IMG/VR virus record: IMGVR_UViG_2585427753_000011
Source of the DNA: a virus
Lineage: Duplodnaviria > Heunggongvirae > Uroviricota > Caudoviricetes
Direction: 5' to 3' (one strand)
DNA length: 23,703 nucleotides
Shown here: one piece after another, positions 1 to 23,703 of the stretch
Layout: each line of letters opens with the position of its first letter
How positions within the stretch are numbered: position 1 is the first letter of the stretch
Position numbers and translations under genes: made by a program
Notes under the pieces: generated by a model
Seen by the model: only the letters and a program-made list of their open reading frames with translations
Databases searched by the model: none
Told to the model about the DNA's origin: nothing

Positions 1-981
1 TTATAACGTCACTCCGCCTTTTAGTGGATTCAGAGCGACGGCATTTTGCAGATAGTCAGGCGCAAGGTGCGCATAGGCCATCGTCTGCTGAATGCTCGCA
101 TGTCCCAGAATCTGTTGCAGTGCGATTATATTGCCCCCATTCATCATGAAATGGCTTGCGAATGTATGCCGCAGGATGTGGGTTGCCTGATTGGGTGGTA
201 TATCAGGTTTCACTCTGCGTAAAATCCCGCAAAATTTCTCATAATCAACTTTGAATAATTTGGCGCTGGCCTCCTCTTTAACTTTTTTCTCCAGTTCCTC
301 AGAAATCGGCACGGTTCGCTTTTTACCGTTTTTGGTTTTCAGGAAGGTAACCCTGCAATTTGTAATCTGTGCTGGTTTTAGCGTGGCAACTTCCGTCCAT
401 CTTCCTCCAGTGCTCAGACATAAAAGCGCGACAAGTAAGTCATCACCAGCCAAAACATTTAACAGTTTTTCGATTTCTGCTTTTTCCAGGAACGTCATTT
501 CAGGGTTGGCTTCCGCCAGTGGCGGCAGTCCGTGAATTGGGTGTTGCCCGGAAAATTCATCCAATTGAATTAATTTTGTGAACATGCCGGATAATCGGTA
601 CATGTCACGGTTTATCGTTGCGGCACTGATACCATCACGTAGTCGCATGGAACGATAATCCATCAAAGCCCTTTTGCTCATCCTGCTCACTGGTATATCA
701 CCTATGCCGCTGATGGTTTTGAGTAGATGATTAAACTCTTTTGTTCCATGCTCGTGGTTTTGCCCGTGATATTTCCACCAGATGTCCAGCAACTCACTCA
801 AAGTCCGGCGGTCTGCTCGCTGGCCTCCCCATTCTTTCTGACTGGCATTGGCGATTGTGTATCGCTCAAATGCTAGTGCTTCAGCTTTTCTTTCGAATTT
901 CCTGCGGATGCGTTTTCCGTCGCGGCCGCGAGGTCTAATGTCCACTTCATAGCGACCATCATCGAGCTTCTTAATTGCCAT
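1..981 (-). CDS. int: P2-like tyrosine integrase
   Basis: ORF 1..1011 translation carries a C-terminal tyrosine-recombinase region (HxLRHTFA...LGH...MAYAH) and the P2 Int-like N-terminus MAIKKLDDGRYEVD. I place the start at the internal ATG (979-981), which has a GGAGGG Shine-Dalgarno ~7 nt upstream; the ATG at 1009-1011 has none. Stop codon is at window positions 1-3. Confidence 0.9.
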   Translation of the reverse strand: MAIKKLDDGRYEVDIRPRGRDGKRIRRKFERKAEALAFERYTIANASQKEWGGQRADRRTLSELLDIWWKYHGQNHEHGTKEFNHLLKTISGIGDIPVSRMSKRALMDYRSMRLRDGISAATINRDMYRLSGMFTKLIQLDEFSGQHPIHGLPPLAEANPEMTFLEKAEIEKLLNVLAGDDLLVALLCLSTGGRWTEVATLKPAQITNCRVTFLKTKNGKKRTVPISEELEKKVKEEASAKLFKVDYEKFCGILRRVKPDIPPNQATHILRHTFASHFMMNGGNIIALQQILGHASIQQTMAYAHLAPDYLQNAVALNPLKGGVTL

Positions 982-1050
982 AAGAAAGCCCTCCGGCGCT
1001 GTATTCACCATCTTGGTAGCAAATGGTGAAAATGTAATCTTTATATAGAG

Positions 1051-1344
1051 TTAGCCAATCCTTTTCGCGGAGTGGTTGGACTCTGTTGACTCTGGCCCAA
1101 TGTGCGCGAGAGCCGGTGCGATTTGTCCTGCGTCCGGCGCGGTTTTATCTGTCATAAGCCATAGAGCATATTTTTGGAATGTGGGATGCATAGTGATTTT
1201 TAGCAAAGCTGTGCCACCAGGTTCAAAGTTTCCTCCTTCATATTTTTTAAGTGTGCTTAGTGGTAAGTCTATGATTTCACAGAATTTTGATTGGCTTAGC
1301 CCTTCAGCCTCACGCAAGGCCTTAATCTTTTCGCTTAATTTCAT
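1051..1344 (-). CDS. C: Immunity repressor C (XRE-type HTH)
   Basis: 97-aa ORF divergent from cox, between int and cox as in P2; N-terminal HTH-like segment (LSQSKFCEIIDLPLSTLKKYE). Confidence 0.8.
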   Translation of the reverse strand: MKLSEKIKALREAEGLSQSKFCEIIDLPLSTLKKYEGGNFEPGGTALLKITMHPTFQKYALWLMTDKTAPDAGQIAPALAHIGPESTESNHSAKRIG

Positions 1345-1465
1345 TTGACATGGTGCCTATATAGGGACTAAATTCCCTCAAAACTGGAACCTATATAGGT
1401 TCCATTGATTTGAGAATAAACCAGCGTCTAAACGGTTTTGAGTGGTTTAGAAAGGGCTGGATCCT
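1345..1465. promoter_or_regulatory. C/cox immunity switch region with two CCTATATAGG palindromes and a TTGACA hexamer
   Basis: Palindrome CCTATATAGG at 1356-1365 and again at 1390-1399 (second extends to GGAACCTATATAGGTTCC, 1386-1403); TTGACA at 1345-1350. Lies between divergent C and cox. Confidence 0.5.
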
Positions 1466-1753
1466 ATGAGGGTACCATATATGGACGCTGAAAATTATGT
1501 GATTCAGTATCCGCTGGACGCGGTTCATGTGGATAAATTTGCTGATTTATTAGGGAAGCCAAAGACAGCCGTCAGTGAAATGGTGAAGGCAAATAAATTA
1601 CCAATTATTGAATTACGTGATCCTTGCAAACCGAAGGCTCGTGCCGGTGAAAAATGGGTTTTCATTCCTGAGTTTAATCGCGCTGTACGTGAGGCGTTTT
1701 ATAACCGACCGGTTGAACAGCGTGATGCATGGCTTTTGTGGATGGGGTTGTGA
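1466..1753 (+). CDS. cox: Cox (excisionase / transcriptional switch protein)
   Basis: 95-aa ORF in the P2 cox position; resembles P2 Cox. Start could instead be the ATG at 1481. Confidence 0.8.
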   Translation: MRVPYMDAENYVIQYPLDAVHVDKFADLLGKPKTAVSEMVKANKLPIIELRDPCKPKARAGEKWVFIPEFNRAVREAFYNRPVEQRDAWLLWMGL

Positions 1754-1755
1754 TT

Positions 1756-1926
1756 ATGAATGAGCCGCGTTGTATTGCTCAGTTATTGCGTAACGAAAGC
1801 CCCAGGGTGATTGACTTCACCATCACCCACGGGAAGGGACGCAAGGGAATCATTATCCGCACCAAAAAACAGAGTCCGTTAAAGAAGGCTCTGACCTTTC
1901 TGAAAAGCCGGAGGGTCTGGAAATGA
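1756..1926 (+). CDS. Small hypothetical protein (P2 orf78-like position)
   Basis: ORF 1729..1926; start chosen at internal ATG 1756 (MNEPRCIAQ...) just past the cox stop; stop overlaps B start (ATGA). Confidence 0.5.
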   Translation: MNEPRCIAQLLRNESPRVIDFTITHGKGRKGIIIRTKKQSPLKKALTFLKSRRVWK

Positions 1927-2423
1927 CAGTGATGACGCTTAATCTCGTTGAAAAACAGCCAGCAGCTATGCGCCGGATAATTGGTAAGCATCTGGCCGTC
2001 CCTCGCTGGCAGGATACATGTGATTATTATAATCAGATGATGGAACGCGAACGGCTAACAGTTTGCTTTCATGCGCAGTTAAAACAACGTCATGCAACGA
2101 TGCGTTTTGAAGAAATGAACGACGTCGAACGTGAACGGCTGGTTTGTGCAATTGATGAATTGCGTGGGGCATTCTCAAAACGCCGTCAGGTTGGCGCAAG
2201 TGAGTATGCATATATTAGTTTTTTAACAGTCAGTCAGCGTCGTACTTTATTTATGCATGCCGGATTGACTGAAAAAGAATTCAACCAGCCATACTGGCGA
2301 ATTAATGAAGAGTCATGTTACTGGCGTGATGCTTTATTCCGTGCATTACGTGAATTATTCAGCCTGTTTGAGTATGCACCGACAATTCTGACGTCGGTAA
2401 AACCAGAGCAATATCTGCATTAA
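1923..2423 (+). CDS. B: Replication protein B (helicase-loader-like)
   Basis: 166-aa ORF, same length and position as P2 B. Confidence 0.85.
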   Translation: MTVMTLNLVEKQPAAMRRIIGKHLAVPRWQDTCDYYNQMMERERLTVCFHAQLKQRHATMRFEEMNDVERERLVCAIDELRGAFSKRRQVGASEYAYISFLTVSQRRTLFMHAGLTEKEFNQPYWRINEESCYWRDALFRALRELFSLFEYAPTILTSVKPEQYLH

Positions 2424-2486
2424 ATAATTAACCAGAGTTTTAAACGCACTTAATCGTGCGGGGCTTCTTTTTGCCTGGAGAAAGTC

Positions 2487-2711
2487 ATGCATACAGTTTC
2501 TGAAAATCAGTGCGGTAAATACGCATTACTGCTGCAACAGGCCAGAACCGAAGCACAGGCTGACGCTGCGACGCGCTTTTCTTCTCATCTTGACGCCATG
2601 ATTCGCCATATCACAAAGGCGGAGTTATCCCGCGTGGAGATAGTCGAGCTACTCAGTCAGGAGTCGGAAAAATTTCACAATATCGGATTGTCTCGCGGGG
2701 AGGGGCTTTGA
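2487..2711 (+). CDS. Hypothetical early protein (P2 orf80-like)
   Basis: 74-aa ORF in conserved position; stop overlaps next start. Confidence 0.6.
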
Positions 2712-3010
2712 TGTCCTGTTCTCATTCAGTTGTATTACTGAATAACGCCTTAAAAATCGCCGTTATGAAAAATGGCGATTTGTCTCTTATCCAACTTTGT
2801 CTTGATAAAGAAAAACGCGACATCACTGAATCTGTTATCGCGATTTATCAGAGCGAATTAAACCTCCTGTCTGATGTGATCAATTTACTTGTGAAACGCG
2901 CTGTATTCCACAAGCAAATTTCCTCAGTGGATGAACTGACAAAATTAACGACAGAACTCGCCAGTTATTGCGCTGATGTATCCAGGAAACTTAACGATAA
3001 AAGGAGCTGA
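2708..3010 (+). CDS. Hypothetical early protein (P2 orf81-like)
   Basis: 100-aa ORF, translationally coupled to neighbours. Confidence 0.6.
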
Positions 3011-3012
3011 TA

Positions 3013-3237
3013 ATGCCGGACAACGTAGATTTTATTCAGGAACAACAGGCTGAATTACTGGAGCGCCAGATTAACGCGGCAAGGGTAAAACATTGCGGTG
3101 TTTCTTCGCTGGTTTGCGAAGAGTGTGACGCTCCAATACCTGCTGCCCGTCGTGCGGCTTATCCGTCAGCCACGCGTTGTGTTTCCTGTCAGTCAGTCTT
3201 TGAAGCAAAAAACAAACATTACCGGAGAACGGCATGA
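3013..3237 (+). CDS. TraR/DksA-family C4 zinc-finger protein (P2 orf82-like)
   Basis: 74 aa with CxxC...CxxC (CEECDAPIP...CVSCQ), typical of phage TraR/DksA-like zinc fingers. Confidence 0.75.
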   Translation: MPDNVDFIQEQQAELLERQINAARVKHCGVSSLVCEECDAPIPAARRAAYPSATRCVSCQSVFEAKNKHYRRTA

Positions 3238-3509
3238 GTATTCGTATTGAAATTGGCGAACGTTATGTCGTTACCAGTGACAGCTTTCAGTTTATTCTCC
3301 ACGAGAAAAAGAGAGCGGAAAGCGGTAAAAACGCCGGTCAGGAATGGCTGGCGGTGGTTGGTTATTACCCGAAATTAAGCCAGCTCGTTTCCGGCCTGAT
3401 GCATCACGATATTCTGACCGGAAGCGCAAAGTCTTTTGCTGATTTAAACGGGCAGGTTGAGCAACTCAGCAAGCGTTGTTCAGAGGCTTTTGGCTCATAT
3501 GGCCGTTAA
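3234..3509 (+). CDS. Hypothetical early protein (P2 orf83-like)
   Basis: 91-aa ORF; stop overlaps the A start. Confidence 0.6.
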   Translation: MSIRIEIGERYVVTSDSFQFILHEKKRAESGKNAGQEWLAVVGYYPKLSQLVSGLMHHDILTGSAKSFADLNGQVEQLSKRCSEAFGSYGR

Positions 3510-5778
3510 AGCCTCCGGGCGTTTTGTCCCTCCGTCAGCATTTGCCGCAGGCACCGGTAAGACGTTTACCGGTGCTTATGCATGGAACGCGCCACGCGAG
3601 GCCGTCGGGCGCGAAAGACCCCTTACACGTGACGAGATGCGTCAGGTGCAAGGTGTTTTATCCACGATTAACCGCCTGCCTTACTTTTTGCGTTCGCTGT
3701 TTACTTCACGCTATGACTACATCCGGCGCAATAAAAGCCCGGTGCACGGGTTTTATTTCCTCACATCCACTTTTCAGCGTCGTTTATGGCCGCGCATTGA
3801 GCGCGTGAATCAGCGCCATGAAATGAACACCGACGCGTCGTTACTGTTTCTGGCAGAGCGTGACCACTATGCGCGCCTGCCGGGAATGAATGACAAGGAG
3901 CTGAAAAAATTTGCCGCCCGTATCTCATCGCAGCTTTTCATGATGTATGAGGAACTCTGCGATGCCTGGGTGGATGCCCATGGCGAAAAAGAATCGCTGT
4001 TTACGGATGAGGCGCAGGCTCACCTGTATGGTCATGTTGCTGGCGCTGCACGTGCTTTCAATATTTCCCCGCTCTACTGGAAAAAATACCGTAAAGGACA
4101 GATGACCACGAGGCAGGCATATTCTGCCATTGCCCGCCTGTTTAACGATGAGTGGTGGACTCATCAGCTTAAAGGCCAGCGTATGCGCTGGCATGAGGCG
4201 TTACTGATTGCTGTCGGGGAGGTCAATAAAGACCGTTCTCCTTATGCCAGTAAACATGCCATTCGTGATGTGCGTGCACGCCGCCAGGCAAATCTGGAAT
4301 TTCTTAAATCGTGTGACCTTGAAAACAGGGAAACCGGCGAGCGCATCGACCTTATCAGTAAGGTGATGGGCAGTATTTCTAATCCTGAAATTCGCCGGAT
4401 GGAGCTGATGAACACCATTGCCGGTATTGAGCGTTACGCCGCAGCAGAGGGTGATGTGGGGATGTTTATCACGCTGACCGCGCCGTCAAAGTATCACCCG
4501 ACACGTCAGGTCGGAAAAGGCGAAAGTAAAACCGTCCAGCTAAATCACGGCTGGAACGATGAGGCATTTAATCCAAAGGATGCGCAGCGTTATCTCTGCC
4601 ATATCTGGAGCCTGATGCGCACGGCATTCAAGGATAATGATTTACAGGTCTACGGTTTGCGTGTCGTCGAGCCACACCACGACGGAACGCCGCACTGGCA
4701 TATGATGCTTTTTTGTAATCCACGCCAGCGTAACCAGATTATTGAAATCATGCGTCGCTATGCGCTCAAAGAGGATGGCGACGAAAGAGGAGCCGCGCGA
4801 AACCGTTTTCAGGCAAAACACCTTAACCGGGGCGGTGCTGCGGGATATATCGCGAAATACATCTCAAAAAACATCGACGGCTATGCACTGGATGGTCAGC
4901 TCGATAATGATACCGGTAGGCCGCTGAAAGACACAGCTGCGGCTGTTACCGCATGGGCGTCAACGTGGCGCATTCCGCAATTTAAAACGGTTGGTCTGCC
5001 GACAATGGGGGCTTACCGTGAACTACGCAAATTGCCTCGCGGCGTCAGCATTGCTGATGAGTTTGACGAGCGCGTCGAGGCTGCACGCGCCGCTGCAGAC
5101 AGTGGTGATTTTGCGTTGTATATCAGCGCGCAGGGCGGGGCAAATGTCCCGCGCGATTGTCAGACTGTCAGGGTCGCCCGTAGCCCGTCGGATGACGTTA
5201 ACGAGTACGAGGAAGAAGTCGAGAGAGTGGTCGGCATTTACGCGCCGCATCTCGGCGCGCGTCATATTCATATCACCAGAACGACGGACTGGCGCATTGT
5301 TCCGAAAGTGCCGGTCGTTGAGCCTTTGACTTTAAAAAGCGGCATCGCCGCGCCTCGGAGTCCTGTCAATAACTGTGGAAAGCTCACCGGTGGTGATACT
5401 TCGTTACCGGCTCCCACACCTTCTGAGCACGCCGCAGCAGTGCTTAATCTGGTTGATGACGGTGTTATTGAATGGAATGACCAGGAGGTCGTGAGGGCGC
5501 TCAGGGGCGCATTAAAACGAGGTCTGAGAAGACCAAACCGTCAGCAAAGAAACGGAAGCCCGTTAAAACAGCATGAAATGGCACCATCGGCCAGACTGAC
5601 CCGGTCAGAACGAATGCAAATTACCCGTATCCGCGTTGACCTTGCTCAGAACGGTATCAGGCCGCAGCGATGGGAGCTTGAGGCGCTGGCGCGTGGAGCA
5701 ATTGTAAATTACGACGGGAAAAAATTCACGTATCCAGTCGCTGATGAGTGGCGGGGATTCTCAGCAGTAATGGAGTGA
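3499..5778 (+). CDS. A: Replication initiation endonuclease A (rolling-circle HUH endonuclease)
   Basis: Track ORF 3457..5778; start set at ATG 3499 (MAVKASGRF...) by resemblance to the P2 gpA N-terminus and coupling to the upstream stop. Contains a histidine-rich HUH-type motif (HHDGTPHWHMMLF). Confidence 0.9.
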   Translation: MAVKASGRFVPPSAFAAGTGKTFTGAYAWNAPREAVGRERPLTRDEMRQVQGVLSTINRLPYFLRSLFTSRYDYIRRNKSPVHGFYFLTSTFQRRLWPRIERVNQRHEMNTDASLLFLAERDHYARLPGMNDKELKKFAARISSQLFMMYEELCDAWVDAHGEKESLFTDEAQAHLYGHVAGAARAFNISPLYWKKYRKGQMTTRQAYSAIARLFNDEWWTHQLKGQRMRWHEALLIAVGEVNKDRSPYASKHAIRDVRARRQANLEFLKSCDLENRETGERIDLISKVMGSISNPEIRRMELMNTIAGIERYAAAEGDVGMFITLTAPSKYHPTRQVGKGESKTVQLNHGWNDEAFNPKDAQRYLCHIWSLMRTAFKDNDLQVYGLRVVEPHHDGTPHWHMMLFCNPRQRNQIIEIMRRYALKEDGDERGAARNRFQAKHLNRGGAAGYIAKYISKNIDGYALDGQLDNDTGRPLKDTAAAVTAWASTWRIPQFKTVGLPTMGAYRELRKLPRGVSIADEFDERVEAARAAADSGDFALYISAQGGANVPRDCQTVRVARSPSDDVNEYEEEVERVVGIYAPHLGARHIHITRTTDWRIVPKVPVVEPLTLKSGIAAPRSPVNNCGKLTGGDTSLPAPTPSEHAAAVLNLVDDGVIEWNDQEVVRALRGALKRGLRRPNRQQRNGSPLKQHEMAPSARLTRSERMQITRIRVDLAQNGIRPQRWELEALARGAIVNYDGKKFTYPVADEWRGFSAVME

Positions 5779-6019
5779 ACGTCGCCCGTTGCGAAAATTA
5801 TTTACAGGGGGCAGCGTTAAGCATCTAAAGATCTTGTTCTATGATTAGAATGTTTCCTCGTTGCACTCTCGTATAGTTATTTAATGGGAAGATGTACTCT
5901 ATATGTTGTGTTTTGGTGATAAATGAAGCCAAAGGAAGGAGATTTTGCTTGATTGATGGGCGCTCTTTGCTATACACCTTGTATTGAGAAGGAGAAGTAA
6001 TCAAGGATTAAGCTGGCTT

Positions 6020-6073
6020 TTGTCAAAAATCTGAAAAGCTTTTTTGACTGAATACGATAGCGAGTTGTACTAT
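6020..6073 (+). promoter_or_regulatory. Candidate sigma70 promoter with overlapping inverted repeats upstream of the cargo membrane operon
   Basis: -35 TTGACT (6044-6049), 18-nt spacer, -10 TACTAT (6068-6073), ~35 nt upstream of ATG 6108. Inverted repeat GTCAAAAA (6022-6029) / TTTTTGAC (6041-6048) and palindrome AAAAGCTTTT (6034-6043) overlap the -35. Confidence 0.35.
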
Positions 6074-6107
6074 TTGCGCCCTCAAAAGTAACCGGCGGCT
6101 GGGTAAA

Positions 6108-6482
6108 ATGGGGAAGCAAGGCAAAGGCAAAGGCAACAAAAATCAGGTTAAGGTTACGTGGGCTCAGGCGTGGCGGGATGTAATGATAAGAGCCATGTCT
6201 AATGGTCAGTTGATACCTATTACCATCAGTATTATTTTAATGATTGCTGCATGGAGGTTACCAAAAACAGACTTGTCCAATTTAGCCTTCTCTATTGTTG
6301 ATGGCTTTAAGGAGCATTCCTTGGTTGGTTGGGCTATCTCGGTAATAGTGGGTTTGGCTTGGTCTGCACATGCGCGAATCATGAGGCGCTGTTTTAGTTC
6401 CGAGGCACAGAGAATCGGTAACGAGAAAACAAAGTATCAACAAAGACAGACCACTCAAGCCTTGGGTACAAGTGATAAATAG
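6108..6482 (+). CDS. Cargo gene 1: small two-transmembrane-helix protein with Lys/Gly-rich N-terminus
   Basis: 124-aa ORF; two hydrophobic segments (LIPITISIILMIAAW; LVGWAISVIVGLAWSAHA). Weak SD, so start is uncertain (alternative Met at 6183/6195). AT-rich relative to backbone. Confidence 0.6.
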   Translation: MGKQGKGKGNKNQVKVTWAQAWRDVMIRAMSNGQLIPITISIILMIAAWRLPKTDLSNLAFSIVDGFKEHSLVGWAISVIVGLAWSAHARIMRRCFSSEAQRIGNEKTKYQQRQTTQALGTSDK

Positions 6483-6502
6483 TTGTTTATTTAGGAGTTA
6501 TT

Positions 6503-7060
6503 ATGCTGACAGTGCTGTTTTATGTGCTGTTGGGTTTAGGCGCAGCACACTTCATTTACGAGCGAATCATTTTGCCGTCCATCCGACTTCATTATAGAAA
6601 CCAATTGTTTGCGCTTCGTGATGTCGCTAGGAGGAAAATCATTGATGGAGGTTCCGATACTTCCATGCAAGCGGCAACACTTGTGCATGACTCATTGAAT
6701 AACGCTATCAATAGATTGCATTTACTCACGTTGCCAAACAAATTTCGTGCTCAAAAGCGTATGGCAGAAAACCATGCAATAAGGCAGAAAATTCGGCGTG
6801 AGATAGATGTTTTCAAACGCTGTGATGATAGAGAAGTTGTTGATGTACTGTTTAAATCCGGTCGGATACTTGAAAATGTACTGTTATTCAATAGCTTAAT
6901 GTTATTGCTTTACATGTTTCCATTTGTCCTTGCTGTATGGTTCTGTGTTAGGGTCATAAAGACAGCAAGTAGTTTAGTACAGTGGGTCAAAGGAAGAGAT
7001 TTAGAGGAAGCTATAATGCTGCTTCCTGATACTCAGGTTGAAAAGGTTGTATACGCATAA
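6503..7060 (+). CDS. Cargo gene 2: membrane protein with N- and C-terminal hydrophobic helices
   Basis: 185-aa ORF with strong SD (AGGAG ~5 nt upstream); hydrophobic N-terminus (LTVLFYVLLGLGAAHFIY) and C-terminal segment (LLFNSLMLLLYMFPFVLAVWFCV) around a charged helical region; 20 nt after gene 1. Confidence 0.7.
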   Translation: MLTVLFYVLLGLGAAHFIYERIILPSIRLHYRNQLFALRDVARRKIIDGGSDTSMQAATLVHDSLNNAINRLHLLTLPNKFRAQKRMAENHAIRQKIRREIDVFKRCDDREVVDVLFKSGRILENVLLFNSLMLLLYMFPFVLAVWFCVRVIKTASSLVQWVKGRDLEEAIMLLPDTQVEKVVYA

Positions 7061-7088
7061 AAATCACCCCTTAGGGGGTGATTTTTTT
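7061..7088 (+). terminator. Rho-independent terminator ending the two-gene membrane operon
   Basis: Stem ATCACCCC (7063-7070) / GGGGTGAT (7075-7082), loop TTAG, followed by a T-run; immediately after the stop at 7060. Confidence 0.8.
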
Positions 7089-7299
7089 ACATGACTTTTG
7101 ATTAGCTGACATTGTAAATCCGCATGTATCAGATGCATTGTTTTGCATGTGGAAATGGGTGTTTTCACTGCCAGCTATCGCTACATGTAGCAAAAACACG
7201 GGCTTAATAAGAAATCATTCTGCCATAAGGCATAACTTCCCCGCGTGCTCAGGTATTGACGTCATAGATATGGATCTTTTTTAATCAAGGTATGGTATT

Positions 7300-8247
7300 A
7301 TGAAGATATTTATTAGTTGGTCAGGTCAGGACAGCCTGGAGATAGCAAAAGTATTACGGGATTGGATACCGAATGTTATTCAAGTAGCTGAGCCGTACGT
7401 ATCAGCGGAAGATATTGATAAAGGCACTCGCTGGGCGACTGATATATCAAAGGAACTTGATGACTCTTCTTATGGGATTATTTGCCTTACAAAAAATAAT
7501 ATTAATGCACCGTGGATAAATTTTGAGGCGGGTGCTTTAGGTAAAAAGGTTGATAAGAGCCGGGTTAGTCCTTTCTTGTTTAAAATTAAACCATCTGAGA
7601 TAACAGGCCCAATATTACAATTCCAGTATACTCGTTCGGATGATAAGAACGATATTTTGAAGTTGATGTTGTCAATAAATAATCAAGCAGGATTTTTGAC
7701 TGAAGAACGCTTAACTAAAGCTTTCGAGCAATGGTGGCCAAGTTTAGAGCGTGAGTTAGATAACATTCAAGATATTAACCCTGTAGATAAAGATTCCACT
7801 AAAAAAACAAAAGGTGATTCGACTTCTGAGATACAAAATCTTTCCAAAATTGTTGAAAGTTTGCTGGATATTAGCCGAACAAATCACCAATTATTGCGTG
7901 ATCCAGCATCATTATTGCCAGAAGAATATGTTAGCAAAATAATAAACAGGGAAGGGCGTAAAGAAACTGTTTTAAAAATTGTAGCTTCTGATTTATTATC
8001 CATGCATCATTCACTAATTCGTGTAAAAAGAAGATTTATTCGTCGTGGTATTGATGAAACATCTAGGAGCGAGTTAATTGAATCATTAAATAAAATGATA
8101 ATGGATTGTTCTAGAGTAATCGCTCACTTAGATAATTATTGTGGGGCTTCATCAAACAATATGTTCAATAGTGCGCTTAGATTGCGGACCAGAAATTTAA
8201 TTGACATGATGGATGAGGAGGATGCAGAACGGGATGAAATGGAATAA
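7300..8247 (+). CDS. Cargo gene 3: TIR-domain protein with uncharacterised C-terminal helical domain
   Basis: 315 aa. N-terminal ~130 aa has TIR hallmarks: KIFISWSGQDS first strand, GIICLT strand, and W-x-x-F-E-A-G motif (WINFEAGAL) aligning by eye with the catalytic-Glu region of bacterial TIR NADases. C-terminal ~170 aa has no motif I recognise. Own transcription unit. Confidence 0.75.
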   Translation: MKIFISWSGQDSLEIAKVLRDWIPNVIQVAEPYVSAEDIDKGTRWATDISKELDDSSYGIICLTKNNINAPWINFEAGALGKKVDKSRVSPFLFKIKPSEITGPILQFQYTRSDDKNDILKLMLSINNQAGFLTEERLTKAFEQWWPSLERELDNIQDINPVDKDSTKKTKGDSTSEIQNLSKIVESLLDISRTNHQLLRDPASLLPEEYVSKIINREGRKETVLKIVASDLLSMHHSLIRVKRRFIRRGIDETSRSELIESLNKMIMDCSRVIAHLDNYCGASSNNMFNSALRLRTRNLIDMMDEEDAERDEME

Positions 8248-8298
8248 TCAATTTTGACTAATCATAAATAATTTTGCATATATAAACTTATAATGCCG

Positions 8299-8321
8299 CA
8301 GCCGCTATTTTTCAGCGGCTG
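8299..8321 (+). other. Stem-loop downstream of the TIR gene (possible weak terminator or RNA structure)
   Basis: CAGCCGCT (8299-8306) / AGCGGCTG (8314-8321), 7-nt loop ATTTTTC; no U-tract after the stem. Confidence 0.3.
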
Positions 8322-8791
8322 TATATCGCTTATAATGGGTATGTTATTTTTATTTTGATAAAATCATTAAAATTGTCGATGTTATATGAATGCACATGTA
8401 TTATTAATGTTAGAAGATTATGCCTGCTTACGGCTATTGTGCTGAATTCAACTATGAACGCATCAGTATTAAAATCGTTCCATGAAATGTTCTTCGTCTA
8501 CAGCAGATGATGGGCAACGAAAAAATGACGCTGAGTGAGTTGGTCGGGGAGAATTGTTAGAGGTATTTATGGAGTGGTTTAATAATATCGGTCAATCCTG
8601 AGTTGCAGCATCACATAGACGATAGGGAATCTCTCCAGTCGTTCTGGAATGGCAGCGTTGAACAACAAGCACAGCGAGGCGTTAGATGCCCATCAGATTG
8701 ACACAGAGGGTTTATGAATCGCTGGGATTTACTTAGTTTGAAAAATAATATATTTATATGTTTTTGTATTGTGTTTGTTAAGGAGTTTGGA

Positions 8792-8998
8792 TTGAAAAGA
8801 AAACTGATTTGTGTTATGGCTTTTTGGGGGGCGTTGCTGGCTGGTTGTAATGAGAGTAATAAAAAAGAAGTTGAGGGTTGTATTGAAAGAGGTGTCCAAT
8901 ATTTTATAGAGATTGGTTCTTACCCTAAATTAAGTGATGGGCGTGATGCTGTAAAAGTTGCTACTGAACGTTGTAATAGAACAATAACGGCTTTCTGA
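8792..8998 (+). CDS. Cargo gene 4: small predicted lipoprotein (lipobox LLAGC)
   Basis: Track ORF 8714..8998 has an improbable N-terminus. An in-frame TTG at 8792 follows AGGAG (8781-8785, 6-nt spacer) and gives (M)KRKLICVMAFWGALLAG-C: a basic n-region, hydrophobic core and lipobox Cys. Mature protein ~49 aa. Confidence 0.6.
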   Translation: MKRKLICVMAFWGALLAGCNESNKKEVEGCIERGVQYFIEIGSYPKLSDGRDAVKVATERCNRTITAF

Positions 8999-9000
8999 TA

Positions 9001-9918
9001 ATGGATTATACGAGCTATATAATAGGACAGCTTCAGGTTGAGGATATTATTGATGCAATTAAAGGCGTTAATAATACTAATGTCATAAAAGATTATGTGC
9101 TGCCTGTAGTATTACCAATTATATCTTCTGTGCTGAGTTACTTTATTGCAACTAGGTTGTTTTATCGGCAGGAGGACCTTAAAGCACAAAGAAGAAAGGT
9201 AAGCGTTGTAAATAAATGTATTTATGACTACTTTTCTGCAATGACAACGTTGTTGCAAATTAAAGGGAATTATTATGGTGGGGTAAGTATAAGTGAAAAT
9301 CCTATCGAGAGGGCTTTAGCTTTTCCTGTTGTGGTTTTTTCTGGTGCTCCTCTATCATCAGATTTAAGTGAGTTGGCCTGTATATTGAGTCAAAAGGGAG
9401 TAGGGAATAATAGAGAGCCAGCAAAGACTACTAACTGGGGGGATGCTTTTGCTGTTAGTGATATAGCAAGAAGGTTTAACAGCCTATTGGCTGCATTAAA
9501 TGTTAGGAATGATTTTGATGACACCTATAGAGGAATGATTATTGAATCAACAGGTTCACCTTTGCCTACGATGCGTTTTAAAAATGATGATATTGTTAAT
9601 GCTATAGGTAGTAATAAGGCAGCTTATTACATTGATATTACTGAGCAAATAATGATTATGATAGATGTTTTGTTGCTTGATATTAATCTGTTGCTCAAAG
9701 AGTTGCCATTGTATGCTGAATCGCTGTTTGACAAAAGAGTAATGCAAGAAGATTCAGGGATTCTTAAATTCAATGATTTGCACGAACGTTTTCCTCTACT
9801 TATGAAACCTGTAACGCCACCTTCGATTAAACTCATGTCTGATTATTTGGGGTACAGTGAAGATGAGATCTTACGACGCTATCCATACCCGTTCTTTAAT
9901 ATGCATGATTGTGAATGA
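9001..9918 (+). CDS. Cargo gene 5: 305-aa protein with one N-terminal transmembrane helix, no recognisable domain
   Basis: Starts 2 nt after the lipoprotein stop (translational coupling). Hydrophobic segment VLPVVLPIISSVLSYFIATRLF near the N-terminus; AT-rich codon usage. Confidence 0.7.
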   Translation: MDYTSYIIGQLQVEDIIDAIKGVNNTNVIKDYVLPVVLPIISSVLSYFIATRLFYRQEDLKAQRRKVSVVNKCIYDYFSAMTTLLQIKGNYYGGVSISENPIERALAFPVVVFSGAPLSSDLSELACILSQKGVGNNREPAKTTNWGDAFAVSDIARRFNSLLAALNVRNDFDDTYRGMIIESTGSPLPTMRFKNDDIVNAIGSNKAAYYIDITEQIMIMIDVLLLDINLLLKELPLYAESLFDKRVMQEDSGILKFNDLHERFPLLMKPVTPPSIKLMSDYLGYSEDEILRRYPYPFFNMHDCE

Positions 9919-10021
9919 ATGTGCATATGTCAGAAGCCGTTTTTATTGTCAGTTATCGTCAGTGCTGGCGCGCTCTTGGAGTGTTCATGCAACTGCATTA
10001 AAACCGCCCCACGAAGCGGGC

Positions 10022-10040
10022 GGGCGAGGCGGGGAAAGCA
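10022..10040. other. Probable cos cohesive-end site
   Basis: GGCGAGGCGGGGAAAGCAC at 10022-10040 matches the P2 19-nt cohesive end as I recall it; in a GC-rich non-coding stretch just upstream of portal Q, where cos lies in P2. Confidence 0.6.
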
Positions 10041-10170
10041 CTGCGCGCTGGCGGTGGTGATGATTGTCTGAGCGCGTCGTGATGGCGTTTAGATTGTGCG
10101 CCGGGGCGTTGGTGTGTCTGCGGGGTGTTTTGTACAGTGGCGAGCGTGTGAGGGCGTGATGACGGGGGTG

Positions 10171-10193
10171 TAAAAAAGCCGCCCGCAGGCGGC
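10171..10193 (-). terminator. Rho-independent terminator of the leftward P-Q operon
   Basis: On the minus strand: stem GCCGCC / GGCGGC with 4-nt loop, followed by a T-run (A-run 10172-10177 on plus strand); directly after the Q stop at 10199-10201. Confidence 0.7.
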
Positions 10194-10198
10194 GATGT

Positions 10199-11233
10199 TC
10201 AGCCGTTGTCAGTGTCCAGTGAGTAGTTTTTAAAGCGGATGACCTCCTGACCGAGCCAGCCGTTTATTTCCCGAATCCTGTCCTGTAACGGGATAAGTTC
10301 ATTGCGGACAAAGACCTTTGCCACTTTCTCAATATCGCCCAGCGACCCGACGTTTTCCGGCTTGCCACCCATCAACTGAAAGGGGATGCGGTGCGCGTCC
10401 AGCAGGTCAGCGGCGCTGGCTTTTTTGATATTAAAAAAATCGTCCTTCGTGGCCACTTCACTGAGCGGGATAATTTTAATGCCGTCGGCTTTTCCCTGTG
10501 GGGCATAGAGAAACAGGTTTTTAAAGTTATTGCGGCCTTTCGACTTCACCATGTTTTCGCGGAGCATTTCGATATCGTTGCGATCCTGCACGGCATCAGT
10601 GACGTACATGATGTATCCGGCATGTGCGCCGTTTTCGTAATACTTGCGGCGGAACAGCGTGGCCGACTCATTCAGCCAGGCAGAGTTAAGGGCGCTGAGA
10701 TATTCCGGCAGACCGTACAGCTCCTGATTAATATCCGGCTCCAGCAGGTGAAACACGGAGCCGGGCGCGAAAGGTGTCGGCTCGTTGAAGGACGGCACCC
10801 ACCAGTAAACATCCTCCTCCACGCCACGGCGGGGATATTTTGCCGGGGAGGGTTCCAGTCTGATGACCTTACCGGTGGTGCTGTAACGCTTTTCCAGAAA
10901 CGCATTACCGAATACCAGAAAATCCAGCACAAAGCGGCTGAAATCCTGCTGAGAAAGCCACGGGTGTGGGATAAACGTTGAGGCCAGAATGTTACGTTTG
11001 ACGTAAATCGGTGAGCTGTGATGCACGGCAGCACGCAGGCTTTTTGCCAGACCGGTAAAGCTGACTGGTGGCTCATACCATCTGCCGTTACTGATGCACT
11101 CGACGTAATCCAGAATGTCACGGCGGTCGAGTACCGGCACCGGCTCACCAAAGGTGAATGCCTCCATTTTCGGGGCGCTGGCGGTCATTTTTTTTGCCGC
11201 AGGTTGCGGTGTTTTCCCTTTTTTCTTGCTCAT
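10199..11233 (-). CDS. Q: Portal protein Q
   Basis: 344 aa, same length as P2 gpQ and recognisable sequence (MSKKKGKTPQPAAKK...); adjacent to cos. Confidence 0.9.
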   Translation of the reverse strand: MSKKKGKTPQPAAKKMTASAPKMEAFTFGEPVPVLDRRDILDYVECISNGRWYEPPVSFTGLAKSLRAAVHHSSPIYVKRNILASTFIPHPWLSQQDFSRFVLDFLVFGNAFLEKRYSTTGKVIRLEPSPAKYPRRGVEEDVYWWVPSFNEPTPFAPGSVFHLLEPDINQELYGLPEYLSALNSAWLNESATLFRRKYYENGAHAGYIMYVTDAVQDRNDIEMLRENMVKSKGRNNFKNLFLYAPQGKADGIKIIPLSEVATKDDFFNIKKASAADLLDAHRIPFQLMGGKPENVGSLGDIEKVAKVFVRNELIPLQDRIREINGWLGQEVIRFKNYSLDTDNG

Positions 11234-11979
11234 CAGTAAAACTCCAGAATGGTGGATGTCAGCGGGGTGCTGATACCGGCGGTGAGTGGCTCATTTAACA
11301 GGGCGTGCATGGTCGCCCAGGCGAGGTCGGCGTGGCTGGCTTCCTCGCTACGGCTGGCCTCATAGGTGGCGCTGCGTCCGCTGCTGGTCATGGTCTTGCG
11401 GATAGCCATGAACGAGCTGGTGATGTCGGTGGCGCTGCGTCCGCTGCTGGTCATGGTCTTGCGGATAGCCATGAACGAGCTGGTGATGTCGGTGGCGCTG
11501 CGTCCGCTGCTGGTCATGGTCTTGCGGATAGCCATGAACGAGCTGGTGATGTCGGTGGCGCTGCGTCCGCTGCTGGTCATGGTCTTGCGGATAGCCATGA
11601 ACGAGCTGGTGATGTCGGTGGCGCTGCGTCCGCTGCTGGTCATGGTCTTGCGGATAGCCATGAACGAGCTGGTGATGTCGGTGGCGCTGACGTCATATTC
11701 CAGACAGCCACGGCGGATGACGTCTTTTGCCTTGAGCACCATTGCGGTTTTCATTTCCGGCGTGTAGCGGATATCGCGTGCGGCGGGATAGAACGAGCGC
11801 ACGAGCTGGAACACGCCGACACCGAGGCCGGTGGCATCAATTCCGATGTATTCGACGTTGTATTTTTCGGTGAGTTTGCGGATGGATTCCGCCTGAGTGG
11901 CAAAGTCCATGCCTTTCCACTGGTGACGCTCAAGTATTCTGAATTTACCTCCGGCCACCACCGGCGGTGCCAGCACCAC
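11233..11979 (-). pseudogene. P: Terminase large subunit P, C-terminal remnant with internal tandem-repeat expansion
   Basis: 248-aa frame that opens at GTG with no upstream gene context. Reads as the C-terminal part of P2 terminase ATPase/nuclease, plus four extra 21-aa repeat copies. N-terminal ~400 aa absent; upstream sequence runs straight into endolysin K. Confidence 0.8.
11368..11682. repeat. Perfect 63-bp tandem repeat, 5 copies, in-frame within the terminase remnant
   Basis: GGCGCTGCGT recurs at 11368, 11431, 11494, 11557, 11620, then partially at 11683; on the minus strand this encodes SATDITSSFMAIRKTMTSSGR x5. Copies are identical by eye. Confidence 0.9.
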
Positions 11980-11995
11980 GCATCCGGCGCTGGCC

Positions 11996-12439
11996 GTGTC
12001 CGAAGGGACGGCGAATCATCCGCTGACGAAAAACCGGGGCTATGACGTGATAGTCACCGGACTGGACGGAAAGCCGGAAATTTTCACCGACTACAGTGAC
12101 CACCCGTTCGCACATGGTCGACCGGCGAAGGTGTTTAACCGTCGCGGTGAAAAATCCACGGCCTCCGGTCGCTATCAGCAGCTTTACCTGTTCTGGCCGC
12201 ATTACCGCAAACAGCTTGCCCTGCCGGATTTCAGTCCGTTGTCACAGGACAGGCTCGCCATTCAGTTGATCCGCGAACGCGGTGCACTGGATGACATCCG
12301 GGCGGGACGCATTGAGCGCGCCATTTCACGCTGTCGCAATATCTGGGCGTCCCTGCCGGGTGCCGGTTACGGTCAGCGTGAGCATCCACTGGAAAAACTG
12401 GTCACCGTCTGGCGTACCGCCGGCGGCGTACCGGCTTAA
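11996..12439 (+). pseudogene. K: Endolysin K, N-terminally truncated
   Basis: Frame reads SEGTANHPLTKNRGYDVIVTGLDGKPEIF... to ...TAGGVPA, which I recognise as P2 lysozyme K lacking roughly its first 18 residues. No holin Y upstream; the frame opens at a GTG at the deletion junction. Confidence 0.75.
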
Positions 12440-12453
12440 ACGGAGTAAACACC

Positions 12454-12879
12454 ATGAAGAAATTATCCCTTTCACTGATGCTGAATGTGCCGCTGGCGCT
12501 GATGCTGGCACTGTCCCTGATTTACCCGCAGAGCGTGGCCGTCAGTTTTGTCGCCGCCTGGGCGATTCTGGCGACGGTTATCTGTGTGGTTGCCGGTGGT
12601 GTCGGCGTGTATGCCACTGAGTATGTGCTGGAACGCTACGGGCGGGAGCTGCCGCCGGAATCGCTGGCCGTGAAGATTGTCACGTCGCTGTTTTTGCAGC
12701 CGGTGCCGTGGCGCAGACGGGCAGTAGCTCTGGTGGTGATGGTGGCGACGTTTATCTCGCTGGTCGCTGCCGGGTGGATTTTTACCGCGCTGATTTATCT
12801 TGTGGCGTCGCTGTTTTTCCGGCTGATACGTAAAGCCTGCCGTCAGCGTTTTGAGGGGCGGGAACCATGTCAAAGCTGA
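12454..12879 (+). CDS. lysA: Lysis accessory membrane protein LysA
   Basis: 141 aa, multi-TM, same size and position as P2 LysA. Confidence 0.85.
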   Translation: MKKLSLSLMLNVPLALMLALSLIYPQSVAVSFVAAWAILATVICVVAGGVGVYATEYVLERYGRELPPESLAVKIVTSLFLQPVPWRRRAVALVVMVATFISLVAAGWIFTALIYLVASLFFRLIRKACRQRFEGREPCQS

Positions 12880-13292
12880 TGATTGTGCTGGTTGTGCTGT
12901 TATCGCTGGCGGTGGCGGGGCTGTTTCTGGTGAAGCATGAAAACGCCAGCCTGCGCGCCTCGCTGGACAGGGCGAACAACGTCGCCAGTGAACAGCAGAC
13001 GACCATCACCATGCTGCAAAATCAGCTTCATGTTGCCATCACCAGGGCAGACAAAAACGAGCTGGCGCAGGTGGCACTGCGTCAGGAACTGGAGAACGCC
13101 GCGAAGCGTGAAGCACAGCGCGAGAAAACCATCACGAGGTTACTTAATGAAAACGAAGATTTTCGCCGCTGGTATGGCGCTGACCTGCCTGATGCTGTGC
13201 GCCGGTTGCACCAGCGCCCCGCCTGCACCGACGCCAGTGATTGTCGCCAACGCCTGCCCGAAAGTGAGCCTTTGCCCGATGCCGGGCAGTGA
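12867..13292 (+). CDS. lysB: LysB (Rz-like inner-membrane spanin)
   Basis: 141 aa with N-terminal TM helix and coiled-coil region; P2 LysB size and position. Confidence 0.85.
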   Translation: MSKLMIVLVVLLSLAVAGLFLVKHENASLRASLDRANNVASEQQTTITMLQNQLHVAITRADKNELAQVALRQELENAAKREAQREKTITRLLNENEDFRRWYGADLPDAVRRLHQRPACTDASDCRQRLPESEPLPDAGQ

Positions 13293-13437
13293 CCCGGAGA
13301 CGAACGGCGATTTAAGTGCCGATATCCGGCAGCTTGAGAACGCGCTGGCACGTTGTGCCAGCCAGGTAAAAATGATTAAACACTGTCAGGACGAAAACGA
13401 TGCTCAAACCCGACAGCCTGCGCAGGGCGCTGACTGA
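13147..13437 (+). CDS. lysC: LysC (Rz1-like outer-membrane lipoprotein spanin), out of frame across the lysB 3' end
   Basis: Track ORF 12937..13437; real start is ATG 13147 (MKTKIFAAGMALTCLMLCAG-C, lipobox), giving 96 aa as in P2 LysC; Pro-rich mature region. Confidence 0.8.
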   Translation: MKTKIFAAGMALTCLMLCAGCTSAPPAPTPVIVANACPKVSLCPMPGSDPETNGDLSADIRQLENALARCASQVKMIKHCQDENDAQTRQPAQGAD

Positions 13438-13867
13438 TGCCGTCACGGTGCTGAAAACTAACCCCGATATGCTGCGGATATTCGTGGATAACGGGAGTAT
13501 TGCCTCCACACTGGCGGCGTCGTTGTCATTCGAAAAGCGTTACACGCTCAATGTCATTGTGACCGACTTTACCGGTGATTTTGACCTGCTCATCGTGCCG
13601 GTGCTGGCGTGGCTGCGGGAAAATCAGCCCGACATCATGACCACCGACGAAGGCCAGAAAAAGGGCTTCACGTTTTATGCAGACATCAACAATGACAGCA
13701 GCTTTGATATCAGTATCAGCCTGATGCTGACCGAGCGCACGCTGGTCAGTGAGGTTGACGGTGCGCTGCATGTGAAGAATATCCCGGAACCTCCGCCGCC
13801 GGAGCCAGTCAATCGCCCGATGGAGCTTTATATCAATGGTGAACTGGTGAGCAAGTGGGATGAATGA
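13400..13867 (+). CDS. R: Tail completion protein R
   Basis: 155 aa, P2 gpR length and position. Confidence 0.85.
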   Translation: MLKPDSLRRALTDAVTVLKTNPDMLRIFVDNGSIASTLAASLSFEKRYTLNVIVTDFTGDFDLLIVPVLAWLRENQPDIMTTDEGQKKGFTFYADINNDSSFDISISLMLTERTLVSEVDGALHVKNIPEPPPPEPVNRPMELYINGELVSKWDE

Positions 13868-14312
13868 GTTTAAGCGTTTTGAAGACCGACTGACCGGACT
13901 GATTGAATCGCTGTCACCGTCTGGGCGTCGGCGACTGAGTGCAGAACTGGCGAAACGTCTGCGGCAGAGTCAGCAGCGTCGGGTGATGGCACAGAAAGCT
14001 CCGGACGGCACACCCTACGCACCACGCCAGCAGCAGAGCGCCAGAAAAAAGACCGGTCGCGTTAAGCGAAAAATGTTTGCGAAACTTATCACCAGTCGTT
14101 TTTTGCATATCCGCGCCAGCCCTGAACAGGCATCAATGGAGTTTTACGGCGGGAAGTCACCGAAAATCGCCAGTGTGCATCAGTTCGGTCTGTCGGAAGA
14201 AACCCGGAAAGACGGTAAGAAAATTGATTATCCGGCGCGTCCTCTGCTCGGCTTTACCGGTGAGGATGTGCAGATGATTGAAGAGATTATCCTGGCTCAC
14301 CTTGAGCGTTAG
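13860..14312 (+). CDS. S: Tail completion protein S
   Basis: 150 aa, P2 gpS length and position. Confidence 0.85.
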   Translation: MNEFKRFEDRLTGLIESLSPSGRRRLSAELAKRLRQSQQRRVMAQKAPDGTPYAPRQQQSARKKTGRVKRKMFAKLITSRFLHIRASPEQASMEFYGGKSPKIASVHQFGLSEETRKDGKKIDYPARPLLGFTGEDVQMIEEIILAHLER

Positions 14313-14342
14313 TTTTATCCAGACAGAGGCTGATGCGCAATT

Positions 14343-14377
14343 AAACATTGAGCGGCCATGCTGGTCGCTCAATGTTT
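14343..14377. terminator. Bidirectional terminator hairpin between convergent S and the orf30-position gene
   Basis: 12-bp stem AAACATTGAGCG (14343-14354) / CGCTCAATGTTT (14366-14377), 11-nt loop; between stop codons at 14310-14312 (+) and 14384-14386 (-). Confidence 0.6.
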
Positions 14378-14383
14378 AGAGGT

Positions 14384-15169
14384 TTATGAGTGATTTTTAT
14401 TTGATGCTTTGTATTCTAAAACCTTCTTATTGGCGTAAAAGAATTTTGTATATGACAGGAATATAACCAGACCTGAAGTGAAATAGACGAGGGATAGTAT
14501 TAATAATGCTTTTTTGCGACTGTTATTATCTTTAATCTCCAGGCTTAACCATTCGGAGTCCTCCTCGTTTAGCTGTAAGAGCTTATTGCAGGCGATTTCA
14601 GGAAGTGTGTCTTTTATAAATACGTTTTGCAGTCTCTTGCAATCGGCAAGGCTATAAGTTTTATTAAATTCAACTGCTTTATTTTTGAAGGATAAAAGAA
14701 CTTTGTCACTATAAACATAGTACATCATGTTTTTATATGGTATGCCTATGGCATCCCTTACTATAACGGATTGTTCGTTGTGTATGTAACATGCGAGGAG
14801 AATGTAAAAAATACTGGCCAGAATTACAATTATTGTTTTAATTATGTGTGGTGGTTTTGTTATGTCACCCCAGATGCGAGTAAGGAAAAAATACGATGTT
14901 TTTAGTTTTCCATCAATCAGTCCCTGCTGTATCATTCTCACATTTTCAATGCCTGATACATTGATTCCGTTAATTATTTTAAATAGTTGAATGTCGCGCC
15001 ACTCGCGGTCAAGTCTTTTTAATTTTTTGTCTGAATATCCAAAATTGAAATAATGTGCAATAAGCCTCATAAGGTTACTTTTACCAAAGCTAAAAAATGC
15101 TAATACTGCAAAGCTACAAAGGAAAAAAACGATTAGCCCCCACACATTAGTCACATTATAGCTGACCAT
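14384..15169 (-). CDS. AT-rich moron at the P2 orf30 position: membrane protein with ~3 TM helices, unknown function
   Basis: 261-aa ORF antisense to the late operons between S and V; hydrophobic segments near aa 9-28, 111-131 and 228-247; Lys/Asn/Ile/Phe-rich. Confidence 0.7.
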   Translation of the reverse strand: MVSYNVTNVWGLIVFFLCSFAVLAFFSFGKSNLMRLIAHYFNFGYSDKKLKRLDREWRDIQLFKIINGINVSGIENVRMIQQGLIDGKLKTSYFFLTRIWGDITKPPHIIKTIIVILASIFYILLACYIHNEQSVIVRDAIGIPYKNMMYYVYSDKVLLSFKNKAVEFNKTYSLADCKRLQNVFIKDTLPEIACNKLLQLNEEDSEWLSLEIKDNNSRKKALLILSLVYFTSGLVIFLSYTKFFYANKKVLEYKASNKNHS

Positions 15170-15252
15170 TACGCTCTCCTTGAATGTTGTCTGGTAGTTC
15201 TACAAATGAATCCAGATAGCATAACTTTTATATATTGTGCAATCTCACATGC

Positions 15253-15888
15253 ATGAACACTCTCGCAAATATTCAGGAACTCGCGCGCGCACTGCGCAAC
15301 ATGATTCGCACCGGCATTATCGTCGAAACCGACCTTAACGCCGGTCGCTGCCGCGTGCAGACCGGCGGCATGTGCACCGACTGGCTTCAGTGGCTGACCC
15401 ATCGCGCCGGTCGTTCGCGCACATGGTGGGCACCTTCCGTGGGGGAACAGGTGCTGATTCTGTCCGTGGGCGGTGAACTCGACACGGCGTTTGTTCTGCC
15501 GGGGATTTATTCCGGCGATAATCCCGCGCCGTCTGCGTCGGCGGATGCCCTGCATATCCGTTTCCCTGACGGGGCGGTGATTGAGTATGAACCCGAAACC
15601 AGTGCGCTCACGGTAAGCGGAATTAAAACGGCCAGCGTGACGGCTTCCGGTTCTGTTACTGCCACTGTGCCGGTGGTCATGGTGAAAGCGTCAACCCGCA
15701 TCACCCTGGACACACCGGAGGTGGTCTGCACCAACAGGCTGATTACCGGCACGCTGGAAGTGCAGAAGGGCGGGACGATGCGCGGCAACATTGAACACAC
15801 CGGCGGTGAACTCTCATCAAACGGTAAGGTACTGCATACCCATAAACACCCCGGCGACAGCGGCGGCACAACCGGGAGTCCTCTATGA
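15253..15888 (+). CDS. V: Baseplate spike protein V
   Basis: Track ORF 15235..15888; start set at ATG 15253 (MNTLANIQELARA...) to give the 211-aa P2 gpV; stop overlaps W start. Confidence 0.9.
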   Translation: MNTLANIQELARALRNMIRTGIIVETDLNAGRCRVQTGGMCTDWLQWLTHRAGRSRTWWAPSVGEQVLILSVGGELDTAFVLPGIYSGDNPAPSASADALHIRFPDGAVIEYEPETSALTVSGIKTASVTASGSVTATVPVVMVKASTRITLDTPEVVCTNRLITGTLEVQKGGTMRGNIEHTGGELSSNGKVLHTHKHPGDSGGTTGSPL

Positions 15889-16232
15889 CAGCGCGTTATC
15901 TCGGAATGAATCGCAGTGATGGCCTGACGGTCACTGACCTTGAGCATATCAGCCAGAGTATCGGCGATATCCTGCGCACACCGGTCGGCTCACGGGTGAT
16001 GCGCCGTGATTACGGCTCGTTGCTGGCGTCAATGATTGACCAGCCGCAGACCCCGGCGCTTGAGTTGCAGATTAAGGTCGCCTGTTACATGGCGGTGCTG
16101 AAATGGGAACCCCGCGTCACCCTGTCATCCGTCACCACGGCGCGCAGTTTTGACGGGCGAATGACGGTCACGTTAACCGGTCAGCACAACGACACCGGTC
16201 AGCCACTTTCGTTAACCATCCCTGTGAGTTGA
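15885..16232 (+). CDS. W: Baseplate wedge protein W
   Basis: 115 aa, P2 gpW length and position. Confidence 0.9.
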   Translation: MTARYLGMNRSDGLTVTDLEHISQSIGDILRTPVGSRVMRRDYGSLLASMIDQPQTPALELQIKVACYMAVLKWEPRVTLSSVTTARSFDGRMTVTLTGQHNDTGQPLSLTIPVS

Positions 16233-16236
16233 AACC

Positions 16237-17145
16237 ATGCCGATTATCGACCTGAACCAGCTACCCGCACCGGATGTGGTCGAGGAGCTGGACTTTGAAA
16301 CCATTCTTGCCGAACGCAAGGCGACACTGATTTCCCTTTACCCGGAAGACCAGCAGGAGGTGGTCGCCCGTACCCTGACGCTGGAATCGGAGCCTCTCGT
16401 CAAACTGCTGGAAGAAAATGCTTATCGTGAGCTTATCTGGCGTCAGCGTGTGAATGAGGCCGCACGGGCGGTGATGCTGGCCTGTGCCGCCGGTAATGAC
16501 CTTGATGTGATTGGTGCCAATTACAACACCACACGCCTGATTATCATCCCGGCAGATGATTCGACCATCCCGCCGACACCGGCAGTGATGGAATCTGACA
16601 CCGATTATCGTCTGCGTATTCAGCAGGCGTTTGAAGGTTTAAGCGTTGCCGGGTCGGTGGGAGCCTATCAGTATCATGGTCGCAGTGCCGACGGGCGTGT
16701 CGCGGATATCTCTGTCACCAGTCCGTCTCCGGCCTGTGTCACTATCTCCGTGCTGTCCCGAGAAAATAACGGTGTCGCATCCGAAGACCTGCTGGCTGTG
16801 GTGCGTAACGCTCTTAATGGCGAGGACGTCAGGCCGGTGGCTGACCGTGTGACCGTGCAGTCTGCCGCCATTGTTGAATACCAGATAAACGCCACGCTGT
16901 ATCTTTACCCTGGTCCAGAAAGCGAACCCATCCGCGCCGCCGCCGTGAAAAAACTGGAAGCGTACATCACGGCACAGCACCGGCTGGGGCGCGACATCCG
17001 TCTGTCTGCCATTTATGCCGCTTTGCATGTGGAAGGCGTGCAGCGTGTCGAACTGACTGCACCGCTGGCTGACATCGTGCTCAACAGTACGCAGGCGTCT
17101 TTCTGCACCGAATACAGCGTCGTGACCGGAGGCTCGGATGAGTGA
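16237..17145 (+). CDS. J: Baseplate protein J
   Basis: 302 aa, P2 gpJ length and position. Confidence 0.9.
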   Translation: MPIIDLNQLPAPDVVEELDFETILAERKATLISLYPEDQQEVVARTLTLESEPLVKLLEENAYRELIWRQRVNEAARAVMLACAAGNDLDVIGANYNTTRLIIIPADDSTIPPTPAVMESDTDYRLRIQQAFEGLSVAGSVGAYQYHGRSADGRVADISVTSPSPACVTISVLSRENNGVASEDLLAVVRNALNGEDVRPVADRVTVQSAAIVEYQINATLYLYPGPESEPIRAAAVKKLEAYITAQHRLGRDIRLSAIYAALHVEGVQRVELTAPLADIVLNSTQASFCTEYSVVTGGSDE

Positions 17146-17668
17146 TTCGCGACTGCTGCCGACCGGCTCATCACCGCTTGAGGTCGCCGCCGCAAAAGCC
17201 TGTGCGGAAATTGAAAAAACACCGGTCAGTATTCGTGAGCTGTGGAACCCGGACTCCTGTCCGGCAAATCTGCTGCCGTGGCTGGCGTGGGCGTTTTCGG
17301 TCGACAGGTGGGATGAAAAGTGGCCGGAAGCGACAAAACGCGCCGTTATCCGCGATGCCTATTTCATCCACTGTCATAAAGGCACTATCGGCGCAATCCG
17401 ACGCGTGGTGGAGCCGCTCGGCTATCTCATCAACGTGACGGAGTGGTGGGAAAACAGTGACCCGCCCGGCACCTTCCGGCTTGATATTGGTGTACTGGAA
17501 AGCGGTATCACAGAGGCAATGTATCAGGAAATGGAACGGCTGATTGCCGATGCCAAACCTGCAAGCCGCCACCTTATTGGCCTGAACATTACCCGGGACA
17601 TTCCCGGCTATCTGTTCGCCGGTGGTGTGGCTTACGACGGCGATGTAATTACGGTTTACCCCGGATAA
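17138..17668 (+). CDS. I: Baseplate protein I
   Basis: 176 aa, P2 gpI length and position; overlaps J end. Confidence 0.9.
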   Translation: MSDSRLLPTGSSPLEVAAAKACAEIEKTPVSIRELWNPDSCPANLLPWLAWAFSVDRWDEKWPEATKRAVIRDAYFIHCHKGTIGAIRRVVEPLGYLINVTEWWENSDPPGTFRLDIGVLESGITEAMYQEMERLIADAKPASRHLIGLNITRDIPGYLFAGGVAYDGDVITVYPG

Positions 17669-17678
17669 GTGAGGAATA

Positions 17679-19724
17679 ATGAGCATAAAATTCAGAACCG
17701 TTATCACCACTGCCGGTGCAGCAAAGCTGGCAGCGGCAACCGCGCCGGGAGGGCGGAAGGTCAACATTACCACGATGGCCGTCGGGGATGGCGGTGGTAA
17801 ATTGCCTGTCCCGGATGCCGGACAGACCGGGCTTATCCATGAAGTCTGGCGACATGCGCTGAACAAAATCAGCCAGGACAAACGAAACAGTAATTATATT
17901 ATCGCCGAGCTGGTTATTCCGCCGGAGGTGGGCGGTTTCTGGATGCGTGAGCTTGGCCTGTACGATGATGCGGGAACATTAATTGCCGTGGCGAACATGG
18001 CCGAAAGTTATAAGCCAGCTCTTGCCGAAGGCTCAGGGCGTTCGCAGACCTGTCGCATGGTCATCATCGTCAGCAGTGTGGCCTCAGTGGAGCTGACCAT
18101 TGACACCACAACGGTGATGGCGACTCAGGATTACGTTGATGACAAAATTGCAGAGCATGAACAGTCACGACGTCACCAGGACGCCTCGCTGACCGCAAAA
18201 GGTTTTACTCAGTTAAGCAATGCGACCAACAGCACGTCTGAAACACTGGCCGCAACGCCGAAAGCGGTTAAGGCCGCATATGACCTTGCTAACGGGAAAT
18301 ATACCGCACAGGACGCTACCACAGCGCGAAAAGGTCTTGTCCAGCTAAGTAGTGCGACCAACAGCATATCTGAAACGCTCGCCGCAACACCAAAAGCCGT
18401 TAAGACGGTAATGGATGAAACGAACAAGAAAGCGCCATTAAACAGCCCTGCACTGACCGGAACGCCAACGACGCCAACTGCGCGACAGGGAACGAATAAT
18501 ACTCAGATCGCAAACACGGCTTTCGTTATGGCCGCGATTGCCGCCCTTGTAGACTCGTCGCCTGACGCACTGAATACGCTGAACGAGCTGGCGGCGGCGC
18601 TGGGCAATGACCCGAATTTTGCTACCACCATGACTAATGCGCTTGCGGGTAAGCAACCGAAAGATGCCACTTTGACGGCGCTGGCGGGGCTTGCTACTGC
18701 GGCAGACAGGTTTCCGTATTTTACGGGGAATGATGTTGCCAGCCTGGCGACCCTGACAAAAGTCGGGCGGGATATTCTGGCTAAATCGACCGTTGCCGCT
18801 GTTATCGAATATCTCGGTTTACAGGAAACGGTAAACCGAGCCGGGAACGCCGTGCAAAAAAATGGCGATACTTTGTCCGGCGGGCTTACTTTTGAAAACG
18901 ACTCAATCCTTGCCTGGATTCGAAATACTGACTGGGCGAAGATTGGATTTAAAAATGATGCCGATGGTGACACTGATTCATATATGTGGTTTGAAACAGG
19001 TGACAACGGCAATGAATATTTCAAATGGAGAAGTCGCCAGAGCACCACAACAAAAGACCTGATGAATCTTAAATGGGATGCTCTGTATGTTCTTGTTAAA
19101 GCCCTTTTCAGCAGTGAAGTAAAAATATCTACAGTCAATGCACTGAGGATATTTAATTCATCTTTTGGGGCTATTTTTCGCCGTTCTGAAGAAAACCTGT
19201 ATATCATTCCTACACGAGAAAATGAGGGTGAAAATGGAGATATTGGGCCATTAAGGCCATTCGGCATCAACTTAAGAACAGGAGTTGTGTCTGTTGGTAA
19301 TGGTGCCAGGATTGATGGCGGGCTGGCACTTGGCACGAATAACGCGTTGGGTGGGAACTCTATTGTTCTTGGTGATAACGACACCGGATTTAAACAAAAT
19401 GGCGATGGTAATCTGGATGTTTATGCTAATAACGTCCATGTTATGCGCTTTGTTTCCGGAAGCATTCAAAGTAATAAGACCATAAATATTACGGGGCGTG
19501 TTAATCCCTCGGATTACGGTAACTTTGATTCCCGCTATGTGAGAGATATCAGACTTGGCACACGTGTTGTCCAGACCATGCAGAAAGGGGTGATGTATGA
19601 GAAAGCAGGGCACGTAATTACCGGGCTTGGTATTGTCGGTGAAGTCGATGGTGATGACCCCGCAGTATTCAGGCCAATACAAAAATACATCAATGGCACA
19701 TGGTATAACGTCGCACAGGTGTAA
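17679..19724 (+). CDS. H: Tail fiber protein H
   Basis: 681 aa; conserved N-terminal tail-fiber region, internal repeated motif (...SETLAATPKAVK... twice), divergent C-terminal receptor-binding part. Confidence 0.9.
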   Translation: MSIKFRTVITTAGAAKLAAATAPGGRKVNITTMAVGDGGGKLPVPDAGQTGLIHEVWRHALNKISQDKRNSNYIIAELVIPPEVGGFWMRELGLYDDAGTLIAVANMAESYKPALAEGSGRSQTCRMVIIVSSVASVELTIDTTTVMATQDYVDDKIAEHEQSRRHQDASLTAKGFTQLSNATNSTSETLAATPKAVKAAYDLANGKYTAQDATTARKGLVQLSSATNSISETLAATPKAVKTVMDETNKKAPLNSPALTGTPTTPTARQGTNNTQIANTAFVMAAIAALVDSSPDALNTLNELAAALGNDPNFATTMTNALAGKQPKDATLTALAGLATAADRFPYFTGNDVASLATLTKVGRDILAKSTVAAVIEYLGLQETVNRAGNAVQKNGDTLSGGLTFENDSILAWIRNTDWAKIGFKNDADGDTDSYMWFETGDNGNEYFKWRSRQSTTTKDLMNLKWDALYVLVKALFSSEVKISTVNALRIFNSSFGAIFRRSEENLYIIPTRENEGENGDIGPLRPFGINLRTGVVSVGNGARIDGGLALGTNNALGGNSIVLGDNDTGFKQNGDGNLDVYANNVHVMRFVSGSIQSNKTINITGRVNPSDYGNFDSRYVRDIRLGTRVVQTMQKGVMYEKAGHVITGLGIVGEVDGDDPAVFRPIQKYINGTWYNVAQV

Positions 19725-19727
19725 TTT

Positions 19728-20255
19728 ATGCAGCATTTAAAAAATATTACTGCGGGTAATCCAAAAACTGTTGCCCAATATCAACTGACAAAAAATTTTG
19801 ATGTTATCTGGTTATGGTCCGAAGAGGGAAAAAACTGGTATGAGGAAGTAAGTAATTTTCAGGAAGACACGATAAAGATTGTTTACGACGAGAATAATAT
19901 AATTGTCGGCATCACCAGAGATGCTTCAACGCTTAACCCTGAAGGTTTCAGCGTTGTCGAGGTTCCTGATATTACCTCCAACCGACGTGCTGATGACTCA
20001 GGTAAATGGATGTTTAAGGATGGTGCCGTGATTAAGCGGATTTATACGGCAGATGAACAGGAGCAACAGGCAGAATCACAAAAAGCAGCTTTACTTTCCG
20101 AAGCGGAAAGCGTTATTCAGCCACTGGAACGCGCTGTCAGGCTGAATATGGCGACGGATGAGGAATGCGCACGACTGGAGTCATGGGAACGCTACAGCGT
20201 TCTGATCAGCCGTGTGGATCCTGCAAATCCTGAATGGCCGGAAATGCCGCAATAA
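19728..20255 (+). CDS. G: Tail fiber assembly chaperone G
   Basis: 175 aa, immediately after H, P2 gpG length. Confidence 0.85.
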
Positions 20256-20476
20256 GTTGTATAAGCTCTGGTGTGAGATTACATATCTATGGCACAGAGT
20301 AAAGCCTAATCTGACAGGCCGCTCTGTGTCTGGAGTAGATTTTAGTAAAGCATTATTTTATTAGTGCAAATTCTAATCAATACATTTTATGTATATGATA
20401 TCCTACGGACTTTAATGACTTGGTTTAGGCTAACCAGATAACACTGAAGGAATATTTTTGATAATTAAGGTGCGGT

Positions 20477-21070
20477 ATGTTTACTAAGCGACGATTAAAA
20501 AATATTAACTGGGAGGCAAGTTCAGTGATTCTTGCTATGGTTCTCTTTGTTGGAAATATATTTTATACAAATCATCGTGATGATATAAGCATGGAGGCTG
20601 AGAGGGACAGTATCAGAACAATGTTTGCATATGAAATCGCTAATAACCATCGCGCTCTCACTTTTCTTGATAAAACGAGACATATTGGCTTTGACGAAAA
20701 TTCGGAGCATTTTGTTGGCGAGCCTTTTGCCATTAATGTCAAATCATTAGGGGGACCTCGCTTACAGATTGCATTAAACCAGACTGATAAAGTGTTTAAA
20801 TCCTACTTCGGCGAATTAAGTAAGCTTGATAAAGAGGATGTTACTCTTCTTATGGACTATTACCATGAGCAAAGCATCCTGCTGGAGCGTGTAAAATCTA
20901 CGTTACAGAAGATGAAAAGTGGTAATGATATTAAAGTTGATATTGATGGTTGCTTATTAGAAGAACACTTCATGAATGAGCTTAATCTTTCTAATATTTT
21001 GCTTAAACGCTATAGCTATTTATTATCACAACACGCTAAGGAACATAAAACAAAAGATTTACATAATTGA
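20477..21070 (+). CDS. AT-rich moron at the P2 Z/fun position: 197-aa protein with one N-terminal TM helix, unknown function
   Basis: ORF between G and the FI remnant, where P2 carries Z/fun; AT-rich flanks; hydrophobic segment SSVILAMVLFVGNIFY near the N-terminus. Confidence 0.65.
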   Translation: MFTKRRLKNINWEASSVILAMVLFVGNIFYTNHRDDISMEAERDSIRTMFAYEIANNHRALTFLDKTRHIGFDENSEHFVGEPFAINVKSLGGPRLQIALNQTDKVFKSYFGELSKLDKEDVTLLMDYYHEQSILLERVKSTLQKMKSGNDIKVDIDGCLLEEHFMNELNLSNILLKRYSYLLSQHAKEHKTKDLHN

Positions 21071-21258
21071 TAATCTGCTAATGGTTATTCATGGGGTAAC
21101 TATGTTTTATATGTAATCCAGCCCAGATGAATTATTGATTCTGGATAATAACCGCAGAGCGGCATATACCCTGACAGGCAAATGTCCGCTTCTTGCTCAA
21201 AGCAGACTGTCAGATTTGATAACTTTTGGGCTATGTAAACTGTCAGTCGGAAAATGAG

Positions 21259-21276
21259 TGTGTACAAATCAGGACA
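21259..21276 (+). promoter_or_regulatory. Candidate Ogr-dependent late promoter element (TGT-N12-ACA) upstream of the FI remnant
   Basis: TGTgtacaaatcaggACA at 21259-21276, ~125 nt upstream of the FI start codon; dyad of the type described for P2 late promoters. Confidence 0.4.
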
Positions 21277-21399
21277 GGCGGGGGGAATGCCCGCATTTTC
21301 TTTATCTGTTGTTTCATCCACTGACCAGCCAGGTCAAATAGCGTCTCATGTACTACCCAACGGAAAATAGTTGCACCCATTAACCACGGAGTTAAACGG

Positions 21400-21513
21400 A
21401 TGAGTGACTATCATCACGGCGTGCAGGTGCTGGAGATTAACGACGGCACCCGCGTCATTTCCACCGTATCCACAGCCATTGTCGGCATGGTCTGCACGGC
21501 TAGCCTCCCGTAA
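21400..21513 (+). pseudogene. FI: Tail sheath FI, N-terminal fragment (~35 codons) ending at a deletion junction
   Basis: ATG 21400 with GGAG SD encodes [35 protein letters not shown], which I recognise as the P2 sheath N-terminus; frame then hits TAA at 21511-21513. Confidence 0.75.
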
Positions 21514-22264
21514 CAGGCTGGAAGCCAGTGTCGCTCCGTCACTGGCCGGAATTAAAATCCCGCACATCGACCAGTCGCAGGAGTCCGATGCGAAATTCCT
21601 GACCCGTCTTGCTGAACGCAACGGCGGTGAGGTGTCGGTAAAAATGGGAAAACTGCTGTTTCTCAAAGCGGGGCAGGGGGGGACGGTCAGCGGTAAAAAA
21701 ATCCCGCAGATTACCATCACCCGCAGCGACGGCGACCGTCATCATTTTGCGATTGCTGACCGTGGAGCCTACACAGGCGTAACGGCAAAGTGGTTACACA
21801 CCAAAGACCCGAAGCCGCAAAAGCAGAAGGTAAAACTGAAACGCAAAAAGAAAGAGAAACACCTGCGCGCACTGGAGCACCCGAAAGCGAAACCGGTCAC
21901 GCAGAAGAAAGAGCCAAAAGTACCGGAAGCGCGCGAAGGTGAATACATGGCCGGTGAGGCTGACAACGTTTTTGCCCTGACCACGGTATATGCCACGAAA
22001 GCACAGGCCATGCGCGCCGCTCAGGCGAAGTGGGATAAACTGCAACGGGGTGTTGCGGAGTTCTCCATCAGCCTGGCTACTGGTCGGGCAGATATTTACA
22101 CGGAAACGCCGGTCAGAGTGTCAGGCTTTAAGCGCGTCATAGACGAGCAGGACTGGACAATCACTAAGGTGACACATTTTCTGAATAATAGCGGCTTCAC
22201 GACGTCCCTGGAGCTTGAGGTCAGGCTTTCTGATGTGGAGTACGAAACAGAAGATGATGAGTGA
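21506..22264 (+). pseudogene. D: Tail protein D, C-terminal ~250 aa, N-terminally truncated
   Basis: Track ORF 21404..22264 is an artefactual frame over the FI fragment; from about [22 protein letters not shown]... it reads as the C-terminal part of P2 gpD, ending ...EYETEDDE. No start codon or SD. Confidence 0.75.
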
Positions 22265-22345
22265 TGTAATTTATTTATCTGTTTGTTTTATAAGGATAAA
22301 TTAACTAAAATGGCACCATCAACAAAACCGGAAGAGGTGCTCGCG

Positions 22346-22564
22346 ATGTTTCATTGTCCTTTATGCCAGCATGCCGCACATGCGCGTACAAGCCGCTATA
22401 TCACTGACACGACAAAAGAGCGTTATCACCAGTGTCAGAACGTGAATTGCAGCGCCACGTTCATCACTTATGAGTCGGTACAGCGATACATCGTGAAGCC
22501 GGGAGAAGTCCATGCCGTAAGGCCGCACCCGTTGCCGTCAGGACAGCAAATTATGTGGATGTAA
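22346..22564 (+). CDS. ogr: Late gene activator Ogr (zinc-finger)
   Basis: Start at ATG 22346 gives 72 aa MFHCPLCQHAAHARTSRYITDTT...CQNVNC..., the P2 Ogr sequence as I recall it; track ORF 22283 has an N-terminal extension. Confidence 0.9.
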   Translation: MFHCPLCQHAAHARTSRYITDTTKERYHQCQNVNCSATFITYESVQRYIVKPGEVHAVRPHPLPSGQQIMWM

Positions 22565-22574
22565 TCACAAAAAT

Positions 22575-22600
22575 AGCCCCTCAGTTGAGGGGCTTTATTT
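22575..22600 (+). terminator. Rho-independent terminator after ogr
   Basis: Stem AGCCCCTC (22575-22582) / GAGGGGCT (22587-22594), loop AGTT, then TTATTT. Confidence 0.75.
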
Positions 22601-22692
22601 ATGGTCGATGTGGACGCTATGTGGACAGCGTTTGATATAAATCCATTTATATCATCAGGTTAGGTGCTTTTTTGTGACACCATCCCTGTCTT

Positions 22693-22719
22693 CCCCCACA
22701 TGATGTGGGGGTTTTTTTT
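22693..22719 (+). terminator. Terminator-like hairpin plus T-run in the prophage-host junction (attR vicinity)
   Basis: CCCCCAC (22693-22699) / GTGGGGG (22705-22711), then an 8-nt T-run (22712-22719); between ogr and host fieF. Confidence 0.6.
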
Positions 22720-22800
22720 ATCCTCAATTTGCCTGCTGCTTAATGCATTGCAGATGATTTGCTTCCGTTATACTACCGTCAGTTGATAGCGGGAGTATTT

Positions 22801-23703
22801 ATGAATCAATCTTATGGACGGCTGGTCAGTCGGGCGGCGATTGCTGCGACGGCGATGGCTTCGCTGCTATTGCTGATTAAAATTTTTGCATGGTGGTATA
22901 CCGGGTCGGTGAGTATTCTCGCCGCGCTGGTGGATTCGCTGGTGGATATCGGCGCGTCGTTGACGAATTTACTGGTGGTGCGATATTCCCTGCAACCTGC
23001 CGACGATAATCACTCGTTTGGTCACGGTAAAGCTGAGTCCCTCGCGGCGCTGGCGCAAAGTATGTTTATCTCCGGTTCGGCACTATTCCTGTTTTTGACG
23101 GGTATTCAACATCTGGTATCTCCAACACCGATGACAGATCCAGGCGTCGGGGTTATCGTGACAATTGTGGCGCTAATTTGTACGATTATCCTTGTCTCGT
23201 TTCAGCGTTGGGTGGTGCGCCGGACGCAAAGCCAGGCGGTGCGGGCTGATATGCTACATTACCAGTCTGATGTTATGATGAACGGCGCAATTCTGCTGGC
23301 GCTGGGGTTGTCCTGGTACGGCTGGCATCGCGCCGATGCTCTGTTTGCATTGGGGATCGGCATCTATATTTTATATAGCGCGTTACGCATGGGATATGAG
23401 GCGGTACAGTCATTACTGGATCGCGCATTGCCTGATGAGGAACGGCAAGAAATTATTGATATCGTGACTTCCTGGCCGGGTGTTAGCGGCGCTCACGATC
23501 TTCGCACGCGGCAGTCAGGGCCGACCCGCTTTATTCAGATTCATTTGGAAATGGAAGACTCTCTGCCTTTGGTTCAGGCACATATGGTGGCGGATCAGGT
23601 AGAGCAGGCTATTTTACGGCGTTTTCCGGGATCGGATGTGATTATCCATCAGGACCCCTGTTCCGTCGTACCCAGGGAGGGTAAACGGTCTATGCTTTCA
23701 TAA
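22801..23703 (+). CDS. fieF: Host cation-diffusion-facilitator iron/zinc efflux transporter FieF (YiiP)
   Basis: Track ORF 22759..23703; start at ATG 22801 gives 300 aa [25 protein letters not shown]..., which I recognise as E. coli-type FieF; six-TM N-terminal domain plus cytoplasmic C-terminal domain. Confidence 0.9.

Follow-up and report, generated by a model that had tools for sequence, protein, structure and literature searches.

A defective P2-family prophage between cpxP and fieF of Escherichia coli with two recent deletions and a TIR-domain cargo

The stretch of DNA analysed here (the window; 23,703 nucleotides) is 100% identical to contig JORF01000038.1 of GCA_000713045.1 and holds an AC1-like Peduovirus P2-like prophage. 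With phage P2_AC1 (NC_070903) and E. coli D7 (CP010150) as reference genomes for blastn, the window matched P2_AC1 with 98.1% identity over 96% of its length and was collinear with P2 and AC1 except for two gaps, in the order int-C-cox-B-A-(hotspot)-cos-Q-P...lys-R-S-V-W-J-I-H-G...D-ogr. Its membership among P2-like phages is likewise indicated by the P2-type cos, the A-dependent ori inside gene A, Ogr with TGT-N12-type late promoters (PP/PO being deleted), and an integration that is site-specific, with a direct repeat of the att core on either side. The window opens at position 1 with the stop codon of int, and attL lies outside it, 116-162 bp further left. The 47-bp attR core in the cpxP terminator (22676..22722) is a perfect direct repeat with attL of the sibling contig L029, and with attL taken from that sibling, left flank, core and right flank reconstruct exactly the empty attB of E. 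coli D8. The prophage ends with the att core at 22722, three positions beyond the end at 22719 given in the first-pass annotation, and the host gene fieF (22801..23703, plus strand; 99.7% identical to D7 FieF) lies outside the element. The prophage's own tyrosine integrase placed it in the cpxP terminator of the E. coli chromosome, with cpxP on one side and fieF on the other.

In tblastn with reference proteins, int, C, cox, B, orf80-83, A, Q, lysA, lysB, lysC, R and S, and also V, W, J, I, H, G and ogr, aligned without gaps from end to end at 90-100% identity. Together with the ORF list, these alignments agree with the first-pass annotation, which had described all its listed genes as full length with open frames, and the frameshifts or stops in int, cox or A that it had named as grounds against its reading were not found on tblastn alignment. 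The integrase gene int (1..981, minus strand) has an open frame of 326 aa, identical at 326 of 326 positions to the E. coli D7 integrase, and is followed by the gene for the C immunity repressor (1051..1344, minus strand; 97 aa), which is full length, 99% identical to that of D7 and of a non-P2 immunity type; the Pe/Pc operator region annotated in the P2 genome has no counterpart at the C locus. A palindrome in the C-cox intergenic switch region (1372..1417) is, judging by its position, the probable operator. The early genes on the plus strand comprise cox (1481..1753; excisionase and Pc repressor, 90 aa, full length and 100% identical), the replication gene B (1923..2423; 166 aa, 100% identical, with Pfam Phage_RepB recorded for the same product), the four full-length genes orf80-orf83 (2487..3509; DUF2732, DUF5405, TraR/DksA zinc finger and DUF5405; 98-99% identity) and the replication initiator gene A (3499..5778; 759 aa, full length, 99.6% identity), inside which the ori nick region (5332-5382) is identical to P2 at 51 of 51 bases. 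The 19-nt cohesive end of cos (10023..10041, plus strand) exactly matches GGCGAGGCGGGGAAAGCAC, and its flanks are identical to P2 cosL and cosR at 43 of 45 and 46 of 48 positions, respectively. With the 47-bp att repeat, the ori nick region and the 19-nt cos end, the sites for excision, replication and packaging are all intact. We infer that C still gives the host immunity, and from its sequence the remnant could plausibly excise and replicate if derepressed.

The A-cos interval carries a 2TM-1TM-TIR anti-phage system (6108..8247, plus strand; PADLOC, Pfam TIR_2). Its 2-TM, 1-TM and TIR-domain genes are adjacent, collinear and all full length (2TM 6108-6482, 1TM 6503-7060, TIR-TM 7300-8247; PADLOC E-values 2e-58, 3e-75 and 2e-118, respectively). 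Compared with AC1, the 1TM protein is identical, the TIR protein matches at 315 of 316 residues and the 2TM protein is one GK repeat short. Once cloned, the AC1 system gave protection from lambda, LF82_P8 and also P2 (Rousset et al. 2022, PMC9122126), and we infer that the remnant would provide TIR-mediated phage defence. Two further cargo genes (8714..9918, plus strand), encoding proteins of 94 aa (8714-8998) and 305 aa (9001-9918), belong only to PHROG families of unknown function, and their products have no match in Pfam, NCBIfam, PADLOC or PDB.

The portal gene Q (10199..11233, minus strand; 344 aa) is full length with 98.5% identity, and lysA, lysB, lysC, R and S (12454..14312, plus strand) are full length with intact frames. 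The divergent PP/PO promoter region is deleted, so Q and lysA-S are left without late promoters; with the annotated P2 sites as reference, PP/PO activator sites map nowhere in the window. The O-operon terminator (14342-14378) is identical to P2 at 37 of 37 positions, and next to it lies orf30 (14384..15169, minus strand; 261 aa, 98% identical to AC1, phrog_2407), which is annotated as non-essential in P2. The late promoter pV with its Ogr activator binding site (15184..15211, plus strand) was assigned by similarity to the annotated P2 pV, and from the P2 pV site through the start of V the window is identical at 82 of 82 nt. The operon that follows (15253..20255, plus strand) contains the baseplate genes V, W, J and I, the tail-fibre gene H (681 aa) and the fibre-assembly gene G, all full length, with H and G 99% and 96% identical to AC1, respectively (tblastn). 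The gene at the Z/fun position (20477..21070, plus strand; 197 aa, 94% identical to AC1) matched phrog_3829 only; it is not homologous to P2 fun(Z), which is a minus-strand gene of 528 aa. The ogr promoter, gene and terminator (22283..22596, plus strand) are kept as well, with promoter and terminator identical to P2 at 29 of 30 and 21 of 22 positions, and the late activator itself (22346-22564, plus strand; 72 aa) is identical to D7 OgrK at 72 of 72 residues.

Alignment with AC1 by blastn defines what is missing. Window positions 1-10022 correspond to AC1 23322-33349 (int to cos), 10023-11441 together with 11617-11992 to AC1 1-1718 (cos, Q and the 3′ end of P), 11989-21504 to AC1 7034-16549, and 21501-22722 to AC1 21984-23205. 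The first deletion thus equals AC1 1719-7033 (5,315 bp) and takes out the greater part of P, the genes O, N, M, L, X and Y, and the beginning of K. The second equals AC1 16550-21983 (5,434 bp) and takes out the greater part of FI, the genes FII, E/E′, T and U, and the beginning of D. Together they amount to 10,749 bp, in keeping with the two clean deletions estimated in the first-pass annotation at about 10 kb in all. At the first junction (11989..11992; GCTG microhomology), compared with AC1 and the intact sibling L006, the remainder of P on the minus strand is fused to that of K on the plus strand, and at the second (21501..21504; AGC microhomology) breakpoint comparison shows the start of FI joined out of frame to the remainder of D. 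No match to O, N, M, L, X, Y, FII, E, T or U was found in the window by tblastn with reference proteins; the fragments that survive in tblastn cover P residues 423-590, K 17-165, FI 1-35 and D about 134-387. The P fragment (11233..11991, minus strand) encodes the last 168 residues of the large terminase and is enlarged, with an 84-aa insertion, by an in-frame 63-bp tandem array (11365..11694; 5.2 copies, 99% matches, TRF), a unit present in 1.2 or 6.2 copies in sibling assemblies and single-copy among the top matches from complete genomes and phages. Neither the four fragments nor this array had been mentioned in the first-pass annotation. By tblastn and translation, the K fragment (11990..12439, plus strand) is an endolysin gene without its first 16 residues and promoter. 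The late promoter pF (TGT-N12-CCA) and the FI fragment (21308..21513, plus strand) were located by alignment with the annotated P2 pF region and by translation, which gives 35 sheath codons followed by two out-of-frame codons and a stop, and the D fragment of the tail protein occupies 21505..22264 on the plus strand.

The best-supported history is that two illegitimate deletions of 5.3 and 5.4 kb occurred after lysogeny via 3-4 bp microhomology. Lost with the first were the ATPase domain and the small subunit of the terminase, the scaffold and capsid proteins, the head completion protein, X, the holin and the beginning of the endolysin, along with the divergent PP/PO late promoters; lost with the second were the sheath and tube, E/E′, the tape measure, U and the beginning of D. 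Still present are the switch genes int-C-cox, the early operon for replication and its ori, cos, Ogr and the V-W-J-I-H-G operon under pV, Q and lysA-S without promoters, and the accessory genes, including the three-gene TIR/transmembrane system. Genes essential for virion production and lysis are absent or truncated, and with head, lysis and tail genes deleted, both virion assembly and cell lysis are impossible for the element.

Of the 24 contigs read with the exact LysA, at least 23 contain the doubly deleted prophage, and both junctions also occur in GCA_000713035.1, GCA_000714345.1, GCA_052502265.1 and about 20 further contigs. Common to so many contigs from several assemblies, the junctions mark vertical inheritance, and the deleted form is clonally inherited. 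The deleted sibling L029 differs from the intact copy in GCA_024706755.1, which is flanked by host sequence of a divergent Escherichia only 90-92% identical, by one substitution and one indel in 11.6 kb, and the deletions must therefore be very recent; this copy was read as far as the tube gene, its completeness past that gene being an assumption. Both the clean deletions and the near-identity of intact and deleted siblings bear out the earlier description of a recently immobilised prophage. At a divergence of roughly 1e-4, however, only about 1-2 substitutions should have accumulated across the remnant since the intact state, so every gene outside the deletions, cargo or not, is expected to be intact. 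The intact frames are what recency alone predicts and are no evidence of selection; the earlier claim that the cargo remains under selection does not follow. The V-W-J-I-H-G block, intact as first described, is simply the interval between the two deletions.

We consider it very probable that the window represents a defective P2-family prophage at cpxP-fieF with two recent deletions, genes intact through recency and a TIR cargo. The remnant could instead be a domesticated defence island, in which selection keeps the immunity module and the cargo (TIR system, orf30 and the gene at the Z/fun locus) and has favoured the loss of lysis and virion genes, a possibility we regard as rather unlikely. 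It would fit the confinement of both deletions to morphogenesis and lysis genes with all accessory genes spared, the proven function of the defence system in AC1 and the unchanged state of the deleted form across nearly all exact-LysA contigs, and loss of holin and endolysin would take away the lethal step of spontaneous induction. Open frames at so low a divergence nevertheless need no selection, useless parts (Q and lysA-S without promoters, and what is left of P, K, FI and D) have been kept too, and two random 5-kb deletions would usually strike morphogenesis or lysis genes because such genes make up most of the genome. That the deletions, the tandem array or both are draft-assembly artefacts is extremely improbable: although the assembly is a draft of 2014 with scattered private T-to-G differences suggestive of sequencing errors, short reads resolve the copy number of a 63-bp repeat poorly and no complete RefSeq E. 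coli genome has the deleted form, identical junctions appear in several independent NCBI assemblies (accession series GCA_0007 to GCA_0525), and the breakpoints show microhomology and no collapse-causing repeat. The array copy number and some of the base differences private to the window may still be draft-assembly errors.

The first-pass annotation had also raised mobilisation by a helper, which is possible in principle and speculative, and which faces obstacles that were left out of account there. As a nascent satellite, the remnant would excise, replicate and borrow capsid, terminase and tail from a co-infecting P2-like phage for packaging. The parts for this (int, cox, B, A, ori, cos and the two att cores) are intact, and with Ogr and pV intact its own baseplate and fibres could be supplied. 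We nonetheless hold this to be very unlikely, as all ORFs are P2/AC1 homologues or hotspot cargo and no function of the sid, psu, delta, epsilon or alpha primase type was found among them (Pfam, PHROGs, NCBIfam). The excised circle of about 22.8 kb would be 68% of the AC1 genome, and cos packaging is size-constrained, with off-size P4 multimers packaged poorly. Furthermore, the resident TIR system restricts P2 itself in its AC1 copy, the intact C repressor would block homoimmune helpers, and no derepression route is evident; P2-type prophages are not known to be SOS inducible. The junction sequences are absent from the IMG/VR viral contigs, which is weak negative evidence regarding helper transfer.

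Among known systems, P2_AC1 (NC_070903; Rousset et al. 2022, PMC9122126) shares with the recently deleted prophage the gene order, int, att, immunity type, H/G fibre genes, orf30, the Z/fun-locus gene, the three-gene TIR/TM system and the 305-aa gene. AC1 is a viable phage, whereas the window is a chromosomal remnant that lacks 10.7 kb (P-K and FI-D), has a five-copy 63-bp array in its P fragment and has the shorter 2TM protein. The intact AC1-like prophages at cpxP-fieF in D7 (CP010150) and GCA_024706755.1 share the integration site, the integrase (100%) and the A-cos cargo, and retain all morphogenesis genes (up to the tube gene as read in GCA_024706755.1); the D7 cargo proteins are 100% identical to those of the window, while its H C-terminus and Z/fun-locus genes differ, and the GCA_024706755.1 prophage is 99.98% identical to the deleted sibling. 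A decayed P2-like prophage in CP193797 occupies the same site and similarly combines internal deletions with persisting att-proximal int-C-cox and D′-ogr, yet it has lost orf80-A, Q-K and V-H and its breakpoints and retained blocks are unlike those of the window; in this independently decayed copy V-I is lost, unlike the V-W-J-I-H-G block kept here. Other decayed P2 relatives include the defective P2-related prophage of E. coli B and the ogrK-yegZ remnant of E. coli K-12, compared with which the present remnant is much younger and larger. Satellite P4 has its own integrase, replication functions and P2-type cos in common with the remnant, and depends on P2-family capsid, terminase and tail proteins as the remnant would; the latter, however, lacks the P4 functions named above, measures 22.8 kb compared with 11.6 kb and arose through deletion of a helper-type phage. 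R-type tailocins, which are P2-tail-derived, similarly keep P2-type baseplate and fibre genes without head genes, but this identity was rejected, as only the first 35 codons of FI remain, K is truncated and FII, T and Y are missing (tblastn); lacking sheath and tube, tape measure, holin and a full endolysin, the element could neither make nor release a contractile particle.

The element is an ordinary case of a known kind, and its anti-phage cargo has already been published. It would be more than debris if, being Ogr-responsive, cos-bearing and replication-competent, it were trans-activated by an infecting heteroimmune P2-like phage, for which we see only a slim chance. The remnant might then hitch-hike in the invader's capsids as a nascent satellite, or the V-W-J-I-H-G baseplate and fibre proteins, together with truncated FI and D products, might flood the cell and mis-assemble with, or re-target, the invader's virions. 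In the latter case, the kept pV operon would amount to a second, assembly-level defence, or to a means of host-range exchange, beside the TIR system.

This element, which carries a published defence system, is derived by deletion from an already published type of phage and belongs with the well-known defective P2-like prophages. When the whole window was compared with phage records by megablast, the best match was Escherichia phage P2_AC1 (AC1; 33,349 bp, 98.1% identity, 96% coverage), followed by many other Peduovirus genomes at about 70% coverage. The contiguous window is absent from all complete E. coli genomes, where the 23.7-kb query has its best loci spread over about 34 kb, and the annotated locus of E. 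coli D7 holds an intact prophage between cpxP and fieF. The window starts exactly at the int stop codon and ends at the fieF stop codon; a tRNA scan found no tRNA genes in it, and Rfam gave no match at gathering thresholds. The cpxP terminator forms a 47-bp perfect direct repeat, with one copy 116-162 bp to the left of the window, in the flank supplied by a doubly deleted sibling contig, and the other at 22676-22722. In E. coli D8, where the left flank is identical, the integration site is empty; the attL left flank, the core and the attR right flank together form an exact copy of the D8 attB. The phage arms match those of the AC1 attP. The excised circle would measure about 22.84 kb.

By blastn against AC1 and the D7 prophage the window resolves into four collinear blocks, namely 1-10022 (AC1 23322-33349), 10023-11992 (AC1 1-1718, with a repeat expansion), 11989-21504 (AC1 7034-16549) and 21501-22722 (AC1 21984-23205). 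Relative to AC1, 5,315 bp are missing in deletion 1 and 5,434 bp in deletion 2, in agreement with the two clean deletions of about 10 kb of morphogenesis genes proposed in the first-pass annotation. Lost with deletion 1 are P up to residue 422, all of O, N, M, L, X and Y, and K up to residue 16, and also, according to the P2 annotation, the divergent PP/PO promoters with their common activator site. Deletion 2 takes FI beyond codon 35, FII, E/E', T, U and approximately the first 133 residues of D; in the resulting FI' fragment, 35 sheath codons are followed by two out-of-frame codons and a stop. The junctions carry microhomologies of GCTG (junction 1) and AGC (junction 2), which appear typical of illegitimate recombination, and the junction 31-mers and 30-mers have no exact match in IMG/VR.

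Inside the truncated terminase gene P, a 63-bp tandem array occupies 11365-11694, in frame on the minus strand (21 codons). It has 5.2 copies in the window and 6.2 in GCA_000713035.1, and the unit is present at 1.2 copies in GCA_000714345.1, GCA_052502265.1, an intact sibling prophage and the top complete-genome and phage matches, its single-copy state being flanked by the 10-bp direct repeat GGTGGCGCTG. The array is either a VNTR born in the pseudogene after the deletion or, in its copy number, an artefact of short-read assembly. An assembly artefact was rejected as the origin of the deletions themselves and is possible for the copy number of the array.

The retained genes are complete. In tblastn searches with reference proteins, int, C, cox, B, orf80-83, A, Q, lysA, lysB, lysC, R and S matched end to end without gaps, and so did V, W, J, I, H, G and ogr; the ORF list agrees on the retained full-length genes, and the gap-free alignments and open ORFs bear out the earlier view that int, cox, A and the others are full length with intact frames. 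When the annotated P2 features were mapped onto the window, the 19-nt cos end fell at 10023-10041 as an exact match, the ori nick region within A agreed at 51/51 positions and the stretch from the pV activator site to the V start at 82/82; the Q and O-operon terminators, the pF region, and the ogr promoter and terminator were located as well. A scan for perfect TGT-N12-ACA motifs returned 3 matches against 5.9 expected and was not informative, so the late promoters were placed from the P2 annotation instead. On this basis, V-G and the FI'-'D stub appear to retain Ogr-dependent promoters, and Q-'P and 'K-lysA-S appear to be without their late promoters. The truncated endolysin 'K (11990-12439) begins right at the conserved VSEGT motif, which holds the catalytic Glu in lambda-R-type transglycosylases, and a GTG at 11996 could serve as the start of a 147-aa product; 'K is presumably silent, because the promoter and the holin are both missing.

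The window is 100% identical to contig JORF01000038.1 of GCA_000713045.1, and the same doubly deleted arrangement is found in GCA_000713035.1, GCA_000714345.1, GCA_052502265.1 and about 20 further contigs. The deleted lineage was reached by exact-protein look-ups with A, LysA and the 247-aa form of the P fragment; exact B (45,649 blocks) and C (2,181 blocks) were too common, and neither look-up reached it. Both deletions are present in 23 of the 24 contigs read with exact LysA and in at least 21 of 24 with the exact A protein, and no single-deletion intermediate was seen among these contigs; in all, about 100 assemblies have the exact LysA or A allele. A literature search on the assembly accessions and on "2TM-1TM-TIR" found no paper. 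The window also differs from all its siblings at 21283-21287 and at 2704, 9175, 10834, 10847 and 10852, with three private substitutions in a 5-bp stretch of the hairpin terminator that precedes pF and scattered T-to-G changes elsewhere; the T-to-G and clustered changes probably reflect sequencing error in the 2014 draft and not biology.

The single intact relative found with exactly these proteins, the sibling prophage in GCA_024706755.1, is 99.98% identical to a deleted sibling contig, the two being set apart across 11.6 kb by 1 mismatch and 1 indel, which gives good support to the suggestion that the prophage was recently immobilised. In contrast to the prophages, the host flanks of the two (sodA-kdgT-yiiM-cpxARP, 1-6339 in both) share only 89.7-92.5% identity, a species-level divergence, and a DHDPS gene is additional in that of the intact sibling. 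Hence this phage spread horizontally very recently and, using the same att site, lysogenised a divergent species or clade of Escherichia; the deletions came after lysogeny of this E. coli clone.

Such recency also bears on the proposal that the cargo is under selection, which intactness does not support. At a divergence of about 1e-4, one or two substitutions are expected over the whole remnant, and therefore intact frames lend no support to selection on the cargo; the promoterless Q, the promoterless lysA-S and the four gene fragments, all of them without use, are just as intact. Likewise, all six genes of the V-W-J-I-H-G block are full length by tblastn as had been claimed, but the block has no special status, since a second P2-like prophage that has decayed between cpxP and fieF (CP193797.1) lost V-I and kept other parts. 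The decay of that prophage is independent: it shows three other internal deletions within 7900-20500, from B to the 3' end of A, from Q to the end of K and from V to mid-H, and its hotspot cargo differs (ASCH/DUF3850, a DNA methylase and a ParB_N-like protein).

Downstream of A lie three genes that fit the PADLOC 2TM-TIR, 1TM-TIR and TIR-TM profiles over their full length (2e-58 to 2e-118), the third also carrying Pfam TIR_2. Compared with the AC1 proteins, 1TM is identical, TIR matches at 315/316 residues and 2TM has one GK repeat fewer; the cloned AC1 2TM-1TM-TIR system recapitulated the phenotype and gave P2 resistance (Rousset et al. 2022, PMC9122126). The 94-aa gene, the 305-aa gene, orf30 (261 aa) and the 197-aa gene match only PHROG families of unknown function; the four accessory proteins tested had no match in Pfam, NCBIfam or PADLOC, and three also had none in a PDB sequence search. 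The 94-aa and 305-aa genes form a cassette at 8714-9918, between the TIR system and cos and within a known P2 defence hotspot, and are candidates for an uncharacterised pair of accessory or defence genes; in the intact sibling the 94-aa gene has lost 1 bp, at window position 8826. The 305-aa protein belongs to an uncharacterised family, for which a word-indexed search gave only two clusters and full HMMER gave 168 remote relatives of about 280-300 aa at 22-29% identity, with L84, K88, Y91, R104 and D222 invariant. A profile built from these relatives had no match in PDB, Pfam or PADLOC, and a single-sequence AlphaFold model (pLDDT 33.5) was left unused. The 197-aa product encoded at the Z/fun position (20477-21070) belongs to phrog_3829 and bears no relation to P2 fun(Z), and orf30 (14384-15169) is the canonical P2 orf30 (phrog_2407); neither matched the defence databases.

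Every sequence feature that can be checked fits a remnant that may still be excised and replicated. Mobilisation by a helper, also raised earlier, is possible in principle. It would be hindered by the size of the excised remnant, 68% of the AC1 genome, as cos packaging is constrained by DNA size, by the resident TIR system that restricts P2, and by C-mediated immunity against homoimmune helpers; a further hindrance is that P2-type prophages are not known to be SOS inducible. Readings of the element as a P4-like satellite or as a tailocin were rejected on gene content.

Taken alone, the finding is of little weight, a textbook snapshot of the first step in prophage decay. It does provide a dated and clonally inherited example, in which two microhomology deletions can be read at base resolution because the intact sibling is nearly identical, and it illustrates that selection need not lie behind the intact frames of a remnant. 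The AC1-like phage has spread across species, and here its validated defence system outlives the phage vehicle, a route by which prophage hotspots seed chromosomal defence islands. Finally, the lineage may offer a natural test of whether a helper can mobilise a P2 derivative that lacks capsid and tail and has cos, ori and int.

Follow-up and report, generated by a model that had tools for sequence, protein, structure and literature searches.

The AT-rich segment between the replication gene A and the cos site of the analysed viral DNA (hereafter the window, meaning the whole stretch of 23,703 nts) is very probably a P2_AC1-type peduovirus accessory island, located in the GpA-GpQ hotspot and composed of three cargo units, each self-contained and stacked one after the other. 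Unit A contains ORF1 and ORF2, unit B contains ORF3 and unit C contains ORF4 and ORF5 (Table 1). Work published in 2022 already covers the island, where it lies and how ORF1 to ORF3 act against phages; its description here is a re-discovery, which adds no new kind of system. Judged by sequence, ORF1 to ORF3 constitute the 2TM+1TM+TIR system described in that work.

Table 1. Position of the island features and their flanks in the window, with the main evidence for each.
Feature	Position	Strand	Evidence or remark
Unit A non-coding leader	5779..6107	+	contains the pFD240 forward primer
ORF1, 124 aa, small membrane protein (2TM in Rousset et al.)	6108..6482	+	PADLOC PDLC02978 2TM-TIR, E 2.2e-58, full length
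ORF2, 185 aa, membrane protein (1TM in Rousset et al.)	6503..7060	+	PADLOC PDLC02977 1TM-TIR, E 2.7e-75, full length
Intrinsic terminator ending unit A	7059..7088	+	12-bp stem, 4-nt loop, seven-U run
ORF3, 315 aa, TIR protein	7300..8247	+	PADLOC TIR-TM (PDLC03016), E 2.3e-118, full length
GC-rich hairpin 3′ of the TIR gene	8298..8322	+	no U-tract; -17.3 kcal/mol, z = -3.3
AT-rich non-coding spacer	8326..8641	.	contains the pFD240 reverse primer, at 8609-8633
Upstream region travelling with the lipoprotein pair	8642..8791	+	MS 16-3 prophage homology begins at 8642
ORF4 as listed, 94 aa	8714-8998	+	ORF list
ORF4, 68-aa lipoprotein precursor	8792..8998	+	start TTG 8792; phrog_32041, E 9.5e-38
ORF5, 305-aa single-pass membrane protein	9001..9918	+	hydropathy, AF2 model
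Spacer ORF5-to-cos	9919..10022	.	backbone sequence common to other P2-like phages from ~9946
cos cohesive-end sequence GGCGAGGCGGGGAAAGCAC, island boundary	10023-10041	+	single occurrence
Portal gene Q	10199-11233	-	Phage_portal

The five ORFs, all on the + strand, lie within 4.2 kb at 38% GC and are flanked by the stop of gene A at 5778 (Pfam Phage_GPA, E 1.6e-124) and by cos, whose sequence we take to be the P2 cohesive-end sequence. The last base of the linear P2_AC1 record falls exactly at window position 10022. The GC content is 37.9% in the island, against 53% in genes A and Q and 48.3% in the whole window, while GC3 ranges from 0.23 to 0.46 in the island and from 0.55 to 0.64 in genes A and Q. 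Hence the original prediction of five ORFs in about 4.2 kb of AT-rich DNA, reaching from the gene A stop to cos and differing from the backbone in base composition and codon usage, is borne out by the ORF list, the flank matches and these values. The predicted protein types are likewise recovered: two membrane proteins, a TIR protein, and a lipoprotein followed by a 305-aa membrane protein are recognised from hydropathy (transmembrane-length hydrophobic segments in ORF1, ORF2 and ORF5), the Pfam TIR_2 domain and a lipobox.

Only 20 nts separate ORF1 from ORF2 and 2 nts separate ORF4 from ORF5. Because of this gene spacing, of the terminator after ORF2 and of the hairpin after ORF3, three apparent transcription units can be distinguished, as had been proposed. 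The terminator is predicted to fold at -17.8 kcal/mol (z = -5.1) and none of 200 shuffled sequences was as stable; the hairpin is possibly a weak terminator. A promoter-like site in the leader of unit A (6044-6073, TTGACT-18-TACTAT) is a consensus match only, and the promoter scan returned 17 sites for 14.4 expected, with no excess compared to shuffled sequence.

The A-to-cos hotspot of Escherichia phage P2_AC1 is 99.6% identical at the nucleotide level to window 5600-10022. The cloning primers of plasmid pFD240 map to 5843-5868 (forward) and 8609-8633 (reverse); its insert corresponds to window 5843-8633, in agreement with the identity claim. ORF1 to ORF3 match the protein sequences of Table S2A of Rousset et al. 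(2022), from which they differ by 0 to 2 residues and by one unit of a Gly-Lys repeat. This unit is the sole difference between ORF1 and pFD240 protein 1 and corresponds to a GGCAAA repeat (6120-6131) present in two copies in the window and three in AC1, while ORF2 is 100% identical to its AC1 counterpart and ORF3 differs from pFD240 protein 3 by one residue. The window and P2_AC1 thus agree in proteins, flanking DNA, orientation and A-to-cos position, without material difference in ORF1 to ORF3. The prophage that carries the window island has two large deletions and therefore looks defective.

The three-gene segment of pFD240 is reported to protect E. coli C from lambda, LF82_P8 and P2, and to reproduce the phenotype of the AC1 lysogen on an eight-phage panel (Rousset et al., 2022, PMC9122126). 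The hotspot table of the same study (Table S5) contains the same five-protein combination, WP_024261709, WP_001534953, WP_023140578, WP_023140580 and WP_023140581 (PMC9122126), and four of these five accessions are the ones that RefSeq gives for the identical island in strain 0-4. GpA-GpQ is the main defence hotspot of P2, as the prediction had held for the A-to-cos position, and 81% of P2 elements carry genes associated with defence, belonging to known systems that are either complete or partial, with many of these genes located in this hotspot (PMC13586616). Non-defence cargo is also found there in other P2-like prophages, for example the cytolethal distending toxin genes cdtABC. The suggestion that the island serves defence therefore stands for ORF1 to ORF3, through the published protective fragment, while for ORF4 and ORF5 a defence role would follow from position only.

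In P2 itself, the same cos-adjacent slot holds old, tin and orf91, which are also AT-rich, moron-like genes involved in the exclusion of other phages. However, no kinship in sequence or domains with the island was detected: OLD ATPase/TOPRIM, Tin and DUF3850/ASCH domains are all absent, Old- and Tin-like families do not appear among the Pfam and PADLOC matches of the island proteins, and these proteins are unlike the Old, Tin and Orf91 sequences of Table S2A. An identity with Old or Tin was therefore rejected, in line with the prediction that none of the five proteins would resemble them.

In unit A, homology to other phages carrying the 2TM+1TM genes begins at ~5900, within the leader. ORF1 has an N-terminus rich in Lys and Gly and matches phrog_33772, while ORF2 matches phrog_24550 and shows hydrophobic segments at residues 1-20 and ~122-156. 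Pfam recognised no nucleotide-binding domain in either protein. In unit B, ORF3 consists of an N-terminal TIR domain (residues ~1-130; Pfam TIR_2 over residues 3-113, 40.5 bits for a cut-off of 28, E 4.7e-10) followed by a helical C-terminal region of ~185 aa without a transmembrane segment. The putative catalytic residue is Glu76 (codon 7525-7527), which is invariant across three ORF3 homologues. Its context, PWINFE, aligns weakly (E 0.13-0.5) with the DWTNYE sequence of the NAD+ hydrolase AbTIR (WxxxE motif), of which we take the glutamate to be the catalytic residue. The PADLOC models matched by the three proteins (2TM-TIR, 1TM-TIR and TIR-TM) are presumably equivalent to the Rst_2TM_1TM_TIR system of DefenseFinder.

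These features suggest a scheme in which the helical C-terminal region of ORF3 would sense infection and the TIR domain, through Glu76, would cleave NAD+, leading either to NAD+ depletion or to an ADP-ribose-derived signal; infection would then be aborted. ORF1 and ORF2 could act as membrane-disrupting effectors in this response or could form a separate exclusion unit, the latter being suggested by the comparative data. The TIR domain, with a Glu that is putatively the conserved one, is shared with the ThsB protein of Thoeris and with bacterial single-gene defence proteins of the TIR type (Wang et al., 2024, PMC11350192), and by analogy the ORF3 system would have phage defence and a probable NAD+ chemistry in common with them. 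However, none of the five island proteins has a Pfam or PADLOC match of the ThsA type (SIR2/SLOG or Macro-TM), the C-terminal helical region of ORF3 is unrelated, and the membrane proteins of the island carry no known signal-binding domain. As Pfam and PADLOC recognised no ThsA effector (SIR2/SLOG or Macro) beside the TIR gene, and the Thoeris models of PADLOC gave no match, an identity with Thoeris was rejected.

In the published definition, the three genes count as a single system and ORF4 and ORF5 are ignored, whereas the comparative data obtained here suggest two separable units. In two P2-like contigs (L026 and L027), the 2TM+1TM pair occurs at 84-86% identity without the TIR gene and beside unrelated neighbours, either a WapI-like immunity pair or DUF3850. 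Conversely, L021 and L022 carry a TIR homologue but no membrane genes, and 79 of the 80 metagenome loci with a TIR homologue do not carry the membrane pair. Obligate co-occurrence of 2TM, 1TM and TIR across relatives was thus not found in the comparison of loci. As the pair and the TIR gene occur apart, and ORF2 is separated from ORF3 by a strong terminator, what was published as a three-gene system may, on sequence grounds, be two adjacent systems.

The alternative is that the three genes form one system, in which a nucleotide signal made by the TIR protein would open or activate the two membrane proteins and kill the infected cell, a TIR signalling to membrane proteins having been proposed by Rousset et al. 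(2022, PMC9122126). On this view, the separate occurrences elsewhere would represent remnants or cases in which effector and sensor modules have been taken up again beside different partners. This reading is quite plausible, if somewhat short of probable, since the three genes lie side by side on the same strand, showed activity when cloned together, and are modelled by PADLOC as a single system. Thoeris-type systems, which combine a TIR protein with an effector, also provide an established precedent. However, it has to accommodate the canonical terminator that separates ORF2 from ORF3, the TIR-less membrane pairs, the lone TIR homologues and the lack of a nucleotide-binding domain recognisable in either membrane protein. 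If two units have been merged in the definition used by annotation tools, both the locus counts and the picture of the mechanism, with TIR signalling to membrane effectors, would be affected.

Unit C lies beyond the insert of the validated clone. For ORF4, the TTG start at 8792 is more likely than that of the longer listed ORF: it is preceded by AAGGAG (8780-8785), and the homologue in strain MS 16-3 is 68 aa long in RefSeq. The protein has the sequence hallmarks of a lipoprotein, with a predicted signal peptide (MKRKLICVMAFWGALLAG, followed by the Cys) comprising a basic n-region, a hydrophobic core and the lipobox LLAG-C, which fits the L-x-[GAS]-C consensus and in which Cys19 is encoded from position 8846. 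The predicted mature form of ~50 aa contains two more invariant Cys, C30 and C61; all three Cys are invariant, as is the L-L-x-G-C motif in five homologues. Asp at position +2 is an inner-membrane retention signal for E. coli lipoproteins. Because this residue differs between alleles, being Asn in the window and Asp in a divergent allele, the membrane location of ORF4 is uncertain.

ORF5 is predicted to begin with a short, acidic helix, followed by one transmembrane segment (~33-55) and an all-helical C-terminal domain of ~250 aa, which the AF2 model (pLDDT 88.7, pTM 0.81) depicts as a compact helical bundle. The positive-inside rule, applied to the charge distribution only, tentatively places this domain in the cytoplasm. 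Neither ORF4 nor ORF5 could be assigned to a named family by Pfam, NCBIfam, PADLOC, PDB sequences or PDB/BFVD folds: ORF4 gave no match in the first four of these, and ORF5 has no specific fold relative among the PDB/BFVD folds. ORF5 belongs to a family without a name, of ~200 cluster representatives at 50% identity, in which no Pfam or PADLOC family was found across 75 members. Distant ORF5 relatives adjoin a type I R-M specificity gene, RES and HipA toxins, Imm49 and integrases.

The ORF4/ORF5 pair is carried by 19 of 5426 genomes and is absent from most P2-like phages. At 53-99% identity, it is found in six other contexts of the hotspot (L002, L004, L005, L014, L018 and L019), always immediately on the gene A side of cos and ending ~100 bp before cos in the five with the exact cos sequence, and in L005, L014 and L019 it is the only cargo from gene A to cos. 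ORF4 and ORF5, a translationally coupled pair, most likely act as an envelope-located superinfection-exclusion or abortive-infection module. In such a module, the ORF4 lipoprotein would meet the short N-terminus of ORF5 in the periplasm, and the cytoplasmic helical domain of ORF5 would be active or send a signal within the cell. Small lipoproteins that mediate superinfection exclusion include Llp of T5, Cor of phi80 and HK022, and Ltp of TP-J34. ORF4 is likewise very small, prophage-encoded, located in a cargo slot and has conserved Cys, but it shares no detectable sequence similarity with them, and they lack the 305-aa inner-membrane partner to which ORF4 is strictly paired. More generally, unit C has no similarity to known exclusion or defence proteins in the PADLOC, phrog, NCBIfam and fold searches. 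If active, it would represent a new envelope-associated defence family; it is in any case a well-delimited pair in a prime defence slot of P2-like phages, tied to an unnamed family from diverse bacteria. The corresponding view of the whole island, as three independent envelope- or NAD-based units (a membrane module, a stand-alone TIR sensor-effector and a new ORF4/ORF5 exclusion or defence system, whose ORF5 would found a family so far without a name and with a fold lacking known relatives), is possible but tentative.

As the three-gene clone is reported to recapitulate the phenotype of the AC1 lysogen, unit C added nothing visible on the eight-phage panel. This observation, together with the toxin cargo of other P2-like prophages and the failure of ORF4 and ORF5 to match defence models, would agree with an envelope-altering module for lysogenic conversion or fitness, for example a surface lipoprotein of the Bor type or a function in stress or adhesion, rather than an anti-phage function. 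Such a module nevertheless appears unlikely given the prevalence of defence-associated genes in P2 elements and their hotspot, the phages in which the pair alone fills the old/tin slot, and the clustering of distant ORF5 relatives with R-M, toxin-antitoxin and integrase genes. That a small lipoprotein is partnered by a membrane protein with a single pass is also reminiscent of o-spanin/i-spanin pairing, in which an outer-membrane lipoprotein and an inner-membrane partner act in lysis. A spanin-like role can be given almost no weight, however, since annotated Rz-like spanins are already present in the AC1 lysis cassette, the pair has the wrong gene order and lies at cos, outside this cassette, most P2-like phages do without it, and ORF5 has as its large domain a compact helical bundle, which the charges around the membrane segment place in the cytoplasm, and not a periplasmic coiled coil.

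All five genes occur together in 14 of the 5426 complete E. coli genomes and in AC1, which would be compatible with a single five-component system. However, the island copies in these 14 genomes are at least 98.8% identical and hence derive from one recent lineage instead of reflecting independent co-occurrence, and the clone devoid of ORF4 and ORF5 is active, making a five-component system highly improbable. The syntenic comparison suggested with the original prediction agrees: every unit occurs without the others, and the three units behave as separate blocks in related phages.

In the P2-like prophage of the window, positions 5600-10022 match the end of Escherichia phage P2_AC1 (NC_070903 / OV192280) with 99.6% identity, and the linear AC1 record terminates precisely at the cos cut. 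P2_AC1 is the phage in which the 2TM+1TM+TIR system was found (Rousset et al. 2022, PMC9122126). In that study, the AC1 lysogen was resistant to lambda and LF82_P8, and the 2TM+1TM+TIR genes carried by plasmid pFD240 gave the same resistance, in addition to blocking P2 (PMC9122126). The pFD240 primers (Table S2A, PMC9122126) are located at 5843-5868 and 8609-8633 of the window, and the plasmid-encoded proteins are those of ORF1, ORF2 and ORF3, apart from a single residue and one unit of a Gly-Lys repeat. The supplementary hotspot table of the same paper lists the exact five-protein content (PMC9122126), including ORF4 (WP_023140580) and ORF5 (WP_023140581). Of 5426 complete E. coli genomes, 14 contain the whole of the island, with an identity of at least 98.8%. 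PADLOC assigned ORF1 to 2TM-TIR (E 2e-58), ORF2 to 1TM-TIR (3e-75) and ORF3 to TIR-TM (2e-118), all over their full length; these components are equated here with the DefenseFinder system Rst_2TM_1TM_TIR. The island is already known, with three of its five genes validated experimentally as anti-phage, and is a member, in effect the type locus, of 2TM+1TM+TIR. A search of the literature under the system name returned surveys only. The novelty that is left is modest and lies in the orphan pair ORF4/ORF5, outside the published clone, and in the definition of the system.

The description made from the sequence was accurate wherever it could be checked. The five ORFs indeed lie in AT-rich DNA between gene A and cos, and the island (37.9% GC, GC3 0.23-0.46) differs in base composition and codon usage from the flanking genes A and Q (53% GC, GC3 0.55-0.64). 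Hydrophobic stretches of transmembrane length are present in ORF1, ORF2 and ORF5. The expectation of defence content at this position was borne out by ORF1-3 being the published anti-phage genes, and GpA-GpQ is P2's main hotspot for defence genes (PMC13586616), where P2 itself carries old-tin-orf91 (Table S2A, PMC9122126). As predicted, the island proteins are unrelated to P2 Old and Tin. They also differ from Thoeris, which has ThsA; the island has none and hence is not Thoeris.

Coordinates of the island genes and flanking features in the window
Feature	Position	Strand	Length	Remarks
Gene A	ORF end 5778			Pfam Phage_GPA, E 1.6e-124
ORF1	6108-6482	+	124 aa	
ORF2	6503-7060	+	185 aa	
ORF3	7300-8247	+	315 aa	
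ORF4	8714-8998 (listed)	+	68 aa from TTG 8792	more probable start TTG 8792
ORF5	9001-9918	+	305 aa	
cos cohesive end	10023-10041			GGCGAGGCGGGGAAAGCAC, single occurrence in window
Portal gene Q	10199-11233	-		

The cos sequence GGCGAGGCGGGGAAAGCAC is that of the P2 cohesive end. A promoter scan gave sites that were not above the level of shuffled sequences, so the promoter-like sites are consensus matches only. One such site (8309-8336, TTTTCA-16-TATAAT) shares part of its sequence with the hairpin 3′ of the TIR gene. From this hairpin to the onset of the homology with other carriers of the lipoprotein pair, there are 316 bp of AT-rich DNA (8326-8641) with no convincing ORF. Within ORF1, a GGCAAA repeat (6120-6131) is present in two copies in the window and three in AC1, so that the two proteins differ by an indel of Gly-Lys in the N-terminus, which is rich in Lys and Gly; this tract may be slippage-prone.

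Comparison of syntenic P2-like phages, which the original prediction had proposed as a check of whether the genes travel as blocks, found three units apart: unit A (ORF1 and ORF2), unit B (the TIR gene, ORF3) and unit C (ORF4 and ORF5). Based on nucleotide and protein comparison, the unit A block extends over ~5900-7148. It occurs in two P2-like contigs (L026 and L027) at 84-86% protein identity, where it adjoins cos-proximal backbone and has no TIR gene beside it; its neighbours there are unrelated: one contig has DUF3850, and the other a 226-aa protein and a WapI-like immunity protein. The unit B block begins at 7277. At the L021 locus (74% identity) the TIR gene is alone in the interval from gene A to cos, and in the L022 contig (60% identity) it lies between the genes for tail sheath and tail fibre, with no membrane genes beside it in either. 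Among 80 metagenome loci of this TIR subfamily, many on short contigs and 40 with at least 1.5 kb upstream, ORF1/2 homologues were found at the AC1-type locus only, and a scan of genome contigs with ORF2 returned no relative. In addition, a canonical intrinsic terminator (7059-7088, -17.8 kcal/mol, z = -5.1, seven-U run) is located between ORF2 and ORF3. The separate occurrence of the units and this terminator suggest, rather than prove, that the published three-gene system may consist of two adjacent units cloned together. The frequent re-use of effector and sensor modules would be compatible with ORF1-3 acting as a single functional unit, a plausible but somewhat disfavoured reading, since unit A is found without TIR, TIR without the membrane genes, and the terminator divides ORF2 from ORF3. 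A single five-gene system was rejected, as the units occur apart.

The TIR protein that had been predicted scores above the curated Pfam cut-off for TIR_2. Its Glu76 (PWINFE) is opposite the Glu of DWTNYE in AbTIR, an NAD+ hydrolase, in a weak alignment (E 0.13-0.5), and is invariant across three ORF3 homologues. DNA nearly identical to 5843-8633 confers resistance to lambda, LF82_P8 and P2 (PMC9122126). In the mechanism proposed for units A and B, infection would be sensed by the C-terminal helical region of ORF3 (~185 aa), the TIR domain would next deplete NAD+ or produce an ADPR-derived signal, and the ORF1 and ORF2 membrane proteins could be the executors through membrane damage or could act independently. 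The ORF3 relative of L022 (6001-6936), which is another myovirus contig, is a single gene in a cargo site within the tail region, and a further relative is present in the lambdoid phage mEp390 (NC_019721, 33766-34218), with 41% identity over the TIR domain.

The validated clone stops at 8633, hence ORF4 and ORF5 are outside the published test. They form an operon, with a gap of 2 nt in the window and 34 nt in a divergent allele, and ORF4 more probably starts at TTG 8792, which is preceded by AAGGAG. The pair was found in 19 of the 5426 E. coli genomes and in six other P2-like hotspot contexts (53-99% protein identity), ending ~100 bp before cos in the five with the exact cos sequence. It is the sole cargo from gene A to cos in E. 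coli CP058063 (L005), ETEC1730 (L014) and an IMG/VR contig (L019), is accompanied in strain MS 16-3 (L002) by DUF3850 and further genes, and is separated from the portal gene by a MauJ-like gene in a Logan contig (L004). It is worth noting that MS 16-3 carries an additional cargo gene (L002 4279-5544, 333 aa, no family) between cos and portal gene Q, which makes the Q side of cos a second point of insertion. The 433-aa gene of the Logan contig (L004 1808-3109), after the pair and before the portal gene, has weak MauJ and DzbB-like matches and appears to be at the same insertion point; homology to the cos region of the window stops just short of it, and a search of this contig for the exact cos sequence gave no match.

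The predicted lipoprotein and 305-aa membrane protein were both recovered, ORF4 having a textbook lipoprotein signal peptide (MKRKLICVMAFWGALLAG, up to the lipobox C) and ORF5 a segment of transmembrane length. Mature ORF4 (~50 aa) contains two more invariant Cys and a conserved C-terminus, ERCNRTxTAF. Position +2 is Asn in the window and Asp, the inner-membrane retention signal of E. coli lipoproteins, in the divergent allele. ORF5 is net negative before its membrane segment and has RQEDLKAQRRK after it, and this charge distribution would make the large domain cytoplasmic and the first 30 residues periplasmic. A word-indexed search found only two ORF5 and five ORF4 clusters; the wider ORF5 family was revealed by the use of an exhaustive profile search, with 201 cluster representatives at E <= 1e-3, nearly all of 270-320 aa and matched over their full length. 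Conserved polar positions are K88, Y91, R104, N160, R169, E215 and D222. Scans of Pfam, NCBIfam and PADLOC assigned no family to ORF4 or ORF5, Pfam and PADLOC none to 75 ORF5 relatives (0/75), and ORF4 and ORF5 profiles found nothing meaningful among PDB sequences; the pair is outside every named family. A first AF2 model of ORF5 (3-sequence alignment) had a pLDDT of 55, and its Foldseek matches were noise.

Distant ORF5 relatives (~23-25% identity) are located in variable regions, where their neighbours are a type I R-M specificity gene, RES and HipA toxins, Imm49, an AAA_23/ResIII pair and integrases; one is a singleton among housekeeping genes. An ORF4-type lipoprotein partner is absent from these relatives and the downstream lipoproteins of the L012 contig are unrelated, so such a partner was dropped, as was any other conserved partner, none being found. 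In L012, three unrelated lipoprotein genes (7220-8794) follow the relative P0162, which may be due to chance or may hint that the family is repeatedly associated with lipoproteins.

The location pattern of the ORF5 relatives and of the pair itself is circumstantial evidence that fits a conflict or defence role, and ORF4/ORF5 is best read as a module for exclusion or abortive infection that is located in the envelope. The main competing reading is a conversion function other than defence: the same hotspot holds cdtABC in other prophages, and the lysogen phenotype is already reproduced by the three-gene clone. A spanin was rejected because of the location and topology, and because backbone spanins are present. 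As a putative exclusion module, ORF4/ORF5 would most resemble the prophage exclusion lipoproteins Llp, Cor and Ltp, but differs from them by an obligate inner-membrane partner and shares no sequence similarity with them.

Compared to AC1, the prophage shows three changes, one tandem repeat and two deletions of ~5.3-5.4 kb. The repeat (11365-11694, 63 bp in frame, 5.2 copies, 99% matches) lies in the terminase large-subunit remnant and yields five copies of a 21-aa peptide, present once in AC1. The deletion at 11989-11992 (AC1 31632 to 26316) removed the holin, head genes and ~420 N-terminal terminase codons, most of that gene, and that at 21501-21504 (AC1 16801 to 11366) the sheath, tube and tape-measure region. 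Because of these deletions, the prophage is probably defective; all five island ORFs are intact. Two further AT-rich ORFs have no Pfam or PADLOC match. The first (14384-15169, - strand, 261 aa, ~35% GC), corresponding to AC1 gp28, has hydrophobic segments, is on the opposite strand to the surrounding tail and baseplate genes and is probably another cargo gene. The second (20477-21070, + strand, 197 aa), corresponding to AC1 gp21, has an N-terminal hydrophobic segment and lies between the genes for tail fibre and sheath, at the Z/fun-type cargo position. Finally, AC1 homology stops at 22722 and is followed by an ORF (22759-23703) that, by eye, presumably corresponds to the host cation-efflux gene fieF, hence 22722-23703 looks like the prophage-host junction region.

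Follow-up and report, generated by a model that had tools for sequence, protein, structure and literature searches.

Two probable stacked cassettes in an AC1-type 2TM + 1TM + TIR locus of a degraded P2-like prophage

When two small membrane-protein genes and a TIR gene lie side by side in a prophage, do they encode one anti-phage machine or separate systems that share an insertion site? The question is raised by a 23,703-nucleotide stretch of viral DNA, analysed here as a whole and called the window, in which the ORF map gives three intact open reading frames of 124, 185 and 315 amino acids, all on the plus strand. According to the ORF map, and to the annotated copy of this locus in E. coli 0-4, which is identical, the adjacent, co-oriented trio lies in the P2-like hotspot that gpA bounds on one side and cos/portal on the other (Table 1). 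The cargo region that holds the trio is low in GC (0.32–0.43), and the prophage around the locus is degraded, having lost head and tail genes.

A published locus

The locus is almost certainly the AC1-type ‘2TM + 1TM + TIR’ locus, named Rst_2TM_1TM_TIR in DefenseFinder and covered by the models 2TM-TIR, 1TM-TIR and TIR-TM in PADLOC. All three proteins gave full-length matches to these PADLOC models (E 2e-58 to 2e-118), and the locus DNA is 99.6% identical to that of the P2-like phage P2_AC1, which serves as the type example of ‘2TM + 1TM + TIR’ (Rousset 2022, Cell Host Microbe; PMC9122126). Compared with AC1, the 1TM protein is identical at 185/185 residues, the TIR protein at 314/315 (99.7%; A283 here, V283 in AC1) and the 2TM protein throughout save for a two-residue GK deletion, that is, one GK repeat fewer, which leaves 124 residues instead of 126. 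The proteins and the cloned fragment also match plasmid pFD240, listed as ‘2TM + 1TM + TIR’ (Table S2A, Rousset et al. 2022), and the published 2.8-kb pFD240 clone corresponds to positions 5843–8635 of the window. A sequence-only reading of the same DNA had likened it to a 2TM/1TM/TIR-type system, and the PADLOC matches, the DNA identity to P2_AC1 and the pFD240 proteins bear that attribution out. Its alternative, a new arrangement should the family be another one, falls away, since the locus is the published type locus; as a near-exact copy of the AC1 system it was already known and holds no novelty as found.

Both the AC1 lysogen and the cloned fragment have published anti-phage activity, and in E. 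coli C the cloned AC1 locus gives protection from lambda, LF82_P8 and P2 (PMC9122126). That experiment tested the three genes jointly, and Rousset et al. proposed that a messenger made by the TIR protein activates the membrane proteins (PMC9122126). No single-gene deletions of the locus were found in the text and supplements of Rousset et al. 2022 (PMC9122126), and a full-text literature search by system names for mechanistic follow-up papers returned catalogue mentions only.

Table 1 Features of the locus and its surroundings, in window positions.
Feature	Position	Strand	Details and evidence
Replication gene A, P2-type	3457-5778		
Upstream region of membrane pair	5843..6107	+	begins where the pFD240 clone begins (forward primer, Rousset Table S2A)
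Putative promoter-like site upstream of pair	6044-6073		TTGACT-18-TACTAT; 9/12 consensus matches
Gene 1, 2TM protein, 124 aa	6108..6482	+	PADLOC PDLC02978 2TM-TIR, hydropathy, alignment of 15 homologues
Gene 2, 1TM protein, 185 aa	6503..7060	+	PADLOC PDLC02977 1TM-TIR, phrog_24550, AlphaFold2, alignments
Intrinsic terminator hairpin closing the pair unit	7059..7086	+	AAAAAUCACCCC-UUAG-GGGGUGAUUUUU; U run to about 7092
Triple (T)GCATG motif	7120..7150	.	GCATG-N7-ATGCA-N6-TGCATG
TIR cassette upstream region	7185..7299	+	conserved in TIR-only loci (alignment)
Putative promoter-like site before TIR gene	7256-7261 and 7280-7285	+	TTGACG-18-TTTAAT; by inspection
Gene 3, TIR protein, 315 aa	7300..8247	+	PADLOC PDLC03016 TIR-TM, Pfam TIR_2, AlphaFold2, alignments
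Downstream end of TIR cassette	8248..8486	+	homology to the TIR-only E. coli locus L114 ends at 8486
cos-like site	10023		GGCGAGGCGGGG
Portal Q	10199-11233	-	cos/portal side of cargo region

Three proteins and the DNA between them

As the sequence-only reading had stated, the first two genes encode small membrane proteins. The 124-residue 2TM protein matched PDLC02978 along its whole length (E 2.2e-58; residues 1–124 on profile positions 1–124 of 124) as well as phrog_33772 in PHROGs, and Kyte–Doolittle hydropathy places its two hydrophobic helices at 35–51 and 71–87. The N-terminal tail is rich in Lys and Gly, and the C-terminal tail is conserved in an alignment of 15 homologues (W..HA..MRR.FS.EA.RIG.EKT..QQ..T...LGTSDK). 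Because both termini are positively charged (+6 at the N terminus, +4 at the C terminus), the topology is likely N-in/C-in, with a cytoplasmic C-terminal tail. The 185-residue 1TM protein matched PDLC02977 (E 2.7e-75; residues 1–184 on profile positions 1–183 of 186) and phrog_24550. Its AlphaFold2 model is all-helical (pLDDT 85.7), and by Kyte–Doolittle hydropathy two hydrophobic helices (2–18 and 133–149) lie around a basic helical central domain with a charge of +9; Rousset et al. counted one TM in this protein (PMC9122126), where two hydrophobic helices were found here. Family alignments gave the conserved motifs HF(I/V)YE..I.PS.R...R..LF.LRD..R, LNN.INRL and N130...P140.

Sequence searches placed the 2TM protein in no Pfam or NCBIfam family, the 1TM protein had no match in Pfam, NCBIfam or PDB sequences, and Foldseek comparison of the 1TM AlphaFold2 model to PDB and BFVD gave no significant fold match. 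Searched for function in Pfam, NCBIfam and PHROGs, the pair hit only unnamed phrogs and no family of known function. As these searches left both membrane proteins outside Pfam and NCBIfam and the 1TM model without a solved or viral fold, no known nucleotide-binding receptor domain was found.

The third protein had been read as a TIR-domain protein, and Pfam TIR_2 agrees (residues 3–113, E 4.7e-10, 40.5 bits against a cut-off of 28), as does PDLC03016 (E 2.3e-118). The TIR domain is N-terminal (about 1–155) and is followed by a variable linker and by a C-terminal helical region (176–282) that is variable except for one conserved helix and ends with a variable three-helix part. That helix, at about 186–210 (LEELLDLSRTNHQLLR.P..LLP..Y), is highly conserved with many invariant positions; for the region as a whole, no recognisable fold or partner was found. 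The top Foldseek matches of the AlphaFold2 model (pLDDT 79) are TIR domains, namely SpbK 9phb, SPARTA, PdTIR and AbTir. Residue E76, within PWINFEAGAL, is invariant in an alignment of 80 homologues and aligned to the Glu of the AbTir WTNYE motif, in an alignment that is weak (E 0.69). The predicted model and the alignment support a TIR fold with an invariant E76; homology, together with the weak AbTir alignment, suggests that the protein may be an NADase in which E76 takes part. No PADLOC ThsB model matched gene 3 at E ≤ 0.01, Pfam gave TIR_2 only, and a TIR family profile run against PDB sequences returned spurious coiled-coil matches only.

Between genes 2 and 3 the DNA carries a strong terminator, as had been claimed. 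The hairpin at the end of gene 2 folds with −17.8 kcal/mol (z = −5.84), and 0/200 shuffles fold as well. A consensus scan had reported no plus-strand terminator between genes 2 and 3, a result overturned by reading and folding the sequence; base-pairing between the U tail and the A tract upstream is the probable reason why the scan missed the hairpin. All 16 of the 16 loci folded that hold the pair without a TIR gene likewise have a strong terminator, varying in sequence, 3′ of the 1TM stop codon. In P2-like loci of this kind, the triple (T)GCATG motif seen in the window stands after the pair's terminator and before cos, and in the window it is probably the flank that once lay next to cos in the pair cassette. 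Across the whole window TGCAT is not enriched (63 matches against 85 expected), and only the local triple motifs are noteworthy.

Beyond this motif, DNA homology to a TIR-only E. coli locus extends from 7185 to 8486, which takes in 115 bp upstream of the TIR start and leaves the terminator outside. The candidate TIR promoter within these 115 bp is a consensus-like match, and an mRNA begun from it would be almost leaderless. After the TIR gene, a GC-rich hairpin at 8298–8322 has no clear U tract and its fold is not significant (z −1.8). The pair genes have a GC3 of 0.39–0.46, against 0.29 for the TIR gene.

Separate distributions and their reading

No TIR gene accompanies the membrane pair in 34 informative loci, whose identity reaches down to 22%. 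A 1TM homologue of 42–86% identity was found in 26 loci that lack a TIR gene, each with a 2TM homologue immediately before it; among nine remote viral loci (22–35% identity), pair synteny was seen in 8/9, the ninth being a truncated 70-residue match, and a TIR gene in 0/9. Such pairs are found, among other settings, in lambdoid prophages, either between Q and holin or with the lysis genes on one side and the terminase genes on the other, and in P2/186-like hotspots, where no further cargo separates them from cos. The 1TM family comprises 1,049 clusters at 50% identity; the best 150 of these 1,049 are all 160–194 residues long and show no domain fusions, and the PADLOC single-protein HMM matched 42/42 remote 1TM relatives scanned. 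Among isolated phages, tblastn found 1TM relatives in AC1 only. A cluster look-up of the remote 1TM relatives returned metagenomic entries only.

Relatives of the TIR protein are encoded in 553 genomic stretches, across bacteria and in Methanosarcina, and the PADLOC single-protein HMM matched 80/80 of those scanned. The TIR gene occurs without the pair in 94 loci; in 80 loci around TIR relatives, phmmer and HMMs of the pair matched no ORF. The closest relatives, from E. coli (78% identity) and Klebsiella (74%), are the sole cargo of the same P2 hotspot. Other relatives are also solo genes: one in the chromosome of a Serratia, one in that of an Enterobacter (52% identity) beside phage- or satellite-like genes, and further ones on small plasmids of Klebsiella, within the defence island of a Proteus prophage and next to a SLATT/ThsB pair. 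The pair and TIR loci are a sample of at most 80 per scan, with ORFs called mechanically in the fetched loci.

All three genes stand together only at ≥99% identity: in 14 of 5,426 complete E. coli genomes, in AC1 and in two IMG/VR contigs. The 14 E. coli carriers are unrelated isolates from humans, dogs, poultry and cattle. Distant blastn for diverged pair or TIR copies in the complete E. coli genomes recovered the same 14 near-identical copies only; the diverged copies of both came from protein searches. Co-occurrence is thus essentially absent outside a near-clonal AC1-type cassette, and the idea of one conserved three-gene module, put forward from the sequence, does not hold. The caveat that came with it, that the terminator could leave the TIR gene independent, is backed by the pair-only and TIR-only loci.

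Taken with its mechanism, the reading that we favour is that the locus probably consists of two self-sufficient cassettes stacked in the hotspot and not of one obligate three-gene machine. The first cassette (about 5843–7150) would be a classic prophage moron with an upstream region of its own, two genes for inner-membrane proteins, side by side and always travelling together, and a strong terminator, and its products would most likely act alone at the membrane, by exclusion of incoming phage or by abortive membrane damage. The second (about 7185–8486) would encode one protein, the TIR protein, and have a conserved upstream region of its own; this protein most likely works like solo TIR NADases such as SpbK. 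On this model, its C-terminal non-TIR helices would detect a component of the phage, the TIR domains would cluster in response, and NAD+ cleavage by the conserved E76 would halt the infected cell. Recombination of defence modules is common, and the separate distribution of the two cassettes is compatible with their functional cooperation in AC1. Read-through of the terminator into the TIR gene is possible.

An obligate three-gene system, as Rousset et al. proposed, would have a Thoeris-like NAD-derived messenger from the TIR protein activate the membrane proteins, leading to membrane collapse and aborted infection. The genes adjoin one another on one strand, and the clone shown to be active held all three; the logic of a TIR protein plus a membrane effector is known from type II Thoeris (summarised in PMC12847820); and the cassette is intact in 14 E. 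coli genomes and here within a degraded prophage. We nevertheless hold such a system unlikely, since in the pair-only loci the effectors would be orphans without an activator, and the TIR family does without the pair even in its nearest same-hotspot relatives. Genes 2 and 3 are parted by a strong terminator and by an upstream region that is conserved separately; searches of the pair detected none of the known ligand-binding families or folds, Macro, SLOG and SAVED included (for the 2TM protein, as judged by sequence only); and by PADLOC and Pfam the TIR protein carries no ThsB-type signature. The near-identity of the stack in 14 unrelated isolates, together with the protection that the published clone gives against three rather different phages, might instead speak for a facultative coupling specific to AC1, in which cassettes that work alone elsewhere are joined so that the pair modulates the TIR protein or the reverse, giving a broader range, for example through membrane sensing of DNA entry or tethering of the TIR protein. 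Clonal spread of one P2-like prophage accounts for that conservation without selection for coupling, and the 186–210 helix of the TIR protein is just as conserved in lineages of several phyla that have the TIR gene only, and so is not an adaptation to the pair; we regard such coupling, with either example, as very unlikely.

Distinctly unlikely, too, is that the pair is a lysis-timing or host-fitness moron without a part in defence, the TIR protein alone giving the published phenotype. In lambdoid prophages the pair adjoins the lysis cassette, between Q and holin or after Rz; known defence proteins have no homology to it save the models built from AC1 itself; and elsewhere a solo TIR protein is enough for defence. 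Lambdoid phages have a general site for morons downstream of Q, so this position is not lysis-specific. Against such a pair stands also that the P2-like cargo hotspot it occupies is dominated by defence systems (PMC9122126). A non-defence pair would moreover be a sub-case of the two-cassette reading, not a true alternative to it.

For the two-cassette reading in its wider form, we lean slightly towards Rst_2TM_1TM_TIR being an accidental stack, with 2TM + 1TM a widespread, unrecognised two-gene prophage membrane module, perhaps a stand-alone exclusion or abortive-infection system, and TIR a separate single-gene defence family over many phyla. Surveys almost never find the system, probably because DefenseFinder and PADLOC require all three genes; in one survey it was among two systems not detected in the bacterial genome set. 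If the cassettes are independent, one catalogue entry should become two, the paired prophage membrane proteins, a large family, become a candidate defence or exclusion module, and the published model in which a TIR messenger activates TM effectors needs revising. The comparative result is relevant to curators and users of defence-system catalogues.

Comparison with known systems

Rst_2TM_1TM_TIR of AC1 shares with the window the same genes, in the same order and in the same hotspot from gpA to cos. Type II Thoeris, composed of a ThsB TIR protein and the TM-Macro protein ThsA, resembles the trio in having a TIR gene beside membrane-protein genes, and is the analogy behind the published hypothesis. 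The trio differs in lacking a ThsB_TIR signature, a Macro or SLOG domain and conserved co-occurrence, and in the terminator between its units. A Thoeris-like signalling reading was rejected, neither a ThsB-type TIR nor a ligand-sensing effector domain (by sequence for both membrane proteins, by fold for the 1TM model) nor conserved co-occurrence across lineages having been found.

The best structural match of the TIR model is SpbK (9phb_A, Foldseek E 8e-4), a single-gene TIR NADase of Bacillus subtilis ICEBs1 that acts as an abortive-infection protein and senses the SPbeta portal (PMC12847820). Both are single polypeptides with a TIR and a non-TIR domain on a mobile element, and SpbK serves as a model for solo sensing and killing. 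The two differ in that sequence similarity is not detectable and that the domains come in the opposite order: in SpbK the sensor is N-terminal and the TIR domain C-terminal, whereas the window protein has an N-terminal TIR domain and C-terminal helices. [quoted passage not shown] 2024) are TIR-only proteins of E. coli that protect alone and need conserved TIR active-site residues (PMC11350192).

For the membrane pair, the nearest counterparts in kind are small inner-membrane proteins. Lambda RexB, T4 Imm and HK97 gp15 are small inner-membrane exclusion or abortive-infection proteins of the sort carried by prophage morons. PHROGs, searched with both proteins, and Foldseek, run with the 1TM model, found no sequence or fold similarity between these three and the pair. 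The likeness to morons lies in the build of the unit, with its own upstream region, genes and terminator, in its place at cargo sites of temperate phages, and in products that are small inner-membrane proteins.

The three genes and the AC1 system

The ORF map returned all three genes as the sequence-only reading had described them, intact (see table). From hydropathy and charge, the 2TM protein has predicted helices at residues 35-51 and 71-87 with basic tails at both ends, and the 1TM protein at residues 2-18 and 133-149, which flank a basic central domain; two hydrophobic helices in each had been claimed, and all transmembrane calls are hydropathy calls only. The TIR domain proposed for the third protein was recognized by Pfam as TIR_2 (residues 3-113), and the strong terminator proposed after gene 2 was found as a very stable hairpin, which an automated terminator scan missed, probably because the U tail is base-paired with an adjoining A tract. 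Promoters at the locus were called as consensus matches only. An in-frame GGCAAA (Gly-Lys) repeat at the start of the 2TM gene (6117-6140) differs in copy number between strains, giving proteins of 124 aa here, 126 aa in phage P2_AC1 (AC1) and 128 aa in P0170; six extra bases were present at this repeat in two of the 14 E. coli genomes carrying the locus.

Features of the trio, its hotspot and the neighboring cargo
Feature	Window position	Strand	Description
Replication gene A	3457-5778		
Low-GC stretch, 4.4 kb	between gene A and cos		GC 0.32-0.43 vs 0.52-0.60 in phage core
Gene 1, 2TM protein	6108-6482	+	124 aa, intact
Gene 2, 1TM protein	6503-7060	+	185 aa, intact
Terminator hairpin	7059-7086		after gene 2, into U tract; -17.8 kcal/mol, z -5.8
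Gene 3, TIR protein	7300-8247	+	315 aa, intact
94-aa ORF, third cargo cassette	8714-8998	+	phrog_32041 (function-less PHROG) from residue 27; annotated as 68 aa elsewhere
305-aa ORF, third cargo cassette	9001-9918	+	N-terminal hydrophobic helix; phrog_21267 (function-less PHROG)
cos site	about 10023		
Portal gene Q	downstream of cos	-	

The locus is almost certainly the AC1 system and therefore already known. The 2TM, 1TM and TIR proteins matched the PADLOC models 2TM-TIR, 1TM-TIR and TIR-TM over their full length (E = 2e-58, 3e-75 and 2e-118, respectively), and the entire cargo region is 99.6% identical to that of P2_AC1. Compared with AC1, the 1TM protein is identical at 185/185 residues and the TIR protein at 314/315, and the 2TM protein lacks one GK repeat and is otherwise identical. 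The same three protein sequences are listed in Table S2A of Rousset et al., and the primers given there put the cloned piece (plasmid pFD240) at what corresponds to window 5843-8635. The 2TM/1TM/TIR-type system proposed by the sequence-only reading was thus verified. AC1 was isolated by Rousset et al., and its lysogen is resistant to lambda and LF82_P8 (PMC9122126); with the cloned locus the same protection was seen, and P2 was blocked as well (Rousset et al. 2022, PMC9122126). No single-gene deletions were found in the text or supplements of Rousset et al. that were searched, and a literature search found no later mechanistic paper on the system.

Prophage, hotspot and additional cargo

The window is a P2-like (Peduovirus) prophage, 97-99.8% identical to Escherichia phage P2_AC1 with almost its whole length aligned, and the cargo stretch between gene A and cos is the P2-like phage hotspot described by Rousset et al. 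2022 (PMC9122126). Compared with AC1, the prophage lacks about 5.3 kb and about 5.4 kb at two places. At about 11990, most of P together with O, N, M, L, X and Y is lost (AC1 26316-31632); at about 21502, most of the sheath gene, the tube gene, E, T, U and part of D are lost (AC1 11366-16801). The prophage is defective because these deletions removed head- and tail-region genes, while its cargo ORFs are all intact. The resulting terminase/endolysin junction is common to the window and one complete E. coli genome (NZ_CM146016.1). In what is left of the terminase ATPase gene P, at 11365-11694 within an ORF at 11233-11979 (minus strand), a 63-bp unit recurs 5.2 times with 99% identity, so that SATDITSSFMAIRKTMTSSGR is encoded five times in frame; in AC1 there is about one copy.

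Between the TIR gene and cos, a third cassette of two ORFs (94 and 305 aa) had no match in Pfam, PADLOC or NCBIfam. It lies outside the published pFD240 clone and, in E. coli MS 16-3, occupies a different P2-like hotspot from which the trio is absent; we regard it as a candidate cargo system. Two low-GC islands in the tail-gene region, with ORFs at 14384-15169 (minus strand, 261 aa) and 20477-21070 (plus strand, 197 aa) that had no Pfam or PADLOC match, are probably other P2-type cargo sites. The segment at 22723-23703, beyond the prophage end and not in AC1, encodes a cation-efflux protein (CDF family, ZT_dimer) and is presumably bacterial flank at the attachment site.

The membrane pair and the TIR family in other genomes

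For the 1TM protein, 49 close clusters were found, every one of them in Enterobacterales, and a full profile search extended the family to 1049 clusters at 50% identity, of which the best 150 are all 160-194 aa without fused domains. A 2TM homologue lies directly upstream in every locus examined at 42-100% 1TM identity, and in eight of nine remote viral loci (22-35% identity), the ninth being a truncated match only. In locus sets that are samples rather than a census, with ORFs called mechanically, the TIR gene adjoins the pair only in copies essentially identical to AC1 (at least 99% identity), namely AC1, two IMG/VR contigs and 14 of 5426 complete E. coli genomes; in the remaining 34 informative loci the pair stands without it. 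In lambdoid prophages, these pairs occupy the interval between antiterminator Q and holin, or between the lysis genes and the HNH/terminase genes. In P2/186-like hotspots, including pairs 72-86% identical to the window's, they are the last cargo, 137-188 bp before cos. All 16 pair-only loci that were folded have a strong intrinsic terminator 3' of the 1TM stop codon, of differing sequence. This layout is that of a classic autonomous prophage moron.

A cluster of (T)GCATG repeats was seen about 100-150 bp from cos in P2-like loci, and motifs of this type recur among the P4 clones whose sequences are given in Rousset Table S2. In the window, clusters lie at 9900-10000 and at 7120-7150, the latter right after the pair's terminator and 2.9 kb away from cos, as though a cos-proximal flank had arrived together with the pair cassette. 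Such a cluster may mark the edge of a cassette, anchor recombination, or serve in packaging or regulation.

The TIR protein is one of a large, well-defined family whose members are about 290-350 aa long. In these proteins a very conserved TIR core (E76 invariant) is followed by a variable linker, a highly conserved helix with many invariant residues at about 186-210, and a variable helical tail. A pattern scan placed relatives in 553 genomic stretches from many bacterial phyla and Methanosarcina. The neighborhoods of 80 sampled loci are heterogeneous, and no ORF in them was matched by phmmer or HMMs of either membrane protein. The nearest relatives (E. coli, 78% identity; Klebsiella, 74%) are the only cargo gene that other P2-like prophages carry in this gpA-cos hotspot, and there is no space for the pair. 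More distant enterobacterial relatives are chromosomal and solo in Serratia and in Enterobacter (there adjoining phage- or satellite-like genes), and others are carried solo by small Rep/Mob plasmids in Klebsiella. A solo relative in a Proteus prophage adjoins methylase, HEPN and GmrSD genes, and another solo relative adjoins a SLATT/ThsB pair. On small K. pneumoniae Rep/Mob/RelE plasmids, a TIR gene (61% protein identity to the window's) lies directly 3' of the replicase gene; found in 365 blocks of the contig collection, it is a very common solo copy of the family.

One system or two cassettes

The conserved three-gene module envisaged by the sequence-only reading did not survive this comparison: in the loci sampled outside the near-clonal AC1-type cassette, the pair and the TIR gene do not co-occur and are unlinked. 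We consider the locus to be, quite probably, two autonomous cassettes stacked in the hotspot, a membrane moron of two genes, which may exclude phages or cause abortive membrane damage, and a solo protein of the TIR NADase type. DNA homology to an E. coli TIR-only locus spans 7185-8486, beginning downstream of the terminator, 115 bp before the TIR start codon; this 115-bp block is kept in TIR-only loci. GC3 is 0.39-0.46 in the pair versus 0.29 in the TIR gene. All 80 aligned TIR relatives that were scanned match PADLOC TIR-TM and all 42 remote 1TM relatives match 1TM-TIR, and none with an examined locus has the other component adjoining; the single-protein models therefore reach much further than the detection rule built on them, which demands all three genes. 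That rule fits the rarity of the AC1 "system" in surveys.

An obligate three-gene signalling system is unlikely. No Pfam or NCBIfam family was assigned to either membrane protein, and the all-helical 1TM model (pLDDT 85.7) had no significant fold match to PDB or BFVD entries. Neither the sequence families searched with the pair nor the fold search with the 1TM model thus revealed a known nucleotide-receptor domain, which weakens a Thoeris-like model. Cooperation of the two cassettes that is specific to AC1 is less likely still.

For the two-cassette reading, we infer the NADase activity and trigger of the TIR protein and any function of the pair. In the TIR protein model (pLDDT 79), residues from about 1 to 155 adopt a TIR fold and residues 176-282 form three long helices. 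In a weak sequence alignment, E76 (PWINFEA) falls on the Glu of the AbTir WTNYE motif, which we take to be the catalytic E208. The best structural match is SpbK, a filament-forming solo TIR NADase, followed by SPARTA TIR-APAZ, PdTIR and AbTir. As a single TIR protein, SpbK senses a phage protein via its non-TIR domain, clusters and cleaves NAD+ (PMC12847820), and single-protein TIR systems protect E. coli (PMC11350192).

Follow-up and report, generated by a model that had tools for sequence, protein, structure and literature searches.

The two adjacent genes at positions 8792-9918 of the window, by which we mean the whole analysed stretch of 23,703 nucleotides, travel as a unit between differing arrangements of a phage hotspot and are independent of the Rst 2TM-1TM-TIR system next to them. 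The first gene encodes a small lipoprotein and the second a 305-aa protein of the inner membrane. Our preferred reading, to which we give somewhat less than an even chance, is that they form an autonomous, horizontally mobile two-gene 'moron' cassette that combines a membrane-anchored anti-phage protein with a lineage-specific periplasmic accessory. We describe the genes and their products, the mobility of the cassette and the distribution of the two families, and then weigh the evidence on function against the alternatives. The features are as follows:

8642-8791, plus strand: AT-rich leader forming the left end of the cassette; the blastn homology block common with MS16-3 begins at 8642
8780-8785, plus strand: Shine-Dalgarno (SD) sequence AAGGAG, 6 nt ahead of the TTG start, read from the sequence
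8792-8998, plus strand: prelipoprotein gene, 68 aa (open reading frame list, conservation, AF2 model, dN/dS 0.15-0.35)
8792-8845, plus strand: signal peptide, MKRKLICVMAFWGALLAG before the Cys
8821-8831, plus strand: T5G6 homopolymer tract in the signal-peptide codons (DNA alignment)
9001-9918, plus strand: gene of a bitopic inner-membrane protein, 305 aa (open reading frame, HMMER, AF2 model, dN/dS 0.11-0.25)
9013-9093, plus strand: conserved N-terminal helix and KDY motif, residues 5-31, predicted periplasmic, consensus AI..LK.....KDY..P
9094-9162, plus strand: single transmembrane (TM) helix, residues ~32-54 (hydropathy scan and family alignment)
9163-9915, plus strand: predicted cytoplasmic alpha-helical bundle of ~250 aa
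10023-10041, plus strand: P2-type cos cohesive-end sequence GGCGAGGCGGGGAAAGCAC, an exact match with 0 expected by chance

The two genes and their products

Both open reading frames are real genes, given that both have matches among PHROGs of unknown function (E 1e-37 and 7e-149), that dN/dS between diverged copies is 0.1-0.35 for both and that the large protein has 201 homologous clusters. Both are under purifying selection. The word-indexed protein search returned 2-5 clusters per query only and it was the exhaustive HMMER search that revealed the 305-aa family (~200 clusters at 50% identity); a contig profile search with the subgroup alignment A3 gave 4 loci. Judged by sequence comparison, neither protein belongs to a described family, which agrees with the preliminary description. 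We found no match for either protein in Pfam, NCBIfam, PADLOC or the PDB, and in PADLOC-DB v2.0.0 there was none at E-values up to 0.1. When PADLOC was run over 65 members of the 305-aa family, no match was better than E 0.0025 and those matches were isolated. Literature searches that used accessions and system names or dealt with P2 lipoproteins yielded no published characterisation of either gene.

For the first gene, the preliminary description had given a prelipoprotein of ~68 aa with a TTG start, a good SD and an LLAG-C lipobox, and all of this was confirmed at 8792-8998. The start at 8792 is backed by conservation among the aligned sequences: the position of the TTG corresponds to an ATG in MS16-3 (L002), L003, L004 and the GC-rich locus L006, each with an SD-like motif upstream, so that such motifs lie at the equivalent place in four diverged homologous loci. 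The 26-aa extension from the ATG at 8714, which gives the 94-aa product of the PGAP and NCBI annotation, is not conserved. We annotate the small gene with 68 aa rather than 94 aa; from the annotation of the P2_AC1 record it is absent.

The signal peptide has the layout MKRK-LICVMAFWGAL-LAG/C with the lipobox LLAG/C. The lipobox cysteine is Cys19 (codon 8846-8848), which leaves a mature peptide of 50 aa, close to the ~49 aa estimated before. The sequence has all the elements of a bacterial SPII lipoprotein, namely a charged n-region, a hydrophobic h-region, a lipobox (criterion: [LVI][ASTVI][GAS]C with an invariant Cys at +1) and the +1 Cys. Of 24 distinct homologues, 22 have a lipobox-type Cys after the hydrophobic stretch despite their diverged signal peptides, and one homologue matches Pfam LPAM_1. 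At position +2 the window has Asn, and L003 and L004 have Asp. According to the E. coli +2 rule these residues predict different membranes for the orthologues, which would be a poor fit with a fixed contact to an inner-membrane partner. Within the mature 50-aa domain Cys30 and Cys61 are conserved. The AF2 model shows pLDDT values above 90 for residues 25-65, with one helix at residues 15-40, a loop and a second helix at residues 53-63, and suggests that the domain is probably a two-helix hairpin stapled by a Cys30-Cys61 disulfide.

One G is absent from the T5G6 tract in P2_AC1 and in two IMG/VR viral contigs, and in the DNA alignment the lipoprotein reading frame of these sequences is broken. 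The frameshifted frame of P2_AC1 ends 92 nt before the start of the 305-aa gene. Phase variation at the tract was considered. With 6 nt the tract is short, however, and the allele lacking the G seems to be passed on clonally along with AC1-like phages, and we treat the frameshift as an inactivating mutation.

In the 305-aa protein a single segment is hydrophobic, at residues ~32-54, and the one N-terminal TM helix described earlier is thus upheld. At the start of this segment Y32 is nearly invariant and P35 invariant in the family alignment. We observed a positive-inside bias of K+R in 55 of 65 family members. An N-out/C-in orientation also fits those members in which the conserved helix is preceded by a cleavable signal peptide or an additional TM helix. 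The topology predicted from the sequences is N-out/C-in with ~250 aa in the cytoplasm, and the bulk of the protein would therefore not be an envelope-acting domain. Conserved positions of the bundle are K88, N90, Y91, P101, R104, N158, R169, N170, E215 and D222. The AF2 model is all-alpha (pLDDT 88.6, pTM 0.81), and a fold search with it against the PDB returned generic helical bundles only and no fold relative. As stated in the preliminary description, no catalytic motif was identified in this protein.

At the junction of the two genes the TGA stop codon (8996-8998) is followed by 'TA' and the ATG at 9001, in accordance with the 2-nt gap first reported. Of the translational coupling proposed along with it only a part stands. 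The TGAtaATG junction, with no separate SD for gene 2, is found in the window and the MS16-3 lineage only, whereas L003 and L004 have spacers of 33-36 nt with their own SD-like sequences. Going by these junctions the coupling is putative and not conserved among homologues.

Hotspot setting and mobility of the cassette

The window is a P2_AC1-like prophage. The hotspot extends from Phage_GPA (3457-5778) to the portal gene (10199-11233) with cos inside these bounds, and the pair is its last cargo, 105 nt from cos and downstream of the Rst 2TM-1TM-TIR system. The location in a defence hotspot had been recognised before, and we can now specify it as the P2 gpA-gpQ hotspot next to cos. The pair shows the properties of cargo at this site: it has the A-Q position by cos, it is variable among related phages and its composition is atypical, with a GC content of 0.36-0.39 in the hotspot compared to 0.53-0.59 in the backbone. 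Based on established knowledge of P2 we take GGCGAGGCGGGGAAAGCAC to be the P2 cos. It forms the right edge of the hotspot and is context that lies outside the function of the cassette; the last base of the linear P2_AC1 record is exactly window position 10022.

The leader at 8642-8791 moves with the pair, as the blastn comparison with MS16-3 showed, where the hotspot is otherwise differently composed. The leader presumably holds the promoter region. Consensus scans detected neither a strong sigma-70 site or convincing promoter ahead of 8792 nor a terminator on the plus strand beyond 9918. The interval 8200-10250 gave nothing in an Rfam search and only chance-level repeats. The cassette was present in at least five hotspot arrangements:

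Arrangement 1: cassette with the TIR system (window type)
Arrangement 2: cassette with DUF3850, a hypothetical gene and a 333-aa gene
Arrangement 3: cassette with DUF3850 only
Arrangement 4: cassette alone in the hotspot
Arrangement 5: cassette with a 433-aa MauJ/DzbB-like gene

Both genes have diverged in parallel across three P2 lineages. The pairwise amino acid identities are 59, 57 and 76% for the lipoprotein and 57, 53 and 77% for the 305-aa protein.

Distribution of the two families

Among the close P2-hotspot homologues (at least 52% identity) the two genes co-occur in 100% of the cases, and every close homologue of the 305-aa gene that we saw has the lipoprotein gene directly upstream. 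Outside this group the picture is different. At 20 further loci of the 305-aa family the lipoprotein was absent throughout, and at 22 further loci of the lipoprotein family there was no full-length protein of the 305-aa family; one of the latter (L023) has a weak partial match confined to the N-terminal helix and the TM helix. As the partner is missing from all of these loci, the pair is not an obligate two-component system. Independent occurrence of the genes in homologous loci, which the preliminary description had named as evidence against its module, is thus seen for all distant homologues. The loci that contain the 305-aa family without the lipoprotein include the following:

L054-59: between the lambda tail genes I and J
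L062: between P2 gpS and gpV
L060 and L061: other gpA-portal hotspots
L014: after TerL of a Proteus PICI-like element
L066: Erwinia conjugative plasmid, between recombinases
L053: adjoining AbiH
L051: adjoining ApeA-HEPN

The P2-like phage of L062 also has a separate lysis pair that, from the sequence only, is predicted to consist of a LysB-like TM protein and a lipobox-bearing LysC-like open reading frame. The lipoprotein family is widespread and mainly found outside phages, with environmental metagenomes as the source of most homologues. Some homologues lie in ordinary chromosomal neighbourhoods near ureC or yidC/comM. At L023 the lipoprotein gene has a resolvase, a DUF262-HNH gene and a methyltransferase as neighbours, and at L043 its neighbour is GmrSD. 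Chromosomal contexts that do not look mobile were encountered for the lipoprotein family and for some members of the 305-aa family (L007, L010, L040, L042).

Two independent morons, captured once as neighbours and standing side by side with a periplasmic job for the lipoprotein and an inner-membrane job for the 305-aa protein, would produce such a distribution, with both families solo outside the enterobacterial P2 clade. The same explanation would account for the broken lipoprotein frame in P2_AC1 and the two viral contigs next to an intact gene 2, and for spacers ranging from 2 to 36 nt. We consider it rather unlikely, because order, orientation and tight spacing have been kept through ~45% protein divergence, three lineages and five arrangements. 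The lipoprotein gene is never missing upstream of the close gene-2 homologues seen, gene 2 lacks its own SD in the window lineage, and the content of the hotspot otherwise turns over so fast that a neutral neighbour should not have lasted.

Evidence on a defence function

The gpA-gpQ locus next to cos is a P2 defence hotspot, and 3 of 8 additional candidates from this hotspot were found to be defensive (Rousset 2022, PMC9122126). For P4, 6 of 8 unknown loci were defensive (NAR 2026). Other machine-learning methods classify only 15-32% of the unknown P2 hotspot proteins as antiviral. The 305-aa protein (WP_023140581.1) is listed in Table S10 of DefensePredictor as a 'predicted novel defense gene' with a mean log-odds of 4.84. 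The overall validation rate in that study was 45%, and the score is partly circular since genomic context is used and the TIR system is adjacent. We regard the cassette as a good anti-phage candidate by prediction.

The hotspot also carries cargo that is not defensive, with partitioning genes in ~25% of P2-like phages and the cdt toxin genes in ~2% (Rousset 2022, PMC9122126). A non-defence cassette for lysogenic conversion, for example for envelope stress tolerance, colonisation or signalling, would be in keeping with this, with the chromosomal contexts of the lipoprotein family and of some 305-aa family members, and with the absence of a nuclease, NTPase or other typical defence domain from both proteins. 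Nevertheless we think this unlikely. Members of the 305-aa family are found repeatedly at sites typical of phage morons and adjoining AbiH and ApeA, and DefensePredictor scores the protein as defensive.

The preliminary description had favoured an envelope module for superinfection exclusion in which the lipoprotein blocks a receptor or DNA entry and the 305-aa protein is its envelope partner. In its favour, the lipoprotein is genuine by sequence, small, encoded by a prophage and situated in a hotspot, and some of its distant homologues are found in mobile or defence contexts (L023, L043), but ~250 of the 305 residues of its partner are predicted to be cytoplasmic. For the blocking of a receptor or of DNA entry we found no specific support. 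In Pfam, NCBIfam and PHROGs the lipoprotein did not group with Cor, Llp, Ltp, TraT or EexN, nor did it resemble the Eex families in general; the sole EexN match covers the signal-peptide residues 5-25 with E 0.06, which is below the cut-off. Moreover, most lipoprotein homologues are environmental, some of them in ordinary chromosomal neighbourhoods, and the lipoprotein is inactivated in the infectious phage AC1. Taken as a whole, the model is distinctly improbable.

The models 2TM-TIR, 1TM-TIR and TIR-TM match 6108-6482, 6503-7060 and 7300-8247 (PADLOC, E 2e-58 to 2e-118) and not the pair, which lies 545 nt downstream on the same strand. The AC1-type arrangement of five genes is listed as one locus in Table S5 of Rousset 2022 (PMC9122126), where only the three TIR/TM genes of AC1 were cloned and the phenotype of the lysogen was reproduced. 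That the pair provides extra components of this system, as its position and the grouping in Table S5 might suggest, is scarcely credible and largely refuted: the three TIR/TM genes alone reproduce the defence of the lysogen, the pair occurs without TIR genes in MS16-3 and L063/64 and as diverged copies in CP058063 (L004) and L003, and the cassette has a homology block of its own that begins at 8642, apart from the TIR block. For the pair itself the cloning result is uninformative rather than negative, because in AC1 the lipoprotein is frameshifted and the coupling of gene 2 is lost. Independently of any phenotype, these results refine how the AC1-type hotspot is annotated, with two independent cassettes.

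Proposed mechanism and significance

For the preferred reading of a mobile cassette with a membrane-anchored anti-phage protein and a periplasmic accessory, we infer the anti-phage function, the interaction of the two proteins and the mechanism as follows. The product of gene 2, with its periplasmic helix, TM helix and ~250-aa cytoplasmic bundle with invariant polar residues, would most likely carry the activity, as a protein of phage exclusion or abortive infection that is anchored in the membrane. It may monitor events at the inner membrane or in the periplasm and act via its cytoplasmic domain. Gene 1, which encodes a Sec/SPII lipoprotein of a normally solo family, would have come to lie ahead of gene 2 by recruitment within the enterobacterial P2-hotspot clade. 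Its product is probably an accessory in the periplasm that acts on the periplasmic helix as a co-sensor or modulator, in loose resemblance to RcsF-IgaA or NlpE-CpxA.

It is also conceivable, though quite unlikely, that the 305-aa family represents a new and structurally unprecedented type of anti-phage sensor-effector, encoded by one gene, crossing the inner membrane and disseminated by phages, satellites and plasmids, to which a dedicated periplasmic lipoprotein was added as a co-sensor in the P2 clade. Infection would then be perceived from the periplasm, during adsorption or genome ejection, and the signal relayed across the membrane to a cytoplasmic effector domain of a new kind. If defence is the role of the cassette, two unannotated families would join the anti-phage repertoire, one of them with ~200 clusters and a confident fold that has no relative in the PDB, and the cassette would offer a tractable case in which infection is sensed at the envelope and not in the cytoplasm. 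The alleles found in nature represent a ready-made experiment, as the window has an intact lipoprotein and the isolated phage P2_AC1 a frameshifted one, and solo homologues are available in lambda-like and P2-like phages.

Comparison with known systems

The lipoprotein resembles Cor (phi80/N15), Llp (T5) and Ltp (TP-J34) in that all are small SPII lipoproteins exposed to the periplasm and encoded by accessory genes of phages or prophages. It differs from them in showing no sequence similarity, in its predicted disulfide-stapled two-helix hairpin, in a family found mostly in environmental bacteria and in its linkage to a second gene in the window. HK97 gp15, P22 SieA and T4 Imm are single-gene exclusion morons of the inner membrane, either bitopic or small. 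Like these, the 305-aa family is moron cargo inside tail operons and hotspots, but its conserved helical domain in the cytoplasm is large and contains invariant polar residues, and the family has no homology to them.

As a pair, the two proteins are analogous to RcsF-IgaA and NlpE-CpxA, where a periplasmic lipoprotein is combined with an inner-membrane protein that exposes a short element to the periplasm and has its output domain in the cytoplasm; this is an analogy only and there is no homology. Spanins (Rz/Rz1, P2 LysB/LysC) also consist of a small lipoprotein and a helical protein with a single TM helix encoded by adjacent phage genes. In our case, however, the lipoprotein gene comes first, so that the order is reversed, the predicted N-out/C-in topology is the opposite of that of an i-spanin, and the genes sit in the hotspot and not in a lysis cassette. 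We rejected a spanin pair on topology (positive-inside bias, signal-peptide variants) and location.

Csx28, the pore of type VI-B CRISPR with a TM helix and a HEPN-like domain, has an N-terminal TM helix and an all-alpha cytoplasmic domain in common with the 305-aa protein. It is the top HHblits label in the DefensePredictor table, where the match covers 9% at 55% probability and the TM region only. The 305-aa protein does not contain the Rx4-6H motif, and sequence and fold searches of the PDB did not recover Csx28. Profile and fold comparisons likewise did not confirm the leads to HEPN, Csx28-like or putAbiC-like membrane Abi proteins. Compared to the neighbouring Rst 2TM-1TM-TIR system, finally, the pair is a separate cassette with no common domains and Rst is sufficient without it, while both lie in the same hotspot on the same strand, encode membrane proteins and are present in P2_AC1.

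The hotspot and its cargo

The window is a P2-like prophage with C and cox genes, a terminase remnant and the features listed below.

Table. Features of the prophage backbone and the hotspot
1-1011, minus: integrase
3457-5778: replication gene A (Phage_GPA, E 1.6e-124)
6108-8247, plus: Rst 2TM-1TM-TIR system (PADLOC), three genes of 124, 185 and 315 aa
8792-8998, plus: prelipoprotein gene, 68 aa
9001-9918, plus: 305-aa gene (gene 2)
10023-10041: P2 cohesive-end sequence, 19 nt
10199-11233, minus: portal gene Q

Over positions 1-10022 it is 98.7% identical to P2_AC1 (OV192280), a phage isolate of Rousset et al. 2022 (PMC9122126), and the stretch from gpA to cos is the P2 defence hotspot of that study, whose Table S5 has the five-gene arrangement entered. 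The hotspot holds two items of cargo, the Rst system and, after a gap of 545 nt, the pair. The GC content is 0.32-0.39 over 7500-10000 compared to 0.53-0.59 in the backbone.

Relative to P2_AC1 the window is without two blocks of ~5.3-5.4 kb, at ~11990 and ~21502: AC1 26316-31632 (N-terminal two thirds of the terminase, capsid genes, gpL, gpX and part of the lysis region) and AC1 11366-16801 (sheath, tube, tape-measure and gpD region). This means either a defective prophage or a rearrangement of the window. The terminase large-subunit gene contains, in frame, 5.2 tandem copies of a 63-bp unit with a 99% match (11365-11694 / 11233-11992), which is single copy in related prophages and P2_AC1. 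A second low-GC island (0.35; 14384-15555, minus) with ORFs of 261 and 128 aa sits between gpS (13860-14312) and gpV (15235-15888), where the P2-like phage L062 has a homologue of the 305-aa protein. After the tail-fibre region there is a 197-aa ORF (20477-21070, GC 0.36), and none of these three ORFs had a Pfam or PADLOC match. E. coli MS 16-3 (MS16-3, locus L002) has an extra gene (7588-8589) whose 333-aa hypothetical product had no PADLOC match. The insertion point falls between 10048 and 10066 of the window, on the side of cos nearer the portal gene and outside the gpA-cos hotspot, and may represent an additional site for cargo between cos and gpQ.

The lipoprotein gene

All features that the preliminary description reported for the two genes are present in the sequence. 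AAGGAG precedes TTG 8792 with a spacing of 6 nt, the N-terminus of the product is MKRKLICVMAFWGALLAG followed by C, and only 'TA' stands between the stop codon (8996-8998) and ATG 9001 of the 305-aa ORF. The start is well supported: the aligned codon is ATG, with an SD-like motif upstream, in MS16-3, in two diverged P2 lineages (L003, L004) and in a GC-rich bacterium (L006), and conservation does not extend to the 26 codons added from ATG 8714 in the 94-aa database annotation. A lipobox-type Cys is retained in 22 of 24 distinct homologues despite diverged signal peptides and is replaced by a TM anchor in the other two. The mature domain is modelled with pLDDT >90 as two helices with a conserved GSYP loop between them; since the invariant Cys30 and Cys61 sit one on each helix, a disulfide staple is likely in this model.

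The signal-peptide codons include a T5G6 tract (window 8821-8831; the corresponding tract is at 5822-5831 in loci L011, L015 and L016). P2_AC1 and two IMG/VR contigs lack one G of it (T5G5), and the resulting −1 frameshift ends the ORF 92 nt upstream of gene 2. The tract of MS16-3 is T7G4 and in frame. Judged by its sequence the lipoprotein allele of AC1 is defective, and the P2_AC1 record leaves the small gene wholly unannotated.

Both genes are under purifying selection (dN/dS 0.11-0.35 at 53-77% protein identity). Each protein matches a PHROG family that has no assigned function; in Pfam, NCBIfam, PADLOC and PDB sequences nothing beyond noise was found for either, nor for 65 diverse relatives of the 305-aa protein and eight of the lipoprotein. 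The pair is a real feature and had been flagged correctly as uncharacterised; our literature search found no published name for either family.

Linkage of the two genes

The lipoprotein gene lies immediately upstream in every locus with a large-protein homologue of at least 52% identity. The rule applies in three diverged lineages, in which the hotspot takes at least five forms: the pair is accompanied by the TIR system; by DUF3850, a hypothetical gene and a 333-aa gene; by DUF3850 and nothing else; or by a MauJ/DzbB-like gene; or it is the sole cargo from gpA to Q. The common homology block spans 8642-10048, and from its start the cassette carries its own 150-nt leader. The divergence patterns of the two genes match each other.

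In L003, a diverged copy of the hotspot, a 433-aa protein follows the pair (1808-3109); with weak matches to MauJ (precomputed Pfam) and DzbB (PADLOC, E 2e-4) it may be another defence candidate.

Beyond close relatives the partner is missing: six-frame HMM searches found no lipoprotein homologue in 20 of 20 other large-family loci (the plasmid locus by annotation) and no full-length large-family member in 22 of 22 other lipoprotein loci. The nearest exception is L023. This IMG/VR contig, which also encodes a serine recombinase, a DUF262-HNH protein and a methyltransferase, has a lipoprotein homologue and, 1.7 kb away, a gene for a 280-aa protein (1282-2124 minus and 3869-4183 plus). What the 280-aa protein has in common with the 305-aa family is limited to the N-terminal helix, the KD motif and the TM module (hhalign 80%, 42 columns), and its C-terminal domain is a different one; this single case may hint that the lipoprotein is associated with the helix-TM module. 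Obligate pairing is further weakened by spacers of 33-36 nt with SD-like sequences, in place of the 2-nt junction, in L003 and L004, and by the frameshifted lipoprotein genes of P2_AC1 and two contigs. These observations would fit two independent neighbour genes, a reading that we consider unlikely given the constant pairing among close relatives.

Distribution of the two families

An exhaustive HMMER search placed the 305-aa family in 201 clusters at 50% identity, mostly of 275-320 aa and of the same architecture, with Y32, P35, K88, N90, Y91, P101, R104, N158, R169, N170, E215 and D222 conserved. Mobile elements repeatedly carry it as a lone cargo gene. Members lie at the junction of lambda tail genes I and J (L054-L059), at that of P2 gpS and gpV (L062) and in gpA-portal hotspots elsewhere among P2-like phages (L060, L061). 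In Proteus one follows TerL at the margin of a PICI-like element that encodes capsid (L014), one is flanked by recombinases on a conjugative plasmid of Erwinia (L066), and others adjoin AbiH (L053, E 2e-68) and ApeA-HEPN (L051, E 1e-54). Two copies (L007, L010) have ordinary-looking chromosomal settings. The lipoprotein family is chiefly environmental; some copies adjoin resolvase, DUF262-HNH, methyltransferase or GmrSD genes and others lie near ureC or yidC/comM. A conversion function other than defence would suit the ordinary settings and is quite unlikely in view of the neighbouring defence genes.

Topology of the 305-aa protein

K and R residues are more numerous on the C-terminal than on the N-terminal flank of the TM segment in 55 of 65 family members. 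Several members vary the N-terminus: P0084 has a cleavable signal peptide ahead of the conserved helix, P0096, P0100, P0117 and P0123 have an extra TM helix and a 60-90-aa segment before it, and P0119 and P0136 replace the single anchor by a two-TM module bearing a 'GDYFGG..P' motif. All seven variants predict a cytoplasmic large domain. Together with the K+R bias they leave only ~30 of 305 residues on the periplasmic side, that of the lipoprotein, and contradict an envelope-acting 305-aa protein. P0110, a fusion variant of 569 aa, has two additional TM helices and one more helical domain; like P0119, P0136 and P0084 it had no Pfam match.

Of the coupled envelope module proposed in the preliminary description, the conserved pair among close relatives stands, but the genes are solo elsewhere, their spacer varies and the large protein is mainly cytoplasmic. 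The receptor- or entry-blocking model of that description, for which the lipoprotein had argued, is very unlikely on this topology. Membership of the pair in the TIR system is all but excluded. The 6108-8247 genes match the 2TM-TIR, 1TM-TIR and TIR-TM models (PADLOC, E 2e-58 to 2e-118) and TIR_2 (Pfam), and form a known anti-phage system of Rousset et al. 2022, separate from the pair.

Interpretation

We tentatively favour, at somewhat under an even chance, an autonomous accessory cassette with an anti-phage function of any kind and gene 2 as the effector. At its core would be the inner-membrane protein of 305 aa, whose family is a single-gene moron and most probably acts in phage exclusion or abortive infection; in the clade of close relatives the periplasmic lipoprotein may have been added to it as an accessory. 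We infer that the conserved N-terminal helix would sense on the periplasmic side and the cytoplasmic bundle would carry out the action.

In a 2026 NAR study six of eight random unknown P4 hotspot loci were defensive, but the share of unknown P2 hotspot proteins predicted to be antiviral was only 15-32%. DefensePredictor (Science 2026, Table S10) lists the 305-aa protein (WP_023140581.1), outside its cloned units, as a 'predicted novel defense gene' with a mean log-odds of 4.84, just above the strict cut-off of 4; the overall validation rate was 45%. The pair counts among roughly a thousand predicted E. coli defence candidates and is notable for clean natural genetics and a predicted fold without relatives.

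Follow-up and report, generated by a model that had tools for sequence, protein, structure and literature searches.

A probable short-homology deletion of 5.3 kb joins truncated terminase and endolysin genes in a defective P2-like prophage beside fieF of Escherichia coli

Defective P2-type remnants are familiar in Escherichia coli, among them the ogrK-yegZ remnant of K-12 and, in E. coli B, a defective prophage related to P2. Compared with the K-12 remnant, the prophage described here is much younger and larger, carries two large deletions only with no point-mutational decay detected, and still has a near-identical intact parent in circulation. Defective P2 elements whose defence genes are nearly identical to those of intact phages have been reported (bioRxiv 10.64898/2026.02.27.708500), and our locus resembles them in its internal deletions, its vertical inheritance and its intact defence cargo. 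It joins that class as an unusually fresh example.

For the joining process itself, the closest described system is aberrant excision of phage lambda, scored in the Spi- assay; two reports (PMC11372144, PMC3375238) describe short-homology illegitimate recombination in E. coli. The joint analysed here is like the lambda Spi- short-homology deletions in having 4-bp direct repeats of which one is kept, with no filler DNA. The two systems differ in that the lambda events come with genetic requirements, namely RecA independence and suppression by RecQ and SSB, whereas the present case is a natural scar only.

The window, by which we mean the whole 23,703-nucleotide (23.7-kb) stretch of DNA that was analysed, holds a P2-type prophage with 95-97% identity to P2 (NC_001895) over most shared genes in nucleotide alignment, and lower identity in the int-C-cox region and at the fibre end. 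Collinear nucleotide homology in the early, late and cos regions places it in the P2-like (Peduovirus) class. The gene order begins with int (1-1011, minus strand), C, cox, B and A, followed by a cargo block at 5.8-10.0 kb, the cos site, Q and a piece of P; after these come a piece of K, then lysA, lysB, lysC, R, S and orf30, then V, W, J, I, H, G and a conversion gene at the Z/fun locus, and finally a stub of FI fused to the end of D, ogr and the host gene fieF. The retained prophage DNA amounts to about 22.7 kb, and the kept genes include int, C, cox, B, A, ogr and the baseplate and fibre genes. Relative to P2, the window lacks P2 positions 1729-7047 and 17757-23194, carries different old/tin and Z/fun cargo, and has a different int/att specificity, directed at fieF.

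Window positions 22600-23703 are 99.9% identical to the E. coli fieF region, and this last 1.1 kb was found in all 5,426 of the complete E. coli genomes searched. Given that identity, the host is to be read as E. coli, with the prophage inserted just upstream of fieF. The features around the first joint are as follows.

10023-10041, no strand: cos site, a 19-nt cohesive-end sequence identical to P2 (alignment).
10199-11233, minus strand: portal gene Q, full length (344 aa), whose promoter pP was in the deleted block.
11233-11992, minus strand: remnant of P (terminase large subunit), Ser423-Tyr590, 168 codons plus 84 extra from a tandem array.
11989-11992, no strand: deletion junction 1, GCTG, where P2 1725-1728 (gene P) is joined to P2 7044-7047 (gene K), read from the alignment overlap.
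11989-12439, plus strand: K', a 5'-truncated endolysin (lambda-R-type lysozyme) that has lost codons 1-16, ribosome-binding site and promoter.
12454-14312, plus strand: lysA, lysB, lysC, R and S, full length with sizes as in the intact relative; promoter pO and the activator-binding site are deleted.

The first-pass annotation, made from the letters of the sequence, had placed a deletion junction at 11960-12000, where a minus-strand remnant of P would be fused to a plus-strand, 5'-truncated K with the N-terminal part of P and genes O, N, M, L, X and Y, about 5 kb in all, missing in between. Alignment to P2 bears this out: the breakpoint at 11989-11992 lies inside that interval, the frames of P' and K' align in the proposed orientation, and the missing block measures 5.3 kb and comprises exactly those genes. 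Two boundaries had to be moved, by about a dozen bases at most. P had been thought to end at about 11979, which is the first in-frame GTG of the remnant open reading frame (ORF); P homology is indeed present there but reaches 11992. K had been read from about 11996, at roughly residue 19, and the GTG of Val19 does stand at that position, but K homology begins at 11989 and Leu17 is its first whole codon.

The breakpoint was mapped by junction alignments against P2, against the prophage of strain M21816 and against the closest intact relative, on contig JANPXH010000003.1 of assembly GCA_024706755.1, which was identified through exact-protein look-ups. Window positions 10023-11992 align to P2 1-1728 and positions 11989-19103 to P2 7044-14158, so that the two alignments overlap by four bases (GCTG, 11989-11992) and leave no unaligned base and no filler DNA. 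The alignment switches from P to K at these four bases, which lie between 11980 and 11996. The lost span corresponds to P2 1729-7047 and measures 5,319 bp when counted on P2 or M21816, against 5,321 bp on GCA_024706755.1; it contained P residues 1-422 with the ATPase domain, the promoters pP and pO, genes O, N, M, L, X and Y, and K codons 1-16. The cuts fall inside the reading frames of the two genes, P being kept from Ser423 and K from Leu17.

GCA_024706755.1, P2 and M21816 all have GCTG at both endpoints, in P codons 422-423 and K codons 16-17, as direct repeats about 5.3 kb apart, and a single copy is retained in the window. The microhomology that the first-pass annotation proposed to look for is thus present at 4 bp, and the joint has the three marks of a short-homology event: a direct repeat at both endpoints, one copy in the product and no filler. 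Among 200,000 random deletions simulated on the parental sequence of GCA_024706755.1, 1.9% had a microhomology of at least 4 bp.

The intact relative is nearly identical to the window on either side of the joint, with 376 of 376 bases matching to the left of junction 1 and 8,890 of 8,891 to the right (100% and 99.99%). Between these flanks it carries P (590 aa, with Terminase_5, 6N and 6C domains), O, N, M, L, X, Y and K (165 aa); its genes from FI to D are intact as well, and the prophage lies in the same ogr-fieF-pfkA context as that of the window. The bacterium that carries it appears to be Escherichia marmotae, as its FieF and PfkA proteins are exact matches to those named E. marmotae and its fieF-pfkA region has at most 90.1% DNA identity to any of the 5,426 E. 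coli genomes. The cargo block of the window recurs at 99.4-99.9% identity in 14 complete E. coli genomes. Two of these, M21816 and strain 0-4, were inspected, and both have the full P-O-N-M-L-X-Y-K region, the M21816 prophage at the same ogr-fieF site and that of strain 0-4 at a different one. An IS1 element is present in the related prophage of strain 0-4. Strain YJR also has P beside K, but through a different rearrangement with other breakpoints.

These relatives bear on the direction of the change. The window could instead represent a natively head-less, P2-derived element, a satellite or defence island, from which the intact relatives arose by gaining genes; it keeps int, cox, the replication genes, cos and ogr, and the contigs read hold far more copies of the short form than of the long one. 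That history is extremely unlikely in our estimation. P (at Ser423) and K (at Leu17) are cut inside their reading frames and keep neither a promoter nor a ribosome-binding site nor a start codon. P2 itself and about 1,600 E. coli genomes are collinear with the long form, which is near-identical to the short form on both sides. Wherever a flank can be seen, the copy lies at fieF, and the contigs, of about 150 kb, agree in their flanks, in keeping with vertical inheritance. The 5.3-kb block, moreover, shows neither the foreign composition nor the flanking repeats of an inserted segment. The truncation of the boundary genes and the common fieF site also led us to reject a phage satellite of the P4 or PICI kind, and an R-type tailocin was rejected because FI, FII, E, T, U and the holin gene Y are deleted and K is truncated.

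Since an intact prophage with near-identical flanks occupies the same site in E. marmotae, the lineage does not natively lack the missing genes, and the undeleted prophage that the first-pass annotation suggested seeking in related strains is found at the same chromosomal site in both M21816 and GCA_024706755.1. The short form is the derived one. The remnant is only a few SNPs from its intact relative and the lengths of the retained neighbours are unchanged, which suggests an evolutionarily recent loss, in line with the recent deletion that had been proposed.

Alignment to P2 revealed a second joint, which the first-pass annotation had not reported.

21501-21504, no strand: deletion junction 2, where FI codon 35 is joined out of frame to D codon 135 (alignment).
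21400-22264, plus strand: FI' and D', with 35 codons of FI and a stop after two more, and a D-frame ORF at 21404-22264.

Here the lost span, P2 17757-23194, measures 5,438 bp and takes in FI from codon 36, FII, E/E', T, U and codons 1-134 of D. The prophage is therefore more crippled than had been stated, its sheath, tube and tape-measure genes being gone. The endpoints share AGC (3 bp), or TAGC if the parent had a synonymous GCT allele; the T of the window matches the right-hand parent one base beyond the shared AGC, and the GCT allele is present in two viral contigs. With 3 bp of certain homology and this stray T, the two events together do not establish a strict rule of microhomology. No single-deletion intermediate was found, each contig that covers both sites carrying both scars. 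The two deletions are independent events that have been passed on together in the clone.

Inspection of the alignments gave no common sequence motif and no Chi site at the two joints, and the junction alignments contain no insertion sequence, target-site duplication, inverted repeat, longer homology or non-P2 base at either of them. This matters for a dedicated recombination process, such as a deletion adjacent to an IS element or transposon, the action of a site-specific recombinase, or homologous recombination between longer repeats. The similar sizes of the two deletions and the IS1 in strain 0-4 could be taken to favour such a process, but each pair of endpoints shares so little sequence (4 bp and 3 bp), and the joints are so unrelated (GCTG as against AGC, which speaks against a common recombinase site), that together with the clean joints we consider it very unlikely.

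Our preferred reading, to which we assign a probability of about 0.92, is that junction 1 represents the scar of a single 5.3-kb deletion of short-homology origin in a P2-like prophage resident beside fieF in an E. coli clone. The two GCTG direct repeats in the parental P and K genes would have recombined, with the loss of one copy and of all intervening DNA, by a RecA-independent short-homology (illegitimate) pathway, either through replication slippage (slipped mispairing) between the repeats or through microhomology-guided joining of a break. A second deletion of 5.4 kb would have removed FI to D independently. RecA-independent short-homology illegitimate recombination is the best-supported mechanism, its anatomy coming from the alignments and its pathway being read back from the scar. 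Four base pairs are few, with about 2% of random joins having as much by chance, and the scar cannot tell slippage from break joining or reveal RecA independence.

The exact 24-mer that spans junction 1 occurs in 7 further loci, and continuous alignment over the junction was obtained in 5 more. The sources are NCBI isolate assemblies, Logan assemblies of separate runs and gut-metagenome scaffolds from ENA, with 99.8-100% overall identity. The exact 147-aa ORF of K' (start 11996) is found on 41 contigs and an exact 163-aa ORF of P' on 69. We read 24 NCBI contigs that carry an exact copy of a 197-aa neighbouring protein: one, from E. marmotae, is intact, three inspected contexts are deleted, and the remaining 20 were grouped as similar to those three. 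Wherever the flank is visible, the copies lie at fieF with matching host flanks, on contigs of roughly 130-153 kb, and copies within the clone differ by 0-7 SNPs per approximately 10 kb. One metagenome copy has a further deletion of 123 bp in lysA/lysB and possibly further decay in A.

Recovery of junction 1 from other data depended entirely on exact-protein look-up of the K' ORF. Exact searches with a 36-mer and the 24-mer gave no match in GTDB species-representative genomes or JGI metagenomes, and megablast with a 601-bp probe of the junction showed the joint in none of the RefSeq complete E. coli genomes, on which ground the defective P2 prophage of E. coli B was dropped as a candidate source. 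The megablast result, and the fact that the exact form of the window, with an array of 5.2 copies, occurs in no other data set, are what might be expected if the joint were a mis-join or a collapsed region in one assembly. The identical junction in independent NCBI, Logan and ENA assemblies leaves that explanation with next to no probability, and an overlap of 4 bp would in any case seem too short for an assembler to mis-join. The deletion is thus not private to the genome from which the window came. The shared fieF site and matching flanks point to a single clone, with dozens of public assemblies, in which the scar is fixed and has been inherited vertically.

The consequences for the genes at the joint can be read from what remains of them. 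The longest ORF of the P remnant (11233-11979, 248 aa, GTG start) lacks the ATPase and N-terminal domains and gives only a partial match to the Pfam Terminase_6C family. K' starts at the third base of codon 16, and its sole remaining in-frame start is the GTG of Val19 at 11996, while the Glu21 codon is kept (GAA, 12001-12003). The Pfam search of K' gave no match; its family was assigned through lambda lysozyme structures 3d3d and 1am7, to which K is related at E = 4e-44 and in which Glu21 lies opposite the Glu of the lambda WSEGT motif. Glu21 is presumably the catalytic residue, the equivalent of Glu19 of lambda R. Any K product begun at Val19 would be predicted to lack the first helix.

The first-pass annotation had described the flanking genes as intact. 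This holds for Q, lysA, lysB, lysC, R and S, whose lengths match those of the intact relative, but not for the P remnant, which has four extra copies of a 63-bp unit. Expression is a separate matter. The transcription starts of P and O and their shared activator-binding site lie at P2 3016-3127, within the lost interval, and no sigma-70-like promoter was found near junction 1. Both Q-P' and K'-lysA-lysB-lysC-R-S have, by these coordinates, lost their own late promoters, and because the divergent, Ogr-dependent pP and pO are deleted, late-programme expression of these flanking genes is probably gone.

On the P2 map, O encodes the scaffold, N the major capsid protein, M the small terminase, L the head-completion protein, X a tail protein, Y the holin and K the endolysin. 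The absence of O, N, M, L, Y and the ATPase domain of P agrees with the earlier statement that the prophage can make no capsids and has no holin. With the terminase ATPase domain, scaffold, capsid protein, small terminase and head-completion protein all absent, heads would be neither made nor filled, and the gene map predicts that the prophage cannot make heads, package DNA or lyse the cell. The locus is, on this gene content, a defective derivative of a P2-like prophage that would yield no viable phage, as essential morphogenesis and lysis genes are gone. The missing functions could be supplied in trans by a further P2-like prophage, should the source genome have one.

The P remnant has undergone a further change that sets the window apart from its relatives.

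11365-11694, no strand: tandem array of a 63-bp unit, 5.2 identical copies, in frame (21 aa), found with TRF.

The array adds four extra copies of the unit relative to single-copy relatives; a single unit is present in P2, in the intact relatives and in every other deleted copy compared, and the array was seen only in this window. The single-copy ancestor has the 63-bp unit flanked by a 10-bp direct repeat, GGTGGCGCTG, and the segment between these repeats would have expanded to five copies after the deletion, in a P gene that was already dead. No match to the unit-unit junction turned up in IMG/VR, JGI metagenomes or RefSeq complete E. coli genomes, and neither the exact 248-aa P' ORF nor the 286-aa D' ORF of the window was in the protein collection searched. 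Apparent full-coverage (100%) matches to a repeat probe proved to be three BLAST pieces stacked on one 78-bp stretch, with no duplication. The array is best taken as a very recent expansion in the source of the window; an assembly error is less likely.

The cargo of the prophage has stayed intact, and lies in the old/tin hotspot.

6108-8247, plus strand: TIR defence cargo of three genes, assigned by PADLOC as 2TM-TIR, 1TM-TIR and TIR-TM.

The PADLOC E-values are 2e-58 (2TM-TIR), 3e-75 (1TM-TIR) and 2e-118 (TIR-TM), with a match to Pfam TIR_2. The cargo replaces P2 30312-33546, and two ORFs downstream of it have no family match in PADLOC or Pfam. Our literature search for "2TM-1TM-TIR" found nothing under that term.

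The combination of lost and kept genes raises the possibility of adaptive domestication, in which, as opposed to neutral decay, the deletions became fixed for what they bring: an end to lysis and virion production, with repressor immunity and the TIR cargo preserved. In its favour, the prophage has lost its lethal and late functions but still has full-length copies of int, C, cox, B and A, of the three TIR genes and of the Z/fun conversion gene; the predominance of the deleted form among the contigs read is in keeping with such selection, as are the defective P2 elements with conserved defence genes already reported (bioRxiv 10.64898/2026.02.27.708500). Against this, the clone is so young, judging from the few SNPs between its copies, that selection need not be invoked for the intact ORFs, the now useless genes for baseplate and fibres are just as intact, and the metagenome copy mentioned above is decaying further in lysA/lysB and possibly in A. 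Domestication is consequently a possibility that we regard as rather doubtful, although persistence through selection for immunity or defence is plausible.

Even less likely, and something of a long shot, is that the element of about 22.7 kb, with int, cox, C, B, A, ori, cos and ogr, acts as a helper-dependent, P2-derived satellite or defence island. If it did, a co-infecting intact relative, for example the near-identical phage of E. marmotae, would excise, replicate and package the remnant and so spread the TIR cargo. One contig from a Hadza metagenome has junction 2 joined to a different tail-fibre/invertase module. This contig may hint at exchange, with chimeric assembly as the alternative; were the element mobilized by a helper, the contig would represent genetic exchange after the deletion rather than a chimera.

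Decay by illegitimate recombination remains the reading that we prefer, and it is ordinary prophage decay of a well-documented kind, with nothing in it that goes against current understanding. For annotation, it means that P' and K' are pseudogenes, that the public calls of a 147-149-aa "lysozyme" and a 163-aa "terminase-like" protein or "oxidoreductase" are deletion artefacts, and that the locus should be labelled a defective P2-like prophage. For the biology of these phages, it offers a clean natural case of early prophage decay, in which the intact parent is found in a sister species and the TIR cargo has been kept. Such pairs of parent and remnant can help to date prophage inactivation and to test whether defence cargo drives the retention of prophage remnants.

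Besides the junction that joins the remnant of terminase gene P to endolysin K, the defective P2-like prophage carries a second deletion, cargo genes and a repeat array. The features are located as follows.

Features of the prophage, in window coordinates
6108-8247, three-gene TIR anti-phage system at the P2 old/tin hotspot (PADLOC models 2TM-TIR, 1TM-TIR and TIR-TM)
8714-9918, two more cargo ORFs of 94 and 305 aa, between the TIR system and cos
11365-11694, 63-bp tandem array of 5.2 identical copies, in frame, within the dead P gene
20477-21070, 197-aa ORF at the second cargo hotspot, replacing fun(Z) of P2
21400-22264, FI/D fusion region, with the junction at 21501-21504

The second deletion removed 5,438 bp and connects FI codon 35 to D codon 135 out of frame, with loss of the sheath, the tube, E/E', the tape measure and U, along with the beginning of D. 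Every contig that spans both sites carries the P/K and FI/D junctions together. The FI/D junction is also present in a Hadza gut metagenome contig (ERZ4561533), which upstream of it has a different tail-fibre C-terminus and a resolvase/invertase gene. Exchange of modules subsequent to the deletion may explain this arrangement, as may a chimeric contig.

The 63-bp unit in the P remnant occurs once in P2, in the intact relatives and in every other copy of this deleted prophage, and its expansion is seen only in the source of the window. In the ancestral state, the single unit is flanked by a 10-bp direct repeat, GGTGGCGCTG. A copy of the deleted prophage from one metagenome (ENA ERZ28566128 scaffold) has an extra deletion of ~123 bp in lysA/lysB, at about 8790-8810 of that scaffold, between 19-bp direct repeats, and the ORF calls split its A gene in two. 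This could represent ongoing decay or a metagenome assembly error.

An unrelated P2-like prophage in E. coli YJR (NZ_CM146016.1, 5629-7271) exhibits a rearrangement of its own, in which a P remnant adjoins a full K gene, with an inverted and truncated tail-sheath gene after it; its breakpoints are not the same as those in the window. Several 'complete' E. coli chromosome records (L004, H83, H87 and H90) have their base 1 at the start of the P2 replication gene A, and the prophage is therefore cut in two by the record origin. Apparently, rotation software mistook this gene of the prophage for the start of the chromosome.

The TIR cargo block is also found in 14 complete E. coli genomes at 99.4-99.9% identity. 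The adjacent 94- and 305-aa ORFs gave no match in Pfam or PADLOC; they may constitute another accessory module, as yet uncharacterised. Neither Pfam nor PADLOC matched the 197-aa ORF at the fun(Z) hotspot, which RefSeq labels 'lysogenic conversion protein'.

An Escherichia marmotae genome (GCA_024706755.1, JANPXH010000003.1) carries, at its homologous ogr-fieF site, a prophage that is undeleted at both sites and essentially identical to the remnant. The presence of this near-identical intact prophage there implies that the phage moved recently between Escherichia species.

Follow-up and report, generated by a model that had tools for sequence, protein, structure and literature searches.

The window analysed here, by which the whole stretch of 23,703 nucleotides is meant, holds a heavily decayed P2-like prophage, with int at its left end and ogr followed by fieF at its right end. 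Over 20,744 nt it is identical to JORF01000038.1, a contig of Escherichia coli 6_319_05_S3_C1. This isolate (ST827, phylogroup B2, O4:H40) comes from the 3-month sample, dated 15 April 2009, of a child less than 1 year old in Tanzania (PMC6222053, Table S1). It was sequenced on the HiSeq 2000 with 100-bp reads, which were assembled with MaSuRCA 2.3.2 (PMC6222053). The locus under study comprises an intact portal protein gene, the remnants of two other genes of the prophage and the junction of the deletion that truncated them.

10199 to 11233, minus strand: Q, the intact portal protein gene (PF04860), immediately downstream of P' and overlapping its stop codon
11233 to 11979, minus strand: P', the remnant of the gene for the P2 large terminase gpP, corresponding to gpP residues 423-590 plus 84 inserted residues
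11989 to 11992, no strand: deletion junction with a 4-bp overlap, GCTG, at which codon 423 of P is joined to codon ~18 of K (the match to P extends to 11992, and the match to K begins at 11989)
11990 to 12439, plus strand: K', the endolysin (GH24) gene without its first ~18 codons, recognized by the K-side match, with an annotated product of 149 aa

P' was identified from the ORF list, from Pfam and PHROG matches, by mapping on P2 gpP and through an exact match to the protein KEM18772.1. Its ORF matches Pfam Terminase_6C with E = 1.7e-49, at profile positions 21-155 of 155 only, and also matches PHROG large-terminase families; in the GenBank record, the start is placed at the second GTG (11976), which yields a protein of 247 aa. 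Q and the end of P share 99.5% DNA identity with Peduovirus P2, and P' thus descends from P2 gene P. As in P2, Q lies beside P, and the part encoding gpP residues 423-590 is kept at about 99% DNA identity. Unlike gpP, however, which has 590 residues, P' consists of the last 168 native residues and four extra units of 21 residues. The Terminase_6N ATPase/DNA-binding domain is absent, Pfam finding Terminase_6C alone. The RNase H-like nuclease domain is incomplete as well, with profile positions 1-20 (strand β1, GYD416PS) deleted. Strand β1 and most of β2 are missing, including the nearly invariant Asp of GYDPS (Asp416 in P2), and the Asp residues of IGID and HAD are kept. Numbered as in P0004, Asp160 and Asp246 do not vary in the family alignment, and Asp102 is almost invariant.

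The deletion reads CACCACGCATCCGGCGCTGGCCGTGTCCGAAGGGAC across its junction and removed ~5.3 kb, that is, P residues 1-422, the divergent late promoter region, O, N, M, L, X, Y, and the start of K. In an intact relative, the prophage of E. coli strain 0-4, its two ends fall at 25954 and 31270, and the intervening genes are annotated. In P2, the P/O intergenic region carries the late promoters of both divergent operons; since this region has been deleted, P' and Q have lost their promoter. A promoter and terminator scan found no sigma-70-like or other promoter-like site in 10100-12600, and the sequence ahead of the GTG of P' has no obvious ribosome-binding site.

A second large deletion lies at ~21400-22264 (plus strand). 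There, the ORF that crosses the deletion resembles the start of the sheath gene FI up to about 21504 and then goes on as the final two thirds of gene D (Phage_GPD profile 106-304 of 305), so that the genes for sheath, tube, E/E', tape measure and U are missing. As both the head genes and the genes from sheath to U have been deleted, the prophage can make neither heads nor tails.

Several cargo genes accompany this backbone. Three of them (6108-8247, plus strand) are located between gene A and the portal gene, in the P2 “tin/old” hotspot, and match the PADLOC models 2TM-TIR, 1TM-TIR, and TIR-TM (E = 2e-58 to 2e-118). Going by the model names, this cluster appears to be the TIR-based anti-phage system that has been catalogued for P2-like hotspots; 13 complete E. 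coli genomes contain the block at 99% or higher. The TIR genes are followed by two AT-rich cargo ORFs of 94 and 305 aa (8714-9918, plus strand), the larger of which matches phrog_21267 (unknown function) only, with no Pfam or PADLOC match. An insertion of ~875 bp between the tail genes S and V, in the position of P2 orf30, contains a gene of 261 aa (14384-15169, minus strand) that matches phrog_2407 (unknown function) and no Pfam or PADLOC entry. Read-through towards K', P', and Q has no other obvious source than the transcription of this gene, which runs leftward. An ORF of 197 aa (20477-21070, plus strand), located behind the tail-fibre assembly gene in the P2 Z/fun hotspot, matches phrog_3829 (unknown function), again with no Pfam or PADLOC match. 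The right end (22283-23703) is formed by ogr, which encodes a zinc-finger late activator, and then by the host gene fieF (Cation_efflux and ZT_dimer). In strain 0-4, the closely related intact prophage adjoins yegR/yegS, whereas the insertion described here adjoins fieF.

The repeat array and the native single unit

P' contains the only tandem array that Tandem Repeats Finder detects in the window; with a period of 63 and 5.2 copies, it is placed at 11365-11694 (99% matches, score 651). A base-by-base check shows that the period-63 identity is perfect over 11365-11689. The array, whose units were also confirmed by exact matching and by translation, has the following parts.

11365 to 11689, no strand: perfect tandem array of 325 bp, made of five 63-bp units and a 10-bp partial unit
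11365-11427, 11428-11490, 11491-11553, 11554-11616, and 11617-11679: the five identical 63-bp units
11365 to 11374, no strand: left copy of the 10-bp direct repeat GGTGGCGCTG, covering the SAT codons of the minus strand; in single-copy genes, it brackets the native unit together with a partner 63 bp away
11680 to 11689, no strand: right copy of the 10-bp direct repeat, identical with the partial sixth unit and followed by the native downstream sequence ACGTCATATTCC...

The 10-mer occurs six times in the window against an expectation of 0.05, which is far beyond chance. The 42-mer across a unit-unit junction reads GAGCTGGTGATGTCGGTGGCGCTGCGTCCGCTGCTGGTCATG. Taken in codon phase, the units extend over 11374-11688 on the minus strand, are in frame and each encode SATDITSSFMAIRKTMTSSGR; together they form residues 98-202 of the 248-aa ORF 11233-11979 and are followed by SATYEAS.... 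The initial annotation had described five identical, contiguous, in-frame 63-bp units at 11368-11682 with SATYEAS... after them, and the translation agrees with it, these being the same units taken in another phase within the array. In terms of the parent protein, the repeated unit equals residues 524-544 of P2 gpP, and the four additional 21-residue units are inserted after residue 544, with a helix and the first strand of a hairpin on one side of the insertion site and the second hairpin strand on the other.

Two plus-strand ORFs, 11305-12045 (246 aa) and 11366-11767 (133 aa), were considered as genes and rejected. Length is their sole support, and they are by-products of the reiteration of a stop-free frame; gene finders are likely to over-call such antisense ORFs.

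The native state of the gene is a single unit. When the Q-P' stretch was compared with E. coli and phage records (1,494 and 82, respectively), 993 nt of the query corresponded to 741 nt of the record in every match listed, and the difference of 252 nt equals 4 × 63. In P2, in Wphi and in the one-unit relatives L005 and L007, the arrangement is GGTGGCGCTG-53 nt-GGTGGCGCTG, that is, a 10-bp direct repeat bracketing one unit; in strain 0-4, the left copy contains a single mismatch. It had been expected that intact P genes would carry one copy, and P2, Wphi and all the P2-like genes examined indeed have one unit; an intact P2-like terminase natively provided with five copies was not met in the records compared. 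The junction between two units was searched as a 63-mer centred on it, with a threshold set to exclude the 41-nt native match, and gave no hit in 5,426 complete E. coli genomes. It is also absent from 50,697 phage records, and the exact junction does not occur in GTDB representative genomes, IMG/VR or JGI metagenomes. A recurrent expansion had been considered on account of tiny contigs (200-340 bp) of E. coli, Klebsiella and Kluyvera whose products cluster with the five-unit protein; their sequences proved to be ordinary single-unit native fragments.

Copy number in sister isolates

The distribution of the array was followed through the truncated K' protein, which served as the marker of the deletion (27 blocks on record, of which 24 contigs were read), and units were counted between exact flanks in the assemblies. 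An exact look-up of synthetic forms with one to five units returned KEM18772.1 of 6-319-05_S3_C1 as the five-unit protein (247 aa), and a protein search found other multi-unit proteins only in 6-319-05_S3_C2 and C3, with two units each. C1, C2, and C3 are sister colonies from one stool. The counts are as follows.

6-319-05_S3_C1 (the window): 5 units
6-319-05_S3_C3 (L002): 2 units
6-319-05_S3_C2, 154-kb contig (L006): 6 units
6-319-05_S3_C2, separate 973-bp contig (L003): 2 units
L005 (and 16 similar places), L007 (and 1), L009, and L010, all with the same deletion junction: 1 unit

One of the single-unit assemblies, L007, is 6_175_07_S3_C1, which belongs to the same clone (ST827, B2, O4:H40) and was obtained from another child on the same sampling day (PMC6222053). 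Judged from these assemblies, the deletion is older than the expansion, since many genomes combine the deletion junction with one unit and more than one unit is found in the isolates of one child only. This agrees with the proposal of the initial annotation that the gene had been decapitated before its repeat expanded, the same junction being accompanied by a single unit in at least 20 other assemblies.

Among assemblies with this deletion junction, the unit number is thus 1, 2, 5, or 6, and the contrast between one unit and more than one is solid. The counts 2, 5, and 6 themselves rest on assemblies of 100-bp reads, one of which holds both 2 and 6. It could be argued that the whole array is an artefact of assembly or library preparation and that the genome truly has its single native unit, as the sequence is a short-read draft, the copy numbers of the siblings are inconsistent, error-like bases lie nearby and one sibling has a poly-T run. 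We regard this as very unlikely. A junction between units assembles only from reads that contain it, and the 10-bp repeat is too short to produce a cycle in the assembly graph, so that junction-bearing reads must exist. Moreover, the junction was recovered from three independently prepared libraries of child 6-319-05. It is present in none of the other examined assemblies with the same deleted prophage, neither in those of the same-clone child 6-175-07 (L007 among them), which come from the same project and pipeline, nor in at least 17 further ones. As far as the assembled sequences can tell, the expansion is therefore real, and it is recent.

The figure of five, by contrast, is the assembler's choice and is unreliable as a count. 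A perfect array of 325 bp exceeds three read lengths and cannot be spanned by 100-bp reads, the sister colonies disagree and the assembly of C2 contradicts itself. Indeed, the 973-bp contig of C2 is redundant, its flanks being 100% identical to those of the 154-kb contig, and two units are the minimal path that includes a junction. The disagreement among siblings (2, 5, 6, and 2 together with 6) means that part of the picture is assembler behaviour. The caution that short-read assembly may distort the copy number, already expressed when the array was first noticed, was well founded.

It is rather probable that the expansion is real, with at least two units, and that five is only an estimate by the assembler, the C1 allele having another number or the culture having been of mixed length. 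This possibility qualifies the interpretation of the array as a genuine expansion and does not replace it. It is favoured by the use of MaSuRCA 2.3.2 on such short reads, by the finding of 5, 2, and 6 units in three colonies of one stool, by the two conflicting contigs of C2 and by the fact that two units, the smallest array with a unit-unit junction, are what is expected of a collapsed repeat. On the other hand, paired-end constraints and depth may have led the assembler near the right length, 5 and 6 being close, and real variation from colony to colony would give the same picture.

Some irregularities of the draft sequences were observed in the same assemblies. In the portal gene Q, about 500 bp from the array, three GGT codons are read as GGG (G for T at 10834, 10847, and 10852) within 19 bp, in disagreement with all relatives, distant ones included. 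These differences are common to the assemblies of C1 and C3 and are not found in that of C2, and nearly all differences among the sibling assemblies are G/T or A/C transversions. The pattern looks like a sequence-specific sequencing-error signature in drafts and not like real mutation. In C3, a run of ~30 T (L002 660-700) stands where the window reads ...gcccgcattttctttatctgttgtttcatcc at 21287-21311, and this run is almost certainly an artefact of assembly or sequencing.

Structure and possible roles of the remnant

The consequences of the truncation and of the insertion for the protein were considered with structural models. In the AlphaFold model of the native nuclease domain, pLDDT exceeds 90 in the core. 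A PDB sequence search with this domain found no relative, and a fold search placed it, with the G20c nuclease 5m1o as the best match (E = 2.9e-9) and the P74-26, Sf6, and T4 gp17 terminase nucleases also retrieved. In the native model, the unit (P0004 residues 210-230) forms a helix, the first strand of a β-hairpin and the turn, and SATYEA forms the second strand. The 247-aa remnant, by contrast, is modelled poorly (mean pLDDT 51.8, pTM 0.38), with values of 35-56 in the repeat region. In the RNase H-like fold, the first strand bears a catalytic carboxylate; as β1 with its catalytic Asp is missing, the P' fragment cannot be an active nuclease. The alternative raised in the initial annotation, that the remnant is still translated and that the repeat alters its nuclease domain, finds no footing here, given the loss of this strand, of the ATPase domain and of the late promoters, and the want of a confident predicted fold.

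A wider form of the same idea would be that the remnant is expressed and that the reiterated helix-strand module has a selected function, for instance as a dominant-negative or decoy protein acting against P2-like packaging, or as a target sensed by defence proteins that recognize terminases. Several observations are compatible with it: the frame is kept, the ORF has 248 aa and a GTG start, the prophage has been retained together with anti-phage cargo, and Avs sensors are known to target terminase fragments, with 8dgc (Avs3 bound to terminase) among the structures retrieved by the fold search. The reading frame, however, is no argument, as 63 is divisible by three and any unit of this length is automatically in frame. 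The region has no promoter-like site, its late promoters have been deleted, and the GTG lacks an obvious ribosome-binding site; β1, most of β2, and Asp416 are missing, and the predicted fold is poor. Furthermore, at least 20 assemblies with the same deleted prophage keep one unit, and the identical units have no sign of age or selection. A selected function of this kind is considered extremely unlikely.

In its most elaborate version, P' would be transcribed by read-through (e.g., from 14384-15169) and translated, and the helix-strand module would have expanded under selection for a repeat protein that poisons the packaging machinery of superinfecting P2-like phages or serves it as a decoy, in addition to the TIR defence cargo. 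In a milder version, the array would be hypermutable in the gut and the colonies would truly have 2, 5, and 6 units. We put this forward as a speculation of very low probability.

The array might also act as DNA or RNA, for example, by offering repeated binding sites to a protein, by working as a promoter or a hotspot of recombination, or by giving rise to a structured RNA. Each unit contains a small imperfect hairpin, TCATGG(N13)CCATGA, and the sequence GCTGGTGA (e.g., within 11626-11679), which matches the Chi octamer GCTGGTGG at 7 of 8 positions; neither of them is statistically notable. Against such a role, one or two units fold no better than shuffled sequences, whichever strand is taken (z -0.08 to -1.31), Rfam has no family match anywhere in the window, promoter-like sites were not found, and the unit is ordinary coding sequence that is single in about 1,500 E. 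coli genomes. Hardly any credence can be given to this explanation.

Origin and meaning of the array

The evidence as a whole is best explained if the array is a young and selectively neutral minisatellite (VNTR) in a pseudogene of a decaying P2-like prophage of E. coli ST827, a reading to which we assign a probability of about 0.85. The ancestral state is a single 63-bp unit between two GGTGGCGCTG 10-mers. The 5.3-kb deletion came first and took away the first part of P, together with the genes for head and lysis, while the unit was still single. The first duplication may then have been produced at the two 10-mers, either by slipped misalignment of the nascent strand or by illegitimate sister-chromosome exchange, as the anatomy of the junctions suggests. 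Indeed, all four multi-unit sequences are perfectly (63) × n + 10, and each new junction consists of a single complete 10-mer, to which nothing has been added and from which nothing is lost. With this duplication, the locus would have acquired a perfect tandem homology of 73 bp, and units could then be added fast by further slippage or by unequal exchange between sister chromatids, probably with a much higher frequency than the first step. Such a quick addition of units would account for their identity and, possibly, for a real heterogeneity in length. The identity of the units, together with their restriction to the clone of one child, indicates a very recent event. The array would persist because nothing selects on P', which, without its ATPase domain, the first catalytic Asp of the nuclease and a promoter, appears to be unconstrained and probably evolves neutrally. 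A recent expansion by slippage or unequal crossover in an unconstrained gene is what the initial annotation had proposed, and both the single-unit relatives and the absence of the junction elsewhere argue in its favour.

Rearrangements between short direct repeats that do not depend on RecA have reportedly been studied in E. coli, for example, by Lovett and co-workers. The array resembles such microhomology-primed duplications, in that the ancestral gene has 10-bp direct repeats 63 bp apart and every junction retains one 10-mer, which is the expected signature. Unlike in the duplications studied in E. coli, the mechanism is deduced here from the anatomy of the junctions. It also differs from a pure microhomology route, as the homology after the first step amounts to at least 73 bp and ordinary homologous unequal exchange could add units as well.

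Bacterial VNTR or minisatellite loci serve for MLVA typing of E. coli and Salmonella, and several of them are located in prophages. The array shares with them the presence of two or more identical head-to-tail units of tens of bases, whose number appears from the assemblies to differ between very close relatives, a probable origin and change by slippage or unequal exchange and the difficulty of being sized with short reads. In contrast to typing loci, it is known only within a single sub-lineage of the ST827 clone, from one child, and lacks a population-wide polymorphism; it occupies a pseudogene instead of an intergenic region or a surface-protein gene, and its variability is so far seen in assemblies only. 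The suggestion that it could be used as a strain-typing marker therefore holds within this one ST827 sub-lineage, provided that PCR or long reads are used, and does not hold beyond these limits.

In-frame identical repeats also occur in expressed proteins such as the streptococcal alpha C protein and staphylococcal and other surface adhesins, where the number of units is selected by immunity or adhesion. The units of P' are likewise identical, multiples of three bases in length and apparently variable in number. Alpha C protein and the adhesins, however, are expressed and secreted, whereas P' is truncated, promoterless, and cytoplasmic.

The array is a further instance of a well-known type of event occurring in a pseudogene, and its biological significance is small. 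It also carries a caution, since array counts from draft genomes are unfit for typing or evolutionary inference unless supported by long reads or PCR. At the same time, it offers a textbook case in which a 10-bp direct repeat in a gene seeds a tandem duplication that grows once selection is gone, with the order of events, deletion and then expansion, readable from related assemblies. If the variation among colonies were true, the locus would provide this ST827 lineage with a very fast within-host clock.

Follow-up and report, generated by a model that had tools for sequence, protein, structure and literature searches.

Small inner-membrane proteins that bring about superinfection exclusion are encoded by phages or prophages such as P22 (SieA), T4 (Imm) and HK97 (gp15), and the last of these is a moron located within the tail-gene region. 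Orf30 of phage P2 resembles them in being a small phage-encoded inner-membrane protein, and resembles HK97 gp15 also in its position among tail genes, but it is larger, it bears a conserved domain predicted to be cytoplasmic, and it shows no Pfam or PHROG similarity to them. Membrane proteins of the claudin-fold and SURF1 types may also be named among the closest known systems. Within P2 itself the other AT-rich nonessential genes are old, tin and fun, all of them anti-phage (PMC8594841). Like orf30, old, tin and fun(Z) were horizontally acquired and lie at variable slots of P2-like phages, but they occupy other slots, specify other proteins and have demonstrated anti-phage phenotypes (PMC3091744, PMC8594841). 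The orf30 locus is one of three regions of P2-like phages in which horizontally acquired genes are found (PMC3091744), and Orf30 lay outside the set of P2 genes tested in BASEL (PMC8594841). It is the one AT-rich accessory gene of this model phage that lacks a function in the searchable literature, where neither functional nor expression data for Orf30 were found.

The window (the whole stretch of viral DNA analysed here, 23,703 nucleotides in length) houses, between the late genes S and V and antisense to both, an open reading frame of 261 codons with an ATG start, exactly where a prior sequence-only reading had placed an AT-rich gene of this length (Table 1). Its GC content is 0.34, compared to approximately 0.55–0.60 on either side, and the chance of 261 stop-free codons arising at this base composition is about 2e-9. 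The encoded protein is 98.9% identical over residues 1–261 to P2 Orf30 (AAD03281.1, GenBank AF063097 / NC_001895; tblastn E 1e-157), from which it differs by three amino acids, and 2.9 kb of window DNA surrounding the gene is 98% identical to P2. The two genes share the same S/V slot, the antisense orientation, the O-operon terminator and the PV/Ogr region. On these sequence comparisons the feature is almost certainly orf30 of a P2-type (Peduovirus) prophage, and the P2 orf30 position suggested in the prior reading turns out to be occupied by orf30 itself. The gene is already annotated in the P2 genome record, where it is labelled 'nonessential', and in E. coli genomes RefSeq labels it 'hypothetical protein'; the feature is not new, and given the identity to Orf30 its finding is a rediscovery. 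The window copy differs from that of P2 in residing in a prophage devoid of head genes and of the tail genes from the sheath gene to D. What is new here is the definition of the protein family, the pattern of its occurrence at a fixed slot, a model of topology and structure, evidence of selection, and a remote link to the Pfam family DUF6216.

Table 1 Features in and around the gpS/gpV slot of the window
Feature	Position	Strand	Basis
gpR, flanking gene	13400-13867		Pfam
gpS, tail completion / virion morphogenesis, left flank of slot	13860..14312	+	Pfam PF05069 Phage_tail_S, E 4.9e-44
S-V cassette, 938 bp: probable terminator hairpin, orf30, Ogr site and PV promoter region	14315..15252	.	alignment with fiAA91-ss
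Hairpin where the 3' ends of S and orf30 converge, probable bidirectional terminator	14341..14378	.	RNA folds
orf30 CDS, predicted 261-aa three-TM inner-membrane protein	14384..15169	-	ORF, P2 Orf30 match, PHROG 2407, omega, AF2
Shine-Dalgarno sequence AAGGAG, 6 nt upstream of the orf30 ATG	15176..15181	-	read from sequence
Ogr (late activator) site of PV, beginning 15 nt from the orf30 start codon	15184..15211	+	P2 annotation 10239-10266, offset +4945
gpV, baseplate spike, right flank of slot	15253..15888	+	Pfam Phage_base_V and Phage_spike; P2 V coordinates

The sequence-only reading regarded the S/V position as a classical variable insertion point of P2, and this is borne out both by earlier work (PMC3091744) and by comparison of the slot between phages. 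In fiAA91-ss (L017) the slot is empty, 64 bp of unrelated sequence replacing the whole cassette; local alignment with the window shows homology ending at 14314 and resuming at 15253. In phage R18C the slot contains instead an unrelated 741-bp ORF, which was considered as a diverged orf30 and rejected, being on the sense strand and giving an hhalign probability of only 0.5%. Of 5426 complete E. coli genomes, 1582 have the S-V region and 460 of these carry orf30 at a coverage of at least 80%, that is, the gene is present in about 8% of all the genomes and absent from some 70% of E. coli P2-like loci. The S-V span, among the matches listed, is 1155 bp where orf30 is lacking and 2029 bp where it is present. 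The differing slot contents of fiAA91-ss, E. coli prophages and R18C establish that the slot is truly variable, and extra cargo occurs in it elsewhere, as described below; the recent surveys of P2 hotspots that were checked do not single it out. The gene has the characteristics of a moron in that its base composition is unlike that of its surroundings (0.34 against 0.55–0.60, with divergent alleles also at about 0.34), it is present or absent between near-identical phages (938 bp against 64 bp; 460/1582), and it is followed by a probable terminator of its own, a hairpin with a z-score of -5.5 on the orf30 strand and a short U-tract. The best explanation is that orf30 constitutes a horizontally acquired, AT-rich accessory cassette of the gpS/gpV slot that is dispensable for phage growth.

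An orf30 profile retrieved 44 representatives in an exhaustive HMMER search of 1.84 billion representative proteins, mostly full-length and 250–270 aa long, the family size of about 44 referring to representatives at 50% identity. A word-indexed search of 5.8 billion proteins gave five clusters only. The named members, all of which are annotated as hypothetical, come without exception from Enterobacterales (Escherichia, Enterobacter, Yersinia, Pectobacterium, Sodalis, Gibbsiella and Serratia). In eleven independent P2-like loci the S/V slot houses a member that runs antisense to the late genes and shares 18–32% identity with Orf30 (P0006, P0008, P0026, P0023, P0032, P0021, P0028 and the members at four IMG/VR loci). 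An IMG/VR scan with the single protein P0042 gave no match. In loci L006, L008 and L013 the proteins gpV, gpR and gpJ are 72–84% identical to their counterparts in the window, compared to only 24–32% for the orf30 homologue, whose gene has a GC content of about 34% in all three. These searches show orf30 to be, as far as sequence relationships can define it, part of a small family restricted to Enterobacterales and tied to the S/V slot. The gpS proteins of the same three loci are themselves only 47–49% identical to that of the window, so the block of recombination or divergence around the slot seems to include gene S.

Several of these loci carry further cargo. Proteins encoded in the slot beside the family member include one with DUF4062 and an ORF6N protein, the latter matching PDC-S05, a candidate family of PADLOC, weakly (best E 9e-07); elsewhere the additional cargo is a 264-aa membrane protein. 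In the P2-like contig L034 the S/V slot (2965–3899) contains a gene for a 180-aa protein with an HExxH motif, overlapping a gene for a 133-aa lipoprotein that matches both Pfam DUF7480 and the NCBIfam model NF045617 ('putative T6SS immunity periplasmic lipoprotein'), the latter with 71.8 bits against a cut-off of 43. This toxin/immunity-like pair lies directly upstream of the orf30-family gene and on the same strand. A prophage remnant (L025) has tandem paralogues, P0021 and P0044 (8001–8771 and 8900–9658; hhalign probability 100%), adjoining gpV. Members outside P2 contexts fall into three groups. In one of them (L023 6530–8777, and likewise L024 and L009–L012) the member is in a small chromosomal islet, not a prophage, between rplS and aroF/tyrA, where it is preceded by a CAP12/PCTIR TIR-domain gene and small ORFs and followed by a gene for a GNAT acetyltransferase. 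In another (L002 66–752, also L003 and L004, on contigs of less than 2 kb) the gene of the distant member P0017 and that of a DsbA-family thioredoxin are transcribed divergently, a neighbour that attracts attention in view of the invariant, predicted periplasmic cysteine pair of the family. In the third the member is at the end of a contig beside a gene for an OMP beta-barrel protein.

The earlier reading could put no name to the product, and the databases are of like mind. Orf30 has no match in Pfam or NCBIfam, and none among the families of PADLOC-DB 2.0 at E ≤ 1; five of its distant relatives likewise match no PADLOC-DB 2.0 family at E ≤ 0.01. The PDB sequence/profile search gave only a chance-level match (E 0.084), no functional fold match was obtained in PDB or BFVD, and no superinfection-exclusion, abortive-infection, holin or immunity family was matched in Pfam, PHROGs or NCBIfam. 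The colicin-K immunity family of Pfam was matched at chance level (E 0.11) by one family member only. Orf30 does align end to end with PHROG 2407 (E 2.7e-147, residues 1–261 on profile positions 1–261 of 261), which covers only the close P2-type alleles and is labelled 'unknown function'. Neither sequence nor structure relates Orf30 to a structural or assembly protein, and the gene is missing from many viable P2-like phages.

A more distant connection is offered by P0028, the Sodalis member from the S/V slot, which passes the gathering threshold of Pfam DUF6216 (PF19723) with 28.9 against 27.3 bits over its full length (positions 10–265 of the 270-position model). DUF6216 is matched at E ≤ 1, weakly, by 10 of 29 family members; neither the window protein nor P2 Orf30 reaches the gathering threshold or matches even at E ≤ 1. 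The link of Orf30 itself to DUF6216 is therefore transitive, through those relatives that do match. On profile evidence the orf30 family is a remote branch of this uncharacterised Pfam family and not a scored member of it. A word-indexed homology search with P0028 returned the query alone, and in the literature searched DUF6216 is mentioned by a single, unrelated paper.

The sequence-only reading expected about three transmembrane (TM) helices, and this expectation holds: Kyte-Doolittle analysis locates three hydrophobic segments, at residues ~9–28, ~108–130 and ~219–241, and AlphaFold2 models them as long helices. The model (pLDDT 83.9, pTM 0.73, from a 29-sequence alignment) comprises, in order, TM1, a small helical domain (~48–94), TM2, a four-strand sheet with two helices (~141–198), and a long helix that includes TM3. 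Across the family, loop 1 bears a net charge of +4.9, loop 2 one of -0.9 and the C-terminal tail one of +2.5, and loop 2 has exactly two cysteine residues at equivalent positions in all 29 aligned members. The charge pattern and the cysteine pair together point to an N-out/C-in topology, in which the N-terminus would be periplasmic and the short basic C-tail cytoplasmic. The helical loop 1 (29–107, about 80 aa) would accordingly face the cytoplasm; it carries the most conserved motif of the family, D-x-Q-L-F-[RK]-x-x-N-G-[IV]-N-V ... D-A ... G-x-L. The alpha/beta loop 2 (131–218, about 85 aa) would face the periplasm, and is probably locked by a disulfide between Cys177 and Cys194. Conserved residues that can be named are Q61, G68, D76, G87, C177/C194 and I212.

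Selection was assessed on seven close alleles of orf30, 80–99% identical, none of which contains an indel or a stop. The gene has an omega of 0.47 (bootstrap 95% CI 0.32–0.68), compared to 0.05–0.14 for R, S, V and W, and in dN it surpasses S, R and W by a factor of about ten. It is under purifying selection, but is evolving approximately ten-fold faster than its neighbours. The constraint is unevenly distributed, with omega 0.29 (CI 0.19–0.45) for the non-TM loops and 1.13 (CI 0.62–2.3) for the TM helices. Positive selection on the helices was considered and is unsupported, the confidence interval spanning 1; the value fits relaxed constraint. It follows from these values and from the intact alleles that orf30 is functional, that its soluble loops carry the function, and that the helices serve mainly as anchors. 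The lack of constraint on the helices also argues weakly against a role as a pore or channel.

Of the two flanking elements proposed in the sequence-only reading, a bidirectional terminator and a short divergent promoter region, each holds in part. The hairpin between S and orf30 folds with -32.5 and -22.4 kcal/mol on the two strands (71-nt context) and z-scores of -6.0 and -5.5, none of 200 shuffled sequences being equally stable when both strands were folded, and it coincides with the 'putative rho-independent terminator for O operon' of the P2 record (9397–9433). It fails a simple terminator scan, because only UUU follows the stem. The hairpin, stable on both strands, is a probable bidirectional terminator. 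On the other side, the start codons of orf30 and V are separated by 83 bp, and in this interval PV is well founded on P2 annotation. A promoter for orf30 is more conjectural: in the P2-type alleles no acceptable -35/-10 pair of the sigma-70 consensus is present on the minus strand in 15170–15292, while more distant alleles have plausible pairs. The CACAACA Ogr half-site is retained upstream of every divergent allele examined. Given that in P2-type alleles the Ogr site begins so close to the orf30 start codon, any promoter for orf30 must overlap PV. It is tempting to suggest that the prophage would transcribe orf30, antisense to the silent late operons, for as long as PV is silent, and that late transcription from the Ogr-dependent PV would then occlude the overlapping start of orf30 and shut it off. 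It may also be that the AT-rich DNA of orf30 is silenced in the lysogen.

On the best-supported reading Orf30 would be a prophage-expressed envelope protein, and its most likely role would be to exclude or abort infection by other phages, a reading which we favour tentatively and put a little below an even chance. The sequence-only reading had suggested an exclusion or toxin-like membrane protein, a guess that the present findings neither contradict nor demonstrate. Orf30 would act at the cell envelope to the benefit of the lysogen, its periplasmic domain meeting either the incoming phage or a host factor for phage entry, while the conserved loop in the cytoplasm would couple to a host partner that is itself conserved. 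This interpretation draws on analogy with the other AT-rich morons of P2, on the patchy presence of the gene and the extreme divergence of its alleles at a fixed address, on the tandem paralogues, on the two constrained extramembrane domains, one on each side of the membrane, and on the few neighbours of conflict type. Against it, old, tin and fun already account for the classical interference phenotypes of P2 lysogens; no PADLOC, exclusion or defence family is matched, and no fold; the P2-type gene lacks an upstream sigma-70 consensus and is possibly silenced; a conserved cytoplasmic domain is atypical of simple injection blockers; and the associations with neighbours are few and mixed, with some 70% of E. 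coli P2-like loci lacking the gene altogether. A wider proposal, which is possible but which we hold with slightly less assurance, is that the orf30 / DUF6216-like family represents an unrecognised single-gene envelope system directed against phages or competitors, the characteristic resident of a third accessory hotspot (S/V) of P2-like phages, whose alleles have diversified in place to less than 20% identity and whose fold would be new, its three TM helices being combined with a conserved signalling loop in the cytoplasm and with a periplasmic sensor domain locked by a disulfide.

Other roles can be envisaged for such a protein. Orf30 might be a factor of lysogenic conversion unrelated to phages, altering some process of the host inner membrane or periplasm such as envelope stress, transport, surface polysaccharide handling or colonisation fitness, and retained for its benefit to the lysogen. 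Its membrane location with constrained cytoplasmic and periplasmic domains would suit such a role, as would the lack of a match to any defence model and the existence of members outside prophages, among housekeeping genes or beside a DsbA-family or OMP beta-barrel gene. Very fast divergence, patchy presence and tandem paralogues fit conflict genes better, however, and Orf30 does not resemble known conversion enzymes such as Gtr or Oac. We consider this role unlikely, if not remote. Pore-forming colicins are typically countered by immunity proteins that are small, polytopic and located in the inner membrane, with fast-varying TM helices, and Orf30 might analogously be an orphan, prophage-borne immunity protein against a membrane-targeting toxin, whether a pore-forming bacteriocin or a T6SS or CDI effector. 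A TM omega of about 1.1 alongside constrained loops would agree with this, and so would the HExxH protein and putative T6SS-immunity lipoprotein encoded directly upstream of the member in L034. But that lipoprotein is already the likely immunity partner there, no cognate toxin gene is found beside orf30 in P2 or at most other loci, the TM omega does not significantly exceed 1, and the sole match to a colicin-immunity family is the chance-level one of a single member. An orphan immunity function therefore appears improbable.

The position of orf30 between the lysis and tail-completion genes and the baseplate genes raises the idea of an accessory late or lytic function that is dispensable in the laboratory, for example in lysis timing, in membrane events during DNA ejection, or in tail assembly; its product is a predicted membrane protein, as are the holin and LysA, and no sigma-70 promoter of its own was found. 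Yet orf30 is antisense to both late operons, with a terminator intervening, it is AT-rich foreign DNA annotated as nonessential, and its product shows no similarity to holin, antiholin or spanin families; most of the close relatives, viable phages themselves, lack the gene, and the family also occurs outside prophages. We accordingly give little credence to a part in the lytic cycle. Small multi-TM proteins are common as abortive-infection effectors, and a membrane toxin of this kind, killing or depolarising the cell when triggered, either alone or together with a sensor encoded elsewhere, would account for the TIR-like neighbours of family members, DUF4062 in L020 and the CAP12/PCTIR TIR protein in L023. 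Such neighbours are seen in only two of approximately 14 contexts, though, orf30 stands alone in P2 and at most loci, and conservation is lowest in the very TM helices that would have to line a pore; a toxic effector is thus a poor prospect too. Should Orf30 turn out to act in exclusion or defence, P2-like phages would gain a third defence-type slot and DUF6216 its first function; if not, orf30 will be an ordinary prophage hypothetical. With a defined family at a fixed address, a topology model and named residues, its function is now directly testable.

The element in which the window copy resides is a decayed P2-like prophage that retains int and the A gene. While orf30 is intact in this remnant, which has no head and tail-sheath genes, R, S, V, W, J, I, H and G are intact too, so that the retention of orf30 says little by itself. 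In the old/tin slot (6108–8247, plus strand) three AT-rich genes match the PADLOC families 2TM-TIR (E 2e-58), 1TM-TIR (E 3e-75) and TIR-TM (E 2e-118); together they form a three-gene TIR defence system already known from P2-like prophages, and they are followed by a 305-aa ORF (9001–9918) with no match in Pfam, PADLOC or NCBIfam. Comparison with the intact prophage of E. coli LD93-1 reveals a junction at ~11989–11992, where the remaining 3' part of the terminase gene P runs directly into the endolysin gene K. About 5.3 kb is missing, comprising the genes O, N, M, L, X and Y together with the 5' ends of P and K. Inside the P remnant, at 11365–11694, is a 63-bp tandem repeat of 5.2 copies, 99% identical, which is single-copy in the intact prophage. 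The Z/fun slot, after the tail-fibre assembly gene G, holds a 197-aa AT-rich ORF (20477–21070) with no family match. Beyond this slot only a C-terminal fragment of gpD is left (21404–22264), which indicates that the tail genes FI to U are missing, and a host cation-efflux (fieF-like) gene comes next at 22759–23703.

Follow-up and report, generated by a model that had tools for sequence, protein, structure and literature searches.

A P2-like prophage with a foreign gene at its Z/fun locus raises the question of whether this gene is a relative of P2 Fun(Z), and whether it excludes phages. The locus is recognized as a defence hotspot (Vassallo 2022, PMC9519451; Moura de Sousa 2026, PMC13586616), and three validated defence systems have been located at fun (Vassallo 2022, PMC9519451). 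The window, i.e. the whole 23,703-nt stretch of DNA that was analysed, holds at this locus an AT-rich block with a single open reading frame. A preliminary description, made from the letters alone, took the product for a divergent protein at the Z/fun position and a candidate exclusion determinant.

The window represents the right two-thirds of a P2-like prophage, the end of which adjoins fieF. Its gene order includes an integrase, A, the portal gene Q, baseplate and tail-fibre genes, G and ogr. Only three low-GC islands are present, and each corresponds to one of the classical P2 moron sites (the gpA-gpQ 'TO' region, the orf30 site and the Z site). The gpA-gpQ hotspot encodes 2TM-TIR, 1TM-TIR and TIR-TM proteins of the PADLOC type TM+TIR, as described for phage AC1. 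The prophage is defective. A sheath start had been placed directly behind the AT-rich block; the FI start codon is indeed found at 21400, but the sheath gene itself is reduced to a stub of 35 codons (21400–21504, plus strand), with a deletion junction behind it that leads into the 3′ part of gene D. No homology to intact FI genes extends past 21504. The translation comprises 35 FI residues, two out-of-frame residues (LP) and a stop, and the frame after the stub matches only positions 106–304 of the Phage_GPD profile. The terminase gene P is truncated as well.

The block follows the tail-fibre assembly gene G (19728–20255, plus strand), which matches Pfam Caudo_TAP with E = 6.5e-35 and for which homologous phages and genomes give the annotation "tail fiber assembly protein". 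Coordinates and content had been described correctly: between gpG and FI lies one ORF (20477–21070), and the GC content of the block is 34.5% vs 48.3% for the whole window. Several smaller ORFs overlap the block, none of them with support. Alignments with P2 (NC_001895), PhiR44_1, EC58, EC30 and the 'proviral Z-region' records AJ512683 and AJ512676 divided the interval into cargo and backbone. The long AT-rich flanks attributed to the gene belong to it in part: 20341–20476 (GC 28.7%) and 21071–21184 (GC 38.6%) are cassette, as is the ORF (GC 35.0%), whereas 20256–20340 and 21185–21399 are conserved P2 backbone, common to phages with unrelated cargo. The block is an exchangeable cargo cassette of the P2 Z/fun hotspot, spanning approximately 20341–21184 between conserved Z-region inverted repeats. 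Its location between gpG and FI, the bounding repeats, the foreign composition and the variable content are those of P2 Z-region cargo cassettes, in agreement with the moron-type insert, a low-GC cargo in the gpG-FI slot, that had been proposed for this position.

The left Z-region boundary (20228–20340, plus strand) corresponds in alignments to P2 sequence and to the left inverted repeat as annotated in AJ512683 and AJ512676. It contains the repeat core AATCTGACAGGCCGCTCTG at 20308–20326 (plus strand) and a stable hairpin at 20291–20330 (−21.3 kcal/mol, z = −3.96). The right boundary (21183–21273, minus strand) maps to the annotated right inverted repeat of AJ512683 and is kept in all P2-like phages aligned. 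Its core AATCTGACAGTCTGCTTTG, read on the minus strand at 21198–21216, has the palindromic form GTCCGCT-N10-AGCAGAC. Throughout the window, the core pattern AATCTGACAGNCYGCTYTG has exactly two matches, in inverted orientation, with 0.09 expected by chance.

Downstream of the right repeat, a scan detected a terminator-like GC hairpin with a T-run (GCGGGGGGAATGCCCGC ATTTTCTTTA) at 21278–21304 on the plus strand (−11.7 kcal/mol, z = −2.05). It is conserved in P2, PhiR44_1, EC58 and EC30, and it is the first terminator-like plus-strand site outside coding sequence downstream of gpG and the ORF. The pF late promoter and the 5′ untranslated region of FI (21305–21399, plus strand) follow, assigned by alignment to the annotated features of NC_001895. 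An Ogr/activator site at about 21305–21333 corresponds to the P2 activator binding site 17555–17583. The activator motif TGT-N12-CCA at 21310–21327 is situated about 53–55 nt upstream of the inferred transcription start near 21371, which aligns with the P2 start site 17626–17628. Two further statements on this region held: the non-coding sequence downstream of the ORF, given as about 330 bp, measures 329 bp to the FI start codon, and the dyad suspected of being a late promoter aligns with the annotated activator and start sites of P2 pF, so that the spacer carries the FI late promoter. In this prophage pF drives nothing useful: after codon 35 the FI sequence gives way, out of frame, to the 3′ part of gene D.

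P2 Fun(Z) (NP_046777), a lysogenic conversion gene for T5 exclusion and FUdR sensitivity, occupies the same gpG-FI slot between the same conserved inverted repeats, and both genes are single, non-essential, low-GC cargo. The resemblance ends there. Fun has 528 aa and is encoded on the minus strand; the cassette protein has 197 aa, is encoded on the plus strand and differs in architecture. On alignment to P2 Z/fun, near-identity, which would have made the gene known rather than novel, was absent. The best BLASTP alignment to NP_046777 had an E-value of 2.2 over 32 residues, and membership in the Fun(Z) family was rejected. The description as a divergent Fun was consequently given up; the 197-aa gene is, judged from these alignments, a replacement cassette and not a relative of Fun. 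P2 and the cassette-bearing phages share only the backbone flanks in the Z region. The cloned fun(Z) gene blocks T5 according to the annotation of NC_001895, but the T5 phenotype is not transferable by homology, since the 197-aa protein has no detectable similarity to Fun. Exclusion of T5, or of a T5-like phage, by a diverged Fun homologue of altered specificity is therefore a highly improbable reading. It draws on the shared locus and on the composition of a published lysogen panel in which T5 was not included (PMC9122126); the sequence, the size, the strand and the architecture all speak against it.

The cassette sequence is already known from databases and is not new as such. The 1144-bp interval is 96.5–97.1% identical in 13 phage records representing eight sequenced P2-like phages, namely PhiR44_1, P24E6b, D8, 12W, P24B2, P22H1, AC1 and SIDE7. 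The cassette is present in 203 of 5426 complete E. coli genomes, 200 of which contain a single G-cassette-FI block. A pF/FI junction occurs in 1685 of the 5426 genomes, indicating P2-like prophages in about a third. Among 1946 P2-type pF/FI places, 209 contain the cassette, which fills about one in ten Z-region slots. A scan of species-representative genomes yielded 3 loci only, too few for statistics.

The ORF is a real gene under purifying selection. Pairwise dN/dS values were 0.10–0.24 against homologues at 62–98% identity. The family keeps a length of 195–199 aa across genera, from Escherichia to Pantoea and Salmonella, and residues R47, A51, Y52, E53, N57, L117, M126, Y128 and Y129 do not vary, even among relatives of 25–38% identity. 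A non-functional ORF in decaying foreign DNA would be in keeping with the defective prophage of the window and with the truncated or IS-interrupted gene copies that occur in some genomes. The selection signature, the full-length frame in six or more genera and the intact copies in viable phages make this barely credible, and the reading is largely refuted already.

The cassette-specific 5′ region (20341–20476, plus strand) has no counterpart in P2, EC58 and EC30. A promoter-like block includes TATGAT at 20394–20399 and a tool-called ATAACA-16-GATAAT at 20438–20465; in the promoter scan of the 5′ region, promoter-like hexamers did not exceed shuffle expectation. The segment 20369–20436 is 75% identical to sequence upstream of the Pantoea homologue. 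The gene may have a promoter of its own here, a putative assignment. A Shine-Dalgarno sequence, AAGGTG at 20467–20472, precedes the ATG. The cassette-specific 3′ region (21071–21184, plus strand) is likewise absent from P2, EC58 and EC30, is present in PhiR44_1, and has homologous sequence 3′ of the gene in two other contexts, a Pantoea island and an E. cloacae plasmid. This spacer had no Rfam match and folded no better than its shuffles. An Rfam search of the flanks returned a single sub-threshold match, IS009, located inside gpG.

Expression by read-through from the late V-to-G operon would lead to a different interpretation, an accessory function in the phage's own lytic cycle, such as lysis timing or the blocking of progeny re-adsorption or injection into the lysing cell. 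The orientation of the ORF matches the late operon, and no plus-strand terminator-like site separates the gpG stop codon from the ORF, the first non-coding one being the hairpin at 21278–21304. Members of the family, however, also reside in P4 satellites, on a plasmid and in chromosomal islands without a late operon upstream, and a Providencia P2-like prophage has its copy at another hotspot, in the early region. Viable P2 phages exist with other Z cargo, in part encoded on the opposite strand. A lytic-cycle role is very unlikely on these grounds.

The 197-aa protein (plus strand, 20477–21070) starts with a basic N-terminus, followed by a hydrophobic segment at residues 14–30 and an all-helical bundle. 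It matches PHROG 3829 over the full length (E = 8e-135, residues 1–197 on profile positions 1–197), a group annotated as 'unknown function'. NCBI records name it 'hypothetical protein' or 'lysogenic conversion protein'; the latter, a PGAP family label, specifies no function. Pfam, NCBIfam and PADLOC searches of the protein gave no match (PADLOC-DB v2.0.0, 0 families). When 19 family members were searched singly against the same three collections, nothing consistent was obtained; one isolated weak match to LmuA appeared in one of the 19. A profile search against PDB sequences had as its best match an uncharacterized protein with E = 0.022, which is not meaningful. Comparisons with viral and solved structures gave no sequence or fold match beyond generic helical bundles, and a structural match to ClyA stays at this generic level. 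A HMMER search of 1.84 billion cluster representatives returned 18 matches, all from Enterobacterales, and no bridge to a larger family. In the literature searched, no paper on the family was found, none mentions WP_042964150, and none links the name 'lysogenic conversion protein' to a P2 Z-cassette gene.

The protein had been described as having a single transmembrane segment, and residues 14–30 are the only hydrophobic segment, without another candidate in the 197 residues. The segment is marginal, with summed Hessa values of 0.2–1.8 kcal/mol. Its N-terminal flank has a net positive charge in 18 of 19 members, and in the 12 close relatives the C-terminal flank is, without exception, net negative or neutral. 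Because of this charge distribution, an N-in/C-out topology is predicted by the positive-inside rule. In the AlphaFold2 (AF2) model a helix spans residues 12–66. The modelled fold, a membrane anchor bearing a four-helix bundle of generic type, says nothing specific on mechanism.

The relatives occur in varied genomic contexts. In Providencia, the gene occupies the gpQ-gpA hotspot of a P2-like prophage, and in Proteus mirabilis ATCC 29906 it adjoins a portal-gene fragment. In Pantoea ananatis and Kosakonia oryzendophytica it is found directly downstream of the primase in P4-like satellites; the family is common to P2 phages and P4 satellites. The Serratia fonticola copy adjoins GajA and GajB (E = 2e-281 and 4e-226) of a Gabija system, and the Salmonella copy a methyltransferase and restriction endonuclease pair of type II restriction-modification. 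A Pantoea sp. harbors the gene within an AlpA island, and in Enterobacter cloacae it is carried by an IncFII plasmid, next to a transposase of the IS91 family. The relatives, all in Enterobacterales, always occur as a single gene, with other neighbours in each context. Published defence hotspots among these positions are the P2 tail locus, the gpA-gpQ locus and the P4 primase-att locus (PMC9519451; PMC13586616; bioRxiv 10.1101/2024.10.15.618418). The P2 tail locus accounts for 16% of P2 defence systems and the primase-att site for 7% of P4 systems (PMC13586616). Not all hotspot cargo serves defence, however: P2 hotspots also hold toxins, partition systems and tail-fibre modules (PMC9122126; bioRxiv 10.1101/2024.10.15.618418). 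In all, the family recurs in defence hotspots or islands: in the P2 Z and gpQ-gpA hotspots, twice at the P4 primase-att site, beside Gabija and beside type II restriction-modification.

A defence or exclusion role is proposed mainly because the family recurs in published defence hotspots. The exclusion idea remains plausible on this recurrent placement in hotspots and islands, rather than on homology to Fun. The reading tentatively preferred, somewhat short of an even chance, is a single-gene phage-exclusion or defence determinant of the superinfection-exclusion type that acts at an envelope step; the role is taken from genomic association and the mechanism from the architecture only. The single cassette gene, probably under its own promoter, would yield a 23-kDa protein, the basic N-terminus of which would stay in the cytoplasm. 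One helix, about residues 12–30, would cross the inner membrane, and the remaining approximately 165 residues would form a four-helix-bundle-like domain in the periplasm. There, the protein may disturb the genome entry of superinfecting phages or another of their steps at the envelope. It presumably acts alone, as its neighbours differ in every context.

This mode of action would resemble that of other membrane-tethered superinfection-exclusion proteins. Known examples are Imm and Sp of T4, gp15 of HK97, SieA of P22, the lactococcal Sie2009 and Ltp of the Streptococcus thermophilus phage TP-J34, the domain of which is all-helical. By analogy, the 197-aa protein may be grouped with them as a small, single-gene, phage- or prophage-encoded product with an N-terminal anchor and a small extracytoplasmic domain. 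It differs in having no sequence or fold match to any viral or solved structure beyond generic helical bundles. Chemoreceptor periplasmic sensor domains of the four-helix-bundle type (Tar, PcaY, MCP2201) are also among the closest known systems.

Two of the phages with the cassette, AC1 and SIDE7, originate from the study of Rousset et al. 2022 (PMC9122126). Their lysogens were challenged with lambda, T4, P1, 186, CLB_P2, LF82_P8, AL505_P2 and T7. Protection was reported only for AC1, and the TIR system alone reproduced it; for SIDE7 the text implies a negative result without stating it (PMC9122126). On this eight-phage panel the cassette gene gave no visible extra protection, a weak and indirect argument against a broad activity.

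The membrane anchor could also belong to an abortive-infection effector or sensor. Such a protein would sense the infection and depolarize or permeabilize the inner membrane, possibly as an oligomer of its conserved transmembrane helix, and the infected cell would die or arrest, without a block to phage entry. This is possible but unlikely: the protein offers only one marginal transmembrane helix and neither a sensor nor an enzymatic domain, no context supplies a partner gene, and the resemblance to ClyA is confined to the generic helical bundle. The gene is, moreover, intact in about 200 genomes without an antitoxin-like neighbour.

Decidedly doubtful, too, is a lysogenic conversion unrelated to phages, in which the protein would serve as an orphan immunity factor against a periplasm- or membrane-acting toxin (bacteriocin, T6SS or CDI/Rhs effector) or as an envelope fitness factor. 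A small, membrane-tethered and probably periplasmic protein has the typical format of an immunity protein, and the PGAP label, which leaves the function unspecified, would accommodate the idea. An Rhs-WHH toxin and SUKH immunity locus is present about 4 kb away from the Pantoea island copy, and a gene for ShlB/FhaC two-partner secretion about 3 kb away from the copy on the E. cloacae plasmid. An adjacent cognate toxin gene is missing in every context, however, and the gene mostly resides in defence hotspots of phages or satellites or beside Gabija or restriction-modification genes. With 18 representatives in 1.84 billion, the family is also far too narrow to track a widespread toxin family.

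The cassette in the window is ordinary hotspot cargo, and with the 197-aa family it contains a reasonable candidate for a new exclusion factor of the single-gene kind. PD-T4, PD-T7 and PD-lambda (Vassallo 2022) and the Rst systems (Rousset 2022) follow the same hotspot logic on the same kind of mobile element. The 197-aa protein and its relatives differ from the validated P2/P4 hotspot systems in having no consistent PADLOC match. P2-like prophage hotspots are a major reservoir of defence genes. If the protein is an exclusion factor, a domain-less, envelope-acting, single-gene family would be added to the defence catalogue, and the 'defence-less' fraction of P2 described in PMC13586616 would be accounted for in part. 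Otherwise, the gene would count as an ordinary moron.

In layout, the cassette agrees with the Z-region cassettes of the P2-like coliphages in AJ512676 and AJ512683, the repeats of which were identified from their GenBank features. A left repeat is followed by an AT-rich spacer, one ORF in either orientation, a second spacer, the right repeat and pF. These Z-region cassettes were reportedly the subject of a study by Nilsson, Karlsson & Haggard-Ljungquist in 2004. The difference lies in the cargo ORF; no AJ512xxx record in the phage collection encodes the 197-aa protein. How cargo is exchanged at hotspots still needs elucidation according to the authors of PMC13586616. The sharing of the family between P2 and P4, together with the repeats kept in the island and on the plasmid, offers leads on this exchange. 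The repeats could be the recombination sites behind the rapid cargo swapping at the P2 tail hotspot, because they delimit the cassette in P2 phages, the Pantoea island and the E. cloacae plasmid alike. A Tn3-type interpretation of the inverted repeats was dropped; the P2 copies do not have the terminal GGGG...TAAG pattern. That the family is at once a new single-gene anti-phage determinant at the periplasmic face of the inner membrane and a discrete cassette bounded by inverted repeats of approximately 30–38 nt with a palindromic core would be the most far-reaching interpretation, and it is considered rather improbable as a whole.

Outside P2, the cassette appears to move as a repeat-bounded unit, because the palindromic repeat core is shared and bounds the copies in the island and on the plasmid; the sequence comparison covers these two cases. 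The core common to the contexts is the palindrome GTCCGCT-N10-AGCGGAC. Repeat-like sequences in inverted orientation are present on both sides of the island and plasmid copies, and none of 200 shuffles reached the observed score. Nucleotide homology of the Pantoea island and the E. cloacae plasmid to the window extends from the ribosome-binding region through the gene and the 3′ spacer. It ends inside the right repeat, at position 21213 for the Pantoea island and at 21208 for the E. cloacae plasmid. The Pantoea copy also shares a 5′ block with the window.

The Z-region cassette, which holds the 197-aa ORF, is bounded by inverted repeats (window 20228-20340 and 21183-21273) with the palindromic core GTCCGCT-N10-AGCGGAC. 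Homologous cassettes flanked by repeats of the same type are present in a Pantoea AlpA island (repeats at L010 5777-5811 and 6690-6740) and in the Enterobacter cloacae plasmid p3442-FRI-1 (L022, about 3887-3930 and 4689-4740). The plasmid copy adjoins an IS91-family transposase. The recurrence of the repeats around homologous cassettes in the island and on the plasmid suggests that cassette and bounding repeats travel as one unit. The conserved left repeat contains a hairpin directly 3′ of the gpG stop codon (window 20291-20330). It is very stable (-21.3 kcal/mol, z = -3.96) and has no adjacent T-run. Covariation lends it no support because the sequence is invariant among the aligned phages. 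The hairpin may act as an RNA 3′ end stabiliser, as a recombination site or in another role.

Relatives of the 197-aa protein are encoded in further contexts. P4-like satellites of Pantoea ananatis (L015 5402-6001) and Kosakonia oryzendophytica (L019 8001-8579) carry the family gene after the primase, with about 61% identity. A Providencia P2-like prophage harbors it in the gpQ-gpA hotspot (L013 6001-6600), with about 30% identity. The presence of one family in both P2-like prophages and P4-like satellites is notable, since exchange of defence genes between P2 and P4 has been reported as almost never occurring (PMC13586616). The Salmonella homologue is located between a lambdoid prophage end and fieF (region L011 5170-9188), with a paired type II methylase and endonuclease next to it. 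The chromosomal fieF-pfkA neighbourhood is common to this locus and the flank of the P2-like prophage in the window.

The window prophage carries accessory genes at two other sites. Three proteins from the gpA-gpQ ('TO') hotspot (window 6108-8247) were matched by PADLOC to 2TM-TIR, 1TM-TIR and TIR-TM (E = 2e-58 to 2e-118). By this assignment they represent the same TM+TIR system type as that validated from phage AC1 (Rousset, 2022; PMC9122126). Two ORFs of the same hotspot (window 8714-8998 and 9001-9918) had no match in Pfam or PADLOC. The third low-GC island, flanked by S and V, corresponds to the orf30 site of P2. Its minus strand (window 14384-15169) carries an ORF that is a further uncharacterised moron; the 261-aa product was likewise matched by neither Pfam nor PADLOC.

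The prophage itself is defective. Of the terminase gene P, only the C-terminal 247 codons remain (window 11233-11979). At the FI/D junction (window 21400-22264), FI ends after codon 35 (21504) and runs on, in a different reading frame, into the 3′ portion of gene D. The prophage thus lacks the remainder of FI, all of FII, E, T and U, and the 5′ portion of D. Its accessory cassettes have stayed intact, in keeping with published observations that defence cargo outlasts mobility genes.

Follow-up and report, generated by a model that had tools for sequence, protein, structure and literature searches.

An out-of-frame junction between the sheath gene FI and gene D in a P2-like Escherichia coli prophage is very probably the scar of an internal deletion

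In the window, by which we mean the whole stretch of 23,703 nucleotides of viral DNA analyzed here, the tail sheath gene FI starts as in P2 and then breaks off close to where a different reading frame takes over as the C-terminal part of gene D. The locus raises the question of whether a piece of the late operon has truly been deleted, how the two ends came to be joined, and what kind of element remains. An earlier note had read an FI start codon with a Shine-Dalgarno sequence (SD) at 21400, about 35 sheath residues and a stop at 21511–21513, and all of these are seen in the sequence, the translation and the alignment (Table 1).

The junction between FI and D

A base-level three-way alignment of the window with P2_AC1 and the intact E. 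coli prophage VG12A2 reveals a single breakpoint. Upstream of it, positions 21350–21500 are 100% identical to the FI start of VG12A2 and differ from FI of P2_AC1 at 2 positions, and FI homology then ends. Downstream of it, the window is colinear with P2_AC1 gene D from nt 401 onward, with 99.8% identity over 1222 nt. When 21501–22300 was compared by megablast with 50,697 phage records, the best match was Escherichia phage P2_AC1 (99.8%), and the matches covered the 3' two thirds of P2-like genes annotated as tail protein or gene D protein. Identities of 97–100% over hundreds of bases are well above chance. Neither FI nor D homology is continuous over 21490–21515, the interval in which the earlier note had placed the break; the note was right that D is read in a different frame, and its onset of D homology at about 21506 is corrected by the alignment to 21501.

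With the parental bases at the break deduced from VG12A2 on the FI side and from a different relative, AC1, on the D side, base 21501 is T as in D where FI has C, AGC at 21502–21504 is common to both parents, and from 21505 the window matches D alone. Sharing in register is thus limited to G at position -2 and AGC at +2 to +4, and a GC-ATTGT-G similarity near the break in a MAFFT alignment is 9 nt out of register. No direct repeat or perfect microhomology was found in the parental sequences around the two ends; a search for repeats, which had been suggested as a check, yields just the imperfect AGC one base past the break. Every base at the junction can be assigned to FI or D, with no extra bases, insertion-sequence end or cassette remnant.

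The missing interval measures 5438 bp in both P2_AC1 and VG12A2. According to the annotation of the intact relatives, it comprises the remainder of FI, all of FII, E/E', T and U, and D codons 1–133: the annotated order is FI (sheath), FII, E, T, U, D and ogr in P2_AC1, and sheath, tube, tail assembly protein, GpE, tape measure, tail protein, late control D and OgrK in the RefSeq record of VG12A2. A tblastn search of the whole window with all 42 AC1 proteins gave no match for FII, E, T or U. The loss of these genes, put at about 5 kb from the reading of the sequence alone, is therefore borne out at a slightly larger size.

Because 5438 is not a multiple of three (3n+2), the reading frame changes at the break: FI nt 1–101 are followed directly by D nt 401, so that FI terminates after 37 codons and the D remnant (D') is left in the +1 frame. 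The FI remnant (FI') retains 35 of the 396 sheath residues, of which A34 and S35 are preserved merely since the D-side TAGC completes the same codons; it lacks a full-length sheath domain, and the stub has no Pfam match. The region upstream of FI, including a dyad that we take to be a candidate Ogr-dependent late promoter (PF) element, is intact, so that Ogr-dependent transcription could still yield the FI' peptide. A scan of 21000–22400 for sigma-70 promoters returned zero sites, which says little, as P2 late promoters are activator-dependent.

The D' remnant retains 764 nt and 253 residues of D, in agreement with the C-terminal stretch of roughly 250 residues proposed earlier. Its match to PF05954 (Phage_GPD baseplate hub) covers profile positions 113–304 of 305; positions 1–112 are missing, and D' has neither a complete hub domain nor a translation start of its own. 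After the FI' stop there is no in-frame start or SD before an internal ATG (about 21644), and inspection of the sequence ahead of TTG 21479 and GTG 21404 shows no SD besides that of the FI ATG. Since D' lacks an SD and a start of its own, we regard it as a probable untranslated pseudogene. With the D frame open as far back as 21404, a frameshift-mediated FI'-D' fusion was also considered; the sequence showed no slippery motif.

The D frame stays open by chance across the entire FI' stub, as an ORF running from GTG 21404 to TGA 22262–22264, which creates an annotation trap. Gene callers place a 261-aa Phage_GPD protein here, starting at TTG 21479 and overlapping FI'; the 261–286-aa "late control D" ORF called here should be read as a pseudogene fragment overlapping a 37-codon FI stub.

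Table 1. Coordinates of features in the window
Feature	Position	Strand	Remarks
Three-gene TIR/transmembrane system (PADLOC 2TM-TIR, 1TM-TIR, TIR-TM)	6108–6482, 6503–7060, 7300–8247		A-Q hotspot; intact
P2 cos 19-mer, GGCGAGGCGGGGAAAGCAC	10023–10041	+	Intact; coincides with the ends of the linear AC1 record
Companion deletion junction 1	11989–11992		P codon 423 onward (minus strand) joined to K codon 17
TGT-N12-ACA dyad upstream of FI	21259–21276	+	Regex scan; region gap-free colinear with P2_AC1
Terminator-like hairpin and T-run	21278–21303	+	After hotspot gene 20477–21070
Shine-Dalgarno GGAG of FI	21388–21391	+	8 nt before ATG; sequence
FI' remnant ORF	21400–21513	+	37 codons (35 sheath-identical, then Leu-Pro); TAA 21511–21513
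Deletion junction 2	21500/21501		Last FI-derived base 21500, first D-derived base 21501; three-way alignments
D' remnant	21501–22264	+	D nt 401–1164, residues 135–387 and stop; +1 frame relative to FI', without own start
ogr (late-gene activator)	22346–22564	+	Intact, 72 aa, 100% identical to AC1; PF04606 in sister loci
Host gene fieF	22801–23703	+	Phage homology ends at 22722, the right prophage end

The prophage around the junction

The blastn alignment to P2_AC1 covers window positions 1–22722 at 97–99.8% identity, and the whole window is colinear with P2_AC1 save for two deletions and one tandem array. Positions 1–10022 carry int, C, cox, B and A together with hotspot genes; after cos follow Q, the last 169 codons of P and the first deletion, then lysA, lysB, lysC, R, S, orf30, V, W, J, I, H, G, a hotspot gene and FI', and finally the second deletion, D', ogr and host fieF. 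This is the order of a P2-like (Peduovirus) prophage, int-C-cox-B-A, cos-Q-P, lysis-R-S-V-W-J-I-H-G-FI and D-ogr, with int and ogr at its opposite ends. An identical copy of the integrase adjoins cpxP-cpxRA in other genomes; the left junction lies outside the window, and because fieF follows on the right and the identical integrase is elsewhere found next to cpxP, we assign the attachment site to the cpxP-fieF intergenic region.

By tblastn, 31 of the 42 AC1 proteins are found in the window, 29 of them at full length. The genes outside both deletions, including int, C, cox, B, A and ogr, are full length with 93–100% amino-acid identity to AC1, which indicates recent lesions in a young defective prophage. 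The truncated genes are P, K, FI and D, and O, N, M, L, X, Y, FII, E, T and U have no homology in the window, so the gene set is not that of a functional, plaque-forming P2-like phage.

The first deletion, which the earlier note had reported as a companion to the second, is likewise real. It removes about 5.3 kb, namely two thirds of P on its 5' side, the genes O, N, M, L, X and Y, and K codons 1–16, and its junction contains a 4-nt GCTG microhomology. Together the two deletions account for the loss of capsid, sheath, tube and tape measure that the note had described. Its statement that portal, baseplate and fibers were kept needs qualification: baseplate, fiber and portal genes are indeed present by tblastn with the AC1 proteins, but the portal gene survives as an ORF only, the Q operon being deprived of its upstream part (the 5' part of P) and presumably of the promoter in front of P, and the baseplate is retained in part, as D, itself the baseplate hub, is truncated.

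The A-Q hotspot holds three adjacent genes that fit three PADLOC models over full-length profiles, with E-values of 2e-58, 3e-75 and 2e-118, and whose proteins are 97.6–100% identical to those of AC1. A literature search under the name 2TM-1TM-TIR returned no match; the AC1 system is described in PMC9122126, where experiments demonstrated protection from lambda, LF82_P8 and P2, a result obtained for AC1 only.

Several smaller features of the prophage deserve mention. Within the truncated terminase gene P', on the minus strand, a 63-bp unit is present at 11365–11694 as five perfect copies plus 15 nt, in frame, with 21 aa per unit (SATDITSSFMAIRKTMTSSGR); phage AC1 has a single unit, flanked by a 10-nt direct repeat (GGTGGCGCTG). 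The array is present in one sister assembly (L005), and two others (L006 and L007) have one unit, so that it represents either a very recent amplification varying within the clone or a short-read assembly difference. The gene at 20477–21070 in the G-FI hotspot (Z/fun position) is 93.9% identical to AC1 gp21 and named "lysogenic conversion protein" in some RefSeq records; searches with Pfam and PADLOC gave no match to it. In the hairpin that follows, 21278–21294 differs at 21283, 21285 and 21287 from both sister assemblies and AC1 (GCGGGGGGAATGCCCGC in the window, GCGGGCGAATTGCCCGC in the others, the latter a perfect palindrome), and these three clustered differences reflect either a sequencing error in the hairpin or a template-switch mutation. 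Finally, identity to AC1 rises at the FI-D junction, from 95–97.6% in 20000–21500 to 99.5–100% in 21501–22700, so the D'-ogr-att segment has a different recent history from the G-hotspot-FI' segment.

Distribution and origin of the junction

With a 301-nt probe across the junction, pieces of FI or D were found in 1744 of 5426 complete E. coli genomes, and the junction itself in 0 of the 5426; the same holds for the first junction. Searches with the exact junction-spanning 21-mer returned no hit in GTDB species representatives, IMG/VR or JGI metagenomes. The closest complete-genome match to 19700–21500 is 96.9% identical, and a search with this segment found no undeleted parent of this exact prophage among complete genomes. 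Among NCBI draft E. coli contigs, however, six carry a call of the exact 37-aa FI' product and five one of the 261-aa D' product; drafts with the junction include GCA_000713035.1, GCA_000711525.1 and GCA_000714345.1. Each of the draft loci displayed has the same cpxP-fieF site, the same first deletion and a base-identical second junction, with 3–6 substitutions relative to the window in 12 kb. The survey of related genomes proposed by the earlier note thus gives a clear outcome: since the junction occurs in about six drafts and is missing from the surveyed sets, the scar is real and inherited in one small clone, and is neither a recurrent nor a widespread allele.

Based on these observations, we propose that, very probably, a P2-like (Peduovirus, AC1-type) prophage integrated at the cpxP-fieF site of E. 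coli lost 5438 bp in one spontaneous internal deletion, and that the junction is the scar of this event. As there is no usable homology between FI nt 101 and D nt 401, their joining would have been illegitimate, that is, homology-independent, and not the work of RecA-dependent recombination, site-specific recombination or transposition. Candidate routes are end joining after a double-strand break and a replication template switch. The element may also have a two-step history of successive, nested deletions.

The deletion strips the prophage of sheath, tube, the tail chaperones E/E', tape measure and U, and leaves no functional hub in the baseplate. From established P2 biology, tail assembly should be impossible, and in combination with the first deletion there should also be no heads, terminase, holin or endolysin. 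The two deletions together, with the head and lysis genes gone, would thus allow neither virions nor host lysis, and the remnant would be expected to persist as a harmless element still supplying immunity and the TIR anti-phage system. The deletion is in our view an ordinary early step of decay in a young, defective prophage.

An intramolecular deletion is not the only way to arrive at such a junction. Two P2-like genomes, a resident prophage and a superinfecting phage or a second prophage, could have been joined by illegitimate recombination, so that the left and right parts come from different parents. The abrupt step in AC1 identity at the junction would fit such an event, as would an FI stub that is 100% identical to VG12A2 but not to AC1. 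P2-like phages are, however, mosaic by ordinary homologous exchange, and a mosaic boundary located anywhere in the lost 5.4 kb accounts for the identity step equally well as an intermolecular join. Moreover, the genes are ordered and oriented exactly as in a single prophage, synteny is kept in the host flank (fieF, pfkA, sbp and further genes), and a defective prophage results in both cases. We therefore consider a two-parent origin unlikely.

A further alternative, somewhat less probable still, is that the deletion is functional and was selected, either for a new product (the 37-aa FI' or a D' re-initiated at TTG 21479 or at the ATG at about 21644) or as part of a domestication that turned the prophage into a defense island or a helper-dependent element. 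The open D frame and the annotated 261-aa protein speak for a new product, and domestication would be in keeping with regulatory, replication, cos and TIR defense functions that are all intact, the last of these belonging to a type of system proven protective in AC1 (PMC9122126). Yet neither TTG 21479 nor GTG 21404 has an SD of its own, D' lacks the first third of the hub domain, the restriction of the junction to one small clone gives no sign of spread or recurrent selection, and intact genes are expected simply from the youth of the lesions. Selection for a new product or domestication is thus possible but unsupported.

In a related and similarly improbable scenario, the doubly deleted element would be a stabilized P2-derived defense island that is mobile with help, a nascent satellite of its own helper lineage. 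The idea arises because int, cox, C, B, A, ogr, cos and the TIR system are all kept within about 22.8 kb; if it were true, a heteroimmune P2-like helper could support excision, replication and packaging of the element.

Very improbable, in turn, is an assembly artefact, in which a chimeric join of short-read contigs hides a prophage that is really intact. The sources are short-read draft assemblies, and the nearby 63-bp array varies between sister assemblies, so that assembly or real variation does exist; but the base-exact same junction lies within contigs of at least 150 kb in several separate assemblies, and FI nt 101 and D nt 401 have no common repeat that could mislead an assembler. Engineering can practically be dismissed: the break is spanned by GCTAGC, an NheI site, at 21498–21503, but the corresponding parental bases (GGCCAGC in FI, GATAGC in D) form an NheI site in neither parent, a cassette or scar is lacking, each breakpoint lies within a codon and the join is out of frame, and the sequence occurs in several draft genomes in ordinary chromosomal context.

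Relation to other P2-derived elements

The window resembles the Peduovirus late operon of P2 and P2_AC1 (FI-FII-E/E'-T-U-D and ogr) in genes, order and sequence (97–99.8% nt), and colinearity with P2_AC1 holds both for the beginning of FI with the region before it and for the 3' end of D with ogr; in contrast to P2_AC1, the window lacks the 5438 bp that separate FI nt 101 from D nt 401, and the operon is reduced to a 37-aa stub and an untranslatable D fragment.

Two classes of P2-related elements can be set aside. R-type tailocins, bacteriocins derived from P2 tails, also stem from P2-like prophages without head genes, but they keep sheath, tube and tape measure, and precisely these are deleted here; as a consequence, no contractile particle is possible, and the element is not a tailocin. 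P4-like and other satellites carry hijacking functions of their own (capsid-size redirection, genes for helper derepression or activation) and no structural genes, whereas all element DNA in the window is colinear with P2_AC1, which leaves no room for satellite genes, and baseplate, fiber and portal genes are still there. For annotation, where the value of the finding mainly lies, the prophage should be scored neither as an intact P2-like phage nor as a tailocin.

The prophage offers an example of early decay, with two clean deletions of about 5.4 kb in one clone and the rest intact, at a stage where the genes for immunity, replication and anti-phage defense are still whole. Defective P2-like prophages with conserved defense loci have been described (bioRxiv 10.64898/2026.02.27.708500), and these incomplete elements, like the window, carry defense genes near-identical to those of functional phages; relative to them, the window has two clean deletions and no further pseudogenes, which suggests an early stage. 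The wholeness of its defense genes agrees with current ideas on defense-gene stabilization in defective P2-like elements.

The same kind of decay is seen at its end stage in the cryptic prophage PR-X of E. coli K-12 (ogrK and yegZ, a D C-terminal pseudogene). Both are P2-type remnants that retain ogr and the D 3' end beside the right attachment site; PR-X is, however, a 0.6-kb relic at trhP/cyaR with 219 nt of D, whereas the element in the window spans about 22.8 kb at cpxP-fieF, has 764 nt of D and keeps all its other genes intact.

Finally, an independent FI-D deletion is present in a P2-like prophage of E. coli ZH177 (locus L004, NZ_CM125652.1, 3049–4442). There, as in the window, the 5' part of FI is fused to the 3' part of D, and tube, chaperones, tape measure and U are gone. 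The breakpoints differ, since FI extends to about codon 127 and D lacks only about 45 codons, as do the attachment site (trhP) and the content of the G-FI hotspot, which holds PIN and SIR2-family genes. As this independent deletion has other breakpoints, losses between FI and D recur among P2-like prophages.
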